A stretch of DNA of 64,000 nt, taken from Candidatus Doudnabacteria bacterium RIFCSPHIGHO2_02_FULL_42_25 (lineage in GTDB: Bacteria; Patescibacteriota; Doudnabacteria; UBA920; O2-02-FULL-48-8). This document shows positions 1-64,000 of this stretch, piece by piece. Location: positions 24,309 through 88,308 of the forward strand of contig MFEQ01000006.1 in the NCBI GenBank assembly GCA_001777665.1. Reading direction: 5' to 3'. The position numbers were made by a program, and so were the translations under genes. How positions within the stretch are numbered: position 1 is the stretch's first letter; the number at the start of each line of letters is the position of its first letter. The notes below the pieces were generated by a model. That model searched no databases. It saw nothing but the letters and a program-made list of their open reading frames with translations, and had not been told where the DNA came from.

Positions 1-1380
1 CGAACCATCGGATAATATTTTAGATCGCAAATTTGCCTTCTGGTCTATTTCTAGATCAGTTTTAGTACCACCCAAATTCGAATTATTGATCGATAGATAA
101 TCATATTGGGTGGATAAAACCTTACCACTGAATCCTAGGTTCTCAATTATTTTCTGGGTTTCAGCTTCTTTGCTATAAACCATTATGTGTCTTTGGTCCA
201 AATTGTTTTGCATAATCTGCATAAAATTTAACCAAGTCTCGTTGGAAAATCCCGACAATCGATCTAACAAAATCGGTGCGAAATCAGCTAACATTTTCTT
301 TGGTTCATTTTCGACGACGTCATAATCTATAGAAGTTTTATACTGAACAATCTCTTGAAAATTTTCCGCGGTCAGTGTCACTCCATAGTCCTTCATTTCA
401 ATCGGACCGGTCAGTTCTAGTAAATTTTCAAATATTTTAGGTGTAAATGACATCACACCATCAGCTGTCTGCTCCCCTTTTTCATAAAAATCTAAAAGTT
501 TTCTGGCAGATGTCGGAAAATCTACGAACCAATTAGCATCCCGGATCCCCCAACGTTTGATGTCAGGTTGAAACGGACCAGGTGCTGCGACCAATTCATA
601 AATTTTTCCATCCAAATCGTAGATGCTATCAATCTTTAATTGCGCTATCGATCCATTTTCGGTTTTGAGTACTCCGTAAGTTCCGATAAAACCACCAGTG
701 GCGCGCTGCTCGTCGTAGTTCTGGAAAATCAAAAGATAAGTTTTGGCATTACCAAAAATATTCAAATACAGGCTCTCCAGCCCGATCAATTTATCTAAAA
801 CGCTACTTAGCTGACTGACCTGCTTTTTTGCTTGCGACAACGTATCTTCATAATCTAGTGGAATGCTGCCGACATCATCAAACGCAGTAGCAGATTTATC
901 CAGCAGATCTTTGGTTTCTTTAAACAACTGAATGTTCGAAATTAATTTTTGGTTTAAAAGAACAGTCTCTACTCCTTTGCTGCTAACCTTCAATTCATTC
1001 AGTAAATTCAAAGACTGGGTTAATTTCTCTCCGGCTTGAGCTAAATACTGCGCGCCTTCCAGTAAATGGTTCGCACTATTCGCTTCGGGGTGAACCCATG
1101 TCAAAGGTTTATATGCATCTAGTTTGTCTTGTGCGACTTGAACATTGTTTGAAGCGGATTCAAATAACTGTGCTGCTTCATCAAACTTTTCTTCGCTTAA
1201 ATTCCTGGTGGCATTATTCAATTCCTCGTAAGCCACAGTTGCGACTCCCAGAATTTCTCCGGAATCGGATTTTGCATTCGATAAATACAATCCACTTTGC
1301 AGAACGAAAACTAAACCTGCCGAAACCAAGGCAAAAAGCAGACCGCCAAAAATTTTCCCACGTTTTGAGAGCTTCGGCAT
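1..1380 (-). CDS. DUF4012-domain secreted/membrane-anchored protein, 5' part only; gene continues past window start. Alternative start at 1413.
   Basis: Reverse-strand translation from ATG at 1380-1378 gives MPKLSKRGKIFGGLLFALVSAGLVFVL (N-terminal TM anchor) followed by NYDEQRATGGFIGTYGVL, a motif typical of DUF4012. No stop before window edge, so not in the ORF track. Confidence 0.5.
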   Translation of the reverse strand, partial: MPKLSKRGKIFGGLLFALVSAGLVFVLQSGLYLSNAKSDSGEILGVATVAYEELNNATRNLSEEKFDEAAQLFESASNNVQVAQDKLDAYKPLTWVHPEANSANHLLEGAQYLAQAGEKLTQSLNLLNELKVSSKGVETVLLNQKLISNIQLFKETKDLLDKSATAFDDVGSIPLDYEDTLSQAKKQVSQLSSVLDKLIGLESLYLNIFGNAKTYLLIFQNYDEQRATGGFIGTYGVLKTENGSIAQLKIDSIYDLDGKIYELVAAPGPFQPDIKRWGIRDANWFVDFPTSARKLLDFYEKGEQTADGVMSFTPKIFENLLELTGPIEMKDYGVTLTAENFQEIVQYKTSIDYDVVENEPKKMLADFAPILLDRLSGFSNETWLNFMQIMQNNLDQRHIMVYSKEAETQKIIENLGFSGKVLSTQYDYLSINNSNLGGTKTDLEIDQKANLRSKILSDGS

Positions 1381-1409
1381 GATTATAAAATTGTGTTTGG
1401 AAAATTGTT

Positions 1410-2525
1410 TCATTTTTCAACTACTCGCTGACGGGAAATATTCAGCAGTATCCCGACCGCTGCCAGACTGATAGCTAATGATGTCGAACCATAAGAAATA
1501 AAAATTAATGGAATTCCTGTCAAAGGAATGAGGGCGGTAATCCCTCCAATATTAATCACAGCCTGAATTATAATCCAAGCAGTAATTCCACCAGCAACTA
1601 ATTGACCAAACGTATCGGGTGCGGCTTTGGCAATTCTAAATCCTCGGTAAGCAATAAATAAATACAGAAATAGAATTAAACAAACTCTGATAAATCCCAG
1701 CTCTTCGGCAATAACTGCAAAAATCGAGTCACCTATAGTTTCTGGTAAATAGCTGTGTTTTTGTAATGATTGCCCAAATCCCTTCCCCCACCAGCCACCA
1801 CTCCCAATAGCCAATAATGCTTGATTGATTTGATAGGAAATTCCTTTGGCATCAACCGATGGATCCAAAAATGCTAAAAAGCGGTGCATTCGGTAAGGCG
1901 CGGCTTTGACCAGCAGCCAAAAAACTAAAAGGCCTGCACCAGCGGTGGCTGCTATATATCGAAGTCTCACGCCAGCAATAAAAAACATGACTGCCGAGAT
2001 CAGGGCCAAAACTAACATTGATCCGATATCAGGCTCCATAATAATTAATCCCGCCACAATCCCAGCAACGGCCAAGGTCGGTAAAAATCCATAGTACAAA
2101 TCATGAACATGGTGTTGTCGTTTATCATACCAACTTGCTAAATATAAAATAATGGCCAATTTTACAAATTCGGCTGGCTGAAAAAGAAATGCACCAAAGT
2201 TGATCCATCGTTTAGCTCCACCGACTTCAAAGCCGATACCCGGAATTAAAACTGCAATCAACATTCCTATCCCGGCTAGCACAAACAGCGGTGCAAATTT
2301 TTGTAAATTATGATAATCAAATTTAGAAAAAAAATATAAAAATATTAATCCGGGAATCGCGCCAAATAATAATTGCCGAACAAAGTAATAATAATTATTC
2401 TCAAACCTTTGATATGAAAGTACGCTCGAAGCCGAAAAAAGCATGATTAAACCAAAGCCCAGCATTATTAACACAGACCAAAATAAATATTTATCGACTG
2501 ATTGTTCAAAAGTTTGCTTTTTCAT
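1410..2525 (-). CDS. ftsW: SEDS-family peptidoglycan glycosyltransferase FtsW/RodA
   Basis: 371 aa polytopic membrane protein with FtsW/RodA-like sequence, adjacent to murD and mraY. Confidence 0.75.
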   Translation of the reverse strand: MKKQTFEQSVDKYLFWSVLIMLGFGLIMLFSASSVLSYQRFENNYYYFVRQLLFGAIPGLIFLYFFSKFDYHNLQKFAPLFVLAGIGMLIAVLIPGIGFEVGGAKRWINFGAFLFQPAEFVKLAIILYLASWYDKRQHHVHDLYYGFLPTLAVAGIVAGLIIMEPDIGSMLVLALISAVMFFIAGVRLRYIAATAGAGLLVFWLLVKAAPYRMHRFLAFLDPSVDAKGISYQINQALLAIGSGGWWGKGFGQSLQKHSYLPETIGDSIFAVIAEELGFIRVCLILFLYLFIAYRGFRIAKAAPDTFGQLVAGGITAWIIIQAVINIGGITALIPLTGIPLIFISYGSTSLAISLAAVGILLNISRQRVVEK

Positions 2526-2668
2526 CCCAGTATATCAACTTCGATAATGGTTTTTGAGTTCGCTTTTGCGAACAAAACCAGTTTAAATATATTATTTTCA
2601 AAAATCATCGAGTTAAAGTTAATTAATCAAAAACCATTGGGCAAAAGCATCGAAGTTGTATTACTGGG
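2526..2668 (+). repeat. 143-bp structured intercistronic element, copy 1. Exactly fills the gap between murD stop and ftsW ATG.
   Basis: About 97% identical to 52363-52505. Terminal inverted repeats cccagtatatcaacttcgat / atcgaagttgtattactggg. Internal palindromes gttcgcttttgcgaac and aatggtttttga/tcaaaaaccatt. Confidence 0.8.
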
Positions 2669-3970
2669 TCATAAACCATTAACCATCTTGATAAACTGCT
2701 CTCCGCGATCCTTATAATCTTTAAACATGTCGAAACTTGATGCTCCGGGAGAAAGTAAGACCAAATCCCCAGACACAGCCACGTTCTCTATTTGATCGAA
2801 AATTTCTTTCATATTCACAGCTCCCGTCAACAACTTGCCTTGAAACCCTTCTAACTGCTTGGTAATTTTTGACGCTTCCTCACCAATCACAATCACTGCC
2901 TTCACACTTGGAGATGTTTTTATGACGTTAGCTAAAACTTTGTACTGAAGTCCTTTGCTAGCACCTCCGACAATCAATATTTCTGATTGCGTAAAAGTTT
3001 TAATCGCCGCGATAGTGGATTCTTCATTCGTGCTGATTGAATCATCGACATATGTAATTCCATTTTTCACTGCAACGACGTTTAACCGGTGAGGTAACGG
3101 TTGAAATTCTGCCACAGATTTTCTTATCGATTCATCCGCAATTTTAAAAATTTTGGCGACTTCAATTGCGGCTGCAATATTGTCCCAATTGTGACTTCCT
3201 AAAAGCTTAGTCTGGTAATTTGATGCCGAATTTGGATCTATGAAAACCTTTTGACCTAATCCCAGTTTTTGGAACCATTCGGGAAGACTTTTATGAATTA
3301 CCGCGTAATCATCCTGCTTTTGATGAGCTATAATGTTCGACTTCGCTCGGAGGTACTCTTCCAAATTTTTATGATGATTTAAATGATCCGGTGAAATCGA
3401 TAACACAACCGCAATGTGCGGGGATTGTTCTAAATCTTGTAACTGAAAACTAGATAATTCTAAGACCACCAAGTCATCGGATTGAATTTGTTCAAGAAAT
3501 TCAAAAGGATCTTGGCCGATATTCCCAGCAACCCAAACCCGCCCGCCACGCAAGACAGCCCCGCCTGCAACGCGAGCTTGCGAGCGGGCAGGTTGCTGGC
3601 GTTGCGGGCTGGCTTTTTTACTACCGGTGGATAGCATTTCTGCAATCAAAACTGTTGTAGTCCCTTTTCCTTTCGTTCCGGTCACACCAATGATTGGAGC
3701 TGGACAAAGCTCAAAAAAAAGTTTCGTCTGACTGGAAATTTCGACTCCAGCTTCTTTCGCTTTCTGTATTGATTTTGACAGATACGGCAGTCCGGGTGTG
3801 CGAAAAATTATGTCGAACTTTGTCAGTTGATCGATTAGCTCGGCTTCCGATTTCCAATCATGGACAATCGTAAAACTAAGTTCGTTTTTGTTAAAAAAAT
3901 CGGCTAATTTTTGATTGTTGGTACCATAGCCGATGATGCCAATTTTTTTTCCTGTTAACTTCGAAAACAT
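2669..3970 (-). CDS. murD: UDP-N-acetylmuramoylalanine--D-glutamate ligase
   Basis: Mur ligase P-loop GVTGTKGKGTT; 433 aa. Carries an in-frame GC-rich insertion (about 3529-3616) encoding SPQRQQPARSQARVAGGAVLRGGRVW. Confidence 0.8.
   Translation of the reverse strand: MFSKLTGKKIGIIGYGTNNQKLADFFNKNELSFTIVHDWKSEAELIDQLTKFDIIFRTPGLPYLSKSIQKAKEAGVEISSQTKLFFELCPAPIIGVTGTKGKGTTTVLIAEMLSTGSKKASPQRQQPARSQARVAGGAVLRGGRVWVAGNIGQDPFEFLEQIQSDDLVVLELSSFQLQDLEQSPHIAVVLSISPDHLNHHKNLEEYLRAKSNIIAHQKQDDYAVIHKSLPEWFQKLGLGQKVFIDPNSASNYQTKLLGSHNWDNIAAAIEVAKIFKIADESIRKSVAEFQPLPHRLNVVAVKNGITYVDDSISTNEESTIAAIKTFTQSEILIVGGASKGLQYKVLANVIKTSPSVKAVIVIGEEASKITKQLEGFQGKLLTGAVNMKEIFDQIENVAVSGDLVLLSPGASSFDMFKDYKDRGEQFIKMVNGL
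3529..3616. repeat. GC-rich palindromic module inserted in-frame in murD (RPE-like)
   Basis: Starts aacccgcccgccacgcaag and ends gcgttgcgggctgg. The same termini occur in the module at 33857-33897. Local GC far above flanking coding sequence. Confidence 0.6.
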
Positions 3971-5526
3971 TATCGTTTTATAACCATGCCATTAAGGCCA
4001 ACGACTTCTTGGTTTGTATAAGATAATTTTCCGTTGACAATAACTCCATCGATCCCGACTGAAACCAAACTGGCATTTTTATAATCAGCTTTATCAGTTA
4101 TGGTTTTGGGGTCGAAAATTACCACATCAGCGAGTTTATCTTTGGCTAATTGTCCTAAGTTGGGAAGTCCAAGAAGTTTTGCTGGCTCTGAAGTAATTTT
4201 CATAATCGCTTGTTCCCATTTGAGCAGCTTATTTTCTCGAATCATTCGTAAAAATCTGGGCATGGTCCCGAAACATCGTGGGTGAATCAAATGTGGATGT
4301 TCTGTCGAGTGCCCAGCGCCATCAGTCGCGATCATAGACAGGGGGGATGCGCAGAGTAATTCTACGTGCTCATTTGATAGATTATGATCAAAAACCATAA
4401 CTTGAGCTCCACCAGCCAACAAAACATTCAACGTCGCTTCTTCAGCGCTGACTGATTGATTATCTCCAATTTGCTTCAAACTTTTCCCCACAAAGTTTGG
4501 GGCAGACGAAGCCTCCGAAACAATAACCTTATCAAAGTCATATTCTTGGGCTTTCAGATAATCCCAAATTTTTCGTCTGGTCACTGGATCACCGATCATT
4601 TTTAGAATCTGGTCGCGGCCACCTTCGTAAGTCCATTTCGGTAAATACGTATAAAGCACTGACCATGAAGTGTCATACGGATAGACATCAAATGAAATGT
4701 TAATACCTTGATGGTAAGCAATTTCTAACTTGGTCATCAGGCGTTCAAACAATGGCCAATTTTTCTTACCGCGAACTTTTAAATGGGAAATTTTTATAGG
4801 CACAGAAGCGATCAAGGCCAAATCTATAACTTCATCGAGGCTTTCCAGAATATGGGAATCTTCGGACCGCAAATGAACACTTAAATATTTCTGTTTTGGA
4901 TTAAGAACGGTAGCCAGTGTCCTTAACTCTTGTTCTGAAGAATTAACTTCGTGCGCGTAAACCAATCCCATAGACATTCCAAACGCTCCTTGATCGAGAG
5001 CATTTGTTAAAATGTTCTTCATTATTTTGATTTCGTCATCAGAAACCGGCCGGGTCGAATCACCCAAAATTCCTCGCCTGATCGTAGAGTGGCCTACTAA
5101 AGTTCCGACATTGACTCCATGCGGCACATTGCCGAGGTATTGCAAAAATTCTGCCATGGTCATCCAGTCAACATTCACCCCACTCAAATTATGCCACTTT
5201 TGTATAGACTTAATAGATTCTTTTGAAAGCAGTGGCGCTAATGATGCTCCGCAATTCCCCATGACGATGGTCGTGATTCCTTGCGAAAGCAAACTAAACT
5301 GACTAGGCTGATCCAAAATAGTCCAGTAAGAATCTGAGTGGTTTTGGATATCGATAAATCCTGGACTAACGATTCGATCACTGGCATCGATGGTTTGTAA
5401 AGACTTGGCTTTAATTACCGACTCAATCGCCGTGATTTTGCCATCCTGGATTGCAATATCAGCTTTATTTGCTGGTTTCCCCATCCCATCAATTACAGTC
5501 CCATTTTTTATGAGAATGTCGAGCAT
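3970..5526 (-). CDS. Amidohydrolase-superfamily enzyme, N-acyl-D-amino-acid deacylase (D-aminoacylase)-like
   Basis: 518 aa. N-terminus MLDILIKNGTVIDGMG...IVSPGFIDIQNHSD is typical of D-aminoacylase/amidohydrolase 3 family. Confidence 0.5.
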   Translation of the reverse strand: MLDILIKNGTVIDGMGKPANKADIAIQDGKITAIESVIKAKSLQTIDASDRIVSPGFIDIQNHSDSYWTILDQPSQFSLLSQGITTIVMGNCGASLAPLLSKESIKSIQKWHNLSGVNVDWMTMAEFLQYLGNVPHGVNVGTLVGHSTIRRGILGDSTRPVSDDEIKIMKNILTNALDQGAFGMSMGLVYAHEVNSSEQELRTLATVLNPKQKYLSVHLRSEDSHILESLDEVIDLALIASVPIKISHLKVRGKKNWPLFERLMTKLEIAYHQGINISFDVYPYDTSWSVLYTYLPKWTYEGGRDQILKMIGDPVTRRKIWDYLKAQEYDFDKVIVSEASSAPNFVGKSLKQIGDNQSVSAEEATLNVLLAGGAQVMVFDHNLSNEHVELLCASPLSMIATDGAGHSTEHPHLIHPRCFGTMPRFLRMIRENKLLKWEQAIMKITSEPAKLLGLPNLGQLAKDKLADVVIFDPKTITDKADYKNASLVSVGIDGVIVNGKLSYTNQEVVGLNGMVIKR

Positions 5527-6572
5527 TATCGTCCTATCAAGTTAACTGCAACTCCTACGATTGCGAACACCACGGAGACTACCCAGAGTCGCATCGTGAC
5601 TTTTGTTTCTGGCCAGCCCTTAGCTTCGAAATGGTGATGTAGTGGTGAAGATAAAAATAATTTTCGACCTGTCGTGTGGCGCCACGTCCACTGCAAAAGA
5701 GTGGATATGGATTCCAAAACTAAAACAAATCCGATCAAAGGTAGAACAATGACGGAATTAGTCAAAAACGCAATTACTGCCAGTACTGTCCCGAGTGACA
5801 TCGAACCCGTATCACCCATAAAAAACCTGGCTGGGAAAATGTTAAACCACAGAAATGCTAACAAAGCGCCACCAATGACTCCAGCCAGTGCGGCTAACTC
5901 GAAACGTCCTTGTAAAAATGCGATCAATCCGTACGACAAAAAAGCGACAGCTAAGACTCCACCTGCCAATCCATCTAACCCGTCAGTTTGGTTAACTGAA
6001 AAACTCGTTGCAATCACGACAAAAATAAACAATGGCACAATCCAGGCACCAATCACTAAATCACCAACTCCTGGAATATGTAAAATATCGAATTGAAGTT
6101 TATAGTAAAACCAGTAAGCCCCGATGATGGCAATCAGCGTATAAAACAGTAATCGGTGACGCATTCGGAGTCCCCCGCCCTTCCCACCTCCCGCTCCTTT
6201 TATTCCCAAATAATCATCTAGGAGTCCCAGAACCGCAGCCGCACCTAATACTCCCAAAGGCAGTAAGGTTTGCTGCCTCGTCAAAAAATTCAGTTTGTGA
6301 AATAGTTCAAAACCTAAAACTCGATCCAAAAACCAAAAAATTGCAGCCAGAGCTAGCGTTGTAAACCAAATCAAAACACCGCCCATGGTTGGCGTGCCAT
6401 TTTTCTTCTCGTGAAGCTTGGTATAAAACGGAGTGTCGCCTTCGGCTCGAATTTTTTTCCCAAATTTGTGTTTGTAGACAAAATTAGTAAAAATTGGCGT
6501 CAAACTGATCGCCACCGCGAAGCTAATTGCAGCAAGTGAAAATATTTTTATTAAAGCGTCCGCCGATGTCAT
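5526..6572 (-). CDS. mraY: Phospho-N-acetylmuramoyl-pentapeptide transferase
   Basis: MraY motifs (DDYLGIKG..., MGDTGSMSLG); 348 aa. Confidence 0.85.
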   Translation of the reverse strand: MTSADALIKIFSLAAISFAVAISLTPIFTNFVYKHKFGKKIRAEGDTPFYTKLHEKKNGTPTMGGVLIWFTTLALAAIFWFLDRVLGFELFHKLNFLTRQQTLLPLGVLGAAAVLGLLDDYLGIKGAGGGKGGGLRMRHRLLFYTLIAIIGAYWFYYKLQFDILHIPGVGDLVIGAWIVPLFIFVVIATSFSVNQTDGLDGLAGGVLAVAFLSYGLIAFLQGRFELAALAGVIGGALLAFLWFNIFPARFFMGDTGSMSLGTVLAVIAFLTNSVIVLPLIGFVLVLESISTLLQWTWRHTTGRKLFLSSPLHHHFEAKGWPETKVTMRLWVVSVVFAIVGVAVNLIGR

Positions 6573-6573
6573 T

Positions 6574-6609
6574 TTATTTGGGTTTCTGAATTGAAATTAG
6601 GACCTTCAT
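6574..6609 (-). other. 11-codon uORF (MKVLISIQKPK) ending 1 nt before the mraY start codon; its ATG lies inside the arm of the hairpin element
   Basis: ATG at 6609-6607, TAA at 6576-6574, mraY ATG at 6572. Confidence 0.35.
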
Positions 6610-6721
6610 CCCGTTAGAAGTTGATGTCTTAAAAAGCATTGCAGCCTAAAAATATAAAAATATAAATTTTCAGAATACAATAACGATTTTTCTGTACTTC
6701 TAACGGGATTCATGGTCCTAA
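6597..6721. promoter_or_regulatory. Long inverted-repeat element in the mraY 5' leader (arms ttcatcccgttagaagt / acttctaacgggattcat, about 74-nt loop), copy 1 of 2
   Basis: Arms about 22 bp with one conserved internal mismatch. Same arm core at 48643-48753 upstream of greA. Confidence 0.6.
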
Positions 6722-6753
6722 TTATACCACAAATGCCTTGTTATTGCCAACCT

Positions 6754-7665
6754 TTACCAACGATAAACCGTAAACACCCAATCTAATAGCTTCCGCGAAT
6801 CGTCTTCTCTGTTTTCACTATTCAAAATAATCGTCAGAACATAAGTACCATCGCGATTATACAGCGTGATCAGATTACCTAATGCTTTGGAAGTAAATCC
6901 GGTTTTTAATCCTTCCACGTGTTCGTCATCCAGAAGTAACTGATTCGTCGATTTAAGCCGATGAATATATTTGTTATCAACTGAAGCCACTGCAGTTTCT
7001 TTTATCTTAACAACTTCCAAAAGTTCTTCATGCTTTATAAACTCTTGAACAATTTTCAGCAAATCCAAAGAATTAGAAAAATTTTCTTGTTCTGCCCACA
7101 AATCCCAACCAGCGGGATTTGAAAAATTGGTTGCCACCAAATTTAATTCCTTGGCTTTCGTATTCATCAATTCCGCGAATTTTTCTGGCGAGCCGCTGAC
7201 AAAAGAAGCCAATGCCAAGGCCGCATCGTTACCAGATGGAATCAGCATTCCTTTCAAAAGGTCCGAAACTCTGATCTTTTCGCCTTCGACTAATCCTACG
7301 GTATTGCCAATCCCCAATAAATCCTCTTTTCTCACAGTGACTACGGCGTTTAGATCAACTCGCTCCATCACCACAACTGCGGTTATTAATTTAGTCAGAC
7401 TCGCGATAGGTAATTTCTGGTCTAAATTTTTCGAATAAAGAACAGTCCCGGAATTTAGATCATAAGCTACCGCTGATTTAGCGGTTAGAGTGGGTGCACT
7501 TAATGTAAGCGCTATTTCAGGGGCTGCATGCTCTGGTTTAGCTGATGCGGTTTGCAGGGCTACCCCAGAAAGAGCAGGCTTATGGGTGGTGTCTCTGGCC
7601 GTATGCGGAAAAAAGATAAAGGCAATCCCTATTCCGAGAATGACATAAACAATCTTGTGGAGCAT
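6754..7665 (-). CDS. dacA: D-alanyl-D-alanine carboxypeptidase (peptidase S11, low-MW PBP)
   Basis: SxxK (SLTK), SxN (SGN) and KTG (KTGFT) motifs; N-terminal signal anchor. Confidence 0.75.
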   Translation of the reverse strand: MLHKIVYVILGIGIAFIFFPHTARDTTHKPALSGVALQTASAKPEHAAPEIALTLSAPTLTAKSAVAYDLNSGTVLYSKNLDQKLPIASLTKLITAVVVMERVDLNAVVTVRKEDLLGIGNTVGLVEGEKIRVSDLLKGMLIPSGNDAALALASFVSGSPEKFAELMNTKAKELNLVATNFSNPAGWDLWAEQENFSNSLDLLKIVQEFIKHEELLEVVKIKETAVASVDNKYIHRLKSTNQLLLDDEHVEGLKTGFTSKALGNLITLYNRDGTYVLTIILNSENREDDSRKLLDWVFTVYRW

Positions 7666-7742
7666 TTAAGGAAATTACTTGCCTTTATTTTAACATATTT
7701 AGTATAATAACCAAGCGCATTAACGGCGGAGGAAAGAAAAAT

Positions 7743-8066
7743 ATGGAATTAACACTCACAGACGCAAACTTTGAAGCAGAAGTTTTGAAATCAGACAAGC
7801 CCGTACTCGTAGATTTTTGGGCGGAATGGTGCGGTCCATGTAAAATGGTCTCCCCTGCAGTCACACAGCTGGCCGAAGAACTTAAAGACCACATGAAGGT
7901 GGGCAAATTAAACGTGGACGAAAATCCTCAAACCACGCAGAACTATCAAATATTCAGCATCCCGTCATTGAAGATTTATAAGGGTGGAAAAATTATCGGA
8001 GAAATGGTTGGTGCTGCCCCTAAATCAATGATCGAAAAAACTATTCGCGGAATACTCGGAATCTAA
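7743..8066 (+). CDS. trxA: Thioredoxin
   Basis: WCGPCK active site, 107 aa. Confidence 0.9.
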   Translation: MELTLTDANFEAEVLKSDKPVLVDFWAEWCGPCKMVSPAVTQLAEELKDHMKVGKLNVDENPQTTQNYQIFSIPSLKIYKGGKIIGEMVGAAPKSMIEKTIRGILGI

Positions 8067-8078
8067 ACATGAATACAA

Positions 8079-8108
8079 AAAAGCCCCCAATTGGGGGCTT
8101 TTTTAGTT
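8079..8108 (+). terminator. Intrinsic terminator after trxA
   Basis: aaaaaagcccccaattgggggctttttt hairpin plus T-run. Confidence 0.7.
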
Positions 8109-8118
8109 ATTAATTGTA

Positions 8119-8385
8119 TTACATTCTTCCCTTTAAGGGGCTACGGAACCCTCGGACAATCCAAAGCAGAATTACAGCACCGAGGATCGCGACCAAAAAA
8201 CTCGACAGATTAAATCCGGTGATATCAGGACCTCCAAATAACGTCACGACCCATCCTCCGAGCAATGCCCCTAGAATTCCCACGATGATATTTGAGCCAA
8301 TTCCCATTTCAGCATCAGTTTTCATGATGATGCTAGCAGCCCAACCAACTATAGCTCCGAACACGATCCATAAGATTATATTCAT
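8119..8385 (-). CDS. GlsB/YeaQ/YmgE-family small stress membrane protein (transglycosylase-associated protein family)
   Basis: MNIILWIVFGAIVGWAASIIM...GILGALLGGWV. Internal ATG at 8385 preferred over ORF-track start 8493: it is preceded by aaaggagaaat, and a bidirectional hairpin terminator lies at 8451-8484 upstream. Confidence 0.6.
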   Translation of the reverse strand: MNIILWIVFGAIVGWAASIIMKTDAEMGIGSNIIVGILGALLGGWVVTLFGGPDITGFNLSSFLVAILGAVILLWIVRGFRSPLKGRM

Positions 8386-8450
8386 ATATTTCTCCTTTCT
8401 TCCTAAAATTCTAGCAATAATCCACTTAATCTCAACTGGATGATCTGACA

Positions 8451-8484
8451 AAAAAACCGCCCTATTTGGAGCGGTTTTTTTGTT
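8451..8484. terminator. Bidirectional hairpin terminator (aaaaaaccgccctatttggagcggttttttt)
   Basis: GC stem flanked by A-run and T-run; terminates the convergent or upstream minus-strand gene. Confidence 0.55.
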
Positions 8485-8498
8485 AATTGACATGGGGC

Positions 8499-8996
8499 TT
8501 ATGTATGCCGATCGGCAATAGACGAAGCGCCATATGAATCGGGCTTGGTTTTTACAGCAAATCCATTTCCTTTAATCATCCCCACTATTTCATGTAACAT
8601 TTTTTTAGTTTCGCCGTTGGGACCAACATCGACGTGAATCGTCAAATTAAAATCTGAAATATTTTTTTCTTTCAAACGTTCAATTAACTGCTCGGCCAAT
8701 CTTAGTGAAAATAATGCTTCCTGAAATATTCGCTGGCGCAGCGTGTGGAGACTTGTTTCGTGGCGTTTGGACCAGAAATATATTCCACCACGACTTTTAC
8801 GATGCACGACTATAGCTGATACGAATTCAGCTTCGATACCAGTAGGCATAGAATCCGTGCCGATAATCAGTTCGTATTCCAAGCCCGGCTCATTTCCGAC
8901 ATATTCTAAAAGTTTTTCCAAAACTTGGTCAAAATCTAATTGACCATGAGTCGGGCTTCGAAAATCGTTAAAATGTAGGGAATTCATTTTATTCAT
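8499..8996 (-). CDS. DUF458/YkuK-like RNase H-fold protein
   Basis: 165 aa; IIGTDS...VVHRK...IHVDVG pattern resembles the YkuK family. Confidence 0.4.
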   Translation of the reverse strand: MNKMNSLHFNDFRSPTHGQLDFDQVLEKLLEYVGNEPGLEYELIIGTDSMPTGIEAEFVSAIVVHRKSRGGIYFWSKRHETSLHTLRQRIFQEALFSLRLAEQLIERLKEKNISDFNLTIHVDVGPNGETKKMLHEIVGMIKGNGFAVKTKPDSYGASSIADRHT

Positions 8997-8999
8997 CTG

Positions 9000-9707
9000 T
9001 TATATTTTGCCTGACAAATAGTTTTTTTGCAATCCCTTCGGGAATTTCTCGATGGCATAACGGAGTGCGGTTCGGGGCATCTTTTTGTAATACTTTCTTA
9101 AAAATTTTTCCTCCGCTCTTTGATCACGATTCCCAACTTCGCGCAACATCCACCCAACTGCTTTGTGAATTAAATCATGCTGATCATTTAACAATATTTT
9201 GGCAATTTTGAACGCTTCATCAAATTGCTTCTCATAAATAAACCGGTGCGTCGCAATCATTGCAATTCGACGATCCCACAAAAGTTTGGATTTAGCTAAT
9301 TTAGTCAATAAACCCTTTGGTCGCTGCAGCAAATATCCACCCACAATATAACCGGCAGAAGTGTCCACCAGATCCCAATTATTAACCCTGGTTGTATTCT
9401 TGATATAAAAATCAAAAATCCGTTTCCTCGCATTTTCACCCGCTTTATTAAATTGAGTAACCAGAATAATCAATGCAACCAAGCGATGCTCGTGAATTTT
9501 ACTATTCAATAAAACTTGCAGATCTTTCAAACTTAAATCTAGATATTTCTTCGCGATTACACGCTGGACTGGTACTCTTATTCCCAAAAATACGTCGCCA
9601 TGACCATAACTCCCTTTTTCAGTCTTAAAAAACCACATACTAGCCTTTGCTCGCCGTGGACTCCCCGCTTTGTTTAATTCATTTTTTAGCTTTTTTAATT
9701 TATTCAT
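9000..9707 (-). CDS. DNA alkylation repair enzyme (AlkD/AlkC-like HEAT-repeat glycosylase family)
   Basis: 235 aa. GWMLREVG, WDLVDTSA, HRFI motifs typical of PF08713. Confidence 0.55.
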   Translation of the reverse strand: MNKLKKLKNELNKAGSPRRAKASMWFFKTEKGSYGHGDVFLGIRVPVQRVIAKKYLDLSLKDLQVLLNSKIHEHRLVALIILVTQFNKAGENARKRIFDFYIKNTTRVNNWDLVDTSAGYIVGGYLLQRPKGLLTKLAKSKLLWDRRIAMIATHRFIYEKQFDEAFKIAKILLNDQHDLIHKAVGWMLREVGNRDQRAEEKFLRKYYKKMPRTALRYAIEKFPKGLQKNYLSGKI

Positions 9708-9751
9708 ACGGAGTAAAATACTCCAATACTCTATAGTATTGGAGTAAATTG

Positions 9752-11233
9752 CTAAACATATCCCGGAAAGAAATCACTTTTGATATGTCTCTTGGATACA
9801 CCCATTGATTTTAACAGCTTCTCGAATGCAACAACCATGCCTCGCGGCCCTGAGACATAAAAGGTCCGATCGGACCAAATAGGTAATTCTGCTTCTAATC
9901 GCTTACGGTCAAGTAATCCATCACGATCAGTGACGACATAGATAATTTTAATTCCAAGCTTATTTGCAGCCTCTGACAAAATATCTTTATATGCAATTTC
10001 GCTCTCTGTCTTCACTGAATAGAATAAGACAATATCTCTTTTTTCTTTTTTATCTATGAGGTACTTCACCATACTCCGAAACGGGGTAATACCTATTCCA
10101 CCTGCGATAAATACTAATTTTTTAGTTGTATCTTTGGGTAGTGTAAAATCTCCGGCCAATTGTCCAGCGAGGACGGTTTCACCTGCATTAAGTGACGTTA
10201 GGGTTTGCTTAAAAGTACTGGGTTTATCATAAAATTTAATTCCTAAATCGATATGATCCTCTGTCGGTGATGATGCAATGGTGAAATAACGCCGGTTTCC
10301 TCGCAAATCATCTTTTTTGGTTTTCAAAGTCCATTCTAAATACTGACCGGGTTGGAAATTAATTTTTCGATTTGGAGTAAATTCAAACCCAAATGTCGCT
10401 GGAGCGATTTCTTTTTTTTCTTTCAGCGTCATTTTATATCTTCCCTTGTCAGAAACTAAAAACGAGAAAATGTTTCCTAAGACTAGAGCTAACTCTGGAC
10501 TAGAATACAATGGGCCTATGATAAAATTGGTTCCAGCAATAAACCCAACTATGGCTCCATAAGTAATTCGAAGTTTTCTGTTCGGGGGTGTAGTCAGCGG
10601 TTCGGTTAACATCACAAATGCAAAGTACAGTGTCGAGGAATTGATTAAGGTGCTTTTTATTGCCGACCAAGAATTGGCACCATCGGGAAGAGAAAAAACT
10701 AAACGAATCAAATAGACTATCAAAAAAGATATAACTAAATCAAAATGCTGGAGTTTCCGAGCAATCAGCAATCCTCCGACTATGACAAACGGAACTAAAT
10801 AGATATTGCCGACCCACCAACTAGCACCTTGCTGGATAACTAATAGCGTGGCAATTACAGCAATCGCAGCTGGATTGAATATGTGCTTCCCACGAAAATT
10901 AATAATGTATTTCGCGGCTTGAGAAAAAACAGCGGCCAAAACTACGAACAGCAAATCAGCCCCTGGCGTAATAATCAGAGTCAAAATCGCTGCAGTGATA
11001 TATGCAGATTCATTATTCGTGGGTACTCGAAATATTTTCGAAAAAATCCAGTTTGTAACCAAACAAACGGCAAATAAAATTAGCGACGTTTGAATAATAT
11101 CTAAAGTATCATACGGCACCCAACCAAAAAATGAAAAAATAATCGCTAAGCTGATCAATATAAGCAAAAAGTACAGCATGGCTCTGTACATAGTAATCTT
11201 ATTCAAAAAGCTATCTATGTATGGAACGGTCAT
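9752..11233 (-). CDS. Membrane-bound oxidoreductase: polytopic N-terminal domain fused to FNR-like FAD/NAD(P)-binding domain
   Basis: C-terminal RYFTIASSP (RxYS FAD motif) and GGIGITPFRSM (NAD-binding). About 260-aa hydrophobic N-terminal half. Confidence 0.5.
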   Translation of the reverse strand: MTVPYIDSFLNKITMYRAMLYFLLILISLAIIFSFFGWVPYDTLDIIQTSLILFAVCLVTNWIFSKIFRVPTNNESAYITAAILTLIITPGADLLFVVLAAVFSQAAKYIINFRGKHIFNPAAIAVIATLLVIQQGASWWVGNIYLVPFVIVGGLLIARKLQHFDLVISFLIVYLIRLVFSLPDGANSWSAIKSTLINSSTLYFAFVMLTEPLTTPPNRKLRITYGAIVGFIAGTNFIIGPLYSSPELALVLGNIFSFLVSDKGRYKMTLKEKKEIAPATFGFEFTPNRKINFQPGQYLEWTLKTKKDDLRGNRRYFTIASSPTEDHIDLGIKFYDKPSTFKQTLTSLNAGETVLAGQLAGDFTLPKDTTKKLVFIAGGIGITPFRSMVKYLIDKKEKRDIVLFYSVKTESEIAYKDILSEAANKLGIKIIYVVTDRDGLLDRKRLEAELPIWSDRTFYVSGPRGMVVAFEKLLKSMGVSKRHIKSDFFPGYV

Positions 11234-11262
11234 AACTCATTATAACAAAAATTCCCTGCAAT

Positions 11263-11337
11263 TGGCTGGGGAGGAAGGATTCGAACCTTCGAATGCCGCC
11301 TCCAAAGGGCGGTGCCTTACCGCTTGGCGACTCCCCA
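11263..11337 (-). tRNA. tRNA-Gln (anticodon UUG)
   Basis: Hand-folded cloverleaf. 7-bp acceptor stem UGGGGAG/CUCCCCA, T-arm GAAGG-UUCGAAU-CCUUC, anticodon stem CCGCC/GGCGG with loop CUUUGGA, discriminator G, encoded CCA. Confidence 0.8.
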
Positions 11338-11393
11338 ACCAATCACAGAGAATTAATTTAGCCATGTAAATATAGCATTTTTTGGAGTTTTTT

Positions 11394-11888
11394 TCAACTC
11401 TTTTGATATACAAAAACACTTCCAATCTTAGTTGATTCCCAATTCGGAAAGTGAAAAATGTTCGAGACCACACGACTGCCGGGCGGAAGCTCGGTTTTTA
11501 ATTTTTGCTCAAGCTTGCCCATAATTTTAGTAATTCCAAAAAGCATAACGACGTTGTAATCCGAAAAGTCCTGAAACCAAAAGTTTTTCCAGTGCACGAA
11601 AGCTAGATTCTGTAATCCAGCTTTTTTTATTTTATATCTCGACCACCAAACCAGTAGTGGGTTGATTTCAAATCCATGAGATTCGATTCCTAGTTTAGCT
11701 GCGGCAATTAGTATGCGCCCATCCCCAGAACCGATGTCTGCTAATCTATCTCCAGTTTTCAGCTCGGCTGCCTGGATCATTTGATCCACTGTTTCTATAT
11801 TGGTCGGTACAAATGGAGCGCCTCGAATAACCCCTAAAAAATACGTCACAACAAGGACAACTATGATTATCAAAACCTCAATAAGCAT
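11394..11888 (-). CDS. Class I SAM-dependent methyltransferase (small, N-terminal TM helix)
   Basis: DRLADIGSGDGRILIAAAKLG (motif I) ... FEINPLL. Confidence 0.5.
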   Translation of the reverse strand: MLIEVLIIIVVLVVTYFLGVIRGAPFVPTNIETVDQMIQAAELKTGDRLADIGSGDGRILIAAAKLGIESHGFEINPLLVWWSRYKIKKAGLQNLAFVHWKNFWFQDFSDYNVVMLFGITKIMGKLEQKLKTELPPGSRVVSNIFHFPNWESTKIGSVFVYQKS

Positions 11889-11909
11889 AGGGTTATTATA
11901 GCTTAACTC

Positions 11910-11938
11910 TTGACAAAATAGCCAAAAAGGAGTACAGT
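11910..11938 (+). promoter_or_regulatory. Sigma70-like promoter of GC-rich island 1 (TTGACA-17-TACAGT)
   Basis: TTGACA at 11910-11915, 17-nt spacer, TACAGT at 11933-11938. Followed by AAGGAGG at 11950-11956. Confidence 0.55.
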
Positions 11939-11965
11939 AATTTGTTCTTAAGGAGGAATAGCGCG

Positions 11966-12169
11966 ATGACCAAGAACCATCGAGACGGCGAAAAGTTCGG
12001 GGGTAATCACACTACCCTTCTAGATTTGGCCGTGACGATGGTAGACATCGCGGCCAAGTACTCTGAAGTAAAAACTATTAGTCCGGGCATGCTTCAGGTA
12101 AACCCCAACAAATCCGGCGGATCCCAGCGTGTGAAATTCGCTTGGATGAAGGGGGGGGGCTTCTTATGA
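11966..12169 (+). CDS. GC-rich island 1, ORF1 (67 aa, MTKNHRDGEKFGGNHTTLLDL...), unknown function
   Basis: ATG 8 nt after AAGGAGG. GC-rich codon usage unlike the host. Stop overlaps the next ATG (ttATGA). Confidence 0.5.
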   Translation: MTKNHRDGEKFGGNHTTLLDLAVTMVDIAAKYSEVKTISPGMLQVNPNKSGGSQRVKFAWMKGGGFL

Positions 12170-12312
12170 CCGTTCGGCAAAACCGATCGGTCCAGGAAGT
12201 TCGAGTCTACACGTCGGACACTCAGACGACCATGGTCGCGCTAGCAAGAGCCGCTCGAGACCGAGATATTCCCATCGGGTTTCTGAAGAAGGATAAGACG
12301 CAAACCTACTAG
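12166..12312 (+). CDS. GC-rich island 1, ORF2 (48 aa, MTVRQNRSVQEVRVYTSDTQTTMVALARAARDRDIPIGFLKKDKTQTY), translationally coupled
   Basis: ATGA start/stop overlap with ORF1. Not in ORF track (<60 aa). Confidence 0.45.
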   Translation: MTVRQNRSVQEVRVYTSDTQTTMVALARAARDRDIPIGFLKKDKTQTY

Positions 12313-12329
12313 GCTTGGAGGATACGCAG

Positions 12330-12791
12330 ATGGCAGTCAACGCAATGGGAGCCTCGGCGGTTGCCGAGTTGCTGGGTGACCTGACAGATCGGACGAAGTA
12401 CACTGAGGGGGTCCTGAAAGGGATGCTCGGTGTCATCCGAAACGAAGAGCTGCATCACACGACGATCATCGGCAAGATCGGAATCGTGCCGCTGTCGCTT
12501 GAGCAGCTCAACAAGCTCAAGTACGTGGACGAGGCCAACCAGAAGACGGCATTCGGTTCTGACATCGCCACGGCCATCCGGGCTGAAATGACGCGACGGA
12601 CGAGCATCAAGATCGAATTCGAGTCCCTCTTCCGGACGCTCTACGCCGGCGCAGAGTACGGACCCGAGAAAGTGATGGACGCAATCCAGCGTTACGAGGA
12701 GGCCATGCGCTCGAGCTCGACCTCGTTCGCTCCTCCCCCGCCGGTTCCAACGACGGATAGCAACGACGGCTTCGCGGCACGGACGCACTAA
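12330..12791 (+). CDS. GC-rich island 1, ORF3 (153 aa, MAVNAMGASAVAELLGDL...APPPPVPTTDSNDGFAARTH), unknown function
   Basis: GGAGGA at 12317-12322 precedes ATG 12330. ORF track offers TTG 12315. Pro-rich C-terminal tail. Confidence 0.5.
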   Translation: MAVNAMGASAVAELLGDLTDRTKYTEGVLKGMLGVIRNEELHHTTIIGKIGIVPLSLEQLNKLKYVDEANQKTAFGSDIATAIRAEMTRRTSIKIEFESLFRTLYAGAEYGPEKVMDAIQRYEEAMRSSSTSFAPPPPVPTTDSNDGFAARTH

Positions 12792-12814
12792 TCACCCGCG
12801 TCGTCAGGACGCAC

Positions 12815-12856
12815 AAACGGCGAGCCCAACACTGGGCCCGCCGTTTTTCTTTTGTT
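12815..12856 (+). terminator. Intrinsic terminator of island 1
   Basis: aaacggcgagcccaacactgggcccgccgtttttctttt. Confidence 0.65.
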
Positions 12857-12877
12857 CTATTATCTGTGACACCTGTC

Positions 12878-12909
12878 TTACCTAGTTGCCCATATGGGCA
12901 ACTAGGTAA
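12878..12909. repeat. Perfect 32-bp palindrome ttACCTAGTTGCCCATATGGGCAACTAGGTaa (CATATG-core palindrome family, copy 1)
   Basis: Identical 28-bp core at 49787-49814 and 63554-63581. Variants at 43124-43157 and 62962-62989. Confidence 0.9.
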
Positions 12910-12925
12910 TCTCTTTTTTTACTTG

Positions 12926-12957
12926 CCTCTAATTTCAGCGATCGCTGAAATTAGAGG
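12926..12957. repeat. Perfect 32-bp palindrome cctctaatttcaGCGATCGCtgaaattagagg, immediately 3' of the dnaX stop
   Basis: Self-complementary. Same GCGATCGC core as the palindrome at 43164-43195 and the direct repeats at 56335/57514. Confidence 0.85.
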
Positions 12958-12959
12958 AA

Positions 12960-14444
12960 CTAGTTCTCTACTTCCCCGCCCATAATTTTGAGGGCGGACT
13001 CCACTAACTCATCTTTTTGCTCCACTTGAGCCTCACCTTTTTGTAACGTAGGTTTTACCATCAGTTTCAGTCCCGTCACTTCTTCGATTACTTGATCGAC
13101 AACGATTCGATTCTTACGCGCTTCGATCGCATCTTTATGAAATTTATATGGAAATATCACTACCAGTTCTTTTCCTTCTATAGAAATAGGCTGAGCTAGT
13201 TTTAAACTCGAGATAAGCGAGTGGTTATATTCTTTTAGTTTTTCCAGAATCTGCGGCCAGTGAGCTTGGACTTTGGCAAATAACTCCCCCTCGCCCTCTC
13301 TTACATTAAGAGGGGGTTCCTCTGCTGCTTCATCCCCCCTTAATATAAGGGGGGATTGAGGGGGGTTATTCTCCTCGGTCGCCTCTACTGCGGCTAATTC
13401 AAGTGGCAGACTCTGGATCGATGACCATTTGATTTCACCTTCAGCTTTCTGGAATATCTGAATGATCTGCATAATTCTTGGCAATTCCAAAGCTTGGGCT
13501 TGATCCTTCATCTTCTGTGAAATTTCTTCGGTATAACCAAAATCAGAAGTTGTCCCCACTTTCGTCAACAATATTTTTCGCAAATACTCTAAAAAATCTT
13601 TTTCAAATTGATATAAATCTTTGCCCCCATAAGTCAGATCTGAAATAAAACTCACCGCTTCTTGGGTTTGATTTTCTACGAGCAGATCTAGGAATTTACT
13701 CAAAGTCTTCACGCCTGTTAAACCGAGGACTGTTTCGACTAATTCTTCAGTAATCTCGCCTTCGGCGTAATTCATAACTTGATCGAGTAGTGATAGCCCA
13801 TCTCGAAAACTGCCATCCGCAGCAGTCGCGATTTCCATCAGGGCTCCTTCACTAACTTTGATCTGATTATCGGAAGCCACATATGCGAGATGCTTGCTTA
13901 AATCTGCAATGCCGACTTTTTTAAAATCAAATCGTTGCGTCCGCGAAATAATCGTGGCTGGAACTTTATGAATTTCGGTCGTGGCCAAAATAAATACGGC
14001 ATGACTCGGTGGTTCTTCCAAAGTCTTAAGTAATGCATTAAAAGCGCCTTTTGAAAGCATGTGCACTTCATCGACAATAATCACTTTATATGTGGCCTTA
14101 GTTGGGGCAAATTGCAAATGATCGATCAATTCTCGAATATTATCCACGCCAGTGTGCGACGCCGCATCTATTTCCAGCAAATCTAAACTGGTATTCTCTA
14201 GAAATGGTTTACAGATCTCGCATTCGTTGCAGGGTTCCGAGCCTGTTCTATTCTGACAATTAATAGCCCGCGCAAAAATCCGAGCTAGCGTCGTTTTCCC
14301 GACCCCTCTGGGTCCGGTGAATAAATAAGCGTGGCCCACGCGATTATTGGCGACCGCATTGGCGAGCGTGGTTTTGATGTGTTCCTGATTGACCACGGAA
14401 CCGAAATTCAGTGGCCGATATTTTCTATACAATACTAAGTTCAT
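12960..14444 (-). CDS. dnaX: DNA polymerase III subunit gamma/tau
   Basis: Walker A GPRGVGKTT, clamp-loader motifs. Contains an in-frame GC-rich insertion (about 13290-13375) encoding EENNPPQSPLILRGDEAAEEPPLNVREGEGE. Confidence 0.85.
   Translation of the reverse strand: MNLVLYRKYRPLNFGSVVNQEHIKTTLANAVANNRVGHAYLFTGPRGVGKTTLARIFARAINCQNRTGSEPCNECEICKPFLENTSLDLLEIDAASHTGVDNIRELIDHLQFAPTKATYKVIIVDEVHMLSKGAFNALLKTLEEPPSHAVFILATTEIHKVPATIISRTQRFDFKKVGIADLSKHLAYVASDNQIKVSEGALMEIATAADGSFRDGLSLLDQVMNYAEGEITEELVETVLGLTGVKTLSKFLDLLVENQTQEAVSFISDLTYGGKDLYQFEKDFLEYLRKILLTKVGTTSDFGYTEEISQKMKDQAQALELPRIMQIIQIFQKAEGEIKWSSIQSLPLELAAVEATEENNPPQSPLILRGDEAAEEPPLNVREGEGELFAKVQAHWPQILEKLKEYNHSLISSLKLAQPISIEGKELVVIFPYKFHKDAIEARKNRIVVDQVIEEVTGLKLMVKPTLQKGEAQVEQKDELVESALKIMGGEVEN
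13334..13374. repeat. Copy of the ccccttaatataagggg-ggttag-gaggggttat element embedded in-frame in dnaX
   Basis: ccccccttaatataaggggggattgaggggggttattctcc. Compare 60616-60669 and 21040-21085 (reverse orientation). Confidence 0.65.
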
Positions 14445-14582
14445 AAGATTTCTACGAAAGTACGAATTCTCGAATTACGAACTGTTCGTAGTTTCGTAAG
14501 TTCGTATTTCGTAGATAGTTTACCACAAATCAAAAAAGAACTAAATCAGTTCTTCTGTTTACTTCTTACTGTTTACTAATTA

Positions 14583-14930
14583 CTACTTTTTAAACACGAA
14601 TAATTTATACCCAGTGAAATTCCAGACCAGACTAACACCTGTGGCGATAACTTTGGCCCCGAATAGCCATGGTCGGGCCTCCACTCCAAACATTGGATCC
14701 ACAAACGTCGTGATCGCAACTACTACTCCAGTATTAATTGCGACTCCGATAATACTCACGAATAAAAACATGCTCGCTTTCCTACCTTCGTGAGCATGGC
14801 TATGATCATGGAAGGCCCAATTCTTGTTCAAAAAATAACTGTTCGTCGTCGCGATAGTGAACGAAACAACATTCAACGGAATCAAGTCAGCACCACCTGT
14901 GATGCCTGTGACTTTAGAAAGAATAAACAA
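14583..14930 (-). CDS. gtrA: GtrA-family membrane protein (bactoprenol-sugar translocase-like)
   Basis: Four hydrophobic segments, 115 aa from TTG. In-frame upstream extension encodes KRTVAQFSRFFVVGLINTGIDYIV, a typical GtrA N-terminus, but has no ATG/GTG/TTG, so the true start is probably near 15005 via a non-canonical codon or a frameshift. Confidence 0.5.
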   Translation of the reverse strand: MFILSKVTGITGGADLIPLNVVSFTIATTNSYFLNKNWAFHDHSHAHEGRKASMFLFVSIIGVAINTGVVVAITTFVDPMFGVEARPWLFGAKVIATGVSLVWNFTGYKLFVFKK

Positions 14931-15047
14931 AACGATGTAATCGATTCCAGTATTGATTAACCCAACAACAAAAAACCGTGAGAATTGCGCTACGGTTCTT
15001 TTAATTTCAGCTTTCGGTATTTGTGCCTCTGTACTTATTACTTTTTA

Positions 15048-15067
15048 CCTGCCTGCCGGCAGGCAGG
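15048..15067. repeat. Perfect 20-bp GC palindrome cctgcctgccggcaggcagg flanked by attactttttac direct repeats
   Basis: Self-complementary. Degenerate relative cctgcggttgagcaggcagg at about 48790-48809, likewise just 3' of a minus-strand gene. Confidence 0.6.
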
Positions 15068-15085
15068 CTTATTACTAATTACTTT

Positions 15086-15703
15086 TTACAGTTCCTCAAG
15101 CTCAGTCTCATCTGAGCTGTCATTTCTGGAGACACTGGCCATGTTAGCAGCGGCTTCACCGGCCTTGATGACGTTCTCGACAGCTCCCCAATTCGCATCT
15201 TTATCTTTCGGTAAAACTATAGTAACTTGGTCCCCTGGTTCAGCTTTAAAGTAAGTCAGGGATGCCAACAACACTTTAAATGGCTTACCTTCTGCCACGA
15301 CTTTGTATTCACCTTTTTCGTCCTGTACCAAATTGCCCAAAACTTTTCTTCGTTCCACTGGTCCTATTTGCTTATAGATAAACGAACCGTCTTCGGCAAT
15401 TGTCAATTTCAACACGTCGCCCTCGACTAATTTACTTTTCGAGGCATAGTTTGATGGCACTGGGTATTGCTTACTATCCGGACCGATCATGTTCTGGCCA
15501 TCGAAAACTCCTTCTATAATTTTGCCACCTTCGGAGACAGACAAAACTTGAGCTTTTTTCATTATATCTGCATTGCTAACAACGCCACCGCCCATCATTT
15601 CGCGGAGGAGTTGTCTGGCTGATTGGATGTTTTTTTCTGCCGATTCGATCATTTGCGCTATCAGCGCTATATTTGAAATGTTATCCATTGTTGTTGGTGT
15701 CAC
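15086..15703 (-). CDS. Hypothetical protein (205 aa), acidic C-terminal tail
   Basis: ORF only; no recognisable motif. Confidence 0.35.
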   Translation of the reverse strand: MTPTTMDNISNIALIAQMIESAEKNIQSARQLLREMMGGGVVSNADIMKKAQVLSVSEGGKIIEGVFDGQNMIGPDSKQYPVPSNYASKSKLVEGDVLKLTIAEDGSFIYKQIGPVERRKVLGNLVQDEKGEYKVVAEGKPFKVLLASLTYFKAEPGDQVTIVLPKDKDANWGAVENVIKAGEAAANMASVSRNDSSDETELEEL

Positions 15704-15739
15704 TGGCTAAAATCGCACGATTTTGCAATTTTAACCTAT

Positions 15740-15748
15740 TTATCCACA
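15740..15748 (+). promoter_or_regulatory. Consensus DnaA-box-like 9-mer TTATCCACA (single copy)
   Basis: Exact match to TTATCCACA in intergenic DNA. An isolated box, so function uncertain. Confidence 0.25.
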
Positions 15749-15806
15749 GTTTGTCAATTGTCTTTTGTTTCGGGGAAAGCTTTATTTAAAGCTAAATTAT
15801 TATAAC

Positions 15807-15941
15807 ATGGAAAAGGTTTTTTGTGCAAACCCTAATAGCACCATCACGGACGCTACAAGCGAAGCGCGGGCGATCCGGGATCCATGCAGTGGACCCCGGA
15901 TCTCGGTCCGGGGTGGCAGCTATTTTTTGCCTATTAAACTC
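15807..15941 (+). other. Short GC-rich structured transcript or 44-codon ORF (MEKVFCANPNSTITDATSEARAIRDPCSGPRISVRGGSYFLPIKL) ending in an intrinsic terminator
   Basis: Terminator accccggatctcggtccggggtggcagctattttttgcc. Contains the ggatcccggatcgccc...gtagcgtccgkgatgg element (reverse orientation) also found at 49865-49922. Overlapped on the other strand by a 58-codon ORF (16093..15920). Confidence 0.3.
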
Positions 15942-16071
15942 TGAACCCAAACAATAAACGCTCGGAGGCCTGCCACAAAGTCGCCATCGGGTGGATTTTC
16001 GAGTAATTCCACAGCTTTTTCTACATCTTTCTCTGGCTGTTCTACTCTACCCGCGACTCCCTGCTCGTCTT

Positions 16072-16512
16072 TTATGCGTGGTTCTTGTTCCATAATTTTG
16101 GATTAATTTCTACATACTCTTTAAACCCAGGAAATTTTTGACATAACGCTTCTTCGGTCACACCATCGACGATGGCTTCCTCTAAAATCTTAACCGCTAG
16201 ACCCATATCCGATGGCATGATACTTGCTACATACATACTGACTTTATTTTCCAAATCTTTACGCGCTGACATGTGTACGTGCATATGAACTATATCCACC
16301 AGCGCGTGTAATTCATCAAAGTCTCGATGCAGTTCTTTCACAAACTCCAAAAACTGACTTTCGGAATCGATAAGATTGATATTTTGAACAACTTTCTGCG
16401 CAATGTCAGCCGCACGCTGTAAATCTATCCGACGTGAACGAATTAATTCCGCCAAAAACAAGGCGACATGTTTTGCAAACTCATTCTTATTATTATCGTT
16501 GGCTGGTGGCAT
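16072..16512 (-). CDS. Hypothetical protein (146 aa)
   Basis: ORF; no motif recognised. Confidence 0.35.
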   Translation of the reverse strand: MPPANDNNKNEFAKHVALFLAELIRSRRIDLQRAADIAQKVVQNINLIDSESQFLEFVKELHRDFDELHALVDIVHMHVHMSARKDLENKVSMYVASIMPSDMGLAVKILEEAIVDGVTEEALCQKFPGFKEYVEINPKLWNKNHA

Positions 16513-16537
16513 AACGTTACAGACTATTATTTTTTAT

Positions 16538-16638
16538 TTTAACCATTTCGAGGGCCGGTCAATTGACCGGTTAGCGAGAAATCGATTTTCCGAGAGTGAC
16601 TCCTCTTAGGAGGGATCTCTCACTTCGTTCGAGATGGG
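16538..16638 (+). repeat. Structured repeat family ccatttcga...GGAGGGATCTCTCACTTCGTTCGAGATGG, copy A
   Basis: Shares aaccatttcga, an internal GC hairpin (ggccggtcaattgaccgg), gagaaatcg and a 29-nt 3' block with copies at 19844-19919 and 27001-27082. 5' ccatttcga pairs with 3' tcgagatgg (one G-U pair). Confidence 0.7.
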
Positions 16639-16658
16639 GTAGGAGAGCCCGCTTCAGG

Positions 16659-19193
16659 TTAGAGAGACCGTTCTACTGCGGCTGGGCCAGTCTCTGCAGG
16701 AGACCCCAATTGTGTCCGTTTGAGAATTTCATCATACACTTCAGATCGAGGTTTTCCGTATTTCAAACGCGACAAATTACGAATAACCTGGGCGGATTGC
16801 TTATCAGCTCCATCTGGTTTTGGATAAGTCTCCATATTAAATGGGCGGGAAGCTGTGCCATTGATCATCAATTTCACATAGGCATTAAATCGATCAATGT
16901 TGATAACATCAAACTGATTAAACACCGGTGCAAATTCTTTAGCCATAATTTCCGCATCTTCGACACCGATCCGGAAAGCAGTAATCGTGCCGGTATTGCC
17001 AAACACCGCGTCTTTCATGCGAGTATCCAGAGCGGAGGAACCTTCTTTTTCCTGGGCAAGTTGAGAAATAAACTGATGAGCCATGATCAAATTGAGCCTG
17101 TACTTACGAGCCTCTGATAGAATAGTCGCGAAGCTATCCGTCACAAAGTTTTGAAATTCATCGACATAGAGATAAAAGTCTCGTCGATTTTGTTCTGGAA
17201 TATCAGCTCTAGAAAGCGCGGCCATCTGGAGTTTCGAAACAATTATCAATCCCAGCAATTTGGCATTGACTTCTCCGGTTTTGCCTTTCGATAAATTGAT
17301 CAGCAAAATTTTACCTTCATCCATGACTTGCCGGAAATCAAATGCTGAATGCGGCTGGCCAATGATATTTCGCATCATTTCGTTTTCCACGAACCGACCG
17401 ACTTTAGAAATCAAATAACCCAGCATCTCTGATTTATGGAAATCAGAAGTTTTCGCCATTTCTTTTTCCCAAAAACTTCTCACTATCGGATCTTTGACTT
17501 TTGCGACTTTGTATTTCTGGAAATTCACATCAGTAAACATCCGTGGAATATCAGCAATTGTCCCCGGATATTGCTGATCTTCCATCAGAGTCAGCATGAC
17601 ATTGCGCATATTATGCTCAAACATCGGTCCGATAGTCTCTGGTGGGAAAAGTTTGTAGAAAATCGCAATCATTTCCTGAATCATGAAATCTTTTTGGGAT
17701 GGATCCTTGGCTTCGAGCATATTTAATCCGAGCGGACGATCCATATCAAACGGTTCAAACAAAATCACATCTTCAGCCCGTTCTTTCGGAATATATTGCA
17801 GTACATCTTCCACCAGATCACCGTGTGGGTCCACGATACAGATCCCTTCGCCATTTCGAATATCTTGGATGGCCATGTTTTTGAGTAATTCAGTTTTACC
17901 AGTACCAGTGCGCCCAATAATATACATGTGTCTCGTCCGATCCTCTCTCTGGATCCGAATTTTCGTATCTACGCCGCGATAGAGGTTGTGGCCGAGCAAC
18001 ACACCTTCAGCCGGGACATTGGTCGGGGCCGGTGCTTTTTTGGCTGCGACCCACTTGATATTCGGAGTTTCCAGATATGCTGTAGGCAGATGCCAGATAG
18101 ACGCCAATTCTTCGGTATTGAGAATCGCGGAAGTGTTTCGGAAAACTCGGAAAATATAATCAGAGATTACTTGTTGAGGTTTGCGTCGCAACACTTGAAA
18201 GCCATTGAACGGCGGCATAGAGTACTGCATAAATGAAGATAGAATATTTCGGAGGTTACTCTGGGCCATTTCTTGGCTGGGCGCAGAGCTGACCACGCGC
18301 AAATTAAATTTGTAACCAGGACGCGACGCTTTTTCTTCAAACTTTTTTATCATTTCCTGCTGCATCGGGGTCAGATGCAGCGGTTTGTTCATCCCTGAAC
18401 GATCCATGTACCCCATTTGTTGTTGCTGCGGTTTACCAGAATTCATAAATGAATTAAATGCTTCGCTGAAAAGTTTGAAAAATCCATTCATGCCTTTCAT
18501 TGCCATCGACGATGTAACCACATCAGGATTGCGACCTTGTTGAATTTCCAATGCATAATGCCGAGGTTTAGATTGCCAATGATCAGTGGAAGGACTGATC
18601 AGAAGCTGGATCGCAGCACCTTCGGTTTCTGTAAGTTTGGATAAACTGTTCGTCAGAGCATTCAAAGGATCAGTTTCCATGACTTTGTATGTCCGAACTG
18701 GAAAAGCGTAATCTTTCTGCAACGATAACTCCGCGGCAGTCACTACAGAATCTTTGCCGAAAATATTATAGGGTTTGATAACTTCAATATTCGCTTTTGA
18801 ATATTGAGCATGTAACTGTTTCTCGATTAAATCTTGCAAGTGCTTGGGCGTATTAATAAAAAATGAAATTTTCTTGGCATGGGCCGCGATTTCGACACTG
18901 ATATATTCATTGATCCCCAAAAAACTACTAACTCCGCGATCTTGGTGGGTCGTGATAGTCGTGAAGAACTGCTCGGCGATGGCTATCATTTCTTTTTCTT
19001 GCTTCTGTGGCTCTTTTTCCGGATCAGAATTTTCTTTTGGGATCGATACTTCGAGGAATACTGATTTCAAAACTCTTGGCGCCCAGGTTTTTTTCCGTAA
19101 GACATCGATAAAAACGTAATACAAAAGCAACCCACCCATTCCTAGGATGGCGATCAGTATCACCCAAAAAATTATCATTGCTGGACTAGACAT
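16659..19193 (-). CDS. VirD4/TraG/TraD-like type IV secretion coupling protein (T4CP) ATPase
   Basis: N-terminal TM helix. Walker A IIGRTGTGKT followed by ICIVDPHGDL (T4CP DPKG-like motif). Walker B LYVDEFQNF. 844 aa. Confidence 0.55.
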   Translation of the reverse strand: MSSPAMIIFWVILIAILGMGGLLLYYVFIDVLRKKTWAPRVLKSVFLEVSIPKENSDPEKEPQKQEKEMIAIAEQFFTTITTHQDRGVSSFLGINEYISVEIAAHAKKISFFINTPKHLQDLIEKQLHAQYSKANIEVIKPYNIFGKDSVVTAAELSLQKDYAFPVRTYKVMETDPLNALTNSLSKLTETEGAAIQLLISPSTDHWQSKPRHYALEIQQGRNPDVVTSSMAMKGMNGFFKLFSEAFNSFMNSGKPQQQQMGYMDRSGMNKPLHLTPMQQEMIKKFEEKASRPGYKFNLRVVSSAPSQEMAQSNLRNILSSFMQYSMPPFNGFQVLRRKPQQVISDYIFRVFRNTSAILNTEELASIWHLPTAYLETPNIKWVAAKKAPAPTNVPAEGVLLGHNLYRGVDTKIRIQREDRTRHMYIIGRTGTGKTELLKNMAIQDIRNGEGICIVDPHGDLVEDVLQYIPKERAEDVILFEPFDMDRPLGLNMLEAKDPSQKDFMIQEMIAIFYKLFPPETIGPMFEHNMRNVMLTLMEDQQYPGTIADIPRMFTDVNFQKYKVAKVKDPIVRSFWEKEMAKTSDFHKSEMLGYLISKVGRFVENEMMRNIIGQPHSAFDFRQVMDEGKILLINLSKGKTGEVNAKLLGLIIVSKLQMAALSRADIPEQNRRDFYLYVDEFQNFVTDSFATILSEARKYRLNLIMAHQFISQLAQEKEGSSALDTRMKDAVFGNTGTITAFRIGVEDAEIMAKEFAPVFNQFDVINIDRFNAYVKLMINGTASRPFNMETYPKPDGADKQSAQVIRNLSRLKYGKPRSEVYDEILKRTQLGSPAETGPAAVERSL

Positions 19194-19831
19194 CAGTTTG
19201 TAAACTTAAAAGTCGAAAGGATTTGATCAAAATCCAGTATTAAGTTCTCCTGATTATAAAAATGCGAATCAGACCCTAGTCTTAGGATATAAATTTTATT
19301 ATTGTTTGGTAAAAAAACATAAATAACTGCACCTCCTTCACCATCATATTTCTGTTTAAGGCCAATTTTATCATCTACTCTAAGCTCATTTTGCTGAAAG
19401 GAAAAACCGACTTCACTTTCATTGAGTATTTTGTCTATTTCATCTTTTGAATTATATTGTTCAGAACTTGTAAGCCATTGAGTTAGATTTAAATTCGACA
19501 AATTATTTTCTGTACTGATCTCTAATCCCGAAAACTCATCAATATCAAATATTATAGTTTTATCATCAGAGGAAATTATAAAATAACTTGGATATTTAAA
19601 CTCAAATCCATAATCTGTATTTGTATAAGTTTTCCAATCTGACGGAACGTCAGATTGCTCCGACCGAAGCGTCGGAGCTTCTTGACTGATCTCTGACTTT
19701 TTTATCTCCTGCCACCAGAAATATGAACCTGCGATTAATACTAAAAGCAAAACTCCAAGGACGGTATACAAAACCTTGTGGTTTAATACTGGATGGTTTG
19801 GTGGAATTGGGTTTTGGTTTTCTATTTGCAT
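19193..19831 (-). CDS. Membrane-anchored hypothetical protein, paralog 1 (shares ITQIAPTLRSEQSDVPSDWKTYTNT(E/D)YGFEFKYP module with next gene)
   Basis: N-terminal TM helix. About 90-nt stretch nearly identical to 20731-20810. Confidence 0.45.
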   Translation of the reverse strand: MQIENQNPIPPNHPVLNHKVLYTVLGVLLLVLIAGSYFWWQEIKKSEISQEAPTLRSEQSDVPSDWKTYTNTDYGFEFKYPSYFIISSDDKTIIFDIDEFSGLEISTENNLSNLNLTQWLTSSEQYNSKDEIDKILNESEVGFSFQQNELRVDDKIGLKQKYDGEGGAVIYVFLPNNNKIYILRLGSDSHFYNQENLILDFDQILSTFKFTN

Positions 19832-19843
19832 TGTTTATTATTT

Positions 19844-19919
19844 TAACCATTTCGACCCCGGACTTGATCCGGGGGAGAAATCGCTCTTGGGAGGGATCTC
19901 TCTCTTCGTTCGAGATGGG
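19844..19919 (+). repeat. ccatttcga...GGAGGGATCTCTCTCTTCGTTCGAGATGG element, copy B
   Basis: ttttaaccatttcga + hairpin ccccggacttgatccgggg + gagaaatcg + gggagggatctctctcttcgttcgagatggg. Confidence 0.7.
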
Positions 19920-19967
19920 AATCTACGTAGTTAACTACGTAATAAATTTTGTTTTTCTATTTGCACA

Positions 19968-21017
19968 TTAATTCGCGAATTTAAAAGTCGAAAGCAATTT
20001 ATTTGCATCAATTAATGCGCCCTCTCCACCATTATAAACATCTAAGTTAATCTCATTATCTTCTCCCCAACTTGATGGGTAATTCGTTAGTTGAATTGAA
20101 ATGGTCTCTATGAGCTGGTTCGGGCACTTAATCATTCGCGGGCATTCGTAGCGCTTTGCTGAAAATCCTGCAAATTTAGTTTCTTCGATAGGAACATTCG
20201 CTCCTATGTCGAAAACACTTTCTCTTCCAATATTTTCTGCGGCAATTTCAAATTCTACGTACACGGTACCATTTTCTTCGTTAGCCAAGTAAGCACTCGT
20301 TCTGTCGCCAACTGATCTTACCTGCCAATATTCATTGGGAAAAATAAATTCATACCCATATTTATAACTAATAAACTTTTTATAAAAACCTGTAGTAACT
20401 ATCGAGTACTCATTAATCTTAATAGTCGAAAGGACTGGCAGTATAATTTTAGGGTTACCAGAAAATGTCAAAACATTTTCACCAGATTTAATTTCATAAT
20501 TTCCTGTTTCATGTCCACCTTGACCTCCCGAATAATAAGTAAATTCATAACCGTTTATTGCCTCTTTGTTTACACTTTGTGGGTCAGCCGTATTTAAATA
20601 TGATTCCCAACTAAACCAAAGGTCTATATCTCCCTCGAACAGAGGATTTTCCATCTTTTGTTTAGTCTCGGCTGAAATAAAACCTACTGCGTGAGGATCA
20701 AGATAAATTTCCCAGTCATTGGGATATTTAAACTCAAATCCATATTCGGTATTCGTATAAGTTTTCCAATCTGACGGAACGTCAGATTGCTCCGACCGAA
20801 GCGTCGGAGCAATCTGAGTGATCGCTGCTTCCTTCTTTAACTCATACCACCAATCGACAGAGCCAATCACCACGACAAAAAGCAGGACCCCGATAGTGGT
20901 CCAGAGAACTTTCGTTGTAAATAGTTTTAGTATTTCGTCGAGTTTGTTTTTATTTTCCATTGTGTTTATTTCAATTTTATTCTCCCCCTCGAGGGGGAGA
21001 CAGAACCAAGAATTCAA
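19968..21017 (-). CDS. Membrane-anchored hypothetical protein, paralog 2 (349 aa from ORF-track TTG; an internal ATG near 20961 is an alternative start)
   Basis: Same signal-anchor + APTLRSEQSDVPSDWKTYTNTEYGFEFKYP module as paralog 1. 5' region contains palindrome tctccccctcgagggggaga. Confidence 0.45.
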   Translation of the reverse strand: MNSWFCLPLEGENKIEINTMENKNKLDEILKLFTTKVLWTTIGVLLFVVVIGSVDWWYELKKEAAITQIAPTLRSEQSDVPSDWKTYTNTEYGFEFKYPNDWEIYLDPHAVGFISAETKQKMENPLFEGDIDLWFSWESYLNTADPQSVNKEAINGYEFTYYSGGQGGHETGNYEIKSGENVLTFSGNPKIILPVLSTIKINEYSIVTTGFYKKFISYKYGYEFIFPNEYWQVRSVGDRTSAYLANEENGTVYVEFEIAAENIGRESVFDIGANVPIEETKFAGFSAKRYECPRMIKCPNQLIETISIQLTNYPSSWGEDNEINLDVYNGGEGALIDANKLLSTFKFAN

Positions 21018-21039
21018 CTGCAGTCTAAGGCTTAGGATA

Positions 21040-21085
21040 TAACCCCTCCTAACCTCCCCTTATATTAAGGGGAGGAACAACTGCA
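21040..21085 (-). repeat. gcagttgttcctccccttaatataaggggaggttaggaggggttat element (reverse orientation) in the 5' leader of paralog 2
   Basis: Reverse complement is about 95% identical over about 46 nt to 60616-60669. Confidence 0.75.
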
Positions 21086-21088
21086 AGT

Positions 21089-21514
21089 TTAGGCTGCCTT
21101 CGGAATTTCGCCTTTTCCTATTTCATCTATTCGGGCACGAGCCTCCATTGCTTGATTAGGAGTGAATTTACCAGTTGTTACTCCTTGCATCCAACTAGTT
21201 AAAACTACGTTTTTTTCATCCGAGGTTTTGGCTGCTTCAAGTTCGGCAATCATTTTATCTATTACATCCTCATCTGGGCTTTTCACCTTCTTGACTTGCT
21301 CGAATTTTGGCTCAACTTTCAAAGCATTACTATCTACATCATCTTTTAATCTTTGCATTTCTGCCTCTGTAGACCAACCGCGACTTACCCCAGCCCCCTC
21401 TTTTTCTTTGACATTAGCAAATTCAGCAGCGGTTTCTTGCTGCTTTTTCATAGCTTCTATAGCCTCTGGACTCAATTCAGAATCAGGGCGTTTAAATGGT
21501 AATTTTTCGGCCAT
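21089..21514 (-). CDS. Hypothetical charged protein (141 aa)
   Basis: ORF only. Confidence 0.35.
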   Translation of the reverse strand: MAEKLPFKRPDSELSPEAIEAMKKQQETAAEFANVKEKEGAGVSRGWSTEAEMQRLKDDVDSNALKVEPKFEQVKKVKSPDEDVIDKMIAELEAAKTSDEKNVVLTSWMQGVTTGKFTPNQAMEARARIDEIGKGEIPKAA

Positions 21515-21656
21515 AACGGAGAATTATATACTAATTTTTGGTTTCTGGCAACCCCATGATATTTGCTAAATTATAACATAATTGGTATGCTTTAAGCAAA
21601 GTTTTTCGTATTTTCGTAAGTTTTCGTACTTCGTAGACAGAAACAAAAGCTTCAAC

Positions 21657-22589
21657 ATGAGCCTGAAAATAATTCATACCAAAAATTTACGTTGGATCGA
21701 CATCGTCGGACCTGAAGACAGCGATCTCACCTATCTCAAAGAACACTTCAAATTTCACCCGCTTGATTTTGAAGATATCATCACGCCATCGATCCGGACA
21801 AAAATCGACGAATATCCGGCCTACCATTTCATCGTTTTGCTTTTTCCATACTATAGTAAAGAAAACAATGAAATCCGTTCAGTGGAGGTTGATTTTTTGA
21901 TCGGTCCGGATTATGTGATCACTATTCACAATGGCAAAATGAAAACTCTGAACAACCTGGTACACAACGCGCAGCAGTACGACCAGACCCGGAATGCGAT
22001 GATGATGCAAGGATCAGGATTTTTGCTGTTTACTATTTTGGAAGCATTGTTCAAAAGAAGCTCTCCGATTCTGGACCACATCAATCGAGAAGTCCTAAGT
22101 GCCGAGAAAAATGTGTTCCAACTTGACATCAAAACTTTGGAAAAATTATCTGAACTTAAAAAAAACATCATCATCTACCGCCGTATCGTAAAAATGCACC
22201 GTTATGTTTTAAACAAAATTCTGCACTCTTCAAATGACTATCTGAAATTCAAAGACCACAAAACTTATTTTCAGGATTTGATCGAATACGGAGAAAACAT
22301 TTGGAACGTGCTGTCTTCTGACAAAGAAAGTGTGGAGAGCTTCGAAGAAACCAACCAATCTCTAGGCACGCATCGTATCAATGATATTTTGCAAGTCTTA
22401 ACAGTCCTCTCTGTTGTTTTAGCAGCACTAAATTTGATTACAAATATTTTGGTATTTATGGAACGAACCAACATCGAAGAAAACTACGGTCTGTCGAACG
22501 ATTTATACTTAATCAGCTTCATCACTGGCTTCATGTTTGTTGTTACCATAACCATGCTTTATTACTTCCGTAAACGCCGCTGGTTGTAA
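21657..22589 (+). CDS. corA: CorA-family Mg2+/Co2+ transporter
   Basis: Two C-terminal TM helices; typical CorA N-terminal WIDI..P motif. Start moved to ATG 21657 (MSLKIIHT). Confidence 0.65.
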   Translation: MSLKIIHTKNLRWIDIVGPEDSDLTYLKEHFKFHPLDFEDIITPSIRTKIDEYPAYHFIVLLFPYYSKENNEIRSVEVDFLIGPDYVITIHNGKMKTLNNLVHNAQQYDQTRNAMMMQGSGFLLFTILEALFKRSSPILDHINREVLSAEKNVFQLDIKTLEKLSELKKNIIIYRRIVKMHRYVLNKILHSSNDYLKFKDHKTYFQDLIEYGENIWNVLSSDKESVESFEETNQSLGTHRINDILQVLTVLSVVLAALNLITNILVFMERTNIEENYGLSNDLYLISFITGFMFVVTITMLYYFRKRRWL

Positions 22590-22600
22590 AATTAGTTATT

Positions 22601-22628
22601 TGCTACCATACTTGGTAGTATGGTAGCA
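22601..22628. promoter_or_regulatory. Palindromic operator-like site TGCTACCATACT-tggt-AGTATGGTAGCA upstream of the TrpR-like gene
   Basis: Perfect 12-bp inverted arms, 4-bp spacer, about 29 nt upstream of ATG 22657. Second degenerate copy at 23186-23213 upstream of cysS. Confidence 0.5.
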
Positions 22629-22656
22629 TTTTGCTCAAGTATTAAAAGCTAAACAA

Positions 22657-23175
22657 ATGTCAAAGTTTCCACGAGTTTTAACTAAAAAAGAACAAGAAGA
22701 ACTCTTTATAGAATTTGCGCAAGCCCTCGCGAGTTTGCATTCGGCTGTAGAAATGGCAAATTTTATCAAAGATCTATTATCGGAACCAGAAACAATGATG
22801 TTGGCACGAAGATTGCAAATAGCAAAATTGCTCTATAAAGGTTTGAATTACCGAGAGATAAAAGAAGAGTTGAAGGTCAGTTTCGGCACAATTGCTAGAG
22901 TTCAGACTTGGATGCAAATATACGGGGAGGGCTATCGGACAGTTCTTGAACGAGTCAGCCGAAAAAAATATGACCCTACAAAAGATGTCTCTGACTGGAA
23001 AAAGGTTAAGCGCCGATATCCTTTATACTTTTGGCCGGAATTACTATTAGATGAGATAATAAAATCATCGAATAAAAAACAAAAGCAAAAACTTTTGGCT
23101 GTATTGGCAAAGCAAAAAGAAAAAACCGGTTTAAGTAAAGAGTTGGAACATATTCTCAAAAGCGCTCAACTCTAA
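22657..23175 (+). CDS. TrpR-like YerC/YecD-family HTH protein
   Basis: LSEPETMMLARRLQIAKLL..GLNYREIKEELKVSFGTIARV matches TrpR/YerC HTH. Confidence 0.5.
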   Translation: MSKFPRVLTKKEQEELFIEFAQALASLHSAVEMANFIKDLLSEPETMMLARRLQIAKLLYKGLNYREIKEELKVSFGTIARVQTWMQIYGEGYRTVLERVSRKKYDPTKDVSDWKKVKRRYPLYFWPELLLDEIIKSSNKKQKQKLLAVLAKQKEKTGLSKELEHILKSAQL

Positions 23176-23185
23176 TTTAGCAATT

Positions 23186-23213
23186 TGCTACCATACTTGG
23201 TAGTATGAGAGCA
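23186..23213. promoter_or_regulatory. Second (degenerate) copy of the TGCTACCATACT palindrome, upstream of cysS
   Basis: tgctaccatacttggtagtatgagagca; two mismatches in the right arm. Confidence 0.4.
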
Positions 23214-23269
23214 TTTAGCTAGTTCATCGAATTAATTAAAATTTATTTAAAATTTGTTATAATAGAGCA

Positions 23270-24664
23270 ATGTTGAAGCTATTTAATTCCCTAACACGAA
23301 AAATTGAAGAATTTAAGCCCATAACCGACAAAGCAGTCGGTCTTTATACTTGTGGTCCCACAGTTTATAACTATGCGCATGTAGGCAATCTTCGGACATA
23401 TCTGTTTGAAGACTTCTTGAGACGCGCTTTGGAATATAATGGTTACACAGTTAAACACGTAATGAATATTACTGACGTTGGACACTTAACCGGCGATCAA
23501 GACTTTGGGGAAGATAAGATGGAAAAAGAAGGTGGGTCAGTGGAGGAGATTCTAAACTTGGCAAAAAAATATACGGATGCCTTTCTGGCTGATCTCAAAA
23601 CGCTGAATATCTTGCAAGCTGAAACACTGGCTCCAGCAACTGAATATATCCCGCAACAAATTAAATTAATTGAAAAACTTTTTCAAAAAGAAATCGCTTA
23701 CGAGACTGAATTGGCTATTTATTTTGACGTTTCAAAATTTGAAAATTACGGACAACTCACTGGTCAAAAAATGGAAGATAAAAAAGTTGGGGCCAGATCA
23801 GATGTTGTAGTAGATAAAAATAAAAAACACCCTGCGGATTTTGCACTCTGGTTTAAACTAGCTGGGAAGTACAAAAATCATCTTTTACGATGGGATTCGC
23901 CGTGGGGGCAAGGCTTTCCTGGCTGGCATATAGAATGTTCTGCTATTTCTGAACATTTTTTGGGACAACCTTTTGATATTCATACTGGGGGCATCGACCA
24001 TCTTTTTCCACATCACACAAATGAGATAGCTCAAAGCGAAGGAGCTAACGATAAGCCCTTAGCTAATTATTGGCTCCATGGTGAGCACCTTTTGATCCGT
24101 GAAGGTAGAATGGGAAAATCTGAAGGTAATATCTTAACTTTGTCAGCTTTGGTAGACAAAGGCTTTAACCCTCTCGCCTATCGATATTTAGTTTTGACCT
24201 CTCATTATCGCAGTAAATTAAATTTTACTGAAGAAAGTCTGACTGGCGCCCAACATGCGTTAAATAATCTTTACCAAGAGATTTCTAATTACGACGAACC
24301 CAAAGTTGGTTGCGCCCAGTTTGAAGAAGATTTTTTAAATGCTGTTAATAATGATCTGGATACGCCGAAAGCCCTGGCAATTATGTGGGATCTTATCAAA
24401 ACTGACGAGTTCCCAACCTCGGCGAAAGCTCAAACCTTGTTTAAATTTGATGAGATTTTAGGTCTGAAAATGAAAGCAGTCTGGGAAGCAGCCAAAGTCA
24501 TACCCGATGTGGTCCACAAATTAATCGACGAGCGTGAAGTAGCGCGCAAATCAAAAGATTTCGTCCGCTCCGATGAATTACGCCGAGCCATCGAATCCAA
24601 TGGTTACATCGTCGAGGATACTCTCGATGGCTTTCGAGTCAAGAAAAAATTTGACAAAAATTGA
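23270..24664 (+). CDS. cysS: Cysteine--tRNA ligase
   Basis: Class I HIGH-type (HVGN) and KMSKS-type (RMGKS) motifs; CysS-like zinc ligands. Confidence 0.85.
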   Translation: MLKLFNSLTRKIEEFKPITDKAVGLYTCGPTVYNYAHVGNLRTYLFEDFLRRALEYNGYTVKHVMNITDVGHLTGDQDFGEDKMEKEGGSVEEILNLAKKYTDAFLADLKTLNILQAETLAPATEYIPQQIKLIEKLFQKEIAYETELAIYFDVSKFENYGQLTGQKMEDKKVGARSDVVVDKNKKHPADFALWFKLAGKYKNHLLRWDSPWGQGFPGWHIECSAISEHFLGQPFDIHTGGIDHLFPHHTNEIAQSEGANDKPLANYWLHGEHLLIREGRMGKSEGNILTLSALVDKGFNPLAYRYLVLTSHYRSKLNFTEESLTGAQHALNNLYQEISNYDEPKVGCAQFEEDFLNAVNNDLDTPKALAIMWDLIKTDEFPTSAKAQTLFKFDEILGLKMKAVWEAAKVIPDVVHKLIDEREVARKSKDFVRSDELRRAIESNGYIVEDTLDGFRVKKKFDKN

Positions 24665-24985
24665 GCTTGGGTGTATAATTATTTTAATAATTTGTATCAA
24701 CTAGGCGGCCCAGGGCCGTTTTTATGTTTTCATTTTCTTTTCTTCATCTTCTTTAAGTCGAAGGGGCGAGCACTTTGGCAAGAAAACTAGCTTTCGCAGG
24801 TCGCGTGGGGCGACCGAGAACGCAGGCTGCAAAAATTGGCTTTCCAATGCCGATTTTTGACAGCCGTTAGTTTTTTGCCAAAATGCGAGCAAAGCTTCGA
24901 CTTTATCCCCACTGTCCACAGTTTCCACAGGGTTGCTAAATATTTTTGTACAATCTAATAATTAGAGTACGTTTTAAAGTCAAGC

Positions 24986-26401
24986 ATGCCTAAAAAGTCA
25001 GCCGAAATCAAACCGACGGAAAATTACATCAATCGTATCCCGCCACAAAATAAAGAAGCCGAACAATCTGTTTTGGGCTCTTTATTGCTAGATCGTGATG
25101 CTGTGATCAAAATCGCGGATTTAATCACTGCTGATGATTTTTACGAAGATAAACACAAGGTAATCTATCTGGCGATCTTAGCGCTTTATGACGAACGGTC
25201 TTCCATCGATATTTTAACTGTATCAAACAAGCTCGATGAAGGTCACAGTTTAGATAAAATCGGAGGTATGAGTTACCTTACGACTCTGGTCAACTCTGTC
25301 CCTTCTAGCGCTCACATAGTGCACTATGCCAACATCATCCGTCGAAAAGGCACTCTCCGAAGACTGATCTCGGCTTCTACAGATATCGTGGGCCTGGGTT
25401 ACCAAGAAGATCTGGATCTCGAGTCGCTGCTTGATCAAGCTGAACAAAAATTATTTTCAGTATCCCAAAAATACCTCAAACAAAACTTCATCGCTTTATC
25501 AGAAATTCTGCATGAAACTTTTGATCGTATCGATGAACTACACAGGGAAAAAGGAAAATTACGCGGCGTGCCGACTGGGTTCACTGACCTCGATAATAAA
25601 TTGGGCGGCTTACAAAAATCCGATTTGGTGATTCTCGCCGCTCGTCCATCAATGGGTAAAACTTCATTGGCTCTCGACATCGTCCGCCAAGTCGCTATGA
25701 ATGAAAACAAAGCTGTGGCCATATTTTCTCTGGAAATGAGTAAAGATCAATTAGTGGACCGATTGTTGGCTGCTGAAGCTGATGTTGATCTTTGGAAAAT
25801 GCGCACTGGCAAACTCAATGATTTAGGTCCCGATAACGACTTTGAACGCATCGGGCACGCGCTCGGCAGACTGTCTGAAGCACCTATTTACATAGATGAC
25901 TCGGGAGCATTAAATATAATGGAGCTGCGCACCAAAGCTCGGAGACTACAAGCAGAACACGATCTCGATCTAATCGTGGTTGATTATCTGCAGTTAATGC
26001 AAGGCCGTAGCACAGAGAATCGTGTCCAAGAAGTATCTGAAATTTCCCGATCTCTGAAAATCCTGGCCAAAGAATTAAACGTACCGGTGCTTGCACTGTC
26101 CCAGTTATCTCGTGCAGTTGAACAGCGCGGCGGCGACAAAAAACCACAGCTCTCTGATTTACGCGAATCAGGATCGATCGAACAGGACGCTGATGTGGTA
26201 ATGTTTATTTACCGTGATGAAATGTACTCGGGCAAAGACTCGAAAAAGCCTCATATCGCTGAAATTTTGATCCGTAAGCACCGCAATGGACCGACTGGCG
26301 ACGTGGAATTGTTCTTCGATGCTGAAAAGACATCGTTTAAGAATCTGGCTAAATCCCCTCCTCCAATCGAGGAAGCTATGATGGAACAAATAATGGAATA
26401 G
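24986..26401 (+). CDS. dnaB: Replicative DNA helicase
   Basis: DnaB N-terminal domain plus RecA-like domain with Walker A ARPSMGKTS; 471 aa. Confidence 0.85.
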   Translation: MPKKSAEIKPTENYINRIPPQNKEAEQSVLGSLLLDRDAVIKIADLITADDFYEDKHKVIYLAILALYDERSSIDILTVSNKLDEGHSLDKIGGMSYLTTLVNSVPSSAHIVHYANIIRRKGTLRRLISASTDIVGLGYQEDLDLESLLDQAEQKLFSVSQKYLKQNFIALSEILHETFDRIDELHREKGKLRGVPTGFTDLDNKLGGLQKSDLVILAARPSMGKTSLALDIVRQVAMNENKAVAIFSLEMSKDQLVDRLLAAEADVDLWKMRTGKLNDLGPDNDFERIGHALGRLSEAPIYIDDSGALNIMELRTKARRLQAEHDLDLIVVDYLQLMQGRSTENRVQEVSEISRSLKILAKELNVPVLALSQLSRAVEQRGGDKKPQLSDLRESGSIEQDADVVMFIYRDEMYSGKDSKKPHIAEILIRKHRNGPTGDVELFFDAEKTSFKNLAKSPPPIEEAMMEQIME

Positions 26402-26508
26402 CGCTCGGAATAAAATTTTTATGCACCGGCCATAAAATTCTGCTGAATTTTTGGCCTACGCGCTCGGTCCGTCGACCTGCGCGAGTTGCTAAAAATTTAT
26501 TCCTCGCT
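26402..26508 (+). ncRNA. Candidate structured RNA (about 105 nt), copy 1 of a two-copy family with compensatory changes
   Basis: Conserved core accggccRtaaaattctgctgaattttYggcctacgcgctcggtccgtcgacctgcgcgagtt. Closing stems differ between copies but are each self-complementary. A/G and T/C substitutions maintain a base pair in the ggccRtaaaattc hairpin. Confidence 0.45.
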
Positions 26509-26518
26509 CAAGGTTTAA

Positions 26519-26986
26519 TTGAATATTAATAAAAAATTTATGACAATAATAAGCAAAAGTCGGGTGAGGGTGAAGCCATATATCTTTGGGTTCAGTAAGG
26601 ACGAAGAGCCTGTGCTTAAAGTTGGGTTGAATTTGGAATCAGTCGGGACCAAAACCACCCAGCTCGCCAGCCTAGTCTATACCTTAGTGAAATTTGAGCT
26701 TATCCGCCGCGATGCTTACAGCCGTTGGCGAAAATATTTGAATGAGGTTGGGTTGAGACTTCAGGGTTTAATTTCTTACATGAATGTCCTGTACGATGAC
26801 GATCAACTCATCTATTCGCTGAAATCATATTATTACAAATCTGTTACCCCAGATTATGATAAATTGGCACTGCTTCGCGAAGCCAATGAGCTTCTGGAAA
26901 CGCTTAAAGAAAAGGTTGAAAAAATGAAACTCTTGTCAGAATTTCAAGTCCAGTCTATTCGCAATATAGTCCCACCCCAGACTTGA
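26519..26986 (+). CDS. Hypothetical protein (155 aa)
   Basis: ORF only. Stop overlaps terminator hairpin ccaccccagacttgatctgggtggttttt. Confidence 0.35.
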   Translation: MNINKKFMTIISKSRVRVKPYIFGFSKDEEPVLKVGLNLESVGTKTTQLASLVYTLVKFELIRRDAYSRWRKYLNEVGLRLQGLISYMNVLYDDDQLIYSLKSYYYKSVTPDYDKLALLREANELLETLKEKVEKMKLLSEFQVQSIRNIVPPQT

Positions 26987-27000
26987 TCTGGGTGGTTTTT

Positions 27001-27082
27001 TACCACTTCGAACGATTAGTGAGAAGTCGCTCCTACAAGGGTTAGCGCTTGGAGGAGGGATCTCTCACTTCGTTCGAGATGG
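27001..27082 (+). repeat. ccacttcga...GGAGGAGGGATCTCTCACTTCGTTCGAGATGG element, copy C
   Basis: Shares 5' accaYttcga, gagaaRtcg and the 29-nt 3' block with copies A and B. Confidence 0.65.
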
Positions 27083-27139
27083 TAAAACGCTTTCGCTGGG
27101 ATGGTAAAAAAAGTCATGATTTAGTAGAATATGTAGGCT

Positions 27140-27763
27140 ATGTCCACTCTACCAAAATCGATTCATAATTTAATCAATGAATTTTCCAAACTTCCTGGGA
27201 TCGGACCCAAAAGCGCTTCCCGGCTGACTTTTTATTTACTCAAAAATCCGGAGATTGATTTACAAGGATTTTCTACTGCCATCGCCAATCTCAAAAAAGA
27301 TGTCATCTATTGTTCGACTTGCTTCAATATGGCCGAGACTAGTCCATGTAAAATTTGTTCTGATCCGAAAAGAGACCAGAAACTGATCTGTGTGGTAGAA
27401 GATGCTCTCGATGTCGTGGCCATGGATCAGATCGCTGATTTCAATGGTGTCTACCACGTCTTAGGTGGTGTTATCTCTCCGCTAAATGGAGTTAGTCCTG
27501 AAAATCTGAAAATCAAAGAACTGCTCAATCGATTAGAGCAGTTGGATCTAGGTGAAATCGTTCTGGCGACAAATCCTTCGCTTGAAGGCGAAGCGACAGC
27601 TATGTATATCACTAAACAAATCAAAATTCAAAATTCAAAATTCAAAAATATCAAAAATATCAAAATCACCCGAATCGCGAGAGGATTGCCCACTGGTGCT
27701 GATCTCGAGTATGCGGATGAGTATACTTTATCCAAAGCCTTGGAGGGCCGAAGGGAGTATTAA
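27140..27763 (+). CDS. recR: Recombination protein RecR
   Basis: C4 zinc finger CSTCFNMAETSPCKIC and Toprim domain. Contains an in-frame simple-sequence repeat (27622-27668). Confidence 0.85.
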   Translation: MSTLPKSIHNLINEFSKLPGIGPKSASRLTFYLLKNPEIDLQGFSTAIANLKKDVIYCSTCFNMAETSPCKICSDPKRDQKLICVVEDALDVVAMDQIADFNGVYHVLGGVISPLNGVSPENLKIKELLNRLEQLDLGEIVLATNPSLEGEATAMYITKQIKIQNSKFKNIKNIKITRIARGLPTGADLEYADEYTLSKALEGRREY

Positions 27764-27765
27764 TT

Positions 27766-27808
27766 AAAAAGGAGGCCACCGCGAGCATGCTCGCGGTGGC
27801 CTTTTTGC
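27766..27808. terminator. Bidirectional terminator (aaaaaggaggccaccgcgagcatgctcgcggtggccttttt)
   Basis: Perfect 14-bp GC stem flanked by A-run and T-run. Confidence 0.75.
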
Positions 27809-27864
27809 GTCAGTTAAACCTACCCGACATTGGTAGGTGCCCATTATAACCGACGCGGCGGGAC

Positions 27865-28077
27865 CTATCCGTGAATACGTCTCAGGAGCTGGTGCCGGCT
27901 CTCTGCAGTAGCGAGTTGGTTCGAAGCGAACCGACGCGCCTGTTGAACCAACTCCTTCATCGCAGGATCCTGGCTTTCCAGGATGACCTGGGGATCGAGC
28001 TTCCTTTCACGGATGTAAGTTTCAAACTGCTGCTGCTCGAACTCTTCGAGTGGCAGGATGTGGCGGGATTCAGGCAC
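27865..28077 (-). CDS. GC-rich small ORF (70 aa, MPESRHILPLEEFEQQQFETYIRERKLDPQ...), unknown; sits where rpmA would be expected downstream of rplU
   Basis: GTG start 7 nt after AAGGAGG on the minus strand. GC-rich island about 27860-28120. Confidence 0.4.
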   Translation of the reverse strand: MPESRHILPLEEFEQQQFETYIRERKLDPQVILESQDPAMKELVQQARRFASNQLATAESRHQLLRRIHG

Positions 28078-28159
28078 GGGGCTACCTCCTTGGGGAAGCG
28101 GTCGGCGAACTTAACAGCCAAAAGCAAATCACAAAAAGCTTGTGACCTAGTTTCGGATT

Positions 28160-28468
28160 TTAAGCGATGCTTTGGATTTCGACCACTGTTTGTTGCTGGC
28201 GGTGCCCAGTTTTTCTTCGGTACCGAGACTTCGCTCGATATTTAAACACCACTAATTTTTCACCTTTTTGTTGCTTCAAAACTTTGCCAGTAACCTTAGC
28301 TCCTGACAAATATGGTTTACCTAAATTAACGCTATCATCAGACGCGACTAAAAGAACCTTATCAAAGGTCACAGTGTCGCCTTCTTGGGCGGTGAGTTTT
28401 TCGATTATGAGTTTGTCCTTTGGGGAGACCAGATACTGCTTCCCGCCGGTTTCAATTACTGCTTGCAT
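28160..28468 (-). CDS. rplU: 50S ribosomal protein L21
   Basis: MQAVIETGGKQYLV... matches the L21 N-terminus. Start moved to the internal ATG at 28468. Confidence 0.8.
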   Translation of the reverse strand: MQAVIETGGKQYLVSPKDKLIIEKLTAQEGDTVTFDKVLLVASDDSVNLGKPYLSGAKVTGKVLKQQKGEKLVVFKYRAKSRYRRKTGHRQQQTVVEIQSIA

Positions 28469-28515
28469 GATTTTACGAATCTTATAACTAAGACAGTTTA
28501 GCAAAAAACTGCACG

Positions 28516-28926
28516 CTAGTCAACAATTGCCTGATCCCCGACTTTAATCCCATTTTTGGACGCCCAGCCAGCATTTACCTCTAATACGCTATCAACAGCG
28601 CTTTTGGGCGTATATATAGTCGTCTGGTCCCTAAACCCGACATTCGGAGTTATCTCTATGACCTTGCCATCTTTGATCCAGATAAAATCAAGCGGGAATT
28701 TCATGTCCTTCATCCAGAATCCATAAGCGTCTGGGGACTCGAAAATGAATAACATGCCACTATTTTCGCCTAGGCTTTCTCTACCAGATAGCCCCTGATT
28801 TCGTGCATCTGGAGTCTGTGCAATTTCAATCTCAACTCTTTCATTGCCTACACTCATAGTCGGAACTCGGTTGCAACTCACCGCCATAAAAACTAAAGAG
28901 ATAAAAACAATTGCTATCTTACTCAT
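28516..28926 (-). CDS. DUF192-domain secreted protein
   Basis: Lipoprotein-like signal (AVSC). GMLFIFESPDAYGFWMKDMKFPLDFIWI pattern of DUF192. Confidence 0.5.
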   Translation of the reverse strand: MSKIAIVFISLVFMAVSCNRVPTMSVGNERVEIEIAQTPDARNQGLSGRESLGENSGMLFIFESPDAYGFWMKDMKFPLDFIWIKDGKVIEITPNVGFRDQTTIYTPKSAVDSVLEVNAGWASKNGIKVGDQAIVD

Positions 28927-29968
28927 GGGTTCTTCCTTTGGCCCTTAATACTGAATACAAAGAAGCGATGATCGAGAGCATGACCAGAAATAATATAATC
29001 AAAGCGATAAATTTACCTCGGGATTGAAGAAATAATCCGACTCCCCCAAATATCCCAGCCAAGGCGTAGAGGAATAACACCGCTTGAGGCACAGAAAATC
29101 CAATTTCGGTTAGCCTGAAATGCAAATGTTTCCGATCCCCTGAAAACGGCGATTGTTTATTGGCTAGTCGCTGCACGATAACCCAAGCCATATCCAGAAG
29201 TGGAATACCCATAACCAATAATGTCGTGGCCATTTTTCCTCCGGAAATAATAGCGAGCACGGCCAGCATAAACCCGGCAAAAGTTGAGCCGCCTTCCCCC
29301 AAAAATATTTTCGCGGGATGAAAATTCAAAATCAAAAATCCCAAAAGGCTACCGGCAAAAGTAATAGCGAGAATAGCAGTTTGTGGTTGCATCACTTGCG
29401 GGGATAACGAAAGAGCAAAAATCGAGAGTGCTGCAATTGCGGAAATGCCAGTGACTAATCCATCCATCCCATCTAAAAGTTTGGTTGTATAGGTCATGGT
29501 CATGGTCCACAAAAAAACTATAACCCCAGAAAGTAATGGGCTAAGTTCGATGATCGCATTGGTCAACGGGTGATGAACACTGACCGCCTGGATTCCAGAA
29601 GTAATAATGGCCAAGCACGCCATAATCGGAAAAATAATCGAAAGCTTTGCCGGCAGTCGATAGCGATCATCGAGATAGCCTCCGATCATCAAAATCGCGC
29701 CCCCGATCCAAATTCCCATCAATGCTTCCAGCGGGATGTGGCCATTGAGTAGATATCCTCCGAAAATTCCGATCGCTAACGTCACTAAAAAGAAACTCGA
29801 AAAAATTGCAATTCCTCCGAGCTGTGGAACAGGGCCTTCATGAAAACGTCTTTCGGTATCCGGGACGTCCAGAATTTTTCTTCGAACAGCAATTCTCGAA
29901 ACTAGAAATGTCGCGATAAATGAAATTAGAAATGCCAGAGCAAAAGAAACAAAATAAATAGATCTCAC
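28919..29968 (-). CDS. Glycosyltransferase family 4 polyprenyl-phosphate HexNAc-1-phosphate transferase (WecA/TagO/MraY-like)
   Basis: DDRYRL, KLLDGMDGLVTG and NFHPAKIFLGEGGS motifs. 349 aa, polytopic. Confidence 0.65.
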   Translation of the reverse strand: MRSIYFVSFALAFLISFIATFLVSRIAVRRKILDVPDTERRFHEGPVPQLGGIAIFSSFFLVTLAIGIFGGYLLNGHIPLEALMGIWIGGAILMIGGYLDDRYRLPAKLSIIFPIMACLAIITSGIQAVSVHHPLTNAIIELSPLLSGVIVFLWTMTMTYTTKLLDGMDGLVTGISAIAALSIFALSLSPQVMQPQTAILAITFAGSLLGFLILNFHPAKIFLGEGGSTFAGFMLAVLAIISGGKMATTLLVMGIPLLDMAWVIVQRLANKQSPFSGDRKHLHFRLTEIGFSVPQAVLFLYALAGIFGGVGLFLQSRGKFIALIILFLVMLSIIASLYSVLRAKGRTHE

Positions 29969-31611
29969 AGAGTTTTATCCTTCCTAAATTTCGGGGTCAC
30001 CCAAAATTCCATATATTTGCCGAACATTAATCGGGTTTGAGCGTCTATGGCTGGAAATGATCCAAACACCGAAGACACAATTGGCGAAAAAATCCACTGC
30101 CAGATCATGGAAAATGATTTCCATTTACTGTACCCGGCTGGCCTTTTGGGTAACAAAACCAAACTCACGTAAACTGAAAAAATCAAAAAGAAAGTCGCAA
30201 TACTCATAATCGCTCTGGTCATGAGAGGTAAATTGAGTGCCAAAACTGTGGTCCCAAATCTGTCTCCGCCAAAAATCAAAGGCAACCACCCCAGCAACGC
30301 AATCATGATCGAAGCCGTCGCCCAAAAATAATATCCTTCGACCATCCGATAACCATAAAGTAATTTTTTCCAAAGGGGCATTTTTTTATTGCGCGCGAAC
30401 TGTGGGAAAACGATCGAAATTTGAATTGCACCCCAGGCCCAGCGTCGTTTCTGTTTGTACTGCGCGACCAAAGTTCCCCAGTATGATTGTCCTAAGACTG
30501 CATCCATCGAAACTACTGTAAACAATGGGTGGGTTCGATAGTCACCATTAAAATAATTGAAGCACTGCCAAAAAATATAGGAATCTTCTGGAATTAAATC
30601 TCGACGCCAAAACCCGACTTCGACTAAAGTTTTAAAACTCATGGAATGAGATGAAAAAGTTACCAATCGATCAGGCCTCGAAGCTTCAACCAGCTGCCAA
30701 AACGAAGATGAGATAGCGATTACGCGCGCAATTGCTGGAGTATCCCAAATATTATTATGGAACATGGGCATGGGCTGATAACTCGCTTGATGAGGTTTAT
30801 CAATGGTTAGGAAATCAAACGTTAAGTGAGCAAAATAATTCGTTGCGACAGAAGTATCACAATCAAAATTAGAAACAATAACATTCTCGTATGGAATCCC
30901 CCAGTTGATCAGGTCTTGTGCAATTTTTTCAGCTGCGAAAGCACAGTTCGCGCCTTTGCCCCGAGCTTCCCCTAGCAACCCATCTGGATGAACGACAATA
31001 GAAAATGAATGAAATTCTTTTGAGAACTTTTCTTTTAAAATTTGTGCTCTCTGCAACGCTTCAGTTCCGGCCCGTTCTTCCACAGCCAAAACAAAAATTA
31101 GTTTCTCATTGGGATAATCAGCGTTTGAGTAAGAACGAATGGCTGGTTCCAGAACATCCAGCCCTTCTTGATATAACGGGACAATTATTAAATGATAAAT
31201 TTTGGTCCAATCCAAATCTCGATTGTCATTTATAGCTTCGATTCTTGCTAGATGTTCTTTAAAAGTTCTTTTGGTAACTCTTTTATTCGCTTCGAGTACT
31301 TGTTGGTTTAAATATTTTTTAAAACCATCCGTGTCGATCAGGCGCTGACACCAATCCTTCCAATCAATTTTGTCGTGAACTTTCAAACGATAATAAGAAT
31401 GCATTAAATGGGTGGCCACATTACCACCTTTCAAAAACCAATACAAATCAAAAAGAATAATATAAACAGAAATCCACACTGGGTGGTAATATGACAAAAG
31501 AGGAGCACCAATCAAAGTGACCCAAGTTAAAAATCCCGGTAAAATTTCGAGCAACCTGATTCCAAAAGTCCGTTTATTCATTGACAAAAATGAGCACAAT
31601 CGTGGCAGCAA
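29965..31611 (-). CDS. Processive family-2 glycosyltransferase (cellulose/chitin-synthase-like)
   Basis: DxD-type SNFDCDT and QxxRW (QYKQKRRWAWG) motifs with flanking TM helices. Confidence 0.6.
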   Translation of the reverse strand: MLPRLCSFLSMNKRTFGIRLLEILPGFLTWVTLIGAPLLSYYHPVWISVYIILFDLYWFLKGGNVATHLMHSYYRLKVHDKIDWKDWCQRLIDTDGFKKYLNQQVLEANKRVTKRTFKEHLARIEAINDNRDLDWTKIYHLIIVPLYQEGLDVLEPAIRSYSNADYPNEKLIFVLAVEERAGTEALQRAQILKEKFSKEFHSFSIVVHPDGLLGEARGKGANCAFAAEKIAQDLINWGIPYENVIVSNFDCDTSVATNYFAHLTFDFLTIDKPHQASYQPMPMFHNNIWDTPAIARVIAISSSFWQLVEASRPDRLVTFSSHSMSFKTLVEVGFWRRDLIPEDSYIFWQCFNYFNGDYRTHPLFTVVSMDAVLGQSYWGTLVAQYKQKRRWAWGAIQISIVFPQFARNKKMPLWKKLLYGYRMVEGYYFWATASIMIALLGWLPLIFGGDRFGTTVLALNLPLMTRAIMSIATFFLIFSVYVSLVLLPKRPAGYSKWKSFSMIWQWIFSPIVSSVFGSFPAIDAQTRLMFGKYMEFWVTPKFRKDKTL

Positions 31612-31951
31612 AAAATACCAGCTGAACCGGAATGCTGCTGAAACTTATAAAATATGAGGCAAGTTTTTCCTTCCGATAAAATCGGATAGCCAAAATTAAA
31701 TTAACAAAAAGCAAAACCAGTGCTAACAGGGGGATCCAATATAGATACAAACTTCTCCCAATAAAGTCAGCGCCGAGTATGACATTGTAGTGCAGCAACA
31801 GTTGTTCTTCAGTCGGTTTGATCTTGATATAGAGGGTTATCCAATGTATAATATTGATTAAGAACGCGACTGAAATTCCCACTGAATTCATTCGGTCAGA
31901 AATAAACGGTTTTTTGGAGGCTAATGCCTCATGAAGTTTGGTCGAAAACAT
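31574..31951 (-). CDS. Small polytopic membrane protein (125 aa), hypothetical
   Basis: ORF with three hydrophobic segments. Confidence 0.3.
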   Translation of the reverse strand: MFSTKLHEALASKKPFISDRMNSVGISVAFLINIIHWITLYIKIKPTEEQLLLHYNVILGADFIGRSLYLYWIPLLALVLLFVNLILAIRFYRKEKLASYFISFSSIPVQLVFFAATIVLIFVNE

Positions 31952-33539
31952 CTATCAAATTATAATGAAAAAGTTCCTAAAAGACAACTGGATTCTGCTT
32001 TTAATTGCTGCCCTGGCTGTTTTTTTTCGATACTGGCAAATCACGAGTTTGCCGGGTGGATTATTCCCTGACGAAGCCGCCAACGGCTTAGATGTTAATA
32101 ATATTTTAAAGGGTGAAATTCAGCCCTTTTATGAACGGGGCAATGGTCGCGAAGCCTTGTTTTTTTACTTTTTGGCAGCGGTCGTAGAGTTTTTTGGTCG
32201 CGGGGCCTGGCAACATCATGTGATCTCCGCGGGATTTAGTGTCGCCACTGTGATTGCCACTTATTTTTTGGCCAAACGAATGTTTGGAAAAAATGTGGCT
32301 CTGCTCTCCTCTTTTTTCATGGCAGTATCGAGCTATGCTGTAATCGTGTCTCGAACCGCGTTTCGAGCCAACACTGTGCCCCTGATGGCAACTCTGACTC
32401 TTTTTTTCTTAGTCAAATTTTTTCAGGCCGAAGATAAAAAAACAAAGTATTGGTCAGCTGCTGCCTCCGGCTTATTTTTTGCTTTAGGGTTTTACACCTA
32501 CATTTCTTTCCGAATGATGGTCCCGCTCCTCGTCGGGTTTGGAGCCCTCCTGTTTTTAGCCAAACGAAGCAACTGGAAAGAAGTGTTCAGGGTTTATACA
32601 AAATACAAACTGGTGTTTGCTGGAGCATTCATCCTTGGGATTAGCTGGATCGCTAATTACTTTTATCAGCATCCAGGAAGTTTCGTTGGCAGAGCTGGCC
32701 ACGTTTCAATTTTCAACAAAGATTTAAACAACGGTAACATTCTTGGCACTTTCTTCGACGTTTTCATTAAAACTATGGTTGGGTTTTTCACTGAAGGTGA
32801 TCTGAATTGGCGACATAATGTCTCGGGACAACCGTTTCTCTCGCCGTACATCAGCCCATTTTTTGCTGTAGGCTTGATTTTGTTTACAATAGCGATGTTT
32901 GTTCTGCTGAAACAAGTTTGGGAACAAAAACTCAAAGCCGAAACTGTCTACATGGCCCTCTGCGGCACTTGGTTTTGGTTTATGTTAGCCCCTGAAGTGA
33001 CAACCGCAGAAGGCATTCCGCATGGACTGCGACTGATAGGGGTCATCCCAGTTGTGTTTATTATTTCAGCTTGGGGTATTTACTGGGTTTGGAAAAAACT
33101 TACCGTCAATCATCATGGCTGGCCGAAATATTATTTCGCAACCTTATTTTTATCAATTGTCGCAGTATTTAATTTTTATTTATACTTTGTCGTTGCTGCT
33201 GGGTCTCCCGAATACTATTATTCGTTCCGATCAGACTTAACCTCGGTTTCGGAATATTTGAATCAACGCAATCTCAAAGATCGAACTTATTTATCACTGG
33301 ATAAGTTTTCCGTGCAAACTGTTGATTATCTGACCACGGAAAAAAACCAGCCATTTATTCTAGTTGATCCCGCGCACACTTATGAAGTAAAATTAAAAAA
33401 AGGTGACCAGGTTGTCTTCACCATGAGCACGATCTACGATCGGATAAAATTTACAGAATTTCATCCAAACGCTCAATTAGTTGGTGAATACTTCAACCAA
33501 TTCAATGAGCTAATTATGTTGGTCTATGAGCAAAAGTAA
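31938..33539 (+). CDS. GT39/GT83 (ArnT/PMT-like) membrane glycosyltransferase
   Basis: N-terminal FRYWQITSLPGGLFPDEAANG..GREALFFYF pattern of ArnT-family enzymes; 533 aa polytopic. Confidence 0.6.
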   Translation: MVENIYQIIMKKFLKDNWILLLIAALAVFFRYWQITSLPGGLFPDEAANGLDVNNILKGEIQPFYERGNGREALFFYFLAAVVEFFGRGAWQHHVISAGFSVATVIATYFLAKRMFGKNVALLSSFFMAVSSYAVIVSRTAFRANTVPLMATLTLFFLVKFFQAEDKKTKYWSAAASGLFFALGFYTYISFRMMVPLLVGFGALLFLAKRSNWKEVFRVYTKYKLVFAGAFILGISWIANYFYQHPGSFVGRAGHVSIFNKDLNNGNILGTFFDVFIKTMVGFFTEGDLNWRHNVSGQPFLSPYISPFFAVGLILFTIAMFVLLKQVWEQKLKAETVYMALCGTWFWFMLAPEVTTAEGIPHGLRLIGVIPVVFIISAWGIYWVWKKLTVNHHGWPKYYFATLFLSIVAVFNFYLYFVVAAGSPEYYYSFRSDLTSVSEYLNQRNLKDRTYLSLDKFSVQTVDYLTTEKNQPFILVDPAHTYEVKLKKGDQVVFTMSTIYDRIKFTEFHPNAQLVGEYFNQFNELIMLVYEQK

Positions 33540-35067
33540 AGAAATAATTACTCGCGACAATTCTGGAATATTTAAACTCCTGGGTATTTTAATCCTCGGC
33601 GGTTTGCTTCGATTTTACAACAATACTGCTGTAGCACTCTGGCACGATGAAGCCTTTTCTGCTCTTTACATCAAGTACTCTTGGTCAGAAATGATGCATC
33701 GAATCGGCCTGGATGTGCACCCTCCCCTCTACTATTGGGTCTTGCGTTTGTGGAGCTATGTCTTCGGTGACGGACTACTTTCGTTACGGTTCTTGTCGAT
33801 ACTCTTTGGAGTCCTCACGATCTACGCTGGCTATCTGTTCGTTAAAAAGGCTTTTAACCCGCCCGCCCCGCAAGCGGGAGCGTTGCGGGCAGGTAATCCG
33901 AAGCTGGCTTTGATTGCCGCGTTCTTTCTGGCGATCAACCCTTTTCAAATTCAGTACTCACTGGAAGCGAGAATGTATACACTCGGAACTTTTCTGGTTT
34001 TGATAAGCACCTGGTTGCTACTGAAAGCATTAGAAGATAACAAGTACTCAACTTGGGCCTGGTATGGAGTAGCTACTGCAGCAGGACTACTCACCCATTA
34101 CTACATCGTGTTTTCAATCATGGCTCAAGGGCTTTATGTCCTCTATTTATTTATCCGAAATCGAAAAATCAACTACAAAGCGGTCGGGAGTTATATTTTG
34201 GCCGCTATCCTCTTTTTGCCGTGGCTACCGACATTCCTGATCCAAATCAAGCGCGTCACTTCAGCTTTTTGGATTCCAGAACCTGATCGATGGAGCGTAC
34301 CCAGTACAATTTTCAAAATGATTTTTGGAGGCCAGGGTAATGATCACTTAACTTTGATCGTTATTTTGATTGTCGCAATTTTTGTCATCTATTATTTTTT
34401 TAAAGAAACCAAGCCTCCAATTCGATGGTTAATTATTTCAGGTGTGGCTATCCCATTTCTCGCAGCCATCCTGTTATCTTTTAAGCAAGCTATCTACCTG
34501 GATCGATACTTTGTCTTTGCTTCACTCTTTTTCACTATCCTTATAGCGGCAGCTTTGTTTTATGTGCCTAAATATACCACTCGCAGAACGCTCACGATCG
34601 TCTTTGCACTGATCAGTCTTATTCTATTTTTCAAAAACTGGCAGGACCTTGGTGTGAAAAATTTAATTTTTAATCGACAGGTCAATTACAAACCGGGGAT
34701 GGCCGCGGCGGCGGAATTTATCAATGATGGTGCCCAATCAACTGATAAAATTTATGTCGGCTCCAGTTTTATCTACTTTACTTTCAAATATTATAACCAA
34801 ACCGAAATCAGGCCACTTCTCTATTCTTCAGGTTCACTTGAAACAATTCCACATTTTTCCGGCACTGCAATTCTCACCAATGATGATTTAATTCTGGATT
34901 TTAAACCAACAGAAAAAAACAGCAATGTCTGGTTGCTGTGGACAACAGGATTTAGCGGTTCCAAGCCAAACGTTCCAGGAAATTGGAGTATAGTCACCGA
35001 GAAGCAATGGACTGACACCCCCGGGTTTAAAGGTGAAATAATCGTTACCGAGTACCGGGTGGATTAA
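33526..35067 (+). CDS. Second GT39/ArnT-like membrane glycosyltransferase (paralog)
   Basis: LRFYNNTAVALWHDEAFSALYI...HPPLYYW. Contains in-frame GC module 33857-33897 (FNPPAPQAGALRAGNPK). Confidence 0.6.
   Translation: MSKSKEIITRDNSGIFKLLGILILGGLLRFYNNTAVALWHDEAFSALYIKYSWSEMMHRIGLDVHPPLYYWVLRLWSYVFGDGLLSLRFLSILFGVLTIYAGYLFVKKAFNPPAPQAGALRAGNPKLALIAAFFLAINPFQIQYSLEARMYTLGTFLVLISTWLLLKALEDNKYSTWAWYGVATAAGLLTHYYIVFSIMAQGLYVLYLFIRNRKINYKAVGSYILAAILFLPWLPTFLIQIKRVTSAFWIPEPDRWSVPSTIFKMIFGGQGNDHLTLIVILIVAIFVIYYFFKETKPPIRWLIISGVAIPFLAAILLSFKQAIYLDRYFVFASLFFTILIAAALFYVPKYTTRRTLTIVFALISLILFFKNWQDLGVKNLIFNRQVNYKPGMAAAAEFINDGAQSTDKIYVGSSFIYFTFKYYNQTEIRPLLYSSGSLETIPHFSGTAILTNDDLILDFKPTEKNSNVWLLWTTGFSGSKPNVPGNWSIVTEKQWTDTPGFKGEIIVTEYRVD
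33857..33897. repeat. GC-rich palindromic module in-frame in the GT39 gene (same family as the murD insert)
   Basis: aacccgcccgccccgcaagcgggagcgttgcgggcagg. Shares the 5' 19-mer and 3' gcgttgcgggc with 3529-3616. Confidence 0.6.
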
Positions 35068-35076
35068 CTCCTTGTT

Positions 35077-35757
35077 TTATTCAATGACCGTACCCTTGAA
35101 AGATCTGCCTGAAAGCAGGTTTTTTAAATTCGATAAGGGTTTACCATTCATCACTACAACTTTTAATTTCAGCTTCTCAGCCAGTTTCGAGGCGACAGGA
35201 TCAAATGGCAAGTTTAATCCTGGGTCCCATTTGTTTCCCACAATTTTGCGAAAATCTTTCCAGGAAATATTTTTTAAAGGTTTAGCCCCTTTGAATTTTT
35301 TCGGATTTTTGTCGTAAACATAATCGATATTGCTCAAATTAATCATAGCCTCGGCTCCATATTTTTTGGCCAAAAGTACAGCGACATAATCTGTTGACCA
35401 GCCTGGCCGAAAACCAGCTGATACAATTATCGGCTCGTTCGCATTTTCAATTTTGTTGGGGTTCTTGATAATTCTTTCATGTGCATGCTTTCGGAATATT
35501 GTTCGCAGCAAATGTCCATTGAGTCTGGTTGAATGTATTCCTAACCAATCTAAATCAACGGACTCCAGATCTCCTAATTTTTTTGCGGCTTCGGAATATC
35601 TTCTACTAGTTCTGCCGCCACCGGTTATTAAAATAAATTTCTTACCTTTTTTAATTTCCGATTCAATTAACTTTTTGAACTGTAACAAAAAATTAACATC
35701 AACTTCGTCAGGAACAATTAACGAACCACCCAAAGAAATAATATACCTATTACTCAT
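35077..35757 (-). CDS. pyrH: UMP kinase / amino-acid-kinase-family protein
   Basis: IISLGGS and ILITGGG nucleotide-binding motifs. Start placed at internal ATG (MSNRYIISLGGS) to avoid overlap with ftsQ. Confidence 0.55.
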   Translation of the reverse strand: MSNRYIISLGGSLIVPDEVDVNFLLQFKKLIESEIKKGKKFILITGGGRTSRRYSEAAKKLGDLESVDLDWLGIHSTRLNGHLLRTIFRKHAHERIIKNPNKIENANEPIIVSAGFRPGWSTDYVAVLLAKKYGAEAMINLSNIDYVYDKNPKKFKGAKPLKNISWKDFRKIVGNKWDPGLNLPFDPVASKLAEKLKLKVVVMNGKPLSNLKNLLSGRSFKGTVIE

Positions 35758-36679
35758 TTGTTGTACTCGCTCCCGCTTCAGTCGGAATCGGTTGTTGTTC
35801 ACAAGGACTCTGTTTGAAGCAATAATATGCCCATTTATTTAATCGCAAATCTATATACGCTAAATTCGGCAGTTCCGAGGCTCTAATCTGTTTCGATAGA
35901 ATAACAGACAAATCAGAGAGCTGTACAGCCACAGAACGGCCAGTATCAAAAAGTACTGCCCAGCCTGTGGTGGTAATAAATTGAACTTCGGTGCTGCTTT
36001 TGCCCGGAAATTTAATAGTATCAATCGGAGTTGTAATTTTACTATTCCAGGATTTATTCATGGTCATAATAAATGGAACCAACTTCTGATTTGGCAATCG
36101 ATCGCCACGAGCAAAGCTCTCGGTTAACTGATCATGCACGACTAAGAAACTTTTCGGATCTTGGACCTCTTCGACGATCACGCCTTCGTCATCAATCAAA
36201 AAATAATTTCCATTGGATTCGATGACAAATCCTGGGGTATGTTCGACGATCTCAATAGTAATTTTATTTGGCCACTTCCGGTCAGAGTTCGTAATTGATT
36301 TAATCGTCGGTATGCCTTTGGTTAGAAGTTTGTTAACTCTTCCCTCGCTCATCAATAAAAAATGATTCTTTTTAATAAAAAATAATCGAGAATTGGCATT
36401 GGCACTTAAGACTTCATCAATTTGTGCAGTAGAAACCTGAGTATTACCTCTCACGGTAACTTCTTTAATCAACAGTGCATCTGAAATAATCAAAAAATAA
36501 ATTAGCAAAAACAATGTAATTACACAAATTATGCGAATTATAGAAAACTTGGATTTACCTTCATTCTTTAAATAAACCCGCTTATAATTACCGGCGGCTT
36601 TGATTTTATTCCGAAATTCCATCGATCCAAATCGTTTTTTCGCCTCAACTTTTTTCCTGTGTCCTGAAAATATCCGCAT
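35750..36679 (-). CDS. ftsQ: FtsQ/DivIB-like cell division protein (TM + POTRA)
   Basis: Single TM then POTRA-like EVTVRGNTQVSTAQIDEVL. Located between ddl and pyrH. Confidence 0.55.
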   Translation of the reverse strand: MRIFSGHRKKVEAKKRFGSMEFRNKIKAAGNYKRVYLKNEGKSKFSIIRIICVITLFLLIYFLIISDALLIKEVTVRGNTQVSTAQIDEVLSANANSRLFFIKKNHFLLMSEGRVNKLLTKGIPTIKSITNSDRKWPNKITIEIVEHTPGFVIESNGNYFLIDDEGVIVEEVQDPKSFLVVHDQLTESFARGDRLPNQKLVPFIMTMNKSWNSKITTPIDTIKFPGKSSTEVQFITTTGWAVLFDTGRSVAVQLSDLSVILSKQIRASELPNLAYIDLRLNKWAYYCFKQSPCEQQPIPTEAGASTTNE

Positions 36680-37707
36680 TATTCTTTATCTAACGCCAAT
36701 TGGATTAATTTATCTAACAATTTGGAATACGAAATCCCGGCAGCTTTGGCTGATTTCGGAACTAGAGAATTTTCAGTCATTCCAGGAATCGTATTGATCT
36801 CCAAAAAATATATTTGGCCTTTCTGCGTGACAATAAAATCAGACCGAGTGACTCCTCGGCAACCGAGTAACTCATGGACTTCCATGGCAATTATCTGTAA
36901 ATTTTCTGCTAACTTTTTGGGGATTGGAGCAGGAACTATTTCGTCACTAAAGTTCGAATTATATTTGGCTCGAAAATCAAAAAATTCCGAACCACCTTTC
37001 GGCACAATTTCAATTACCGGTAACGCTTGCAGATGCTTATTCCCTAAGACCGGGACAGTTAACTCCCGTCCTTTGATGTACGGTTCTACAATAACTTCCA
37101 GATCATGCTTAAAAGCGTCTTCTAACCCTTTTTTTATTTGATCTTTTTTATCCGAAATTGTGATTCCGATAGATGAACCAATCCGATTGGGCTTGATAAC
37201 AATTTTTCCTTTGAGATTTTTAAGATACTTCTGAGGATTTTTTTTGTAATCTTGTTTGGAAACAACGATATGCGGTGCGACCAAAATTCCCTCTGAAGCA
37301 ACCATTCTTTTAGTTTTGGCTTTATCCATGGCTAAAGCAGAGGCCAGAACTCCAGAACCGGTATATTTTATCTTTAACGATTCTAAAACTCCTTGGATTG
37401 TCCCATCCTCTCCACCTGGTCCATGTAAGGCCAGAAAAGCTAAATCTATATTCGATTCAGAATTTTTATCTATCGGGACAATTGCTCGATTATTCGCAAC
37501 TTTTTTTGTGGAAACTGAATGCTCTAACTGTTTGATCGTTGGGCTGCTGATTAACCATCTGCCTGCTGCGGATATTTCTACTGGAATCAATTCATATTTA
37601 TTCTTATTCAAATTTTGTGCAACATTTTTACCTGACTCTAAAGACACTTCACGTTCCTGTGAAGTCCCACCAAAGATTACAGCAATTTTTAATTTTTTCT
37701 TTGCCAT
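36679..37707 (-). CDS. ddl: D-alanine--D-alanine ligase
   Basis: ATP-grasp Ddl signature (IAVIFGG.S.E.EVSL, GPGGEDG...). Confidence 0.85.
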   Translation of the reverse strand: MAKKKLKIAVIFGGTSQEREVSLESGKNVAQNLNKNKYELIPVEISAAGRWLISSPTIKQLEHSVSTKKVANNRAIVPIDKNSESNIDLAFLALHGPGGEDGTIQGVLESLKIKYTGSGVLASALAMDKAKTKRMVASEGILVAPHIVVSKQDYKKNPQKYLKNLKGKIVIKPNRIGSSIGITISDKKDQIKKGLEDAFKHDLEVIVEPYIKGRELTVPVLGNKHLQALPVIEIVPKGGSEFFDFRAKYNSNFSDEIVPAPIPKKLAENLQIIAMEVHELLGCRGVTRSDFIVTQKGQIYFLEINTIPGMTENSLVPKSAKAAGISYSKLLDKLIQLALDKE

Positions 37708-38831
37708 TATTTTATTGTTCTCGAAATTTCCGGATTAATTCTCGCTACCACTTCATAATTTATCGTCCCGATTTGTTTAGCGATTTCATCAGCAGATATC
37801 ACTTCTTTCGCTTGTGATCCAATCAAAACCACTTCGTCTCCAACCTTAACTTTCTTTACATCAGTCACATCTACCATGGTTAAATTCATACAGACCCGAC
37901 CCAAAATCTTACAGCGTTTACCACCGATTAACACATGTCCTATGTTTGAGAGTCCACGATCATAGCCTTCAGCATAGCCAATTGGTAGCACGGCTAGCGT
38001 AGTGGTTCGATGAGTTTGGTAAGATTTACCATAACCAATATACACCTTAGCACCAATCTTCTTCAGTTGAATTATTTTCGTTTTCCAGCTAAGAGCAGCT
38101 TTCAATTCGAAGTTAGGATAGCTTTTTAAAGTATGGCGTTTAGCCTGTTCTGATGGCCAAAGCCCATAGAGCCCTATCCCCAATCGAATCGCACTCCTGT
38201 GGCTAGTTTTGAACACTAGGGATGCTGCAGAGCAGGCAATGTGGCTGATTTTAGGCTCTAACCCGGCTCGATAAAGCTCGAACAGAATTTGGTCAAATAA
38301 GTTTATTTGCTCAGTAGTAAAATCAATGTCTTCTTCTGATGCTGCCAAGTGACTAAATACTCCCTCGACTTCTATGTTTGAAAACTTTCCGACCGCTAGA
38401 GCAAATTGGATAATTTGATTTTCTAGCACTCCAAGCCTGTGAGTGCCGATATCAACCTTGAGATGAATTTTGGCTTTCTTTTTTAGTTTTCGCGCGCTCT
38501 GGTCAATAACTTTCGCTTGTTTCAAATCGTAAACGATCAGTGAAATATTATGTTTGATAGCCTCACCGACTAAATCCAAATCATAGTAGCTCAAAACCAA
38601 AATTGGTTTTTTTATCCCCGCTTTGCGCAAAACCAAAGCTTCATCGAGATTCACAGTCGCAAACCAATCCGTTGTTTGCTCAATAGCTCGGGCAACTTCA
38701 ACAATGCCGTGGCCGTAGGCATTACTTTTAACCACAGACATGATTTGAGAACCTTTGGTAATGTTTTTAAATTGCCGCAAATTATGCAGCAAGTTTTGCT
38801 TGCTGATGACTACTTGAGAGGAGGATGACAT
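37707..38831 (-). CDS. alr: Alanine racemase
   Basis: PLP-binding VVKSNAYGHG motif; 374 aa. Confidence 0.8.
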   Translation of the reverse strand: MSSSSQVVISKQNLLHNLRQFKNITKGSQIMSVVKSNAYGHGIVEVARAIEQTTDWFATVNLDEALVLRKAGIKKPILVLSYYDLDLVGEAIKHNISLIVYDLKQAKVIDQSARKLKKKAKIHLKVDIGTHRLGVLENQIIQFALAVGKFSNIEVEGVFSHLAASEEDIDFTTEQINLFDQILFELYRAGLEPKISHIACSAASLVFKTSHRSAIRLGIGLYGLWPSEQAKRHTLKSYPNFELKAALSWKTKIIQLKKIGAKVYIGYGKSYQTHRTTTLAVLPIGYAEGYDRGLSNIGHVLIGGKRCKILGRVCMNLTMVDVTDVKKVKVGDEVVLIGSQAKEVISADEIAKQIGTINYEVVARINPEISRTIK

Positions 38832-40132
38832 TATTGCTTTTTGATTACATCAGAACCGATAAATGGAATCAGGACTTTTGGCACCCGGATTGAACCATCT
38901 TCCATTTGATTGTTTTCCATAATCGCAATCGGGATGCGAGACATAGCAATCCCGGTCGCATCATTGGTATGCGCATACTCGCTAGACCCGTCTGCTCGTT
39001 TGATTCGGATATTCAACCTTCTGGCTTGATAATCTGTCATGTAATCAGCGCTGTGCGTTTCTCGATATTTTTTTTGCCCAGGCAGCCATGTTTCGATATC
39101 AACCTGTCTGGCATTTGGTTTACCCATGTCGCCTGTGGAATTGATCACAACCTGGTAGGGTAATTCTAATTGTTGCATCAAATACTCCTGAACCGCTACC
39201 AAAAATTTGTGTTCTGCCAAAGAATTCGCTGCAGAGGTAAATGATTCCATTTCGACTTTATCGAATTGATGGACGCGGAGCATGCCTTTCGTATCTTTTC
39301 CGTATGACCCAGCCTCGCGTCGAAAACAAGTCGAAAATCCGACATAGCGCAGCGGGATGTCTTTTTCATTGATCGATTCGTCCATGTGCATGGCGACCAG
39401 TGTATGTTCAGCGCTGCCGATGAGATAAAGTTCGTCCTTCGCCATTTTGTATTTCTCATCTTCGTCCTGGGGGCTCAAGCGTCCAGTTCTAGTATAGACA
39501 TCGGGTTTGATCATGACTGGCGGCAAGACTGGGATAAATGGTTTCGGGCTGACCCCGACTGATCCTGCAATCTGTTGAATTATTTGGGGATCAGTTAAAG
39601 CTTTAAATGCAAACTGCATCAGCGCTGCATCCAGCATGGCTGCACCACCTTTTTTGAATCCAAATCTGGCTCCAGAAATTTTCACAGCCCGGGTCATGTC
39701 GATAATATCCAAAGCTTCACCGAGTTGCAGGTGATCTTTCGGCTCAAATTTAAATTCAGTGGGCTCGCCCCATTTTTTCAAAACTTGATTCTCTGTTTCA
39801 TCCGCTCCCACTGGCACATCAGGCAGCGGAATGTTTGGAATTTCCTGCATCGCAACCAACCACTGGGCTTCTATTTCTTTCAGTTCCGTTTCTTTCATGC
39901 CCAGCATCTCTTTTAGCTTTTTGCTTTCCTCGATCAGATCTTCTTTCTTTTCTTTCTGCAGGTCCGCGGTAATTTCATTTCGTCTGCTCCGAATAGCTTC
40001 GGATTCGATAATCAGTTTCCGGCGTTGATCATCCAAAGTTAAAGCATGGTCCAAATTTGCGTTGGAATTTTTGTTTTTTATAGCTGCCCTGACTTTATCT
40101 AGATTTTCTCTTATAAATTTGATATCAAGCAT
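38831..40132 (-). CDS. serS: Serine--tRNA ligase
   Basis: Coiled-coil N-terminus MLDIKFIRENLDKV and class II core. Confidence 0.85.
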   Translation of the reverse strand: MLDIKFIRENLDKVRAAIKNKNSNANLDHALTLDDQRRKLIIESEAIRSRRNEITADLQKEKKEDLIEESKKLKEMLGMKETELKEIEAQWLVAMQEIPNIPLPDVPVGADETENQVLKKWGEPTEFKFEPKDHLQLGEALDIIDMTRAVKISGARFGFKKGGAAMLDAALMQFAFKALTDPQIIQQIAGSVGVSPKPFIPVLPPVMIKPDVYTRTGRLSPQDEDEKYKMAKDELYLIGSAEHTLVAMHMDESINEKDIPLRYVGFSTCFRREAGSYGKDTKGMLRVHQFDKVEMESFTSAANSLAEHKFLVAVQEYLMQQLELPYQVVINSTGDMGKPNARQVDIETWLPGQKKYRETHSADYMTDYQARRLNIRIKRADGSSEYAHTNDATGIAMSRIPIAIMENNQMEDGSIRVPKVLIPFIGSDVIKKQ

Positions 40133-40730
40133 ATTCTTTCTTTATTTCCTTAAAAATATTTTTAATCTTCTCAAACGCATGGCGACGCACGTTCATGATG
40201 TCGTATTCGGAATCTTTCAATTCACACACAAATTTTCCATAGTTCGGAAGGTAGATCACAGAATCGTACGGATAACCTTCTGTTATTTTACTAGAGTGCT
40301 GCTCGCCTACTACTCCTTCCACAGTCGCATCCGAGGTAAAAATCCCAAATGGTGTGGCTAGGGCCAGCACAACCGTGAATCGACAACCTCGTTCTTCTTT
40401 CGGTACATCTTTCATTCTTTTGATAACTTCTGACACGATTTCATGGTCAGTCATTTCTCTACCGATCCATCTTTTACTTTTGATTCCTGGTTCCATATTC
40501 AGTGCGACAATTTCCATACCCCCGTCATCTACTAAAGACGGTAATCCCGATTTTTGAAAATAATATTTAGCTTTGGCTATAGCTTGTTCCTCGAAATTTC
40601 TGCCAACTTCTTCAGGTGATGGAATTTTTAAATCTTTCGATGTTACAACTTCAAAATCGAAATCTTTGAGAAATTCCCGATAAGTATCCAGTTTCGCACT
40701 ATTGCCAGTGCCTATTAATAGTTTATTCAT
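40125..40730 (-). CDS. rdgB: Non-canonical purine NTP pyrophosphatase (RdgB/HAM1)
   Basis: IGTGNSAKL N-terminal motif; 201 aa. Confidence 0.6.
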   Translation of the reverse strand: MNKLLIGTGNSAKLDTYREFLKDFDFEVVTSKDLKIPSPEEVGRNFEEQAIAKAKYYFQKSGLPSLVDDGGMEIVALNMEPGIKSKRWIGREMTDHEIVSEVIKRMKDVPKEERGCRFTVVLALATPFGIFTSDATVEGVVGEQHSSKITEGYPYDSVIYLPNYGKFVCELKDSEYDIMNVRRHAFEKIKNIFKEIKKEYA

Positions 40731-40739
40731 ACGATTATT

Positions 40740-41159
40740 TTAACTATCGAAATAATTTCTTCCGGTTTTATAAGATTCTACAGAAAGCTCACACATATAA
40801 AACATTGGGGTCGGCAATTTATCAATCTCGTACCAATTCCATTCTTCGCATTTGTCTGGCTCTAAAACTTTTGGCTCTCCACTTTTCCAATCAGCTATCA
40901 ACCCAATATGGCAATAGTGCTTATTGGCATATTTTTTTATATTCGCTAAAAATTGAAATCTAATATTTTCAATTTCAATTCCCGTTTCCTCTTTAACTTC
41001 TCTAATTGCACATCCTTCAAAGGATTCTGTATATTCCAAATGCCCACCTGGCCAAGCGTACTCACCTGATCCATGGGCGTTTTTTCTCTTACCCATCAAA
41101 ACCATTCGATCCTTAAAAATCATAACGCCAATTCCAACTTTTGGACGGTTTTCATCCAT
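40740..41159 (-). CDS. NUDIX hydrolase
   Basis: Nudix box GHLEYTESFEGCAIREVKEETGI. Confidence 0.7.
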   Translation of the reverse strand: MDENRPKVGIGVMIFKDRMVLMGKRKNAHGSGEYAWPGGHLEYTESFEGCAIREVKEETGIEIENIRFQFLANIKKYANKHYCHIGLIADWKSGEPKVLEPDKCEEWNWYEIDKLPTPMFYMCELSVESYKTGRNYFDS

Positions 41160-41160
41160 A

Positions 41161-42633
41161 TTATTGCTCTTTCATTGGTGGGAAAATTACGGTTTCCCGC
41201 ATTGGTTTATTCATAATTACTGAAAAAAATCTTTCGCTCATCCCAAACCCGACAGCCGGTGGCATGCCATACTCGAGAGCTTCGACATAATCAGCGTCCA
41301 ACATCTGGGCTTCCTTGTCTCCCGCTTCGCGTAATTTCATTTGCTCTTGGAATCTCTGCATTTGATATAGCGGATCGTTGACTTCGGAGAAGCCATTGCC
41401 CAATTCAGTTTTCGCCGCTAACACTTGAAAGCGCAAACTTTTCTTGGAATTTACAGGGTCAACTTTGGCCAATGGGGATAATTCAAACGGATGCCCGACT
41501 AAGAAACATGGTTGAACCAGCTTTTGGCGCACTGTTCGCTTATATATAGAATCAATCAATTTTCCTCTGCCCCAATTCTTATCATACGGAGCACCAAGTG
41601 CATCTGCTTTTTTTTGTAAATCCGCGATTGTAGCAGAATTCAAATCCAATCCAGTCTCTTTTTTAAACACCTCGAAGTAATCTAGTCTAGGCCATCCGCC
41701 AGCTGGCGGATTTCCCCAATCAATTTTTTGCTCCTCATATTCTGTCACGAGTCCGCCCGTAACGTTTTTAATCACTTCTTTAAACATTTCTTCGACTAAC
41801 TTCATCCCTTTTTCATGATCAGCAAATGCCCAATAGAATTCCATGTCATCGTATTCCTGCAAATGTTCCCGATCAATCCCTTCGTTCCGGAACAATCTAC
41901 CAATTTCAAAAACTTTTTCATAACCCCCGACCAGTAATCTTTTGAGTGGTAACTCCAAAGAGATCCGTAAATAAAAATCTCGATCAAGTGCATTATGATG
42001 GGTCATGAACGGTTCCGCATCTGCTCCTCCAGGTACGTTTTCCAAAACTGGTGTCCAGACTTCCAAAAAATCTTTTTTGATCATAAAGTTTCGGATAGTT
42101 TGCCAGAAAAGCGCTTTTTTCCGAAACATTTCTTTGGTTTCTGGATTCATGAGCAAATCCAAATATCGTTTGCGGAGACGAGTTTCAGTATCTTTCAATC
42201 CGAAATATTCTTGTGAAATCGGGCGGATCGATTTCGTGAGTAATTTGTAATCTAATGTCTGAAGAGTTTTTTCGCCGGTTTTTGACAGCTCCAAAAACCC
42301 AGTGACTTCGATAAAATCCCCTATATCAAAAAAGTTTCGGAAATCACCGAACATTTGCTCACCGAGAGTTTCGGAACGGAGCATGAATTGGATCGAGTCC
42401 GATGAATCTTCGAGATTGCCAAAAGTTAATTTGCCATGAGTGCGAATTGATCGAATTCTCCCGGTGATGGTGATCTCTTTTTTTGTACTCGAAAGTAAAT
42501 CGAACTGTTCCAATGCAGAACCTATCAAATGCGTGCGATGTGATTCGACTGGATAGGGATCAATCCCTGATTTTTTAAGTTGTTCTAATTTTTGTATCCG
42601 AACTTGTCGGAGCTCTTCGATCTTCTCAGTCAT
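41161..42633 (-). CDS. lysS: Lysine--tRNA ligase (class II)
   Basis: N-terminal OB-fold MTEKIEELRQVRIQKL and class II motifs. Contains an 18-mer atccgccagctggcggat (41694-41711) also found intergenically at 63774-63791. Confidence 0.85.
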   Translation of the reverse strand: MTEKIEELRQVRIQKLEQLKKSGIDPYPVESHRTHLIGSALEQFDLLSSTKKEITITGRIRSIRTHGKLTFGNLEDSSDSIQFMLRSETLGEQMFGDFRNFFDIGDFIEVTGFLELSKTGEKTLQTLDYKLLTKSIRPISQEYFGLKDTETRLRKRYLDLLMNPETKEMFRKKALFWQTIRNFMIKKDFLEVWTPVLENVPGGADAEPFMTHHNALDRDFYLRISLELPLKRLLVGGYEKVFEIGRLFRNEGIDREHLQEYDDMEFYWAFADHEKGMKLVEEMFKEVIKNVTGGLVTEYEEQKIDWGNPPAGGWPRLDYFEVFKKETGLDLNSATIADLQKKADALGAPYDKNWGRGKLIDSIYKRTVRQKLVQPCFLVGHPFELSPLAKVDPVNSKKSLRFQVLAAKTELGNGFSEVNDPLYQMQRFQEQMKLREAGDKEAQMLDADYVEALEYGMPPAVGFGMSERFFSVIMNKPMRETVIFPPMKEQ

Positions 42634-42707
42634 AATTTACGAAATTAGTAAATTCGTACCAATTAGTAATTAGTAAAGCTCAATAATTATACAATAAACC
42701 CCTAGTA

Positions 42708-42736
42708 TTGACAAATTGCCAAGAAGAATGTATTAT
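42708..42736 (+). promoter_or_regulatory. Sigma70-like promoter of GC island (TTGACA-17-TATTAT)
   Basis: TTGACA 42708-42713, TATTAT 42731-42736, GGAGG 42760-42764, ATG 42771. Confidence 0.55.
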
Positions 42737-42770
42737 ATTGTGTTCTACTGCTGAAAATTGGAGGATTTTC

Positions 42771-43031
42771 ATGAGACGAAAAGGAAAAAACCACATCTGT
42801 GAAGACCACAGTTCGTGGTTGAGTATGCGGAACACGGGGGTCTGTCACGTCGAGTTACGTGGATCCAGGGCCTACCTCAGCGTGGCCTACTACAACGGCA
42901 CGACGTGGCTGCCTAAATTGGTCAGAATCCACTTCTGCCCTTTCTGCGCTAAACCTCTGGGGAAGAGGAAGGTGCGCAAGCTCCGCAAGACAGGGACGAA
43001 GTCGCTTCACTCCCGCCCCCTCTCGAAGTAG
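42771..43031 (+). CDS. GC-rich small ORF (86 aa), putative zinc-ribbon protein (HICEDH...CPFC)
   Basis: ORF with SD. Cys/His pairs; basic C-terminal tail KRKVRKLRKTGTK. Confidence 0.45.
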   Translation: MRRKGKNHICEDHSSWLSMRNTGVCHVELRGSRAYLSVAYYNGTTWLPKLVRIHFCPFCAKPLGKRKVRKLRKTGTKSLHSRPLSK

Positions 43032-43050
43032 TATCCACTCTACTTCGCTG

Positions 43051-43092
43051 CCGAAATCGCGTTGGGCGCCAGCTCGACGCGATTTTTCTTTT
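43051..43092 (+). terminator. Intrinsic terminator of the 42771 island
   Basis: gaaatcgcg...cgcgatttttctttt. Confidence 0.6.
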
Positions 43093-43123
43093 AAGCTTCA
43101 CAATTTTAACTTGCCGCGGTCAT

Positions 43124-43157
43124 GTACCTATTTGCCCCATATGGGACAAATAGGTAC
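43124..43157. repeat. 34-bp near-perfect palindrome gtacctatttgccccATATGggacaaataggtac (variant of CATATG-core family)
   Basis: One mismatch. Same architecture: ACCTA..TTGCCC-CATATG-GGGCAA..TAGGT. Confidence 0.8.
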
Positions 43158-43163
43158 CCCTGC

Positions 43164-43195
43164 AACATAAAAGGTGCGATCGCACCTTTTATGTT
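43164..43195. repeat. Perfect 32-bp palindrome aacataaaaggtGCGATCGCaccttttatgtt
   Basis: Self-complementary. Paired with the preceding palindrome exactly as at 12878/12926. Confidence 0.85.
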
Positions 43196-43211
43196 CACTT
43201 CTTATTTTATT

Positions 43212-43463
43212 TCATTTTAGCTTATCATAAACGCCTTGATAGTTTACGTCAGTGGAACTATTAAGTTCGTTTTGGATCTCGATTTCATGTTCGCGCTCTG
43301 ATTTCGCGGCATCCTCTGCTTGCTTCACAGCATCATTCCCTGCTTCAATCTGGTTTTTGTCGCGACCAAAAAAACTTTTGCCACCGAAAACAATGAGTGC
43401 AATAATCGCGATGGCTATCAAAAGCCCTATTAGTCCAAAACCTTTTTCCTTTAGATTCCGCAT
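43212..43463 (-). CDS. Prepilin-type (type IV pilin/pseudopilin-like) small protein
   Basis: N-terminus MRNLKEKGFGLIGLLIAIAIIALIV resembles the class III signal/methylation motif (with Gly at +5). Confidence 0.45.
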   Translation of the reverse strand: MRNLKEKGFGLIGLLIAIAIIALIVFGGKSFFGRDKNQIEAGNDAVKQAEDAAKSEREHEIEIQNELNSSTDVNYQGVYDKLK

Positions 43464-44362
43464 AGTTTTTTAACTTCAAATATATCTTGTGATGTTGCTC
43501 TTTCGTTATCCCCGCTATTTAGTCTATACATTATAGCATCTGGATTCGAGTCGATGTGTTCTAGCCCCAGTGCATGGCCTAGTTCGTGAGCTAAAACCCT
43601 AACCAGTCGTTCTTTGGAATCAAATTCATAAATATCAATTTGTTTGTTGCGCCCGCTTTCGATATATACACCCTCTTCAAACTCCCCGCCGCGGGACTCG
43701 CCGATGTTATTATAGGTATCGACATTCAAATTCAAACTTGCTGCCATCCTATTTAGCACATCTACTACGGCATTAATGTCATTGACCAAACTATTCACAA
43801 TCGCTTGATCGCTATTTATTTTTGCAGCAAGTGCATTAAGCGCATCTCGTTCTTTATTAAGCTTGGTCACGACATTACTTGGAGCACCTCCTTGATCATT
43901 CCATTTTTTTACTTCATCTTCGTACGCTTTTTTTCTGACATTATAAGAAGCAATTTGGGATTCTAAATTTACTTTCAGAAAAGAATAATCTGATGTCATT
44001 TGATTATAGCGCTGTTTCAATAAATCATAAGAGCTTTGCGTATTGTCAATATTGTATCCTAAATCTCTTAATTTATCTGTGGCTTGCTGGCGATAATCGT
44101 AAATCAGATTTATTTTCAAACGGCCTTGGGCATTATAAGCAAATAAATCCTTATTGACTGACGATTCCCAAATATTTACGGCTTGGTCGATAACTTGCAA
44201 ATATTCTGTTTGTGACAATCCAAACCCAGAATCAATCGTACCGATACTATATTCAATCGGTTTACTACAGGGTTTTGTAAACAAACCGAAATAGGCCTGG
44301 CCATAATAAACCACGCCTCCGAGTACAGCGACTATAATTAAACTACCTATAACTTTTTTCAT
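43451..44362 (-). CDS. Membrane-anchored metzincin-like zinc metalloprotease
   Basis: HELGHALGLEH (HExxHxxGxxH). N-terminal TM helix. Confidence 0.55.
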   Translation of the reverse strand: MKKVIGSLIIVAVLGGVVYYGQAYFGLFTKPCSKPIEYSIGTIDSGFGLSQTEYLQVIDQAVNIWESSVNKDLFAYNAQGRLKINLIYDYRQQATDKLRDLGYNIDNTQSSYDLLKQRYNQMTSDYSFLKVNLESQIASYNVRKKAYEDEVKKWNDQGGAPSNVVTKLNKERDALNALAAKINSDQAIVNSLVNDINAVVDVLNRMAASLNLNVDTYNNIGESRGGEFEEGVYIESGRNKQIDIYEFDSKERLVRVLAHELGHALGLEHIDSNPDAIMYRLNSGDNERATSQDIFEVKKLCGI

Positions 44363-44886
44363 TTAAGTAATGGTGCGAACTTTGTTCGAAGCTTAGCAAT
44401 CTTTGGACTGATCACGAGCTGGCAATAAGGTTTATTTTGATTTTGATCATAATATCGTCGATGGTAACTTTCTGCTGGCCAAAATTTGTTTAAAGCCGAG
44501 ACTTCTGTGACAACAGGGTCATCGTATACTTCATCGTCTTCTAACTGTTTGATAAAAGCTAGAGCCACATTGCGTTGTGTTTCGTTGGTGTAAAAAACTG
44601 CTGAACGATACTGCGTCCCGACATCATTACCCTGTCTATTTAGAGTGGTTGGATCATGTGTAGCAAAGAAGACATTCAGCAAATCTTTATATTTAACGAT
44701 AGAATCATCAAAACGTATCTCGATCGCTTCCGCGTGTCCAGTATTACCCCCGGAAACCTCTTCGTATGTCGGATTGGCAGTAGCTCCTCCAGCATACCCG
44801 GATTCAACTGCTTCAACTCCTTTCAAACGACTAAAAATCGCTTCCGTGCACCAAAAACATCCACCTCCAAATACTGCTGTTTCCAT
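44359..44886 (-). CDS. msrA: Peptide methionine sulfoxide reductase A
   Basis: GGGCFWC active site. Confidence 0.85.
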   Translation of the reverse strand: METAVFGGGCFWCTEAIFSRLKGVEAVESGYAGGATANPTYEEVSGGNTGHAEAIEIRFDDSIVKYKDLLNVFFATHDPTTLNRQGNDVGTQYRSAVFYTNETQRNVALAFIKQLEDDEVYDDPVVTEVSALNKFWPAESYHRRYYDQNQNKPYCQLVISPKIAKLRTKFAPLLK

Positions 44887-45365
44887 TATCGTATAACCTC
44901 CACTAGAAAATATATAAACATACTTACCCCAACAATTAGCTTAAATGCTGAACCAATAACCAATCCAAACATGGATGCGATGGCAACTTTCAGAGCGTGA
45001 TCCGTGGTCGCCGCGTTCATCATCTCCCCTATAAACGCTCCTACAAAGGGCCCGAGCAAAATGCCGATTGGACCTAGGACAAAAATCCCAAGAATGCCGC
45101 CGATCAATGCGCCCATAACTCCTAATTTCGATGCTTTCCGGCCTTTGGCCGCAATCGCTGGGGCAATCACGTCCACTATAATTGTGAGGAGAATTAATAC
45201 CCCAAATACCACGATCCCCCAAACTGGAATCGATTTAGTAATTATAGCAAACAAAATCAGCGCCCCTAATGCCAAAGGCAGTCCTGGCAAGAACGGTAGG
45301 ACTGCCCCAAGAGTACCGAGTACAATTAAGAAACCACAAATTACTGCCCAAACTAATTCATTCAT
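44886..45365 (-). CDS. DUF456-family membrane protein
   Basis: Four TM helices, Gly-rich pattern typical of DUF456. Confidence 0.45.
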   Translation of the reverse strand: MNELVWAVICGFLIVLGTLGAVLPFLPGLPLALGALILFAIITKSIPVWGIVVFGVLILLTIIVDVIAPAIAAKGRKASKLGVMGALIGGILGIFVLGPIGILLGPFVGAFIGEMMNAATTDHALKVAIASMFGLVIGSAFKLIVGVSMFIYFLVEVIR

Positions 45366-46735
45366 TATCTAATCGATTTTTCCATGGGCATGATATCCAT
45401 GATTGGTTGCTGCGCATCCAAAACTTCTTTGATCAACGGCACGATAACGTTTTGGGTGTAATAATCAGTTGGTTGATTTGTGACTGGGAACACGAGACTA
45501 GGAACGTACAAATCTTTTGTTTGATTATTGATCGTTTGCCACATTCGGACGTACTCGATTTTGGGTGTACCCAATTCTACAGTAACTGTTTTCGCATCAG
45601 GTTCTATTACTTCGTTAGCGAGTGGCATATAAGAGCGGAATCCGCCATTTTCAGCAATTTTCATCAACCGTGCTGTATCTTTTTCAGTTGGATAAGCAGA
45701 TGCTTGAAATCGTTGGGAGGTTATCTCACCGACAGAAGTTACTTGTTTGGTTCGAGCATTGATAGAAACAAACATTCCAGTTTTATTTCCACCTTCGTCC
45801 ATGACTTCGTTGCCTTCAATTTTTATCGGATAGACCACCGAAACCGCGTCAGGAACATAGAGTGAATTTTTATCAGTAGCACGCTCATACATTATGCGCC
45901 AATAATTTTGAACAACTGGAGTGCCATAGTTTTCTTTAGAGATTCCATATTCGTTCAAAAATTGATCAGCGATAGCGATTGCTTCTTCATCGGAAGGCAC
46001 TTCCCCCATTGATGTTGGTTGAGAATAATCAAGCATCGGCCATCTCTCCCAATTTTGACTAATGTATAAGGTTCCCTGTTTTAGATCCATATCTATCGCG
46101 TATCCTTGGTCACGATTCTCGGAAGCCCGAAGATAATCGACAGTGGCACTCTGAAATTTGGAAATATTGAATAGTCCAATATCAAATCGTTCCAGGAATG
46201 AGGCTAAATCTGCGCCTGCCCCAAACCCTTTTTGTCGTTCATAAACATCCATTTGATCTGAATCCACAGTGATAGGTTCGCCGTTGTACACATATTTGAA
46301 ATAAGTAGGATACCAAATCGCTGGAGTTGCAACTCCTGTCCCACCACCGCCCATTCCCACAGCCGGTTCTGTACCGGGTGCCATCATTTTGGCATCAGCA
46401 GAAAGCGACATATTCTCAGCCCCTCCGCCGCCACCCTGGCCGCGTCCAACTGCATTCAAAGTATTGAGTTGACCGAAAGCATTGCTGCCGACTCGAATGA
46501 TTTCTTGTTTACCGCCAAGCAATTGCTGGGTAGTATTTTGGTTGTTAGGTTTGACCACTAACATAATGACCGCAACGACAGCTATCGCCGAAATCGGCAA
46601 AAGCATTTTTAAATTGAACCGATCCATAAATTTTCCTTTCGTGAGTAGAACGTATAAATTATTTTTGAAACGAGGATCAACTTGAGTATTTGGTTTTGCT
46701 TTTGATAGAAGATTTTCGATGTCATTGATACTCAT
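45365..46735 (-). CDS. Membrane-anchored protein with large extracytoplasmic domain; putative anti-sigma factor (by position downstream of the ECF sigma)
   Basis: Short cytoplasmic N-terminus, one TM (LLPISAIAVVAVIMLVV), 4-nt overlap with the sigma gene. Confidence 0.35.
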   Translation of the reverse strand: MSINDIENLLSKAKPNTQVDPRFKNNLYVLLTKGKFMDRFNLKMLLPISAIAVVAVIMLVVKPNNQNTTQQLLGGKQEIIRVGSNAFGQLNTLNAVGRGQGGGGGAENMSLSADAKMMAPGTEPAVGMGGGGTGVATPAIWYPTYFKYVYNGEPITVDSDQMDVYERQKGFGAGADLASFLERFDIGLFNISKFQSATVDYLRASENRDQGYAIDMDLKQGTLYISQNWERWPMLDYSQPTSMGEVPSDEEAIAIADQFLNEYGISKENYGTPVVQNYWRIMYERATDKNSLYVPDAVSVVYPIKIEGNEVMDEGGNKTGMFVSINARTKQVTSVGEITSQRFQASAYPTEKDTARLMKIAENGGFRSYMPLANEVIEPDAKTVTVELGTPKIEYVRMWQTINNQTKDLYVPSLVFPVTNQPTDYYTQNVIVPLIKEVLDAQQPIMDIMPMEKSIR

Positions 46736-56370: not shown

Positions 56371-56960
56371 ATTCTTTTTACAGCTTCAATGAACATTTTG
56401 TTAGTATCGTCAGATACAATTATGAGCCCTCGCACTATTCTTCTGTATGCAGGATCATCGGATTGGCCTCTTCCTCTCGTTATATGATCGAAGCCTCCTA
56501 CTGCAGTCACTAAAATCCAAGGATTGTGCTCTTCCACATCAGGTAATTCATGCCGGTGCTCATTGAAATCCCGACGGTATTCATCTAACCGTAACTGCAG
56601 TAATTTATCCCAATCGATCAAGAATTTCTCCTCAATCCCGAAAGATTTTAAAATTTCTTTGTATGCAGTGAGAATTCCATTTTTTACTTCTTTCAAATAC
56701 TCCCTAAAAAAATCTTCGTGAAAATTAATCAGTGTTTCAGTTTGAAAATAGACTAAACAGAGCGCCGTGACTACTAATTCATTAAAGATCCGATCTTGTT
56801 CAGTTTGGGATAACGAGTCAAAATTAATTTCGCTTCTAAAATCTATATTTCGAAATAAGTCAAAAGCTGACTTTATTGCCTTCATAGTAATGGCCACAGT
56901 ATCTTTTGCCGAATTTGGAGGACCGTAAACAAGTTTTCTGAACATAAAATAGAGTCTCAC
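56367..56960 (-). CDS. Hypothetical protein (197 aa) with possible HEPN-like Rx4H motif (RRDFNEH)
   Basis: ORF. The motif call is weak pattern-matching only. Confidence 0.3.
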   Translation of the reverse strand: MRLYFMFRKLVYGPPNSAKDTVAITMKAIKSAFDLFRNIDFRSEINFDSLSQTEQDRIFNELVVTALCLVYFQTETLINFHEDFFREYLKEVKNGILTAYKEILKSFGIEEKFLIDWDKLLQLRLDEYRRDFNEHRHELPDVEEHNPWILVTAVGGFDHITRGRGQSDDPAYRRIVRGLIIVSDDTNKMFIEAVKRI

Positions 56961-56965
56961 TACGC

Positions 56966-57514
56966 CTAATTGTGCGATCGTGTATTTTGCGTAGAATCAA
57001 ACAGCATTCTGCCTTCTAGGATATTAACATTTAATTCTACTTGTAATTCTTTTAATAGCTCTTTAAATTCTGGTAGTAGCTCCCAAGGTCCGATAAAAAC
57101 ACTCTTTTGCAACATCATAAAGCCGTTTTGAATTAAAAATCGTCTTAAAAATTGTCTGGCTTTTTTCTTTTCTTCGGGGATATCAAACATAACTAGAGTT
57201 GAAAATCCGTTATTCTTTGCCCTTCTCAACTTTCTTGAGTATATATATTTCAAACTCCTTGCCCGCCCTAAATTCGTTATCTGATAGTATGTTTTTCTTT
57301 CTTTTTTGATTTTTTTTACTAAGCCATCTCTGTCTAGTTCCCAAAAAGCTCTGGAAATTTTATAGCGATCATAATATTTAAGCCTTTTGATATATTGATA
57401 CTTGCCTTCAAAAGGATAAGGAATCAGCTCCCCCATATCGCGCAAAAACCAAAGCAATTCTCCAGTAATTGTCTTTAGACGCTTCTTGATTTTTCTTTTG
57501 GTAGTACGTTTCAT
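56966..57514 (-). CDS. wHTH + Cas2-like (VapD/Cas2 fold) protein, paralog A
   Basis: C-terminal half LVMFDIPEEKKKARQFLRRFLIQNGFMMLQKSVFIGPWE matches the Cas2 signature (V.YD.s....R..l...L...G.r.Q.SVF). Basic N-terminal domain. Paralog at 62995-63546. Confidence 0.4.
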   Translation of the reverse strand: MKRTTKRKIKKRLKTITGELLWFLRDMGELIPYPFEGKYQYIKRLKYYDRYKISRAFWELDRDGLVKKIKKERKTYYQITNLGRARSLKYIYSRKLRRAKNNGFSTLVMFDIPEEKKKARQFLRRFLIQNGFMMLQKSVFIGPWELLPEFKELLKELQVELNVNILEGRMLFDSTQNTRSHN

Positions 57515-57549
57515 ACGTATTTTACGCGATCGCGCATTTTACGTATTAT
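57514..57549 (+). repeat. 36-bp direct repeat (right copy) tacgtattttacGCGATCGCgcattttacgtattat
   Basis: See 56335-56370. Confidence 0.8.
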
Positions 57550-57556
57550 AGCAAAT

Positions 57557-58675
57557 TTAAAAAATATTGCTAAATAATCGCTTAAAGCCTTCGCTGTATC
57601 TCGTTACATCTTTCACTGTCACGAAAATCATTAACAAAATAAGCAAGGCAAAGCCAGCAGCATTGGCATACTGCTCGGCTTTGATGTTCAATTTCTTTCT
57701 TCGAATTTTTTCAATTGCTAGAAATAGAATCCGTCCACCATCCAGCGCTGGAAATGGCATGGCGTTTAAAATAGCCAGATTAATCGATAGCACTGCTGTG
57801 AATTGCAGTAAATAAATTATTCCAAGCTGTGTCACATCCCTGGTTAATACTGCTATACCCACTGGACCTGAAAGTGCGGCCCCGACATTTTGTCCTTGAA
57901 ACAAGCCCGCTATTAAAGCTCCGAATGCAGAAAGCGTTAGCCACAAAATATTAACTGTGGCTTCGAATCCTTTGATCGGGGCCATATACCAAGGATAAGA
58001 AACAAATCCTACACTACCTAGAGCAACTCCTAATGGCCCTTGGCCTTCCGGTGGATTTGCTCTCGGAATAATAGTTTTTTCGACAAAGTCATCGCCGTGC
58101 TTGATGGTATAAATCGTTGGCTGACCACCCTTTATTTGAGTTATTTCTCTCGCATGATCGATTGAGGCCACATCCTGTCCATCGATACGAGTAATAAAAT
58201 CTCCGACCTTAACTCCAGCTTGAGCAGCTGGGCTATCTGGAGCTACTTCCAGGATTCCCACCCGTACATCTCGCAGTTTTGCATATGATGGCAACTCTTC
58301 TCCGTCCGCTAAAACGGTTGGTAGTCCCAGTCCCATCCCGATTGAAATCAAAACCCAGGCAAAAATCACATTCATCGTCACCCCCGCTACAAGTACCGCG
58401 AATCGCTGCCAGCCAGTTTTATTCCCAAAGCTCTTCGGATCTTGAGTATCTGATCCATCTTCACCAACGATTTTGACAAAGCCCCCAAGAGGTATCGCAT
58501 TCACGCTATAAACCGTGTCACCTTTCTTGATTCCAAAAATTCGAGGTGGGAACCCAAATCCAAATTCATCCACTTTCATCCCCGCCCGTTTGGCCATGAC
58601 AAAGTGCCCTAGTTCGTGCACGAACACCAGGAGACCCAGAACTATAATAAAAACTATTATCGTAAGTAAAATCAT
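57557..58675 (-). CDS. rseP: RseP-like site-2 protease (M50 zinc metalloprotease with PDZ)
   Basis: HELGHF zinc motif in TM1, PDZ-like middle. Start placed at an internal ATG (MILLTIIVF). Confidence 0.65.
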   Translation of the reverse strand: MILLTIIVFIIVLGLLVFVHELGHFVMAKRAGMKVDEFGFGFPPRIFGIKKGDTVYSVNAIPLGGFVKIVGEDGSDTQDPKSFGNKTGWQRFAVLVAGVTMNVIFAWVLISIGMGLGLPTVLADGEELPSYAKLRDVRVGILEVAPDSPAAQAGVKVGDFITRIDGQDVASIDHAREITQIKGGQPTIYTIKHGDDFVEKTIIPRANPPEGQGPLGVALGSVGFVSYPWYMAPIKGFEATVNILWLTLSAFGALIAGLFQGQNVGAALSGPVGIAVLTRDVTQLGIIYLLQFTAVLSINLAILNAMPFPALDGGRILFLAIEKIRRKKLNIKAEQYANAAGFALLILLMIFVTVKDVTRYSEGFKRLFSNIF

Positions 58676-59007
58676 AAAACTATCATAGCAGAAATTAAAC
58701 CCAAAACTCCAATAAAGATTATCCAAAAGAAGGTTAAAATAATCCTCCAAGGATTAACTTTGGACCCTGAAATATCAGCTGCTTTCACCCTTTCCTTTAA
58801 AAAAATAAATGCTGTTATAAATAAAGATAAGAAAGATAAAACAACAGTAACAATAAAAATAGCGAAACTTATAAATTGAAGATTGCAATTATTATCTGGC
58901 GTTGTGAATAAAATATCACAGCTCGTATTGGCGGCAACAATTAAAGAAATAATGGCAATTGGTATACAAAAACTTAAGATACCGACCAAAATTTTCCTTG
59001 TTATCAT
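58672..59007 (-). CDS. Small membrane protein (111 aa), hypothetical
   Basis: Three hydrophobic segments. Confidence 0.3.
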   Translation of the reverse strand: MITRKILVGILSFCIPIAIISLIVAANTSCDILFTTPDNNCNLQFISFAIFIVTVVLSFLSLFITAFIFLKERVKAADISGSKVNPWRIILTFFWIIFIGVLGLISAMIVL

Positions 59008-59564
59008 ATCGTCATTACTTCTTTTTCTTTAGCTTCGGCGATTTGCTTGATCTGTTCATTAAACCCATCTATTACTTTCTGCATCTCATCCTTCCCTGCT
59101 CTCAAATCATCTTCGGAAATTTTCCCATCTTTTTCCATTTTCTGAATTTCTTTCCAAATTTCTTCTCTGACGTTGCGGATGGCTACTCGAGACTTCTCGG
59201 CCATCTGGGCGACTACTTTTACCAACTCTTTTCTTCGTTCTTCGGTCATCTGCGGAATAATTAGTCGAATATAGTTCCCATCGTTTACCGGATTGATGCC
59301 GAGGTTAGAAGCCTGGATGGCTTTCTCTATATCCTTCAAAGCATTTTTATCATAAGGCTGGATAGCGATTTGTCTCGGTTCAGGCACAGAAATTTGCGCA
59401 ATGGTTAGCAACTGTGTCGGTGCACCATAATAATCAACAGTAATATTTTCAACTAATCCACCATTGGCTCGGCCAGTACGCAGGGTGGCGAGTTCAGATT
59501 GGAGATGCTGAACAATTTTTTCAAACTCAACTTGTTTTTTATCTAATACTGGTAACATCGTCAT
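59004..59564 (-). CDS. frr: Ribosome recycling factor
   Basis: Typical RRF sequence (ITVDYYGAPT..., RLIIPQMTEERRKELVK). Confidence 0.85.
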   Translation of the reverse strand: MTMLPVLDKKQVEFEKIVQHLQSELATLRTGRANGGLVENITVDYYGAPTQLLTIAQISVPEPRQIAIQPYDKNALKDIEKAIQASNLGINPVNDGNYIRLIIPQMTEERRKELVKVVAQMAEKSRVAIRNVREEIWKEIQKMEKDGKISEDDLRAGKDEMQKVIDGFNEQIKQIAEAKEKEVMTI

Positions 59565-59565
59565 A

Positions 59566-60609
59566 CTACCTTAATCCTATATAAATAATATTTGAACTAC
59601 TGGGGTTAATTAGTATACTATCGATTATCGAAGATGTCGGCAAGACCTTCGTCTCCCAAGTTAACCCGCCATTTACTGATTTGTAAATTGTAGATGCCAC
59701 ACTAGCGTATACTGCATTGGAATTATTTGGCTCTACAGTGATGGAGGAAACACTAAGCGCACCATTACGTACTGGAAGGGATAAAAACGACCAATTCGAA
59801 GCAGAGTCCACGGTTCGATACAAACCTTCTTCAGTACCGAGATAGACGACTCCGGCTTGCTTCGGATCTATTGCCAAATCATTAAAGGCACTCACAGAAG
59901 GAAGTGCATTGTTGGAGCTAAACAAATTGTCTTCAGTAAGGACTGACGATACTTCAATCCAAGACAATCCGGCATCAGGACTTTTGTACAATCCAGCTTG
60001 CACGGCCAAAGCATACGCGATATTCGAGGAATCGAATTCGATATCGACTACGCGATTAGTTAAATCTTTTACTGTTTGCCAGGTCCGGCCCGCATCAGTG
60101 GAACGGATGATCTCACCATTATTTAAACCAGCCAAAATTGTCGAAGAATTATTGCGAGCGAGAGTAATCGATAAAACTGTGTTGCTATCTGACGGTTCAG
60201 AATAAATATCCACCCAGGACGTTCCGCCGTCCACGCTTTTGATAATTTTCCCACTTTTACCGACGATTCCCGAAGCATAAACCGTGCTCCCATTGGCTGG
60301 GTCCAGAACCAGGTCCCCTACAGAAATTCCAGATAAAATATACTTCCAAGATTTCGCCCCATCTTCAGATTTATACATCCCTGCTCCAGCCGCTGCATAA
60401 ACTATTTCGGAATTATTCGGATCAAAAGCCAAAGCTGTAATCGGTAAACTATTTATATCTCCTTTGGGCAACAAAGCATTGCTAGCCGAATATGTCTGGC
60501 CTCCGTCCTCGGATTTGAATACACCACGAGTCCCACCACCCAAATCAAAAACATTGCAGCTGGCTGCAGTCAGTGAAAGCCCTAAAATTAAGATGAAAAA
60601 TCTTTGCAT
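59566..60609 (-). CDS. Secreted lipoprotein with BNR/Asp-box (S-x-D-x-G-x-T-W) repeats, Ycf48-like beta-propeller
   Basis: Lipobox LTAASC. Repeated SxDGGxTW motifs. Confidence 0.55.
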   Translation of the reverse strand: MQRFFILILGLSLTAASCNVFDLGGGTRGVFKSEDGGQTYSASNALLPKGDINSLPITALAFDPNNSEIVYAAAGAGMYKSEDGAKSWKYILSGISVGDLVLDPANGSTVYASGIVGKSGKIIKSVDGGTSWVDIYSEPSDSNTVLSITLARNNSSTILAGLNNGEIIRSTDAGRTWQTVKDLTNRVVDIEFDSSNIAYALAVQAGLYKSPDAGLSWIEVSSVLTEDNLFSSNNALPSVSAFNDLAIDPKQAGVVYLGTEEGLYRTVDSASNWSFLSLPVRNGALSVSSITVEPNNSNAVYASVASTIYKSVNGGLTWETKVLPTSSIIDSILINPSSSNIIYIGLR

Positions 60610-60615
60610 ACTTTC

Positions 60616-60669
60616 GCAGTTGTTCCTCCCCTTAATATAAGGGGAGGTTAGGAGGGGTTATTCATAAGG
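60616..60669 (+). repeat. gcagttgttcctccccttaatataaggggaggttaggaggggttattc element in the 5' leader of the BNR-repeat gene
   Basis: See 21040-21085 and 13334-13374. Confidence 0.75.
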
Positions 60670-60683
60670 ATTAGGCTGCTGTT

Positions 60684-61451
60684 TCAAGTCTTAAGCATTA
60701 AATTAGTCAAAAGCAACTTCGAATTGACGTTCTGGTCCAAAAATTTTCGAGCCAACATTACTTGGCTAACTTTTTTCGCCAAAGCTTTAGAGGCTTGGGT
60801 CTGCAAATTCTGTTGTAATTGATTTAGCCATAAATCAAAAATCTTTTTTATTTCCTCTGTTTCAAAACCAGCCATATCATAAGCAGAAATCAACCGATCC
60901 ACTTTTGAATTACTCATAAAAATTTTATAGAGACGATCTGCTTCGAGAGTTTCATCAGTAACTTCGGGTATTCTTTCAATCGGGCCAAATGTAATTTTCT
61001 GACAACGAGACAAAATAGTCTTTGGCAACTTATTCGGATTGCTTGTGATCAAGAATAAAAAAGTATAACTTTTGGGTTCTTCGAGAACTTTCAAAAGCGC
61101 GTTCGCCGCTTCAGTGGTCATCTGGTCAGCATGATCGATCAGTGCCACTTTGTGTTTGGCTTGGTAAGGCTTCAGTGACAATTTGTACGCCAACTCTCGA
61201 ATTTGTTCAATTTTTATTCCTTCAGCGCCATTTATCTCTAATAGATCTGGATGGAAATAGTCGGGCGAAAGTTTGGGTAGATCGCTGAATGAAGATGCCT
61301 CGATTAACTCCAGGGCTAATTTTTTCGCGACAGTTTTTTTCCCTACACCTTCAGGTCCAGCAAACACATAAGCATGAGCTAGTTTGCCATTCCGTAGAGC
61401 TTTTTCCAGTAATTCTAATTGTCTTTTGTGTCCTGAAATTGATTCAAACAT
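60684..61451 (-). CDS. holB: DNA polymerase III delta-prime subunit
   Basis: AAA+ clamp-loader fold with degenerate Walker A GPEGVGKKT. Confidence 0.6.
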   Translation of the reverse strand: MFESISGHKRQLELLEKALRNGKLAHAYVFAGPEGVGKKTVAKKLALELIEASSFSDLPKLSPDYFHPDLLEINGAEGIKIEQIRELAYKLSLKPYQAKHKVALIDHADQMTTEAANALLKVLEEPKSYTFLFLITSNPNKLPKTILSRCQKITFGPIERIPEVTDETLEADRLYKIFMSNSKVDRLISAYDMAGFETEEIKKIFDLWLNQLQQNLQTQASKALAKKVSQVMLARKFLDQNVNSKLLLTNLMLKT

Positions 61452-61479
61452 GGATTAATTATACCATTTCACCCCAGTA

Positions 61480-61509
61480 TTGACAAAAACACCCAAAAAA
61501 CAGTATACT
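61480..61509 (+). promoter_or_regulatory. Sigma70-like promoter (TTGACA-18-TATACT) of GC island; followed by SD + 6-codon uORF (MQPLRS, 61545-61565) and an 11-bp-stem hairpin (61580-61631)
   Basis: TTGACA 61480-61485, TATACT 61504-61509, AAGGAGG 61533-61539, inverted repeat gcagaagagtg/cactcttctgc. Confidence 0.5.
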
Positions 61510-61650
61510 TATACGTTGCACATTTCGTGCACAAGGAGGATAAGATGCAACCTTTACGTAGTTAGATTTTGAACTCACTGCAGAAGAGTGCTTATAACTT
61601 CAGATAATCCTGTCTGATCCACTCTTCTGCTAACAGCAGAGGAGAGGGTC

Positions 61651-62265
61651 ATGATCAGGAACATCGCAGACGCGTCAGAACAGTACCACAACGCCGTCAA
61701 CGCCTGCCGCGAGGTCTTCGCGGCGGCCGAGCGCGAATTCGTAGAGCCGAAGGGCGTGAAAGCCCACATCGAGGAAGCGCGGCGGCTCTACGCGGAACTG
61801 GGTGACGAGGCGTCAGCCGTGAAAGAGGTGGACAATGCAAGGCAGTGGCTGATCGGGATCGCCGGGAAGTTCTTGCGCGGTGCGGTCGAGTTCTTCGGCG
61901 ACCGCATCTACGAGCTCTCCTACATGTCGCTCGACCGCGACATCGTCGAGAACATGCAGGCTAGGTTGCGCGAGTACGAGGAAGCAGTGCGCGTCGGCGA
62001 AGCCAGCAGCTTCGAGGTACGACTCACCGCATACAAAAAACTCGCGACCGTGGTCAACGGCGCGCGCACGGAGCAGCAGCGGCGCATCGAGCACCGCGAG
62101 AAGCTGGCGCAGGAACGCGCTGAACGGGAGCAACACGAACGTCGGCGGCGTCGGGAGGAAGAAGCCGAGGCCGATCGCGTTCGAGCGAAGCAGCAACAGG
62201 AGGCTGCTGAGGCTGCGGCGCGCGAGGAACGCGCGAAGCAGTTCGACGAGCTCTTCGGAGCTTAG
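61651..62265 (+). CDS. GC-rich island ORF (204 aa) with highly charged C-terminal helix (ERAEREQHERRRRREEEAEADRVRAKQQQEAAE)
   Basis: ATG 6 nt after GAGAGGG. GC-rich. Confidence 0.5.
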   Translation: MIRNIADASEQYHNAVNACREVFAAAEREFVEPKGVKAHIEEARRLYAELGDEASAVKEVDNARQWLIGIAGKFLRGAVEFFGDRIYELSYMSLDRDIVENMQARLREYEEAVRVGEASSFEVRLTAYKKLATVVNGARTEQQRRIEHREKLAQERAEREQHERRRRREEEAEADRVRAKQQQEAAEAAAREERAKQFDELFGA

Positions 62266-62267
62266 GG

Positions 62268-62308
62268 GGTCCCTAGGGGTGTGGCACACAGGTGCCCGCC
62301 CCTTTTTC
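62268..62308 (+). terminator. Intrinsic terminator
   Basis: GC hairpin ...ggcacacaggtgcccgcccctttttc. Confidence 0.55.
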
Positions 62309-62323
62309 ATTTCCAGGTTAGGG

Positions 62324-62352
62324 TTGACAGTGGCCTCAAAATCTTATATACT
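62324..62352 (+). promoter_or_regulatory. Sigma70-like promoter (TTGACA-17-TATACT) with about 170-nt structured leader
   Basis: TTGACA 62324-62329, TATACT 62347-62352. Leader hairpins gcggcaacttcgccgc and ccgctcgcgg. AGGAGG 62514-62519. Confidence 0.5.
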
Positions 62353-62525
62353 GTTAAGCTTTAAACGGAGAAAGTTTCGTTAGCCCTGTCTGCTAAGCGA
62401 AACGGGAAAAGCAACTCAAAAAGAGCGAACGCAAGATCATATCAAACAAGTAACTCTAATTGAATGCAGCTTCGCGGCAACTTCGCCGCAAGTTTACCCG
62501 TCCGCTCGCGGACAGGAGGTCAACC

Positions 62526-62888
62526 ATGCCTGACCCACAGGACATGGACCCCACGGTCGCTCAGTTCGCTGAGGACCTGAAGTACACCCAGTGCCACGCT
62601 GAGGTTCACTACCTCAGTGTGGATGGGACGCCCCGGATGCTACGGTTCCACCCGTGGACATCCGTACTTGTCGAAGTCTCTGAGGACTGCCTAAAGGTGG
62701 TCGAGAGATTCGATAAGCGCCCCGGGGAAACCTGGAGCGAGAAGACGACGGTGATCGAGCTGAATAAGCTCTTGATCGCCAAACTCTTCGACTGCGAGGG
62801 ATGTGAACGATGCGACGACAAAGGGTCGGGCGCATTGTGGACATTCTTGCAGGGGCAACGTTCTAGGAGTACTTGGGGGTACTGTTAG
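62526..62888 (+). CDS. GC-rich island ORF (120 aa, MPDPQDMDPTVAQFAEDL...CEGCERCDD), unknown; C-terminal Cys cluster
   Basis: ATG 6 nt after AGGAGG. ORF track gives upstream ATG 62460, which lacks an SD. Confidence 0.5.
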   Translation: MPDPQDMDPTVAQFAEDLKYTQCHAEVHYLSVDGTPRMLRFHPWTSVLVEVSEDCLKVVERFDKRPGETWSEKTTVIELNKLLIAKLFDCEGCERCDDKGSGALWTFLQGQRSRSTWGYC

Positions 62889-62896
62889 AATAAACA

Positions 62897-62932
62897 CCCG
62901 GGCGACACGCAGTGTCCCCGGGTTTTTCTTTT
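62897..62932 (+). terminator. Intrinsic terminator (cccgggcgacacgcagtgtccccggg + T-run)
   Basis: Near-perfect stem with 1-nt bulge, then tttttctttt. Confidence 0.7.
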
Positions 62933-62961
62933 CCCCAATTCCTTACACATACCAACCTTTT

Positions 62962-62989
62962 TACCTAGTTGGCCATATGGGCATTTAGG
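62962..62989. repeat. Degenerate copy of the CATATG-core palindrome (acctagttgGccatatgggcaTTtaggt)
   Basis: Three substitutions relative to the perfect copies. Lies between the GC island and the Cas2-like gene. Confidence 0.7.
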
Positions 62990-62994
62990 TAAAG

Positions 62995-63546
62995 TCAGCC
63001 AAGTTTAAATCTTTTTATTAAATCGGCTTTTATATCTATTTCTTCAGCAGTTATTAATCGTACAAAAGGCCTTATCTCATAGATCTCTTTTAAAAAATCA
63101 ACTTCATCCTCACAAGGATAAGGACATGCCCAAAGACTTTTCTGGACGAGCTCAAAACCAATCTCCCCCAACTTCCTAGTAAACTCTTTTCGGTTATTAT
63201 TAAATTCGACTGGTATATCGTACGTTACTAATCGCCATTTTCTATCCCATTTTTTCTGTGGTTTAATTTTCATATCGTCAATTTTAAATTTCAACCATTT
63301 CTCCTTCCCTTTTTTCGTTAATTTAATAACGGTTTTATCTCCTTCCTGACCTATACTGACCATCCTTGAATTTTCTAAACCCTTAAAAGATCGATCTATT
63401 TGAGTCTTGCTATATTTCTTATATAAATCATACTGACGAAAAATTTCTGCCATACCTGGTGCCACTATGACCACTGCTAAAATCCCGACCTTGGACAGGA
63501 CGTATAAAATATCTTTAGCAATTTCCGAGCGTTTAGCCATACACAA
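62995..63546 (-). CDS. wHTH + Cas2-like protein, paralog B; bracketed by CATATG-core palindromes
   Basis: WRLVTYDIPVEFNNNRKEFTRKLGEIGFELVQKSLWACP matches the same signature as 56966-57514. Confidence 0.4.
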   Translation of the reverse strand: MCMAKRSEIAKDILYVLSKVGILAVVIVAPGMAEIFRQYDLYKKYSKTQIDRSFKGLENSRMVSIGQEGDKTVIKLTKKGKEKWLKFKIDDMKIKPQKKWDRKWRLVTYDIPVEFNNNRKEFTRKLGEIGFELVQKSLWACPYPCEDEVDFLKEIYEIRPFVRLITAEEIDIKADLIKRFKLG

Positions 63547-63553
63547 ATTCTAT

Positions 63554-63581
63554 ACCTAGTTGCCCATATGGGCAACTAGGT
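63554..63581. repeat. Perfect 28-bp palindrome ACCTAGTTGCCCATATGGGCAACTAGGT (copy 3), 8 nt upstream of the Cas2-like gene start
   Basis: Identical to copies 1 and 2. Confidence 0.9.
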
Positions 63582-63627
63582 TACGGGTGTACCCAGTTGT
63601 TCACTTATTAAAAAGACTTGTTCTTAA

Positions 63628-63700
63628 ACAAAAAACAGTGGATTTTTTTAATCGATCCTGCAACTACTTTGCGAAGTGTCGATTACAATCCACTGTTTTT
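63628..63700. repeat. Inverted repeat aaaaaacagtggat / atccactgtttttt with about 45-nt spacer in ORF-free terminal region
   Basis: 14-bp arms. Followed by hairpin atccgccagctggcggat (63774-63791). Confidence 0.45.
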
Positions 63701-64000
63701 TATCTCTTGAGATTTTCTAAACGTTTAATAGGCTTAACCTCAAGTAGTCTACAAAGAGTAAATATTCGCGTCAATCCGCCAGCTGGCGGATCAAAAAAAC
63801 AGTGTAACTAAAAGGGTTTTCTTTCGATGTGTGCAGAACTTGTGTGTAACACGTGAGTAATCTGTGATGAAGCAAACTCCGACGCTCCGGTCCGGAGTTG
63901 CTACCGCAACAAAAAAACCACCGTTAGGAGGTTTTTTTGATAAAGACCGGTGTGCTGCGATGAAACTTGGATTGCACTTACGAACTCCCCAAGCCTAGGA

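Follow-up and report, generated by a model that had tools for sequence, protein, structure and literature searches.

The window analysed here, a 64,000-nucleotide stretch of a Candidatus Doudnabacteria contig, carries two nearly identical elements of 143 nt, each of which fills the gap between two genes of a cell-wall operon. Copy A separates murD from ftsW, while copy B separates mreC from a gene in the position of mreD (Table 1). The neighbours of the two copies include mreB, mraY and genes for PBP2 and an amidohydrolase. Copy A is located in a minus-strand cluster (window 1410-6572) with the gene order mraY, a gene for a 518-aa amidohydrolase-family protein, murD, ftsW, a DUF4012 protein gene and murJ. 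The order of this mraY-to-murJ cluster is that found in relatives (L158), with adjacent genes overlapping by 1-4 nt, and gene overlaps of this length are common in these genomes. The two copies are identical at 140/143 positions (97.9%), with all three mismatches internal (element nt 84, 97 and 101), and a 33-nt probe has exactly two matches in the window, one in each copy, where none is expected in shuffled sequences. On the minus strand, on which the genes are encoded, the 5′ edge of both copies directly abuts the stop codon of the upstream gene and the 3′ edge directly abuts the ATG of the downstream gene. Two copies with about 97% identity and an exact stop-to-start placement had been reported in the first-pass annotation, and both observations are upheld here.

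Each copy is bounded by terminal inverted repeats of 20 nt, which are complementary at 17/20 positions. A fixed 3x3 mismatch occupies the three central positions and defines the polarity of the element. We use sense (S) orientation for the strand that would be read as the RNA 5′-CCCAGUAAUAC...GAUAUACUGGG-3′; in the window this corresponds to the minus strand. The pairing of this outer stem is extended inward by a second stem of 12 bp (AATGGTTTTTGA / TCAAAAACCATT), and the whole element constitutes one long imperfect palindrome with a fold of about -45 kcal/mol (z of about -7 against shuffled sequences) on either strand. While the inverted repeats of about 20 bp in the first-pass annotation are thus recovered, only one of its two internal hairpins is clear. 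The open reading frames that extend over the window copies are antisense only and overlap real genes. A scan with the Rfam 15 covariance models at the gathering score returned a tRNA as the sole match in the window and none in the element, and in E-value mode the element matched only miRNA and snoRNA models at chance level (E > 0.1), such that the proposed Rfam/Infernal check yields no matching family.

Table 1. Coordinates in the window of the two element copies, their parts, the duplicated target sequences and the flanking genes
Feature	Position	Strand	Remarks
murD	2669-3970	-	Pfam
ftsW	1410-2525	-	Pfam
mreC	52506-53306	-	Pfam
mreD-position ORF, 176 aa	51832-52362	-	Assigned by position; no Pfam match
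Copy A	2526-2668	-	143 nt, gap between murD and ftsW; S orientation on the minus strand; nhmmer 109.8 against the family profile
Copy B	52363-52505	-	143 nt, gap between mreC and mreD-position ORF; orientation to the genes as in copy A; nhmmer 109.4
Terminal inverted repeat	2526-2545		Plus strand CCCAGTATATCAACTTCGAT; near-invariant in the family; pairs with 2649-2668 except for the central mismatch; copy B equivalent 52363-52382
Terminal inverted repeat	2649-2668		Plus strand ATCGAAGTTGTATTACTGGG; copy B equivalent 52486-52505
Inner stem P2, left arm AATGGTTTTTGA	2546-2557		Pairs with ~2627-2638; from folds
Inner stem P2 in copy B	52383-52394		Pairs with ~52464-52475
Internal hairpin GTTCGC-TTTT-GCGAAC	2558-2573		Contains conserved GCTTTTGC; copy B equivalent 52395-52410
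GCAAAAGC, complement of GCTTTTGC	2641-2648		Copy B equivalent 52478-52485
Upstream duplicate, copy A	2669-2672	-	ATGA; TGA is the murD stop, ATG the vestigial former ftsW start
Downstream duplicate, copy A	2522-2525	-	ATGA; ATG is the present ftsW start
Upstream duplicate, copy B	52506-52509	-	ATAA, degenerate; TAA is the mreC stop, vestigial ATG gone
Downstream duplicate, copy B	52359-52362	-	ATGA; ATG starts the mreD-position gene

Additional repeats can be observed in the window. A perfect palindrome of 31 nt, TACCTAGTTGCCCATATGGGCAACTAGGTwA, occurs four times (12879-12909, 49786-49816, 62962-62992 and 63553-63583), apparently always in intergenic positions as judged from ORF coordinates, and may constitute a further family of small repeats or a hairpin with a shared role as terminator or operator. 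Two inverted copies of a GC-rich element of ~100 nt (26405-26510 and 55690-55795; 97% identical, 29 kb apart) are apparently intergenic and bear no sequence relationship to the 143-nt element. The repeat CCCCTTAATATAAGGGGrGgTTrGGAGGGGTTAT is found in three copies (13336-13371, 60616-60663 and, in reverse, 21039-21084), with one pair 100% complementary across 46 nt. Further repeats are TACGTATTTTAyGCGATCGCGCATTTTACGTATTATA (56335-56371 and 57514-57550), a palindrome around GCTACCATACTTGGTAGTATGGTAGC (22589-22635 and 23174-23220) and GGAGGGATCTCTCaCTTCGTTCGAGATGG (16603-16638, 19884-19919 and 27048-27083).

Both copies of the 143-nt element are flanked by a short direct duplication, reading TCAT-element-TCAT on the plus strand at copy A and TCAT-element-TTAT at copy B. 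At copy A, the vestigial ATG now opens a mini-ORF, AUG-ACC-CAG-UAA. For copy B, we infer that the upstream ATAA derives from ATGA by a G-to-A change, by which the stop codon would have been kept and the vestigial ATG destroyed. The junction between murD and ftsW is empty in three relatives, whose FtsW proteins are 85, 80 and 73% identical to that of the window and in which the two genes overlap at a single ATGA, and a fourth contig likewise has a murD/ftsW overlap of 4 nt by gene coordinates. Similarly, the junction between mreC and mreD is empty in relatives, with the genes overlapping at ATGA in two and the third reading TAAtATG; the sequence in L163 and L165 is ...ccaATGAgaaat, with no element. 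An identical FtsW protein was found in two assemblies, both of which carry the element. Since a 4-bp duplication of an ATGA overlap leaves ...TGA before the element and ATG... after it, the exact stop-to-start fit is accounted for, and both flanking genes survive because the duplicated ATGA restores the TGA on one side and the ATG on the other. The first-pass annotation had argued that such exact placement in two envelope operons points to a mobile or functional intercistronic RNA element; a dedicated function is not supported by the placement, which follows from the 4-bp duplication at ATGA overlaps. Given their near-identity against the background of a diverse family, the window copies are taken as products of recent transposition in this lineage.

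The extent of this family was determined by a scan for the exact 20-nt end CCCAGTAWWWCAACTTCGAT across genomes representing each prokaryotic species once, which returned 46 stretches, most of them with a pair of inverted matches spaced by 100-150 nt, while a metagenome scan with the same 20-mer returned at least 111 stretches. In the genome and metagenome matches listed, the distance between inverted ends is 100-165 nt and in no case reaches kilobases. A profile search (nhmmer) of all the retrieved DNA identified 90 non-redundant full copies of 105-183 nt, corresponding to 83 independent sites after the merging of orthologous and near-identical sites. As the copies were selected for one perfect 20-nt end, their counts represent a sample, and the conservation of the ends is overstated because the collection demanded such an end. 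By record title, the hosts include Candidatus Doudnabacteria, Saccharibacteria, Wolfebacteria, Azambacteria and unclassified Patescibacteria. The element was found in about 15 species-level genomes, with six to seven exact-end copies in single Doudnabacteria MAGs (MFEJ01 and MFER01). Three matches in Micrarchaeota and Methylococcaceae MAGs were discarded, being lone 20-mers within coding sequence with no second end; by arithmetic, ~9 chance 20-mer matches are expected in 596 Gb, and as these three fit the chance level, the family is not shown to extend outside the Patescibacteria. A MAG labelled Methylomirabilota (DATJFX01 contigs; L039, L041 and L043) harbors the element together with an FtsW protein sharing 74% identity with that of Doudnabacteria (P0051). 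These contigs, which carry Doudnabacteria-like genes, are probably mis-binned or misclassified. No relatives of the element were found in viral contigs or in phage and plasmid collections. The element is thus present at many other loci and absent from the same junctions in relatives, which are the two outcomes that the first-pass annotation had itself named as speaking against its reading.

Both ends of the 90 copies consist of 20 nt, CCCAGTA(TAT/ATA)CAACTTCGAT, and are almost invariant, while the interior ranges from similar to unrelated across the family. The Doudnabacteria-type subfamily retains the motifs GCTTTTGC and GCAAAAGC, and its stems stay paired (89.6% of cells), with double changes at 15 pairs, while the inner stem P2 shows double changes at 9/12 of its pairs. 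Matching compensatory changes are also found in both terminal repeats of two copies, namely L002:1784-1928 (CAACGACGAT/ATCGTCGTTG) and L013:3352-3476 (CCCGG...CAACCTCGAT/ATCGAGGTTG...CCGGG), showing that the terminal arms co-evolve even in otherwise invariant ends. The compensatory stem changes could equally be compatible with a constraint on the RNA. A further subfamily with symmetric ends, CCCAGTATTACAAC.../...GTTGTAATACTGGG (L001, L020, L105 and L151; Wolfebacteria titles among others), lacks the 3-nt asymmetry and still adjoins start codons. The element has no coding capacity, as the reading frames that enter from the flanks all meet stop codons. Tandem or nested copies are observed at three loci (L144:4094-4243; L115:266-438 and 569-751; L113:1515-1655 and 2210-2352), where the common duplicate is TCAA/TTGA, an arrangement which suggests repeated insertion into a regenerated TTGA target and, as such, a real target preference. 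A solo right end of 24 nt at L021:4816-4839 directly abuts CATG, with the same site present in L118 and L122, and looks like the remnant of a deletion or an imprecise excision.

The duplicated target is 4 bp long in 63/90 copies, 3 bp in 14/90 and 5 bp in 2/90, and comprises more than 20 different tetranucleotides, mostly ATGA, TATG and TTGA. At 38 of the 83 independent sites (46%) a start codon is located 0-1 nt past the S 3′ end of the element, in a single orientation, with the start codon contained in the duplication (ATGA, TATG, CATG or TGTG). Start codons adjoin the element in the nominally opposite orientation at 4/83 sites, at three of which the orientation is not definable because the ends are symmetric, while the fourth is doubtful. 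The resulting split of 38 to 1 has, by arithmetic, a binomial probability of ~1e-10. Seventeen further sites (20%) coincide with the first four bases of a TTGACA-like -35 hexamer, with a TAnnnT -10 box 16-18 bp downstream as in ordinary sigma-70-type promoters, and here the two orientations are represented 9 to 8. The remaining sites comprise TTGA without a clear -10 box (3/83) and other contexts (21/83). As the orientation rule holds at start codons and not upstream of promoters, it argues that selection acts on the strand that is transcribed and against a bias inherent in the insertion itself. At ~21/39 of the start-codon sites a -10-like TANNNT hexamer is located 5-9 nt upstream of the left duplicate, compared to ~1 per position elsewhere; this spacing suggests that the genes concerned are leaderless, with a predicted transcription start coinciding with the ATG. 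A Shine-Dalgarno sequence is present at four start-codon sites, and the remainder include operon junctions such as those in the window. Ten genes directly behind the element were identified by Pfam as encoding DnaA, SecF, GAPDH, RuvA, MurD, an FtsW/RodA-family protein, MscL, TsaE, transketolase and an ABC ATPase, several of which we take to be essential, as they are in model bacteria. The diversity of these downstream genes rules out a specificity for envelope genes.

The element is small and non-coding, has terminal inverted repeats, is flanked by a duplication of fixed length and variable sequence, and is found in dispersed copies with precise empty sites, as is expected of a MITE. We consider it very probable that it is a non-autonomous DNA transposon of this type, belonging to a family spread in the Patescibacteria, and that the window copies were inserted into ATGA overlaps. 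The MITE family is apparently previously undescribed and spans several lineages of the Candidate Phyla Radiation (CPR); in the library searched for MITEs in CPR bacteria and for MITEs at start codons, nothing describing this element and no paper dealing with MITEs in CPR bacteria was found. The element would be moved by a transposase making 4-bp staggered cuts, most likely of the DDE type, supplied in trans. A preference of this enzyme for WTGA and TATG tetranucleotides would fit the repeated use of regenerated sites. Insertion would split an ATGA stop/start overlap such that the duplication leaves TGA before and ATG after the element, which would then be co-transcribed as an intercistronic hairpin. 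In compact genomes, selection would keep only those insertions whose duplication rebuilds a start codon, a stop/start overlap or the edge of a -35 box, and the survival of a single orientation at start codons would indicate that the transcribed strand matters there. A search for an autonomous copy, with ends (up to five mismatches) 250-6000 bp apart enclosing an ORF, was negative across ~1 Mb of 8-kb blocks around the matches and the window, where ends at such distances represent only chance pairs or nested small copies. As no transposase-bearing copy is present in these retrieved loci, mobilisation by a DDE enzyme is deduced from the anatomy of the element only. Among the three roles put forward in the first-pass annotation, namely a processing site, a translational coupler or a MITE, the last is favoured by the inverted ends, 4-bp duplications, ~90 copies and empty sites, while a role at the RNA level is hinted at by the orientation at start codons.

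A purely parasitic MITE would not typically show such a near-absolute orientation or sit so exactly on -35 boxes, and both features may indicate a function or special targeting. One form of the former is an exapted MITE, mobile and with a selected RNA-level role directly before the start codon, for instance through an RNase III cut in the long stem that generates an mRNA with a short leader, a stabilising 5′ hairpin, or a tiny upstream ORF ending at the foot of the hairpin, with re-initiation resembling a ribosome shunt at the AUG that the stem places beside it. We regard this as possible but on balance doubtful. The orientation bias of 38 to 1 at start codons, against 9 to 8 at -35 boxes outside the transcript, speaks in its favour, as does the presence of dnaA, secF, gap and ruvA behind the element, given that an AUG directly 3′ of a hairpin of ~60 bp and without a Shine-Dalgarno sequence must still work in these genes. 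About half of the start-codon sites follow a -10-like TANNNT, where insertion would provide a once leaderless mRNA with the element as its 5′ leader. The asymmetry of the ends generates, in the sense strand only, a UAA at element nt 6-8, such that the vestigial ATGA encodes M-T-Q-stop, and all upstream ORFs terminate within the element; in the ATGA class an in-frame UGA lies 9 nt before the AUG of the gene, and a short hairpin or GCUUUUGC directly follows the 5′ end. RNase III cleavage would have a precedent in the inverted repeats of Correia elements (PMC10969869; PMC2649163). On the other hand, the left vestigial start has decayed at window copy B, L150, L023, L060 and L040, so an upstream ORF is not required everywhere, and in the TATG class this ORF comprises 11-41 codons rather than three. 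Upstream-ORF read-through was rejected as the cause of the orientation rule, since in simulations it is nearly equal in both orientations. The same junctions in relatives lack the element, which is therefore not needed there, and a search for promoters and terminators in the element found no promoter-like site on the sense strand and no terminator. An outward promoter by way of TGATATACT at the sense 3′ end was also rejected, as it is 3-4 nt from the AUG and thus too close for a usable transcription start, and so was an N-terminal extension by in-frame read-through, as 0/38 upstream frames pass the element and all stop. Simple tolerance of the element is a further candidate beside RNase III processing and re-initiation across the base of the hairpin. 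The more specific proposal that the MITE lands or stays at the first bases of expression signals, namely of -35 boxes and of start codons that often double as leaderless transcription starts, and that its fixed orientation at start codons denotes a working RNA module, in the form of a processed or shunt-like 5′ hairpin, is advanced more tentatively still.

Special targeting would require a transposase that is drawn to promoters bound by RNA polymerase, namely to the -35 box at its upstream edge and to the melted start, in the manner in which Ty3 integrates at the start sites of Pol III. The 17 sites that coincide with the opening tetranucleotide of a TTGACA-like hexamer followed at 16-18 bp by a -10 box, and the ~21/39 start-codon sites located 5-9 nt past a -10-like hexamer, at the predicted +1, are consistent with this proposal. 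However, no promoter is near the window copies or several others, which occupy operon-internal stop/start overlaps or follow a Shine-Dalgarno sequence, the orientation at -35 sites is random, and a WTGA/TATG preference combined with selection covers the same data with fewer assumptions, so that we consider targeting of this kind improbable. The location of both window copies within envelope operons, and the copies in other genomes that precede murD and an FtsW/RodA-family gene, could be cited for an intercistronic RNA that is dedicated to regulation or processing in cell-envelope operons and conserved for this function. Yet the same junctions are empty in three to four relatives, most copies adjoin unrelated genes (dnaA, secF, gap, ruvA, mscL, tsaE and transketolase genes among them), no Rfam family matches, and target duplications and insertion in both orientations upstream of promoters are hallmarks of a transposon; we therefore give this reading very little credence. 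Just as implausible is a palindrome of the REP/RAYT type or derived from IS200/IS605, which a Y1 transposase would mobilise in single-stranded form, even though the strong hairpin potential of both strands, the short subterminal hairpin by one end and the marked orientation bias would suit it. Such elements are not known to duplicate their target and insert beside one fixed tetra- or pentanucleotide, whereas the full-length inverted ends of the present family are bordered by exact 4-bp duplications that vary widely in sequence, and membership was rejected on these grounds.

Several known systems resemble the element in part. The Correia elements (CREE/NEMIS) of Neisseria are likewise MITEs, of ~100-155 bp, with inverted-repeat ends, which are dispersed by genes and co-transcribed as hairpins. 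They duplicate TA and have end sequences unrelated to those of the CPR element. Correia elements can also create promoters at their ends, whereas the CPR element shows no sense promoter and further differs in its 4-bp duplication, its Patescibacteria host and its location exactly on start codons in one orientation. RNase III cuts the stems of Correia RNAs, and the expression of neighbouring genes is altered by these elements (PMC2649163; PMC10969869). The ERIC/IRU elements of enterobacteria are comparable as imperfect palindromes of ~127 bp in transcribed intergenic regions, while a duplication in which the start codon is embedded has not been described for them, unlike the CPR element. ERIC elements have an effect which is orientation-dependent, and differ from the CPR element in their TA target, sequence and host range. 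In Yersinia, an RNase E site is unmasked by ERIC insertions, which thereby affect transcript levels (PMC10969869). Membership of the Correia or ERIC families was rejected, as the duplication is of 4 bp (mostly ATGA, TATG and TTGA) and not TA, and as the behaviour of the element differs. The Rickettsia palindromic elements (RPE) are small mobile palindromes that are tolerated in extremely compact genomes, where their insertion preserves genes (PMC10969869). These properties are shared with the CPR element, but RPE insert in frame within ORFs and are translated, while the CPR element is located between genes and all the frames entering it stop. RPE membership was accordingly rejected (0/38 upstream frames read through; copies intergenic).

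With regard to a parent element, the CC(C)...(G)GG termini and the 4-5-bp duplication presumably recall DDE transposons of the IS1380/piggyBac type, which we take as a lead to the parent only. The target of piggyBac is TTAA, while the CPR element uses ATGA, TATG and TTGA. IS1380 and piggyBac elements encode a DDE transposase, whereas none was found with the ends of the CPR element in the retrieved loci. A parallel in architecture is the short-ORF-dependent ribosome shunt on the 35S RNA of cauliflower mosaic virus, where a long hairpin separates the main AUG, immediately past it, from a very short ORF that terminates at its base. This shunt is eukaryotic and cap-dependent, and the similarity in architecture applies only to the ATGA class of the element at leaderless promoters. 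We have not seen a description of the insertion pattern as such, with the start codon in the duplication, a single orientation and placement on the -35 edge.

Target duplication thus has the perfect stop-to-start fit in both cell-wall operons as a by-product, and a tempting false lead is removed. A MITE family common to several CPR lineages is documented here in what seems to be the first such case; the mobile elements of these bacteria are poorly known and their genomes extremely compact. If the tentative proposal of a working RNA module were true, the element would represent a mobile and portable leader for essential genes, on which an AUG is translated without a Shine-Dalgarno sequence. Furthermore, if the insertion pattern exceeds what selection explains, the family would provide a natural experiment on translation start on leaderless and hairpin-led mRNAs in uncultured bacteria, and the insertion map would also serve as a handle for finding the transposase.

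Follow-up and report, generated by a model that had tools for sequence, protein, structure and literature searches.

In-frame palindromic blocks in murD and GT39 genes of a Candidatus Doudnabacteria bacterium as probable copies of a miniature GC-rich repeat family

Introduction

In-frame palindromic repeats in essential genes are usually seen as a curiosity of Rickettsia, with scattered cases among the REPs. The latter occur in hundreds of copies per genome and are mainly extragenic. MITEs, another class of short repeats, are usually 50–400 bp long, carry a target duplication of fixed length and have a recognisable parent IS. Rickettsia palindromic elements (RPEs; Ogata et al. 2000, 2002) measure about 105–146 bp and are described as confined to Rickettsia (summarised in PMC10969869, PMC3184786). 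REPs of the GTAG and CGTC super-families are mobilised by RAYT tyrosine transposases (IS200-like Y1), which are typically REP-flanked; intragenic REPs are found in uvrA, uvrB and recB, and REP families are species- or genus-specific (PMC3733652). The GC clusters of yeast mitochondria and the byps of Magnusiomyces carry AG/TAG terminal repeats that are taken as target duplications (PMC8811140).

The 64-kb stretch of DNA analysed here (the window) is part of one contig of Candidatus Doudnabacteria (CPR), an uncultured groundwater bacterium. Two of its essential genes, murD and a GT39 glycosyltransferase gene, are interrupted by palindromic blocks that are probably secondarily inserted copies of one miniature GC-rich palindromic repeat family.

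Two palindromic insertions in the window

The two host genes and the elements that they carry are as follows.

2669–3970, − strand: murD (UDP-N-acetylmuramoylalanine--D-glutamate ligase), host gene; Pfam Mur_ligase_M and Mur_ligase_C
3538–3612, + strand: composite palindromic insertion in murD (gene on the − strand), 75 nt, 25 codons
3560–3592, − strand: nested 33-nt short-form copy, within the apical loop of the outer element in murD
33526–35067, + strand: GT39/PMT_2 family glycosyltransferase, host gene; Pfam PMT_2
33858–33893, + strand: short-form element CCCGCCCGCCCCGCAAGCGGGAGCGTTGCGGGCAGG in the GT39 gene, 36 nt, 12 codons

The borders of both elements were set by profile searches and ortholog alignments and are slightly narrower than those of a first-pass annotation, which had placed GC-rich modules with common termini at these positions. 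The termini are indeed common to both blocks, beyond chance: the 19-nt left terminus AACCCGCCCGCCMCGCAAG has two exact occurrences in 64 kb, at 3536 and 33856, both on the + strand, with none expected in a shuffled window (100 shuffles), and the right terminus GCGTTGCGGGC has exact matches at 3599 and at 33880. The opposite orientation reported earlier is true relative to the host genes, since on the DNA both copies are oriented equally. The reading frame is kept in both, as had also been claimed, and the added codons encode the peptides ASPQRQQPARSQARVAGGAVLRGGR in murD and PPAPQAGALRAG in GT39.

The GC content of the inserts is 75–83%, compared to 40% in the genome. Both blocks form hairpins in folding computations, with modest z-scores of about −2 to −3 because any DNA so GC-rich folds well. 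Profiles built from the copies of other genomes recovered both window copies at full length and had no further match in the window. Both proteins are recorded with their inserts in 42–49 independent assembly blocks from several sources, and a gene-by-gene comparison of about 40 kb with relatives found no GC-rich internal insertions other than palindromic blocks. The lack of stop codons in any of the six frames was considered as a sign of adaptation and rejected: 47% of shuffles are likewise stop-free, and the property follows from GC-richness and hence is no evidence of adaptation. Rfam had no match at the blocks with E values up to 10 allowed, and its one match in the entire window was a tRNA. 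The window also contains a 143-nt MITE at 2526–2668, with a TCAT duplication.

The insert in murD sits after the P-loop helix. MurD is 433 aa long here vs 408–410 aa in orthologs, and the 25-aa segment is lacking in 16 of the 19 nearest of them. The insert is also absent from the syntenic relatives L136 and L137, where the site reads GGAAAAAAA followed directly by GTTTGG; the empty-site junction is clean (AAAAAA/GTTTGG in both) and target duplication was not seen. In the AlphaFold model of MurD (mean pLDDT 87.9), residues 119–139 score below 50 and lie between a helix (104–116) and a strand (145–149).

The murD block had been described as one element of about 88 nt. The block is there, but it is not a single element: it consists of two nested copies totalling 75 nt. 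The outer one is a 42-nt long-form element, CCCGCCCGCCACGCAAGACAGC and TTGCTGGCGTTGCGGGCTGG, which is split at its hairpin tip by the second copy; the whole of 3538–3612 folds into one long hairpin and gives a full-length match to the long-form profile (E 2.4e-6). Unsplit 42-nt versions (...ACGCAAGACAGCTTGCTGGCG...) are present in L035 and L064. In nhmmer, the short-form profile gives a weak match (3589–3561, − strand, E 0.28) where the split of the outer element predicts the nested copy, and about 28 of 36 columns of this copy match the canonical 36-mer when aligned by eye. The best match is inverted, but a palindrome leaves the orientation uncertain.

The GT39 block, placed in a short loop joining two helices, gives a full-length match to the short-form profile (E 3.1e-8). 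The 12-aa segment is missing in all orthologs displayed, including one that is 80% identical, and in the syntenic relative L133 the gap measures exactly 36 nt, with TTCAAC/AACCCT against TTTAAC[36 nt]AATCCG here; duplication was not seen. The AlphaFold model (mean pLDDT 80.5) has residues 114–122 below 50, between helices 84–109 and 125–136. Both window inserts are precise, in-frame, later insertions; ortholog alignments and nucleotide-level empty sites in the syntenic relatives bear out what the first-pass annotation had proposed for these two genes. Both inserts are predicted to occupy disordered loops within otherwise confident folds.

Other hairpin families of the genome

Two further kinds of palindrome are found in the window, one centred on dnaX and one on the AspRS gene.

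12960–14444, − strand: dnaX (DNA polymerase III gamma/tau); Pfam DNA_pol3_delta2, DNA_pol3_gamma3 and DnaX_C
13290–13375, − strand: dnaX linker block, two C-run/G-run hairpins
13294–13316 and 13333–13355: the dnaX hairpins CCCTCTCTTACATTAAGAGGGGG and TCCCCCCTTAATATAAGGGGGGA, read as ...SPLILRG...PPLNVREG...
21039–21084, − strand: intergenic dnaX-type hairpin repeat GCAGTTGTTCCTCCCCTTAATATAAGGGGAGGTTAGGAGGGGTTAT, 46 nt, between called genes
60616–60661, + strand: intergenic dnaX-type hairpin repeat, 100% complementary to 21039–21084
41694–41711, no strand assigned: palindrome ATCCGCCAGCTGGCGGAT of a third, smaller family, within the AspRS gene (41161–42633, − strand)
63774–63791, no strand assigned: intergenic twin of the 18-nt AspRS palindrome, ATCCGCCAGCTGGCGGAT

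The dnaX palindromes had been grouped with the murD and GT39 blocks as lineage-specific insertions. They are real (folding z = −4.65) and are located in a linker, which joins domain III of DnaX to its C-terminal domain, but they belong to a different repeat family. Nor are they confined to this species: both hairpins are present in an ortholog with 78% identity (L136). The dnaX segment 13336–13371 is 86% identical to the intergenic repeat at 60628–60663, and the copy at 60616–60661 has stops in all six frames, with TAA in place of the CAA of the dnaX copy. All relatives have a hypervariable linker, and in many Doudnabacteria it contains PPLxxRGG peptides; a compensating C-G to T-A change is seen in a dnaX hairpin between species. 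The dnaX hairpins thus form a separate family of older repeats, which the window also carries twice between genes.

Compared with its counterpart in the relative L133, the AspRS gene has 12 extra nt. TCCGCC...GGCGGA hairpins are also present in L010–L012, at the GT39 insertion site, and in L136, within an RNaseH-like gene. Both the dnaX hairpins and the 18-nt AspRS palindrome behave like the murD and GT39 elements, as unrelated hairpin families.

The repeat family in other genomes

The common termini, CCCGCCCGCCNCGCAAG ... GCGTTGCGGGCAGG, are those of a widely dispersed family, often in frame within housekeeping genes. The scan covered one genome per species and found at least 119 loci; 96 copies among the matches listed lie in loci with a GC content below 0.58. 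Of these, 42 agree at every position of the 33-nt core, in which the search pattern had left 10 inner bases free; the pattern fixed 22 bases and so produced part of the conservation. The elements are 36, 42 or 44 nt long. Their terminal inverted repeats are imperfect (CCYGCCCGC ... GCGGGCRGG), and they have an internal loop as well as an apical stem that varies. Hosts among the matches listed comprise at least 15 named CPR lineages and Desulfobacterota, including the closed chromosomes CP070843.1 and CP070673.1. Matches in IMG/VR are found in two contigs only, and the module was not found in PLSDB plasmids or GenBank phages.

Among the matches listed, 21 of 88 copies lie within open frames of at least 250 codons. 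Copies are under-represented there, long open frames holding 24% of those listed vs 48% of random segments. The in-gene hosts, by NCBIfam, are MiaA, TsaD (twice), UvrC, MurE, IleRS, AspRS, a PcrA-like helicase, Elp3 and GrpE. Every well-supported in-gene copy keeps the frame and has no stop. Copy length is a multiple of three in 19 of the 21, and the six frames are used unevenly (11, 5, 4, 1, 0, 0), biases that are weak (Fisher p = 0.08) and include orthologous, hence not independent, copies; MurE in L090 and L102 is one such orthologous filled site. The 44-nt form is represented, among the matches listed, by nine copies outside genes and one doubtful copy inside.

In L095 and L107, copies are at the centre of another inverted repeat, and C/G-run hairpins adjoin 10 of the 96 listed copies vs 1% expected. 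Three of the 96 adjoin tRNA 5' ends (0.16 expected), and in three more cases the copy occupies the D-loop position of a tRNA-like fragment. The idea that the module inserts into functional tRNA genes was not borne out: when it was removed in silico from three tRNA-like contexts (L103, L049, L066), ARAGORN restored no tRNA. Direct repeats of 5–7 nt flank 19.5% of the copies among the matches listed vs 2.6% of controls; they vary in length and are often part of tandem arrays. A fixed target duplication or target motif was also rejected, as the listed copies give no consistent duplication or consensus.

Signs of current mobility and of a copying enzyme were sought in several ways. Protein clusters at 90% contained filled alleles only, with presence/absence polymorphism not found, and strain contigs did not differ at either insertion site. 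In JGI metagenomes, neither an empty allele of GT39 nor an intermediate one of murD turned up, the murD pattern requiring at least one base between the flanks. Since no polymorphic site was seen, mobility is something that we infer. No transposase, recombinase or RAYT is present among the window genes, and no protein family, RAYT included, recurs near the 96 listed copies. A carrier gene was sought by comparing 883 ORFs near copies all-against-all, and only common housekeeping families emerged; likewise, no IS-sized pair of termini that could mark a parent IS was detected in the 96 listed loci of up to 8 kb. Literature searches with the DNA consensus and three typical peptides gave no match and no published description of the element, nor a paper connecting CPR with palindromic elements.

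Discussion

In behaviour, the family resembles RPEs and intragenic REPs. As in the cited descriptions of RPEs, its members are non-coding palindromic repeats, found between genes and in frame within unrelated housekeeping genes, where an extra peptide segment results and the protein is otherwise intact. The likeness to RPEs drawn by the first-pass annotation holds to this extent and does not amount to membership: the units measure 36, 42 and 44 nt (the 75 nt in murD being two units) vs 105–146 bp, and the host is not a Rickettsia; the comparison with RPEs covers behaviour, length and host. Furthermore, the family is nearly unchanged across many CPR phyla and Desulfobacterota, whereas RPEs are limited to Rickettsia in the cited descriptions.

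With REPs, the family shares its size, an imperfect GC-rich hairpin (20–40 nt in REPs) and the occurrence of dimers and grouped copies (PMC3733652), and some copies are located in replication/repair genes, here those of UvrC and a PcrA-like helicase. Unlike in REPs, GTAG, CGTC and their complements are absent from the consensus and borders, and the family spans phyla. No RAYT is seen in the window or near any listed copy. Copies number two loci in 64 kb, and 76% of those listed are outside long open frames. The mitochondrial GC clusters are likewise short, GC-rich and palindromic, and they lie mostly between the genes of an AT-richer genome, with in-frame cases in var1 and with merging and nesting; byps, however, are fungal organelle elements that break the frame and are skipped in translation, whereas the well-supported copies described here stay in frame (PMC8811140). 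MITEs resemble the present family in their terminal inverted repeats, the lack of coding capacity and the filled vs empty sites between relatives. Unlike a MITE, the 36-nt module has no target duplication at the two window sites when compared with the empty sites. No parent IS emerged from the 96 listed loci of up to 8 kb.

Taken together, these features look like those of a non-autonomous palindromic repeat of miniature size, a tiny piece of selfish DNA that proteins tolerate in surface loops. The element encodes nothing, and therefore the factor that copies it must act in trans. The best guess for this factor, by analogy with HUH/Y1 enzymes and REPs, would be a transposase whose substrate is the hairpin in single-stranded or extruded form. 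The element would have crossed phylum borders, as suggested by the almost identical copies in many CPR phyla and Desulfobacterota. Fresh copies would insert widely, the tips of existing hairpins included, which would give the arrangement of the murD block, a 42-nt copy with a 33-nt copy at its apex. In genes, the survivors would be those that have a length multiple of three, lack stops and lie in surface loops; they are presumably translated as disordered 12–25-residue loops rich in Pro, Ala, Arg, Gly and Ser, with little effect on the enzyme.

An unlikely alternative is that the module is a functional cis-element under selection, whose presence in genes is incidental. It could bind a protein, serve as a DNA-structure signal or, in the form of an RNA hairpin, influence the stability, processing or pausing of mRNA, a role that has been proposed for REPs. 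The near invariance across phyla of its sequence, beyond its structure, may reflect selection for function, and the copies at tRNA 5' ends and D-loop positions, the rarity of listed copies in long open frames and the compensating change in the dnaX hairpin point the same way. However, the host genes and positions are unrelated (MiaA, UvrC, MurE, IleRS, a glycosyltransferase and others), orthologs manage without the insert, no Rfam family matches, nested copies and pile-ups are hard to fit with a defined site function, and compensating palindrome changes could also be produced by palindrome-templated correction, without selection.

It is far less probable that the inserts are intervening sequences that never appear in the protein, either through ribosome skipping, as in byps, or through RNA removal. 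GC-rich palindromic clusters are bypassed in yeast mitochondrial genes (PMC8811140) and the hairpins here are stable, but the well-supported in-gene copies are all in frame and stop-free, the frame-breaking 44-nt form is essentially limited to non-coding DNA among the matches listed, and frame use favours mild Ala/Ser/Gly/Pro/Arg peptides. These biases count against skipping because they would be needless if the segment were skipped. Translated inserts would give the junction-spanning peptides AFNPPAPQAGALR and KASPQR...VWVAGNIGQDPFEFLEQIQSDDLVVLELSSFQLQDLEQSPHIAVVLSISPDHLNHHK-type tryptic fragments.

Equally hard to sustain is a local origin, in which template switching or slippage generates palindromes again and again at permissive loops. 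Different palindromes do occur at the same codon junction in different lineages, in six other GT39 orthologs and three other MurD orthologs, and very short ones, such as the 12-nt AspRS insert, could form so. For the 36–44-nt module this origin is contradicted: the 36-nt sequence is identical in dozens of genomes of different phyla, for which independent origin is impossible, and both window copies match profiles built solely from other genomes. A local origin is possible for the smallest palindromes only. The notion that the segments are ordinary lineage-specific protein loops, as the hypervariable dnaX linker might suggest, or assembly artefacts has a negligible chance of being right and is already contradicted by the independent assembly blocks, by the GC contrast with the genome, by flanks that in each case form one gene and by membership in a dispersed repeat family.

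A bolder reading is possible, albeit doubtful. The 36-nt module might be the smallest known horizontally spreading DNA element, which would integrate without target duplication, with a preference for unpaired or extruded DNA (hairpin tips, tRNA 5' edges, D-loop positions), and whose copying enzyme would so far have escaped recognition as a transposase. The near identity of copies in CPR and Desulfobacterota would then reflect recent DNA traffic between episymbionts and neighbouring or host bacteria, and the module could mark who exchanges DNA with whom.

What is new here is a CPR case, with an element 3–4 times shorter than an RPE, untagged and near-unchanged across phyla. The inserts inflate and distort alignments and trees of CPR markers (MurD, MurE, aminoacyl-tRNA synthetases, TsaD, UvrC) and give spurious small ORFs; the peptides PARLASESVAGR, PPASQARALRAG and PARNALACEAGG can serve as flags for masking. 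A 36-nt repeat that is identical between genomes is also a potential cause of chimeric joins in metagenome assemblies. With the element shared across phyla, one may ask which agent copies it and by what route it spreads. If its mobility and cross-phylum transfer are true, the family would be a compact model for the co-evolution of selfish DNA with protein loops.

Two GC-rich palindromic inserts in murD and a GT39 gene

The window, with a GC content of about 40%, recurs identically as positions 24357–88356 of contig MFFA01000003.1 (344,688 bp; GCA_001780055.1), and its sequence is found in JGI metagenome 3300002502 and many further assemblies from the same aquifer population. Identical and related proteins carry names that assign it to Candidatus Doudnabacteria (Patescibacteria/CPR). 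The first-pass annotation had described palindromic modules resembling Rickettsia palindromic elements (RPEs), inserted in frame in three genes, all confirmed by Pfam:

2669–3970, minus strand, murD
12960–14444, minus strand, dnaX
33526–35067, plus strand, GT39/PMT_2 gene

The positions of the three blocks agree with that description, and its interpretation is upheld in essence: the finding is real. Every block folds into a hairpin; the GC-rich ones have modest z-scores, between about −2 and −3. The left terminus common to the murD and GT39 blocks, AACCCGCCCGCCMCGCAAG, occurs exactly twice in the window (3536 and 33856, both on the plus strand; chance expectation none), and GCGTTGCGGGC, the right terminus they share, matches perfectly at 3599 and 33880.

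Ortholog alignments identify both segments as insertions, as had been proposed. MurD is 433 residues long here and 408–410 in relatives; its 25 extra residues, ASPQRQQPARSQARVAGGAVLRGGR, are missing in 16 of 19 aligned orthologs. The insert is also missing in two syntenic relatives, whose junction DNA reads GGAAAAAAA/GTTTGG. The 12 extra residues of the GT39 protein, PPAPQAGALRAG, are missing in all but six of 118 orthologs, and in L133, a syntenic relative whose GT39 is about 80% identical, precisely these 36 nt are absent: TTCAAC/AACCCT against TTTAAC–36 nt–AATCCG here. Neither site shows a target duplication. AlphaFold predicts confident host folds (mean pLDDT of 87.9 for MurD and 80.5 for GT39), in which each insert is modelled as a low-confidence loop flanked by regular secondary-structure elements.

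The same junctions hold different inserts in three other MurD and six other GT39 orthologs, and the DNA of these inserts is likewise GC-rich and palindromic (GCCCGCCTCGCGTCGACGAGCGAACGCGAGTCGAGGCGG in MurD, TCCGCC...GGCGGA hairpins in GT39). Such repeated occupation may reflect a target preference, or merely the tolerance of that loop. Apart from the murD and GT39 blocks, the internal GC-rich palindromic insertions found by gene-by-gene comparison with relatives, which covered about 40 kb, were one of 12 nt in AspRS and, in one relative, GGCGGATCCGCC within an RNaseH-like gene.

The module across genomes

One genome per species of the GTDB collection was scanned with a pattern composed of the left arm and GCGGGC, which gave at least 119 loci; the pattern fixes 22 bases, so the set is biased toward conserved copies. 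Of the listed loci, 23 are irregular, chance-like matches in GC-rich genomes, while the 96 listed copies in loci of less than 58% GC are strikingly uniform. A 33-nt core, CCCGCCCGCCTCGCAAGCGAGAGCGTTGCGGGC, followed by A/G-G-G makes up the 36-nt short form; other forms among the listed copies are 42 nt (...ACGCAAGCCAGCTTGCTGGCG...) and about 44 nt long. Variation between listed copies is confined to the apical part, and all forms share an outer stem of 8–9 bp, an internal loop and a short inner stem. The core is identical in 42 of the 96 listed copies, including ten inner bases that the pattern leaves free, and the identity of those ten cannot be due to chance or convergence.

Among the matches listed, the hosts include Saccharibacteria, Levy-, Zambryski-, Falkow-, Kuenen-, Shapiro-, Davies-, Roizman-, Gottesman-, Magasanik-, Lipton-, Komeili-, Pacei- and Doudnabacteria. 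Many Desulfobacterota MAGs, two of which are closed chromosomes (3.6 and 5.1 Mb), also carry the module, as do MAGs with the labels Syntrophobacter, Gammaproteobacteria and Aminicenantes. The MAGs stem from numerous independent studies. The module has no match in PLSDB plasmids or GenBank phages, is found in only two contigs of IMG/VR and corresponds to no Rfam family.

Profiles made solely from copies in other genomes recovered the following in the window, and no further copy:

33858–33893, short-form element, full length (profile E 3e-8)
3538–3612, long-form element, full length, with extra sequence at the apex (profile E 2.4e-6)
3560–3592, the extra 33 nt of the murD block, a diverged further copy (best match inverted and weak, E 0.28)

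The outer murD element is uninterrupted (...ACGCAAGACAGCTTGCTGGCG...) in L035 and L064, two loci from other genomes. Since the extra sequence is apical and uninterrupted versions exist, the murD block consists of 42 + 33 = 75 nt, with one copy nested at the hairpin tip of another.

Placement in and around genes

Open frames of at least 250 codons hold 21 of 88 listed copies, compared to 48% of random 36-nt segments from the same loci; thus, coding DNA is under-used yet far from avoided. Host genes identified by NCBIfam encode MiaA, TsaD (in two genomes), UvrC, MurE, IleRS, AspRS, a PcrA-like helicase, Elp3 and GrpE. Among the matches listed, 19 of the 21 in-gene copies have a length divisible by three (of the other two, one is a boundary effect and one probably lies 5' of the true start codon), the 44-nt form occurs nine times outside genes and almost never inside (Fisher p = 0.08), and reading-frame use is uneven (11, 5, 4, 1, 0, 0), the favoured frames being those translated as PARLASESVAGR, PARNALACEAGG and PPASQARALRAG. 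These frame and length biases, which are weak and partly based on orthologous, non-independent copies, point toward translation rather than skipping. Freedom from stops in all six frames was rejected as a special property, as 47% of shuffles share it.

A C-run/G-run hairpin lies within 45 nt of 10 of the 96 listed copies (1% expected). Three of the 96 adjoin the 5' end of a tRNA gene (0.16 expected), and three more follow the D-loop-like ...GGTA of tRNA-like fragments, where removal of the module restored no detectable tRNA. L095 and L107 each have the copy in the middle of another inverted repeat. Genome-specific direct or tandem units of 7–9 nt bracket the module in Desulfobacterota and some others; flanking repeats of at least 5 nt accompany 19.5% of listed copies and 2.6% of controls. 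They may be target duplications, pieces of larger composite repeats, or slippage beside a stable hairpin. L072, L113, L025, L073 and other non-CPR loci carry arrays of several different GC-rich hairpins with genome-specific 7–9-nt spacers (AAATCCC, AATGACC, CTAAAGTG); the L113 array is translated within an ArsA-like gene as MTNDQCP repeats and SPLEGGLRGV hairpin peptides.

The dnaX block and other repeats

The dnaX hairpins, which had been grouped with the murD and GT39 modules, belong to a separate family. Two intergenic copies of one repeat in the window match positions 13336–13371:

21039–21084 and 60616–60661, dnaX-type intergenic repeat, identical to each other over 46 nt

Stops interrupt all six frames of the intergenic copies, which have TAA where the dnaX copy reads CAA. 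The DnaX linker is hypervariable in every relative, and PPLxxRGG peptides (from CCCCCCTTA...TAAGGGGGG) recur in many of these linkers. In the dnaX ortholog of the syntenic relative L136 (78% identical), both hairpins recur in the same position; a compensating C-G to T-A change distinguishes one pair, and this ortholog has an additional palindrome of its own. The insertion is therefore older than the species, and the linker is a nest of hairpin repeats.

An 18-nt palindrome, ATCCGCCAGCTGGCGGAT, lies inside AspRS (41694–41711), a gene that exceeds its L133 counterpart by 12 nt, and a second time in intergenic DNA at 63774–63791. The GT39 insertion site of L010–L012 (other Doudnabacteria) and the RNaseH-like gene of L136 (8692–9210) carry related mini-hairpins, TCCGCC...GGCGGA.

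The window also contains two copies of a classical MITE, roughly 143 nt long and ending in inverted repeats of some 30 nt (CCCAGTATATCAACTTCGATAATGGTTTTTGA...), at 2526–2668 and 52363–52505; a third copy lies outside the window (L002, 19697–19853). The first sits exactly where the murD stop of relatives overlaps the ftsW start (ATGA); it has TCAT on either side, a 4-nt duplication through which both codons stay intact. The second occupies the same type of junction after mreC.

Small ORFs of 58–64% GC in this 40% GC genome (12315–12791, 61651–62265, 62460–62888 and also 49272–49721) match no Pfam family and are not paralogs of one another. After each comes a terminator-like hairpin and then a 31-nt palindrome:

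12879–12909, 49786–49816, 62962–62992 and 63553–63583, TACCTAGTTGCCCATATGGGCAACTAGGTA

The fourth copy lies upstream of a gene with a PaaX_M/Cas2-like domain (62995–63546, minus strand). Since contigs of other samples stop at the edge of the first ORF (12310/12311), it may be a cassette that varies between strains. A second PaaX_M/Cas2-like gene (56966–57514, minus strand) and its neighbour (56367–56960) are bracketed by a 37-nt palindromic repeat pair, TACGTATTTTAYGCGATCGCGCATTTTACGTATTATA (56335–56371 and 57514–57550).

Other repeats are a GGGATCTCTCACTTCGTTCGAGATGGG hairpin (16565–16638, 19884–19919, 27010–27083), a 123-nt direct repeat, 86% identical, between two PsbP_2-like genes (19573–19695 and 20705–20827) and a 63-nt inverted pair, 97% identical and 29 kb apart (26425–26487 and 55710–55772). 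Compared to L133, recR (27140–27763) carries a 15-nt tandem insert, AAAATTCAAAATTCA (KIQNS), at 27620–27648, a slippage-type indel with no palindrome. On the source contig just outside the window (L001, 17019–19244), LepA has 741 residues with a PDDEXK_3 nuclease-like match nested in the GTPase domain; LepA of the syntenic relative L137 has 590 and lacks this part, a possible large insertion in another core gene.

Probable mobility and related systems

We infer that the module is mobile from its nesting and dispersal, its near identity in different phyla, and sites that are filled in some species and empty in others. The window encodes no transposase or recombinase, no protein family recurs near the listed copies, and the sampled loci contain no IS-sized pair of termini; the listed copies have no target consensus or consistent duplication. 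No empty or intermediate allele appeared among 90% protein clusters or strain contigs, and JGI metagenomes yielded no empty GT39 allele and no intermediate murD allele. The module may have a selected function, or a host process may act on the hairpins. We favour, loosely, copying by a trans-acting enzyme that would recognise the hairpin.

In behaviour, the module is like RPEs (Ogata et al. 2000, 2002, as related in PMC10969869 and PMC3184786) and intragenic REPs (Di Nocera et al., PMC3733652), but it is much shorter than the former, lacks the GTAG/CGTC tag of the latter, and is a member of neither. The module also resembles the GC clusters of yeast mitochondria, known for in-frame insertion into var1 and for merging with each other (PMC8811140), yet it is not one of them. 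Unlike byps, the translationally bypassed inserts of Magnusiomyces mitochondria, it keeps the reading frame, and unlike MITEs, it has no fixed duplication and, in the sampled loci, no parent IS; it belongs to neither group. In openly available literature, we found neither its consensus nor its typical peptides, and nothing linking such elements with CPR; an earlier description may exist in subscription journals. New here are the definition of the element at 36, 42 and 44 nt and the recognition of the murD block as a nested pair, as well as a family common to many CPR phyla and Desulfobacterota, nearly unchanged, and placed repeatedly in frame in core genes.

Follow-up and report, generated by a model that had tools for sequence, protein, structure and literature searches.

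In AT-rich genomes, GC-rich islands are a classic signature of non-coding RNAs. The DUF2103 domain, which is encoded in one of the islands described here, has been linked to CRISPR and defence effectors, and integron sites are characterized by a GTTRRRY core. We describe a set of GC-rich islands carried by a stretch of 64,000 nucleotides (the window). The window is natural DNA of an uncultured Candidatus Doudnabacteria (Patescibacteria/CPR) from Rifle groundwater, with exact matches in NCBI (GCA_001780055.1), JGI and ENA assemblies, and it contains core-chromosome genes (cell-wall, replication, tRNA-synthetase). A preliminary description had interpreted the islands as a network of horizontally acquired, self-contained expression cassettes, possibly a cassette-mobilisation or defence/addiction system. 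The reading that we favour, with about even confidence, is that they are resident, lineage-restricted small-protein genes whose GC-richness is maintained, and not recently imported mobile cassettes.

Composition and expression signals of the islands

Seven GC-rich islands with nine ORFs were recovered, their GC peaks lying where the preliminary description had placed them (Table 1). Both composition and translation signals differ sharply between the islands and the surrounding genes, as had been proposed. The nine island ORFs have a GC content of 0.51–0.64 and a GC3 of 0.55–0.80, compared to 0.403 ± 0.029 (maximum 0.450) and 0.384 ± 0.048 (maximum 0.485) for 60 host genes. This enrichment spans all codon classes, as well as first and second positions, and C is very strongly preferred at two-fold NNY codons (0.62–0.94 vs 0.28 in host genes). 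GARP amino acids amount to 28.7% in the islands and 21.7% in the host, and FYMINK amino acids to 19.5% and 31.1%, in a calculation where three short ORFs were out of frame; the codon-class analysis was redone with correct frames. Promoters and 5′ UTRs of the islands have a host-like GC content (0.32–0.46), in contrast to the coding sequences. Shuffling the latter gives folding energies just as low (z = -0.8 and +0.6), so that any structural effect would stem from composition and not from an evolved fold.

Table 1. Coordinates of islands, palindromes and associated genes in the window
Feature	Position	Strand	Description
Island 1 unit	11910..12860	+	-35 TTGACA at 11910, -10 TACAGT
Island 1 SD	11950-11956	+	AAGGAGG, sequence reading
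ORF 1a	11966-12169	+	GC3 0.62
ORF 1b	12166-12312	+	GC3 0.63
ORF 1c	12330-12791	+	own SD; GC3 0.78
Island 1 terminator	~12818-12853	+	GC-rich
Palindrome A (TACCTAGTTGCCCATATGGGCAACTAGGTA)	12878..12909		orphan; between island 1 and convergent dnaX
GCGATCGC-core palindrome	12926-12957		after orphan palindrome A
Island 2	27865..28092	-	70-aa GC-rich ORF 27865-28077, GTG start at 28077; SD AAGGAGG; GC3 0.65
Island 3 unit	42708..43095	+	TTGACA, 17 nt, TATTAT; SD GGAGGA; terminator
Island 3 ORF	42771-43031	+	86 aa, CPFC zinc-ribbon-like motif, basic tail; GC3 0.75
Palindrome A variant	43124-43157		downstream of island 3
GCGATCGC-core palindrome	43164-43195		downstream of island 3
Island 4 unit	49227..49775	+	TTGACA, 16 nt, TAGTAT; SD AAGGAGG; terminator 49747-49766
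Island 4 ORF	49272-49721	+	149 aa, N-terminal transmembrane or signal segment; GC3 0.55
Palindrome A	49786..49816		orphan; downstream of island 4
Island 5 unit	55800..56330	+	TTGACA, 17 nt, AATAAT; SD AAGGAGG; terminator
Island 5 ORF	55896-56210	+	104 aa, GTG start; GC3 0.60
Palindrome B (TACGTATTTTAYGCGATCGCGCATTTTACGTA)	56335-56371 and 57514-57550		bracket 197-aa gene and PaaX/Cas2-like gene 2
197-aa gene	56367-56960	-	same unit as PaaX/Cas2-like gene 2
PaaX/Cas2-like gene 2	56966-57514	-	Pfam match; unit 56335..57550
Island 6 unit	61480..62310	+	TTGACA, 18 nt, TATACT; structured leader; terminator
Island 6 leader mini-ORF	61545-61565	+	MQPLRS*
Island 6 leader hairpin	about 61598-61650	+	sequesters SD; leader fold z = -5.1
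Island 6 ORF	61651-62265	+	204 aa, all-helical; AlphaFold2 model pLDDT 92.8
Island 7 unit	62324..62930	+	TTGACA, 17 nt, TATACT; SD AGGAGG beside hairpin; terminator ~62897-62925
Island 7 ORF	62526-62888	+	120 aa, Cys-rich; GC3 0.73
Palindrome A′	62962-62992		just past stop codon of PaaX/Cas2-like gene 1
PaaX/Cas2-like gene 1	62995-63540/63546	-	wHTH; PaaX_M match E = 9e-19; bracketed unit 62962..63583
Palindrome A	63553-63583		over -35 TTGCCC and spacer of leaderless promoter of gene 1

A TTGACA box, a spacer of 16–18 nt and a -10 box open six units (11910, 42708, 49227, 55800, 61480 and 62324). Such a promoter had been attributed to every island, each being regarded as a self-contained expression unit; this holds for these six, the exception being island 2, which lacks its own TTGACA promoter. 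Island 2 sits directly downstream of rplU (L21, 28160–28504; Pfam match) on the same strand and terminates at a bidirectional terminator palindrome (27773–27802). Six of the seven units are on the + strand, as described. The -35 of island 3 and the lysS promoter, which is on the opposite strand, are arranged back-to-back; the -35 of island 6 overlaps that of the leaderless holB promoter, also on the opposite strand, and a repeat comparison revealed an upstream context common to both islands. The start codon lies 96 nt from the -35 box in island 5 and 202 nt from it in island 7. The intrinsic terminators noted previously are visible on reading the sequence as GC-rich hairpins followed by T-runs, and two of them, at 49747 and 62900, were also detected by a terminator scan restricted to 44–64 kb.

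A Shine-Dalgarno sequence (SD) at proper spacing was claimed for the island ORFs and found in all eight that were checked, as a strong 6-mer (e.g. AAGGAG, AGGAGG) in seven. The 16S rRNA 3′ end (anti-SD) of the organism lies outside the window. A 5-mer SD is present upstream of 7/60 host genes vs 8/8 island ORFs (Fisher p = 9e-7). This contrast repeats in six other loci, where EF-G, S7, S12, recA and rpoD are without SD. Of the host genes that lead an operon, about half appear leaderless. The statement that host genes carry no canonical signals was therefore correct for the SD, which is mostly absent, and not for promoters: host operons have sigma-70-type promoters, either TTGACA-type (+24651, -48835, -15757) or TG-extended TATAAT (-61486, -55689, -57573).

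Relatives of the islands and their divergence

Synteny was compared with one sister lineage (L051/L087), where an island 6 orthologue with 57% amino-acid identity lies beside holB; the flanking genes (n = 9) show 60–91% identity to the sister species. Island 7 has a weak syntenic homologue, also beside holB (30% identity, L051 4478–4795). Conserved homologues in syntenic positions, which the preliminary description had taken to indicate native genes, are thus found for island 6 and weakly for island 7. The island 6 leader is kept at the nucleotide level in L051, L087 and L086, and GC3 of the gene is 0.78–0.80 in three species. Its divergence is higher at the third position than at the first and second, with 43 synonymous vs 85 non-synonymous codon changes. 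Between the window and L051, four-fold sites differ by 0.52 in island 6, short of full saturation (0.69 expected), and by 0.59–0.78 (near saturation) in host genes; the four-fold composition of island 6 is retained (C 0.39, G 0.38, A 0.14, T 0.09). Taken alone, this pair would also be compatible with a gene that was once very GC-rich and has ameliorated slowly.

When 1.84 billion representative proteins were searched exhaustively with HMMER, nine relatives of island 6 were obtained in addition to the cluster of the query; these nine include a 69-aa fragment. GC3 is 0.69–0.86 in the relatives L095, L096, L098, L099, L100 and L101 and the orthologues (L051/L087, L086), and 0.24–0.57 in flanking genes where readable. 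All members examined are GC-rich, including eight further ones with readable context, which lie in Patescibacteria-like DNA that is either AT-rich or of intermediate GC content. One member carries the annotation Minisyncoccia. An own TTGAC-type promoter is present in 7/7 members whose upstream region was read, and a strong SD in those checked for it (L051, L096, L100 and L101).

ORFs 1a and 1b of island 1 together form one DUF2103 gene (PF09876, E = 7e-11 for the fused sequence), which is interrupted here by a slippery G9 tract (12151–12159) identical in the NCBI and JGI assemblies; unbroken homologues are 112–114 aa long with 72–83% identity. ORF 1c has no relative beyond its own cluster among 5.8 billion protein clusters. 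The absence of recognisable homology reported for the island ORFs applies to ORF 1c, and does not apply to ORFs 1a and 1b, with their DUF2103 match, or to island 6, with its small family. In two of the three contexts read, DUF2103 is GC-rich relative to its surroundings. The L089 copy has a GC content of 0.58 in a host of 0.34–0.41 and is preceded by a promoter (TTGACA, 17 nt, TATAAT) and an SD. The L092 copy is no compositional outlier (GC 0.49, GC3 0.49, host GC about 0.5), so GC-richness is not universal in the family.

No homologue of island 4 was found in the sister locus L051, from which island 5 is absent as well. Other GC-rich small ORFs occupy comparable positions there, one divergent from hisS (the island 5 slot) and one downstream of the M10 peptidase gene. 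These absences, together with the lack of relatives of ORF 1c, support an accessory nature of some islands; since comparable slots hold different ORFs, gene turnover, and hence some transfer, occurs.

Origin and possible function of the islands

Cassettes acquired horizontally from a GC-rich gene pool and swapped at preferred intergenic slots, with the 3′ palindromes as recombination or mobilisation sites, would account for the strong compositional contrast, the ORFan 1c and the replacement ORFs at the hisS and M10 peptidase slots of L051. They would also fit the genes downstream of DUF2103 in L088, which differ from those of the window, the nearly identical promoters of two adjacent cassettes in L101, the identical 28–31-nt palindromes at several island 3′ ends and the absence from L051 of both palindrome-bracketed PaaX units. 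We nevertheless consider this origin unlikely. Recent acquisition is contradicted by island 6, which has diverged as much as its flanking genes (island 7 being, weakly, syntenic and co-diverged too), and by a GC-richness that ends at coding-sequence boundaries; moreover, a GC-rich context was found for no member of the island 6 or DUF2103 family. Nor did the proposed mobilisation network find a counterpart: the window contains no integrase or transposase, direct repeats flanking the islands do not exceed chance, target-site duplications are absent, phage (GenBank), plasmid (PLSDB) and IMG/VR collections gave no relatives, and the palindromes overlap repressor-gene promoters (see below). PADLOC defence families gave no match either.

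GC-biased gene conversion at recombination hot spots, where biased repair raises the GC content of the units without selection on function, appears improbable to us. It would explain why all codon classes and the GARP content are affected and would fit the turnover at slots, but the islands have sharp edges at start codon and terminator, their leaders are still AT-rich and the ends of neighbouring host genes show no enrichment; a shift of GC3 from 0.38 to 0.80 by gene conversion would be unusually large for bacteria. We give slightly less credit still to ordinary translational selection, by which the islands would be the most highly expressed genes using optimal codons. Their strong promoters, SD sites and terminators and their C preference at NNY codons go in this direction, whereas the bias is a blanket one (including four-fold G and C and NNR codons), amino-acid composition is shifted too, and highly expressed core genes are not GC-rich: L21 and RRF fall inside the host range and MreB has a GC3 of 0.34. 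With a GC3 of 0.30 for rpoC in L096, GC-rich codons are not produced by high expression alone. Structured non-coding RNAs or assembly chimeras with accidental ORFs, suggested by the islands' GC-rich signature and by long antisense 'shadow' ORFs, are very improbable and already effectively refuted by the third-position divergence and codon changes of island 6, the Pfam match of DUF2103, the properly spaced SDs, the coding-sequence folding z about 0, the same sequence in independent assemblies and the lack of any Rfam match even at E ≤ 1.

Under the favoured reading of resident genes, a GC-richness that is limited to coding sequences and conserved across AT-rich Patescibacteria (island 6 family; DUF2103 in AT-rich hosts) points to active maintenance. 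Selection could ensure this, as could a conversion process biased towards GC; the composition would not be a donor signature that fades after recent transfer. Six islands would be autonomous transcription units composed of a native-type sigma-70 promoter, a true 5′ UTR, a strong SD, a GC-rich coding sequence and a GC-rich intrinsic terminator, with island 2 trailing rplU instead; in many cases, the -35 of a unit and the -35 of a leaderless housekeeping gene, on opposite strands, would stand back-to-back. The bulk mRNAs of the cell, AT-rich and leaderless or SD-less, may use the default initiation route. This route would be ill suited to GC-rich mRNAs prone to form structures, which would depend on their SD. 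Such dependence might provide a translation channel that can be controlled separately. The conserved leader of unit 6, with its mini-ORF, is predicted to fold with the SD paired, and an alternative pairing would release it. The leader of unit 7 is likewise structured (z = -2.3).

Palindromes and PaaX/Cas2-like genes

The 28-nt CATATG palindrome is present in 4 copies vs 0 expected, plus the variant at 43124. It had been described as following most islands; it does so at four of the seven, and a fifth copy lies in the promoter of a gene of host composition (63553). This promoter, that of PaaX/Cas2-like gene 1, has a -10 TAGAAT separated by 6 nt from the ATG. In the unit of gene 2, which is missing entirely from L051, the upstream copy of palindrome B separates the -10 TATAAT from the ATG. 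Identity between the two paralogues is 31%. From their position, palindromes A and B are putative operators of these two PaaX/Cas2-like repressors, a role that leaves unexplained why orphan copies sit at island 3′ ends. Orphan palindromes and other hairpins between convergent units might act as roadblocks or terminators. Cassette recombination sites were considered and rejected as their function, given the overlap with the promoters of the repressor genes. On direct reading, the window palindromes are also devoid of the GTTRRRY core of integron sites.

Composition and expression signals of the GC-rich units

The preliminary description had picked out seven GC-rich islands, and sliding-window GC analysis confirmed the peaks at its positions. 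The nine island ORFs have a GC content of 0.51-0.64 and a GC3 of 0.55-0.80, against 0.403 ± 0.029 and 0.384 ± 0.048 (maximum 0.485) for 60 host genes, the ordinary AT-rich genes of the window. The corresponding GC z-scores (3.8-8.2) represent the atypical composition by which recent genomic islands are recognised. The enrichment reaches all codon classes: C at two-fold NNY codons is 0.62-0.94 in islands versus 0.28 in host genes, G at NNR codons 0.42-0.79 versus 0.27, and G+C at four-fold sites 0.49-0.78 versus 0.44. Amino acids are shifted too, GARP residues making up 28.7% of island proteins and 21.7% of host proteins. The stretch between promoter and start codon is host-like (GC 0.32-0.46), and GC-richness therefore starts at the coding sequence. 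An evolved RNA fold within the coding sequences was rejected (z = -0.8 and +0.6 versus dinucleotide shuffles), as was the codon bias of highly expressed genes, since the third positions of core genes in these genomes stay AT-rich and the bias favours G+C across the board.

Six units have the promoter, Shine-Dalgarno (SD), ORF and terminator architecture that had been ascribed to all seven, and start with TTGACA, a 16-18 nt spacer and a -10 box. Island 2 departs from it: it lies after rplU on the same strand, with no promoter of its own. An SD was present in all eight island ORFs checked, and the units end with GC-rich hairpins followed by T-runs. Island promoters are located 45-202 nt 5′ of the start codons; several have their -35 box back-to-back (TTGTCAA/TTGACAA) with a host promoter on the opposite strand.

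Host genes had been said to carry no such canonical signals. For promoters this did not hold, sigma-70-type promoters being found in host operons (TTGACA-type and TG-extended TATAAT boxes, see table). For translation signals it did: a 5-mer SD was found in 7 of 60 host genes, alternative starts being allowed, versus 8 of 8 island ORFs (Fisher p = 9e-7). In about half of the operon-leading host genes the -10 box lies 5-9 nt before the start codon, which makes them look leaderless. At six other Patescibacteria loci, housekeeping genes including those for EF-G, S7 and S12 as well as recA, ftsK and rpoD have no SD, and the GC-rich genes have a strong one.

Some further observations concern promoters and composition elsewhere. 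Promoter modules seem duplicated in L101 (150-260 and 900-1010), a locus of the island 6 family, and in L051 (5790-5850, minus), the syntenic locus described below. In L101 two GC-rich cassettes adjoin with near-identical promoters (GGCCCTTGACTTTAT...ATGCTATACTGTA); in L051 the promoter of the island 6 orthologue has TTGACAAAATAG duplicated in tandem and has TTGACAAAATAGCC(A/G)AAA in common with the island 1 promoter of the window. Unrelated GC-rich ORFs (GC3 0.74-0.85) also occur around hisS in mid-GC Patescibacteria loci (L036 4053-4655, L079 12157-12699, L082 5912-6565) and encode membrane or secreted proteins and a CDP-alcohol-transferase-like gene product; L036 has a TTGACAAAT promoter and AGGAGG arranged as in the window islands.

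Positions in the window of the GC-rich units and of other genes, signals and repeats
Feature	Position	Description
ORF 1a	11966-12169 (+)	island 1
ORF 1b	12166-12312 (+)	island 1
ORF 1c	12330-12791 (+)	island 1
ORF 2	27865-28077 (-)	island 2
ORF 3	42771-43031 (+)	island 3
ORF 4	49272-49721 (+)	island 4
ORF 5	55896-56210 (+)	island 5
ORF 6	61651-62265 (+)	island 6
ORF 7	62526-62888 (+)	island 7
G9 tract	12151-12159	island 1
Contig breaks	12311, 12634	contigs from other Rifle samples
tRNA-Gln	11263-11337	only tRNA
dnaX	12960-14444 (-)	
Host TTGACA-type promoters	+24651, -48835, -15757	
Host TG-extended TATAAT boxes	-61486, -55689, -57573	
SD-poor host genes (examples)	9752-11233, 11394-11888, 23270-24664, 48837-49205, 60684-61451	
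Palindrome A	12878, 49786	CATATG core
Palindrome A	62962	3 mismatches; 2 nt past stop codon of PaaX-like gene 62995-63540
Palindrome A	63553	spans -35 (TTGCCC) and spacer of a leaderless promoter (-10 TAGAAT, 6 nt, ATG)
Palindrome A, variant	43124	
PaaX-like gene 1	62995-63540	PaaX_M/Cas2-like wHTH protein, 181 aa; driven by promoter under palindrome A at 63553
PaaX-like gene 2	56966-57514	paralogue, 31% identity to gene 1; bracketed, with a 197-aa gene, by palindrome B
Palindrome B, upstream copy		GCGATCGC core; between -10 box and ATG of PaaX-like gene 2
Perfect palindromes	12926, 43164, 27773, 8077	
TTGCTACCATACTTGGTAGTATGGTAGCA palindrome family and variants	9707-9753, 22589-22635, 23174-23220	flanks Trp-repressor-like gene
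Trp-repressor-like gene	22657-23175	
Three-way-junction element	55690-55795, 26410-26500	about 105 nt, opposite orientations
155-nt repeat	2518-2672, 52355-52509	97% identity
FtsW gene	1410-2525	
176-aa gene	51832-52362	adjoins PBP2
CTCTTAGGAGGGATCTCTCACTTCGTTCGAGATGGG intergenic repeat	16565-16638, 19884-19919, 27010-27083	89-100% identity
CCCCTTAATATAAGGGG(A/G)G...GGGG	13336-13371, 60628-60663	similar motif 5′ of 19968-21017

Chromosomal setting, inheritance and turnover

The textbook signals, together with NdeI (CATATG) and AsiSI (GCGATCGC) sites, had raised the suspicion of an engineered or synthetic construct. This was rejected, the identical sequence being present in several environmental assemblies: DnaX is encoded identically on the 344,688-bp contig of GCA_001780055.1, on a JGI contig and in ENA assemblies, from one groundwater site, and 13.5 kb compared with the NCBI and JGI contigs showed zero mismatches to the window.

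The window is core chromosome. It carries wall and division genes (FtsW, a Mur ligase, MraY, Ddl, Alr, FtsQ, PBP2, MreB, MreC), genes for DnaB, DnaX, HolB, RecR, ribosomal protein L21, RRF, GreA and MetK, and further encodes four aminoacyl-tRNA synthetases, an ECF sigma factor and a T4SS-type coupling ATPase. The island neighbours are dnaX, rplU/recR, lysS, PBP2, hisS and holB. Pfam scans of the larger host ORFs of the window found no integrase, transposase or recombinase, and direct repeats flanking the islands are not above chance, 38% of random segment pairs sharing an 8-mer. A host gene separates the single tRNA gene from island 1; this tRNA was the only Rfam match in the whole window at gathering threshold, and no match appeared at E ≤ 1 over 55.6-63.1 kb. 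Cumulative GC skew falls almost monotonically along the window (1-64000), which suggests that the minus strand is leading; six of the seven GC-rich units would then be transcribed head-on to replication. Family members in other genomes are co-oriented with their neighbours, so that head-on orientation is not a general feature.

A HisRS scan of GTDB representative genomes yielded one extensively syntenic locus, L051, from a Patescibacteria MAG with 13 genes in common with the window. It encodes an island 6 orthologue (57% identity, common C-terminal motif KQFD(E/Q)LFG), divergent from holB as in the window and followed 3′ by a weak (30%) island 7 homologue. A metagenome scan added two more orthologues, L087 (identical to L051) and L086, a third species. 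The flanking host proteins align with L051 over their full length at 60-91% identity, and the divergence of island 6 is therefore about that of its neighbours. Recent import of island 6 is contradicted by these syntenic homologues beside holB in L051 and L087, a situation that the preliminary description had itself named as indicating native genes. At the sister locus L051, where islands 4 to 7 could be compared, island 6 is present and island 7 weakly so, and nothing corresponds to islands 4 and 5.

The difference at four-fold sites of conserved residues is 0.59-0.78 in host genes (full saturation being about 0.75) and 0.52 in island 6, versus 0.69 expected. In island 6 the four-fold sites are made up of C 0.39, G 0.38, A 0.14 and T 0.09, and its GC3 is 0.78-0.80 in the three species. 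Divergence by codon position (third 0.49, first 0.30, second 0.24) shows the third-position excess expected for purifying selection on the protein. HMMER, run exhaustively against 1.84 billion representative proteins, gave island 6 nine relatives beyond its own cluster, one of them a 69-aa fragment; one family member is annotated Minisyncoccia. In the six contexts read (L095, L096, L098, L099, L100, L101), every family gene has a GC3 of 0.69-0.86 between flanks of 0.24-0.57, is preceded by a TTGAC-type promoter of its own and by an SD, and ends in a GC-rich terminator; the SD scored strong at all three loci checked (L096, L100, L101). The L096 member sits after rpoC-dnaG-rpoD, whose GC3 is about 0.30. 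The AlphaFold2 model of the island 6 protein (pLDDT 92.8) is a four-helix bundle with an 80-residue charged helix; Foldseek found nothing in the PDB at E < 0.09, and PDB sequence searches gave no meaningful match.

Besides this small family, island 1 also has recognisable homology, against what had been stated for all ORFs. Its first two ORFs, 1a and 1b, make up one DUF2103 gene, which the G9 tract splits: PF09876 is matched (42.3 bits versus a cut-off of 22.4, E = 7e-11) only with one G added, which gives a 115-aa protein 83% identical to the intact homologues of 112-114 aa. The tract has equal length in the NCBI and JGI assemblies and could be a phase-variable or slippage site, or mark a pseudogene that has become fixed. 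Contigs of other Rifle samples are interrupted near it. DUF2103 largely follows the pattern of the island 6 family. At L089 its GC is 0.58 where the neighbouring genes have 0.34-0.41, and it has an SD and a promoter of the form TTGACA, 17 nt, TATAAT; at L088 the promoter layout is that of the window; at L092 the gene is no outlier (GC 0.49, host genes about 0.5). Its small alpha/beta domain had no convincing structural match. Pfam, PHROGs, NCBIfam and PADLOC searches with the island ORFs returned DUF2103 only, with nothing significant in PHROGs and no PADLOC match to a known defence or toxin-antitoxin system for any of them.

As an observation, the preliminary description is largely correct. 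The network of recently acquired, mobilisable cassettes that it proposed is unsupported for the units that could be tested. The main rival account, in which the units belong to a mobile pool, draws on the turnover of GC-rich ORFs between the window, L051 and L088. ORF 1c matched its own cluster only, among 5.8 billion clusters; L051, where islands 4 and 5 are missing, carries other small ORFs of high GC, which lie upstream of hisS and downstream of an M10 peptidase gene; and the genes 3′ of DUF2103 differ between the window and L088. From the ORFan, the missing islands and the different ORFs at comparable positions it follows that the class is partly accessory. As to donors, none of the island proteins had a tblastn match in GenBank phages or PLSDB plasmids, IMG/VR scans with islands 1c, 4, 5, 6 and 7 found no relatives, and no member of the island 6 family or of DUF2103 was seen in a GC-rich genome, phage or plasmid. 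The deviant composition is thus a property of the genes and does not point to a recent donor. The islands are less ordinary than typical genomic islets: they probably form a class of small, autonomously expressed and putatively SD-dependent genes that keep a GC-rich coding sequence in AT-rich Patescibacteria.

Structured leaders, palindromes and dispersed repeats

The island 6 leader is a 149-nt element (fold z = -5.1) in which the SD is paired. In the predicted fold, CUCUUCUGC pairs with the SD region GCAGAGGAG, and the upstream GCAGAAGAG is predicted to be able to compete, which would free the SD. Directly upstream in the leader lies a 6-codon mini-ORF with its own AAGGAGG. Element and mini-ORF are present in L051, L087 and L086 and nearly invariant in the three species; the paired segments are invariant in the four sequences, so that no covariation could be counted. 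The leader of island 7 likewise has structure (z = -2.3). A mini-ORF with mutually exclusive, SD-occluding predicted pairings kept in relatives is the layout of leader-peptide translational attenuators of the ermC/cat type, where alternative pairings likewise hide or free the main SD. In contrast to these, the mini-ORF peptides of island 6 are not conserved (MQPLRS, MQTQR, MRLLSR).

Both PaaX-like proteins match PF20803 (PaaX_M; E = 9e-19 and 4e-17), and at both genes a palindrome overlaps the gene's own promoter (see table), as is typical of autoregulation by PaaX-family wHTH repressors with a Cas2-like middle domain. The palindromes are most simply read as putative operators of autoregulated PaaX-like repressors. 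Unlike known PaaX repressors, the window proteins measure only about 181 aa, phenylacetate genes are missing from their vicinity, a second palindrome copy brackets each gene, and further copies stand as orphans at the 3′ ends of GC-rich units. These orphans and the perfect palindromes would act as hairpins or roadblocks between convergent units. Both palindrome-bracketed PaaX units are missing from L051. A cyanobacterial HIP1 origin of GCGATCGC was rejected, only four copies being present, all at palindrome centres. The Trp-repressor-like gene shows the same pattern, a small regulator bracketed by its own palindrome (TTGCTACCATACTTGGTAGTATGGTAGCA family).

Other repeats were seen in the window. 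The three-way-junction element folds stably (z = -7.5 on the plus strand, -7.2 on the minus strand); the inner hairpin CGCGCAGGTCGACGGACCGAGCGCG is identical in its two copies, and the outer stems differ in sequence, yet both pair. It has no Rfam match and may represent a small RNA or else a repeat of MITE type. The 155-nt repeat comprises the promoter region and 5′ end of the FtsW gene and of the 176-aa gene. Two of the three CTCTTAGGAGGGATCTCTCACTTCGTTCGAGATGGG copies, which have no Rfam match, lie in the T4SS coupling protein region, and one copy of the CCCCTTAATATAAGGGG motif is within the dnaX reading frame.

A possible expression channel and its parallels

The bulk mRNAs here are AT-rich and leaderless or SD-less. 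Our preferred inference is that GC-rich messages would be poor substrates for the default initiation route and would depend on their SD, which would place them under separate control; the predicted SD-sequestering fold of the island 6 leader fits this idea. Going further, we suggest, tentatively and as a proposal that may well prove wrong, that AT-rich, SD-poor Patescibacteria keep a distinct small-gene class as an orthogonal expression channel, and that their foreign-looking composition is selected as a regulatory property and does not record transfer. Each member of the class would have a coding sequence rich in GC, a strong SD that is obligatory, and a promoter and terminator to itself; the leader would often be riboregulated. 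The mRNAs, being prone to structure, would bypass initiation by the default route, leaderless or SD-independent, and perhaps also decay directed by AU. The class could then be held tightly off or turned on as a group, a control that would suit toxins, defence or host-interaction proteins of episymbionts.

Deviation in GC and codon usage is the standard proxy for recent transfer; here it would mislabel vertically inherited genes, which keep their deviant composition although synonymous sites have largely turned over. Patescibacteria are a large radiation of mostly uncultured, host-dependent bacteria. A literature search found no description of an SD-dependent GC-rich gene class in their AT-rich members, which is weak evidence of novelty. 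If the link between GC-rich coding sequence and SD holds genome-wide and phylum-wide, it would point to a regulatory layer in this phylum that has so far gone undescribed. It would provide a simple sequence rule for the lineage-specific small proteins most likely to matter for lifestyle, and a clean case of how strongly selection or biased conversion holds base composition against mutation pressure.

Three known systems invite comparison. Phage morons, according to Hendrix and colleagues, are reportedly autonomous units, each a gene with promoter and terminator, that differ in composition and have been inserted among the genes of prophages. The islands resemble them as one- or two-gene units of odd composition with their own promoter and terminator between unrelated operons; they differ in being flanked by housekeeping chromosome with no prophage, in having no phage relatives found, in a composition that is maintained rather than transient, and, for unit 6 at least, in vertical conservation between species. 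Integron cassettes with attC resemble the islands in that a palindrome, perfect or imperfect, comes after a small ORF and in that ORF content varies at comparable positions. However, such cassettes are usually promoterless and attC has conserved R''/R' cores (GTTRRRY), whereas six of the seven islands have their own TTGACA promoter, the palindromes on direct reading contain GTTGCCC and not the attC core, and two palindrome types coincide with promoters of repressor genes. No IntI or attI features were found, and the units are scattered over 50 kb, not in an array. In Bacteroidota, most mRNAs have no SD and a few SD-led genes are specially regulated. The window is similar in its SD-less bulk, its small strong-SD minority and its AT-rich, unstructured start regions as the initiation default; in contrast to Bacteroidota, its SD-led minority is also GC-rich in coding sequence and consists of lineage-specific small proteins.

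Follow-up and report, generated by a model that had tools for sequence, protein, structure and literature searches.

A DUF2103 gene split at a run of nine guanines in a GC-rich cassette of Doudnabacteria

Three small open reading frames lie close together at 11966-12791 of the window (the whole 64,000-nt stretch of Doudnabacteria DNA that was analysed), and the question is how many genes they represent and whether these genes work together. The initial annotation regarded them as three translationally coupled genes of the kind found in toxin-antitoxin, phage-like or regulatory modules. Here, we show that ORF1 and ORF2 are not two genes but the parts of a single DUF2103 (PF09876) gene. The cassette consists of two genes, the frameshift-split DUF2103 gene and ORF3, and not of three.

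The layout described earlier is borne out by the sequence and the list of ORFs, including the coordinates of the ORFs, the ATGA common to ORF1 and ORF2 (12166-12169), the 17-nt spacer before ORF3 (12313-12329) and the Shine-Dalgarno sequence of ORF3. All features given here are on the + strand unless stated otherwise. A consensus scan located a sigma-70-like promoter, TTGACA-17-TACAGT (11910..11938; 10 of 12 matches), followed by the Shine-Dalgarno sequence AAGGAGG of the DUF2103 gene (11950..11956), with the ATG at 11966 coming 9 nt later. ORF1 (67 aa) runs from this ATG to a TGA (11966..12169), and ORF2 as called (48 aa) occupies 12166..12312. ORF3 (153 aa, 12330..12791) is supported by homologues and by its own Shine-Dalgarno sequence, GGAGG (12317..12321), 8 nt ahead of its ATG at 12330. 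Behind it lies an intrinsic terminator (12809..12844), a GC-rich hairpin with the stem CGGCGAGCCC / GGGCCCGCCG and then the T-run TTTTTCTTTT; the 41-mers starting at 12803-12818 have folding energies down to -22.3 kcal/mol. One promoter and one terminator around the ORFs had been proposed, and both were found. Further downstream, a 32-nt perfect palindrome with a T-run (12878..12919, no strand assigned) is a dispersed host repeat that occurs four times in the window (12878, 49785, 62961 and 63552), and the copy here is probably a bidirectional terminator shared with dnaX. The cassette is flanked by tRNA-Gln/methyltransferase on one side and by dnaX on the other. It lies, as claimed, in a GC island, with 50-67% GC compared with ~40% in the surroundings. 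It is a self-contained transcription unit in a compositionally foreign island, equipped with a promoter, Shine-Dalgarno sites and a terminator of its own. An antisense ORF at 12309-12788 (159 aa) was taken as a likely by-product of the high GC content, as ORF3 has homologues and a Shine-Dalgarno sequence. In an Rfam scan of the island, tRNA-Gln was the sole match, with no riboswitch or known RNA.

ORF1 and ORF2 are two halves of one DUF2103 gene

None of the three ORFs had been thought to resemble a known family. ORF1 alone, however, scores 24.5 bits against PF09876 (profile positions 4-56 of 98), above the Pfam gathering threshold of 22.4 bits. When the reading frame is joined across the homopolymer of nine G's (G9) at 12151..12159, where the sequence and the homologue alignment place the frameshift, one DUF2103 protein of 114 or 115 residues is obtained. 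With the frame corrected, the score rises to 42.3 bits (E 7e-11; profile positions 4-87 of 98), and the match spans the junction. The DUF2103 domain, expected as one continuous ORF of about 100-115 aa, is interrupted in the DNA of the window and becomes continuous only after the loss of two G's or the gain of one. A tract of seven restores the frame seen in homologues (AAG GGG GGG CTT, K-G-G-L), and a tract of ten restores it too, with one additional Gly. ORF1 is made of residues 1-64 of the DUF2103 protein and an out-of-frame G-F-L tail. The C-terminal part, LLMTVRQ...TQTY, is encoded by the frame of ORF2 (12160..12312, with TAG at 12310-12312), which is the -1 frame relative to ORF1; the start of ORF2 is offset from that of ORF1 by 200 nt, that is +2 or equivalently -1. 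The G-run, just ahead of the ORF1 stop codon, had been missed in the initial annotation.

That the two ORFs belong together is supported by homologues. Six proteins of 112-114 aa share 72-83% identity over 97-100% of the fused sequence, and some 100 homologues from Parcubacteria are each encoded by a single ORF, of 97-134 aa. Across the junction, the close homologues read W-[IM]-K-G-G-L-L-M-T (alignment A1). Their DNA has mixed Gly codons at this point, encoding K-G-G-[LI], and ATGAC is present there likewise. Within the 'ATGA', ATG is the codon of a conserved Met inside the protein, and TGA is the first stop out of frame. Since ATGAC already exists in intact homologues, where its ATG encodes this Met, the overlap does not indicate translational coupling. 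AlphaFold2 (56 sequences) modelled the joined protein as one compact α-β4-α-β domain with a pLDDT of 83 and a pTM of 0.75, in which the junction residues 62-66 form a loop between the strands 55-60 and 66-72, within the β-sheet. The initial annotation had itself named a frameshift-corrected reading with a single larger gene as the result that would overturn it, and this is what the Pfam score, the homologues, the alignment and the AlphaFold model give in place of three genes.

Among 56 members of DUF2103 from the Candidate Phyla Radiation (CPR), H15 and T17 are invariant, and G8, K10, G13, T16, K57, R71 and Q77 are nearly so. A 'predicted metal-binding' Cys/His cluster, which the family name implies, was sought in these CPR members, and the protein of the window has no Cys. 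A search of the DUF2103 profile against solved structures by sequence returned chance-level matches only. Of the two short matches to the family, one, P0089, is a fragment from the C-terminus. The other, P0096, was considered as a second frameshifted DUF2103 gene and discarded, as it lies on a 737-bp chimeric contig with 1.6x coverage, where it is fused to an ABC-ATPase fragment.

The G-run and the possible causes of the frameshift

The position and sign of the frameshift are reproducible across assemblies. At least 24 contigs of NCBI MAGs, JGI and ENA (40 index blocks) encode the exact 67-aa product, which only a tract of exactly nine G's can give, and, since it recurs on many contigs from several pipelines, the frameshift looks real. 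The 67-aa protein is listed in Logan as well. G9 was read directly in five loci of the NCBI, JGI and ENA assemblies (L001 and L013-L016), and two single-nucleotide variants carry it too. No polymorphism in tract length and no in-frame (ON) length were seen in these five loci, although minority variants could be hidden in assemblies. Exact-pattern scans of metagenome and genome contigs yielded no match to further assemblies of the tract, and 5.8 billion protein clusters contain no intact allele of more than 83% identity. If the locus switched often, some length variants should be seen, and all assemblies have G9. The sampled population is near-clonal (99.98% identity), and for this reason the fixation of G9 says little about selection. 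Single-nucleotide polymorphisms and mismatches near contig ends (L007, L016) were given less weight as signs of recombination or hypervariability, as they lie within read length of the ends and may be assembly noise.

The tract is the sole run of seven or more G's or C's in the 64 kb; the chance expectation for a stretch of this size is about 0.01-0.02 runs of nine G's. No G-run longer than six was present in the four homologue junctions read at the DNA level. The frameshift appears to be recent: judged from sequence comparison, the C-terminal half is without decay, its fraction of nonsynonymous changes (0.053-0.063) and its dN/dS (0.03-0.07) being equal to those of comparisons between intact genes. 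The absence of decay fits continued translation of this half equally well.

Directly 3' of the G-run, the RNA is predicted to fold into a hairpin (12160..12199) of 15 pairs in three helices, which encloses the ATG of ORF2 and the stop codon of ORF1. Its predicted energy is -18.7 kcal/mol (z = -5.3; 0 of 200 shuffles as stable), compared with -4.9 to -9.2 kcal/mol for the same segment in intact homologues. Among 41-mers it ranks in the top 0.6% of the window and in the top 2.8% within the coding sequence of the GC island. Only three lineage-specific substitutions occur in the 41-nt stretch; each adds one stem pair, and together they add 7 kcal/mol, a gain that three random substitutions reach in ~0.15% of trials. 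The statistic is partly circular, as the structure was derived from the same sequence. The hairpin resembles a frameshift stimulator, which is unexpected for a dead gene.

How the split gene arose and whether it still works can be explained in several ways. We lean towards the explanation that DUF2103, in a two-gene foreign cassette, has been switched off by the frameshift and is either a pseudogene of very recent origin or a gene with a hypermutable tract in its OFF state. Synonymous changes would have turned the K-G-G codons into a G-run (AAG GGG GGG), and replication slippage would then have added two G's, from seven to nine. Ribosomes would leave the DUF2103 frame after Gly64, read G-F-L and halt at the first out-of-frame TGA, whose overlap with the conserved internal Met codon would be a coincidence that created the 'ATGA overlap'. 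The main product would then be a 67-aa half-domain, and DUF2103 would therefore be switched off. ORF3 has a Shine-Dalgarno sequence of its own on this transcript, from which it would still be translated. The tract would be inherently reversible, and reversion could occur at seven or ten G's. Both the slippage origin of the tract and the absence of full-length protein are what we infer from these data. It is less likely, though conceivable, that recoding rescues the gene, with -1 ribosomal frameshifting at G9 and the hairpin, or RNA polymerase slippage adding one G, providing a fraction of full-length 115-aa DUF2103 (K-G-G-G-L-L-M-T) that functions at a reduced or regulated level. Such recoding would agree with the -1 frame of ORF2, with a C-terminal half without decay, with a frameshift fixed in all assemblies (SNP variants included), and with a stable hairpin that intact homologues lack and that lineage-specific substitutions have strengthened. 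An X_XXY_YYZ heptamer, G_GGG_GGG, lies in the frame of ORF1 at 12151-12157, although any nine-base homopolymer qualifies and it carries little weight. Against recoding stand the all-G sequence of the heptamer, as such heptamers are weak slippery sites in E. coli, and the fact that slippage of RNA polymerase is best known from runs of A/T. The spacing between heptamer and hairpin is also atypical, as the outer helix begins 2 nt and the GC-rich inner helix 10 nt after the heptamer, compared with ~5-9 nt for a programmed frameshift site, and the circularity of the hairpin statistic weakens the case further. Moreover, the frameshift is known from one near-clonal population only, with neither G-run nor frameshift in ~100 homologues, and a split midway through a single compact domain leaves no plausible pair of useful products.

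The nearest surviving form of the earlier idea of translational coupling is that both halves are made, ORF2 by termination-reinitiation at the ATGA with the G-run as a Shine-Dalgarno mimic, and that they assemble non-covalently into a working DUF2103 domain. The ATGA overlap, the G-rich stretch 6 nt ahead of the ATG and the intact C-terminal half would suit it, and the model places the break in a loop that joins two β-strands, a position at which split proteins can sometimes complement. We consider it improbable, as nothing here has evolved for coupling (the ATG is an internal Met and ATGAC occurs in unsplit homologues), no other member of the family is split this way, and the halves, which share one β-sheet in the predicted fold, would be unstable alone. 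Even more improbable is a sequencing or assembly artefact that hides an intact gene with seven or ten G's. Homopolymers are error-prone, contig ends cluster just downstream (12291, 12308 and 12310), and one MEGAHIT k141 contig ends exactly k-1 bases past the first G of the tract, which hints at trouble or heterogeneity. But the direct reads of G9 in five loci and the G9-dependent ORF1 on at least 24 contigs from several pipelines speak against an error, as does the lack of any in-frame allele in protein databases; indel errors are uncommon in Illumina data, and an error of +2 every time would be highly unusual. Least credible of all is the reading of the initial annotation, three independent small genes forming a toxin-antitoxin-like module. 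It draws on small, closely spaced ORFs with one promoter and one terminator, and on effector roles of DUF2103-like domains in defence systems (PMC12065111). However, ORF1 and ORF2 are halves of one domain, and no toxin, antitoxin or defence family was matched in Pfam, PHROGs, NCBIfam or PADLOC. For ORF2, ORF3 and the other cassette proteins, these collections gave nothing usable except DUF2103. The co-occurrence of the ORFs elsewhere, proposed as a check, also failed to reveal a module. DUF2103 is solo in L003, L010 and L011, where the next gene is a housekeeping gene, and is followed by unrelated partners of 185/186 aa in L002, 143 aa in L008 and 122 aa in L009. No homologue of ORF3 adjoins DUF2103 in any of these six loci, and relatives of ORF3 occur without an adjoining DUF2103 as well.

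ORF3 and the origin of the cassette

ORF3 is a real gene whose family is nearly orphan, only four members being known. A search of 1.84 billion representative proteins recovered P0011 (99% identity), P0103 (35%) and P0104 (34%) and no others; hhalign adds a 135-aa ORF of L002 (probability 96%, E 3e-9). Near the N-terminus, the motif E[LM]LGDLTDR..Y is conserved, and the tail is rich in Pro. Structure prediction, which had been suggested for every ORF, was informative for the joined ORF1/ORF2, a single confident domain, but not for ORF3, whose AlphaFold model is helical with low confidence (pLDDT 57.6) and too poor for a fold search. Comparison of ORF3 with solved structures by sequence gave chance-level matches only.

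The unit as a whole, with its promoter, DUF2103, ORF3 and terminator, is a GC3-rich accessory cassette of foreign origin that behaves like an exchangeable module, as the partner gene of DUF2103 varies between genomes. GC3 is 0.60 in DUF2103 and 0.78 in ORF3, compared with 0.35-0.44 in host genes, and it is because of this GC-rich composition in a host of ~40% GC that we regard the cassette as foreign. The DUF2103 cassette in L002 has a homologous promoter and leader (72% by blastn over window 11902-12315). The motif TTGACAAAA-N6-AAAA, as in the cassette promoter, also heads GC-rich cassettes at 55800 and 61480. In L009, the cassette is found at a different chromosomal place, with a host gene 65% identical. 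As for a phage origin, tblastn gave no match in 50,697 phage records, and there were no relatives in IMG/VR. An integron gene cassette with an attC site was considered and rejected, since the unit has its own promoter, the palindrome downstream, a dispersed host repeat, lacks the GTTRRRY core, and the cassettes are scattered and not arrayed.

DUF2103-like domains have been linked to effector roles in defence systems (PMC12065111), and on the strength of this literature the protein may be a nucleic-acid-directed effector.

Comparison with known systems

Our results are mainly a correction, and the locus is mostly ordinary apart from the possible switch or recoding site. Public annotation of these Doudnabacteria MAGs has a 67-aa hypothetical protein and misses the second half of the gene. 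The proper annotation is one frameshifted DUF2103 gene and one orphan gene in place of a three-gene or toxin-antitoxin module.

Poly-G/C contingency loci, such as Neisseria lgt/pgtA and those of Campylobacter, are described in the literature (PMC2192423, PMC6321876). As in these loci, a G tract of eight or more inside the reading frame puts the gene out of frame and a change of a single G would restore it; G9 lies within the usual limit for such loci, a G/C tract of ~8 or more inside the coding sequence. Unlike in these loci, tract length does not vary in at least five assemblies, and there is one such tract in 64 kb. To our knowledge, phase variation has not been described in this uncultured CPR bacterium. 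Programmed -1 frameshifting of the dnaX or IS-element type uses an in-frame X_XXY_YYZ heptamer, a stable stem-loop and a downstream -1 frame. The locus has the heptamer, a predicted stem-loop after it and the -1 frame downstream, but it differs in having an all-G heptamer, atypical spacing, no conservation among orthologues and a split within a single domain.

It is possible, though less likely, that G9 and the lineage-specific hairpin form a working switch for an effector-like DUF2103 protein, either because -1 frameshifting or slippage rescues the gene or because the tract is a poly-G contingency locus that can revert. In that case, the unit would come from a pool of GC3-rich promoter-gene-terminator cassettes exchanged among CPR genomes, which are GC-rich even at syntenic sites where host proteins are only 58-67% identical. 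No description of a recoding or phase-variation site, or of such a pool, in CPR bacteria was found in the literature searched. If the G-run and hairpin are functional in this way, they would provide a rare opening for the study of how uncultured CPR bacteria regulate their genes. GC3-rich, self-transcribed cassettes in small genomes may also reveal how these bacteria gain and shuffle accessory genes.

Phage 'morons' are units of promoter, ORF and terminator with deviant composition. The cassette is likewise self-contained, sharply off its neighbours in composition and exchangeable in gene content, but unlike morons it lies outside a prophage and has no phage or IMG/VR relatives. In the Menshen system, NsnC has a DUF2103-like C-terminal effector domain, and DUF2103 is also associated with CRISPR type III (PMC12065111). 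The domain of NsnC and that of the window belong to the same Pfam family or are distant relatives, and neither that study (PMC12065111) nor ours has a confident structural homologue. The protein of the window differs in that it stands alone, without an inPIN domain, CRISPR-Cas or Menshen neighbours, or a PADLOC match.

The protein of the window is also like DUF2103 of Parcubacteria / CPR (for example P0001-P0006, and those of Candidatus Yanofskybacteria and Wolfebacteria), whose conserved residues are the same and whose full-length identity, with the frame corrected, is 72-83%. Like the cassette, their units are of monocistronic style, with a strong promoter, a terminator and raised GC (55-58%) compared with the host. 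Among the DUF2103 members examined, only the gene of the window has the G-run and the frameshift, and is followed by ORF3 on the same transcript.

A DUF2103 gene in two reading frames

The features that the initial annotation described at this locus are all found in the sequence. On the plus strand, ORF1 (11966-12169, 67 aa) shares ATGA of its stop with the start of ORF2 (12166-12312, 48 aa), and a 17-nt spacer that includes GGAGG leads to ORF3 (12330-12791, 153 aa). A promoter-like site on the same strand (TTGACA-17-TACAGT, 11910-11938) precedes them, and a GC-rich hairpin with a T-run (12809-12844) and a second such element (12878-12919) follow. The GC content of this stretch is 50-67%, compared with a window average of ~40%. 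What had gone unmentioned is a plus-strand run of nine G's (G9) at 12151-12159, directly upstream of the ORF1 stop. It is the sole G/C run of seven or more in the 64-kb window, where ~0.01-0.02 runs of nine G's are expected by chance.

That ORF1 and ORF2 are almost certainly one gene split by a frameshift came from profile, homology and structural comparisons. None of the ORFs had been thought to resemble a known family, but in a Pfam scan ORF1 alone scores above the threshold for DUF2103 (PF09876, 24.5 bits), covering only profile positions 4-56 of 98. When the ORF1 and ORF2 frames are fused inside the G-run, the score is 42.3 bits (E 7e-11) and the match (positions 4-87) spans the junction without a break. 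Among 5.8 billion protein clusters, six homologues of 112-114 aa are 72-83% identical across 97-100% of the fused sequence, and profile search adds ~100 more, mostly of 104-120 aa; those that are named belong to Parcubacteria/CPR (Yanofsky-, Wolfe-, Pace- and Doudnabacteria). In alignments of the close homologues the junction reads W-[IM]-K-G-G-L-L-M-T. Their DNA uses mixed glycine codons here (ATGGGCGGTCTG, AAAGGAGGGCTT, AAGGGCGGACTC, AAGGGGGGCATT), and no G-run longer than six is present at the junction in homologues read at the DNA level. As an all-G coding of K-G-G-L (AAG GGG GGG CTT) has seven G's and the window has nine, the shift is +2, which places ORF2 in the -1 frame relative to ORF1. 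In an AlphaFold2 model built on a 56-sequence alignment (pLDDT 83, pTM 0.75), the fused protein forms a single compact domain of α-β4-α-β topology. Since junction residues 62-66 lie in the predicted loop joining strands 55-60 and 66-72, each ORF would encode half a β-sheet.

The frame-corrected reading thus gives a single larger gene, the outcome that the initial annotation had itself named as a refutation, and we consider its three-gene reading scarcely credible. The operon that it described in a GC island stands, the island being foreign, with two genes rather than three. The ATGA overlap had been taken as a sign of translational coupling. ATGAC is also found in the three closest homologues read as DNA, where ATG is a conserved Met codon; the shifted frame happens to meet its first stop there, and the overlap arises as a side effect of this rather than as an evolved coupling signal. 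Evidence for a toxin-antitoxin module, also suggested, is absent. The observation is therefore confirmed and its interpretation partly supported.

Origin and consequences of the nine-G run

Contig MFFA01000003.1 (GCA_001780055.1) and one JGI contig match window positions 10466-13669 at 100% identity; the organism is a Candidatus Doudnabacteria member of the RIFCSP-series MAGs, which presumably derive, judging from their names, from the Rifle aquifer. The exact 67-aa ORF1 product can be encoded only with nine G's. NCBI, JGI/IMG, ENA and Logan together list it for at least 24 contigs, in 40 index blocks. G9 was read directly in four contigs (L013, L014, L015 and L016), another contig (L001) matches across the tract ungapped at 99.98%, and the same truncation is present in two single-nucleotide variants (K36N, W60C). 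No intact allele of more than 83% identity was found in the protein databases searched. Because G9 recurs across assemblies and variants and an intact allele is absent, random sequencing error is an unlikely source, and a sequencing or assembly artefact of any kind is highly improbable. With one mismatch per 5.5-6.5 kb, the samples seem to represent a single near-clonal population, and the fixation of G9 is for that reason poorly informative on selection. Compared with intact homologues, the C-terminal half has 0.053-0.063 of nonsynonymous sites changed; as intact homologues differ from one another by 0.057-0.089, with dN/dS of 0.03-0.09, the downstream half is without decay. The frameshift is either very recent or tolerated.

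Directly 3' of G9, a 15-pair hairpin at 12160-12199 (-18.7 kcal/mol, z = -5.3) is matched in stability by none of 200 shuffles and belongs to the most stable 0.6% of the window's 41-mers and to the most stable 2.8% within GC-island coding sequence. In the three nearest intact homologues, the corresponding codons give -4.9 to -9.2 kcal/mol (z ~0). Only 12165, 12172 and 12177 are window-specific relative to all three; each change adds a stem pair, reverting all of them gives -11.7 kcal/mol, and three random substitutions attain -18.7 kcal/mol in 0.15% of trials. A G_GGG_GGG heptamer, a stem-loop and a continuation in the -1 frame are arranged here as in a -1 frameshift site, and recoding or slippage could in this way rescue the full-length protein. 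We regard such a rescue as doubtful: all-G heptamers are poor slippery sites, the spacing of heptamer and hairpin is atypical, the arrangement is confined to one population, the hairpin statistic is partly circular, and the purpose of a frameshift midway in one small domain is not obvious. It is improbable that the ORF1 and ORF2 products act together as a split protein.

We argue instead that the DUF2103 gene is most likely 'off', a state that we favour modestly. Slippage by +2 G would switch the gene off, while ORF3 would continue to be expressed. Poly-G tracts of such length are classic phase-variation switches elsewhere (PMC2192423, PMC6321876). No variation in tract length is visible among the assemblies. 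Silencing via a slippery tract would make sense if the protein is an effector with a cost to the cell.

The sole differences of the window from L001 (one mismatch in 5560 bp, K36N) and L016 (one in 6483 bp, W60C) are at 12073 and 12145, both nonsynonymous and within the 204-bp ORF1; the chance of both falling so is ~0.001, but the L016 site is near a contig end and the G-run. Three independent assemblies also break at 12291-12310. L016, a MEGAHIT k141 contig, ends at 12291, exactly k-1 (140) bases past the first tract G; L015 ends at 12310; and contig L007, which begins at 12308, has six mismatches, all confined to the initial 27 nt, whereas the following 10.4 kb are free of them. Heterogeneity of the tract or among strains could underlie these breaks, as could the edge of a recombination event between DUF2103 and ORF3, or simply poor coverage of a region with a GC-rich hairpin.

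DUF2103 and its partner ORF3

The literature on the DUF2103 family consists of PMC12065111 alone, in which a structural homologue was not found, and our own search found none either. In CPR members, H15 and T17 are invariant and G8, K10, G13, T16, K57, R71 and Q77 nearly so; these residues map to the sheet and to an N-terminal loop rich in Gly, a pattern that would fit a small nucleic-acid- or nucleotide-directed protein. A 92-aa viral protein (BFVD A0A5P8D682) matches the DUF2103 model well, with a target-normalised TM of 0.81 and, across 87 columns, an rmsd of 1.7 Å and 22% identity, and the fold is thus present in at least one virus.

ORF3 has a coding-type GC pattern by codon position (0.58, 0.44, 0.78) and a proper Shine-Dalgarno. 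Only three sequence relatives were found among 1.84 billion representative proteins: its own variant (99% identity), P0103 (35%) and P0104 (34%). A fourth, a 135-aa ORF of L002 (a contig with its own DUF2103 cassette), was added by comparing profiles (hhalign, 96% probability, E 3e-9). Common to the members are the motif E[LM]LGDLTDR..Y near the N-terminus, an extended helical region and a tail rich in Pro; family, structure and defence searches gave no match for ORF3. In L012, from a genome whose host proteins share 58-67% identity with those of the window, the ORF3 relative lies at the same tRNA-Gln...dnaX locus, preceded by a different 280-aa GC-rich gene whose hydrophobic N-terminus, judged by eye, is a possible signal peptide. 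In L002, it forms the next cassette after the DUF2103 cassette. Two of the three members with readable context (four are known) thus lie within ~1 kb of a DUF2103 gene, which is suggestive of a functional pair, with too few cases to call one.

A pool of GC-rich cassettes

The locus is a damaged additional member of a known family and offers little novelty; the tract with its hairpin and the GC-rich cassette pool are two side observations that deserve attention. Window positions 11902-12315 align at 72% to the promoter, leader and gene of L002; the promoter travels together with the DUF2103 gene. DUF2103 genes have 55-58% GC in a 37% GC host and a 51% GC host alike, and the contrast lies at synonymous sites (GC3 0.60-0.78 in the cassette, 0.35-0.44 in host genes). 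Among contigs with DUF2103, the partner gene varies: L002, L008 and L009 have partners of 185/186, 143 and 122 aa, respectively, and L003, L010 and L011 have none. The L009 partner is homologous to another cassette gene of the window (62526-62888, E 3e-8). The place in the chromosome also varies, as the L009 cassette abuts the DNA-alkylation-repair gene, whose product and that of the window share 65% identity. In L008 (Logan SRR33270628, 1674 bp), a wholly GC-rich contig (59%), DUF2103 is tightly packed between 271-aa and 143-aa ORFs without an AT-rich promoter; this contig may be a fragment of the cassettes' GC-rich source.

A minus-strand tRNA-Gln(TTG) lies at 11263-11337, ~600 nt upstream of the cassette. 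L012 is without the methyltransferase gene (window 11394-11888), its cassette promoter beginning ~100 nt past the tRNA, and the tRNA-Gln/dnaX interval therefore looks like a hot spot of cassette gain and loss.

At least four more self-contained GC-rich cassettes lie on the plus strand between minus-strand housekeeping genes (49225-49780, 55800-56330, 61480-62310 and 62325-62930), and similar ones are found in L002 (800-1830, 1855-2460) and L012 (3990-5570). In each, a promoter close to consensus (in many cases TTGACAAAA-N6-AAAA...TAnAnT) is accompanied by a leader, a Shine-Dalgarno, a small ORF (GC3 0.55-0.79, zero Pfam matches) and a terminator. The style and some gene families reappear on other CPR contigs, differently combined. 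A 32-nt palindrome, TTACCTAGTTGCCCATATGGGCAACTAGGTAA, occurs four times (12878-12909, 49785-49816, 62961-62992, 63552-63583; 0-3 mismatches) with none expected by chance, and in three cases a GC-rich cassette lies immediately upstream; the repeat may act as a dispersed terminator in both directions or as a binding site for a protein. Two cassettes are followed by other palindromes, perfect or nearly so, with GCGATCGC at the centre (12926-12957, CCTCTAATTTCAGCGATCGCTGAAATTAGAGG; 56330-56365, TACGTATTTTATGCGATCGCGCATTTTACGTA). Within 61480-61650, a 5' leader of ~150 nt precedes the cassette at 61651. This leader includes a strong hairpin near 61610 (-23.5 kcal/mol) and a 6-codon mini-ORF (ATG CAA CCT TTA CGT AGT TAG) with an AAGGAGG of its own ahead of it. 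The leader has no match in Rfam and may exert leader-peptide or attenuator-type control.

Phage, IMG/VR, PHROG and PADLOC searches gave no signal for the DUF2103/ORF3 cassette, and it is best described as a self-transcribed accessory cassette of foreign composition. In anatomy it is like a phage moron; unlike a moron, it sits among housekeeping genes.
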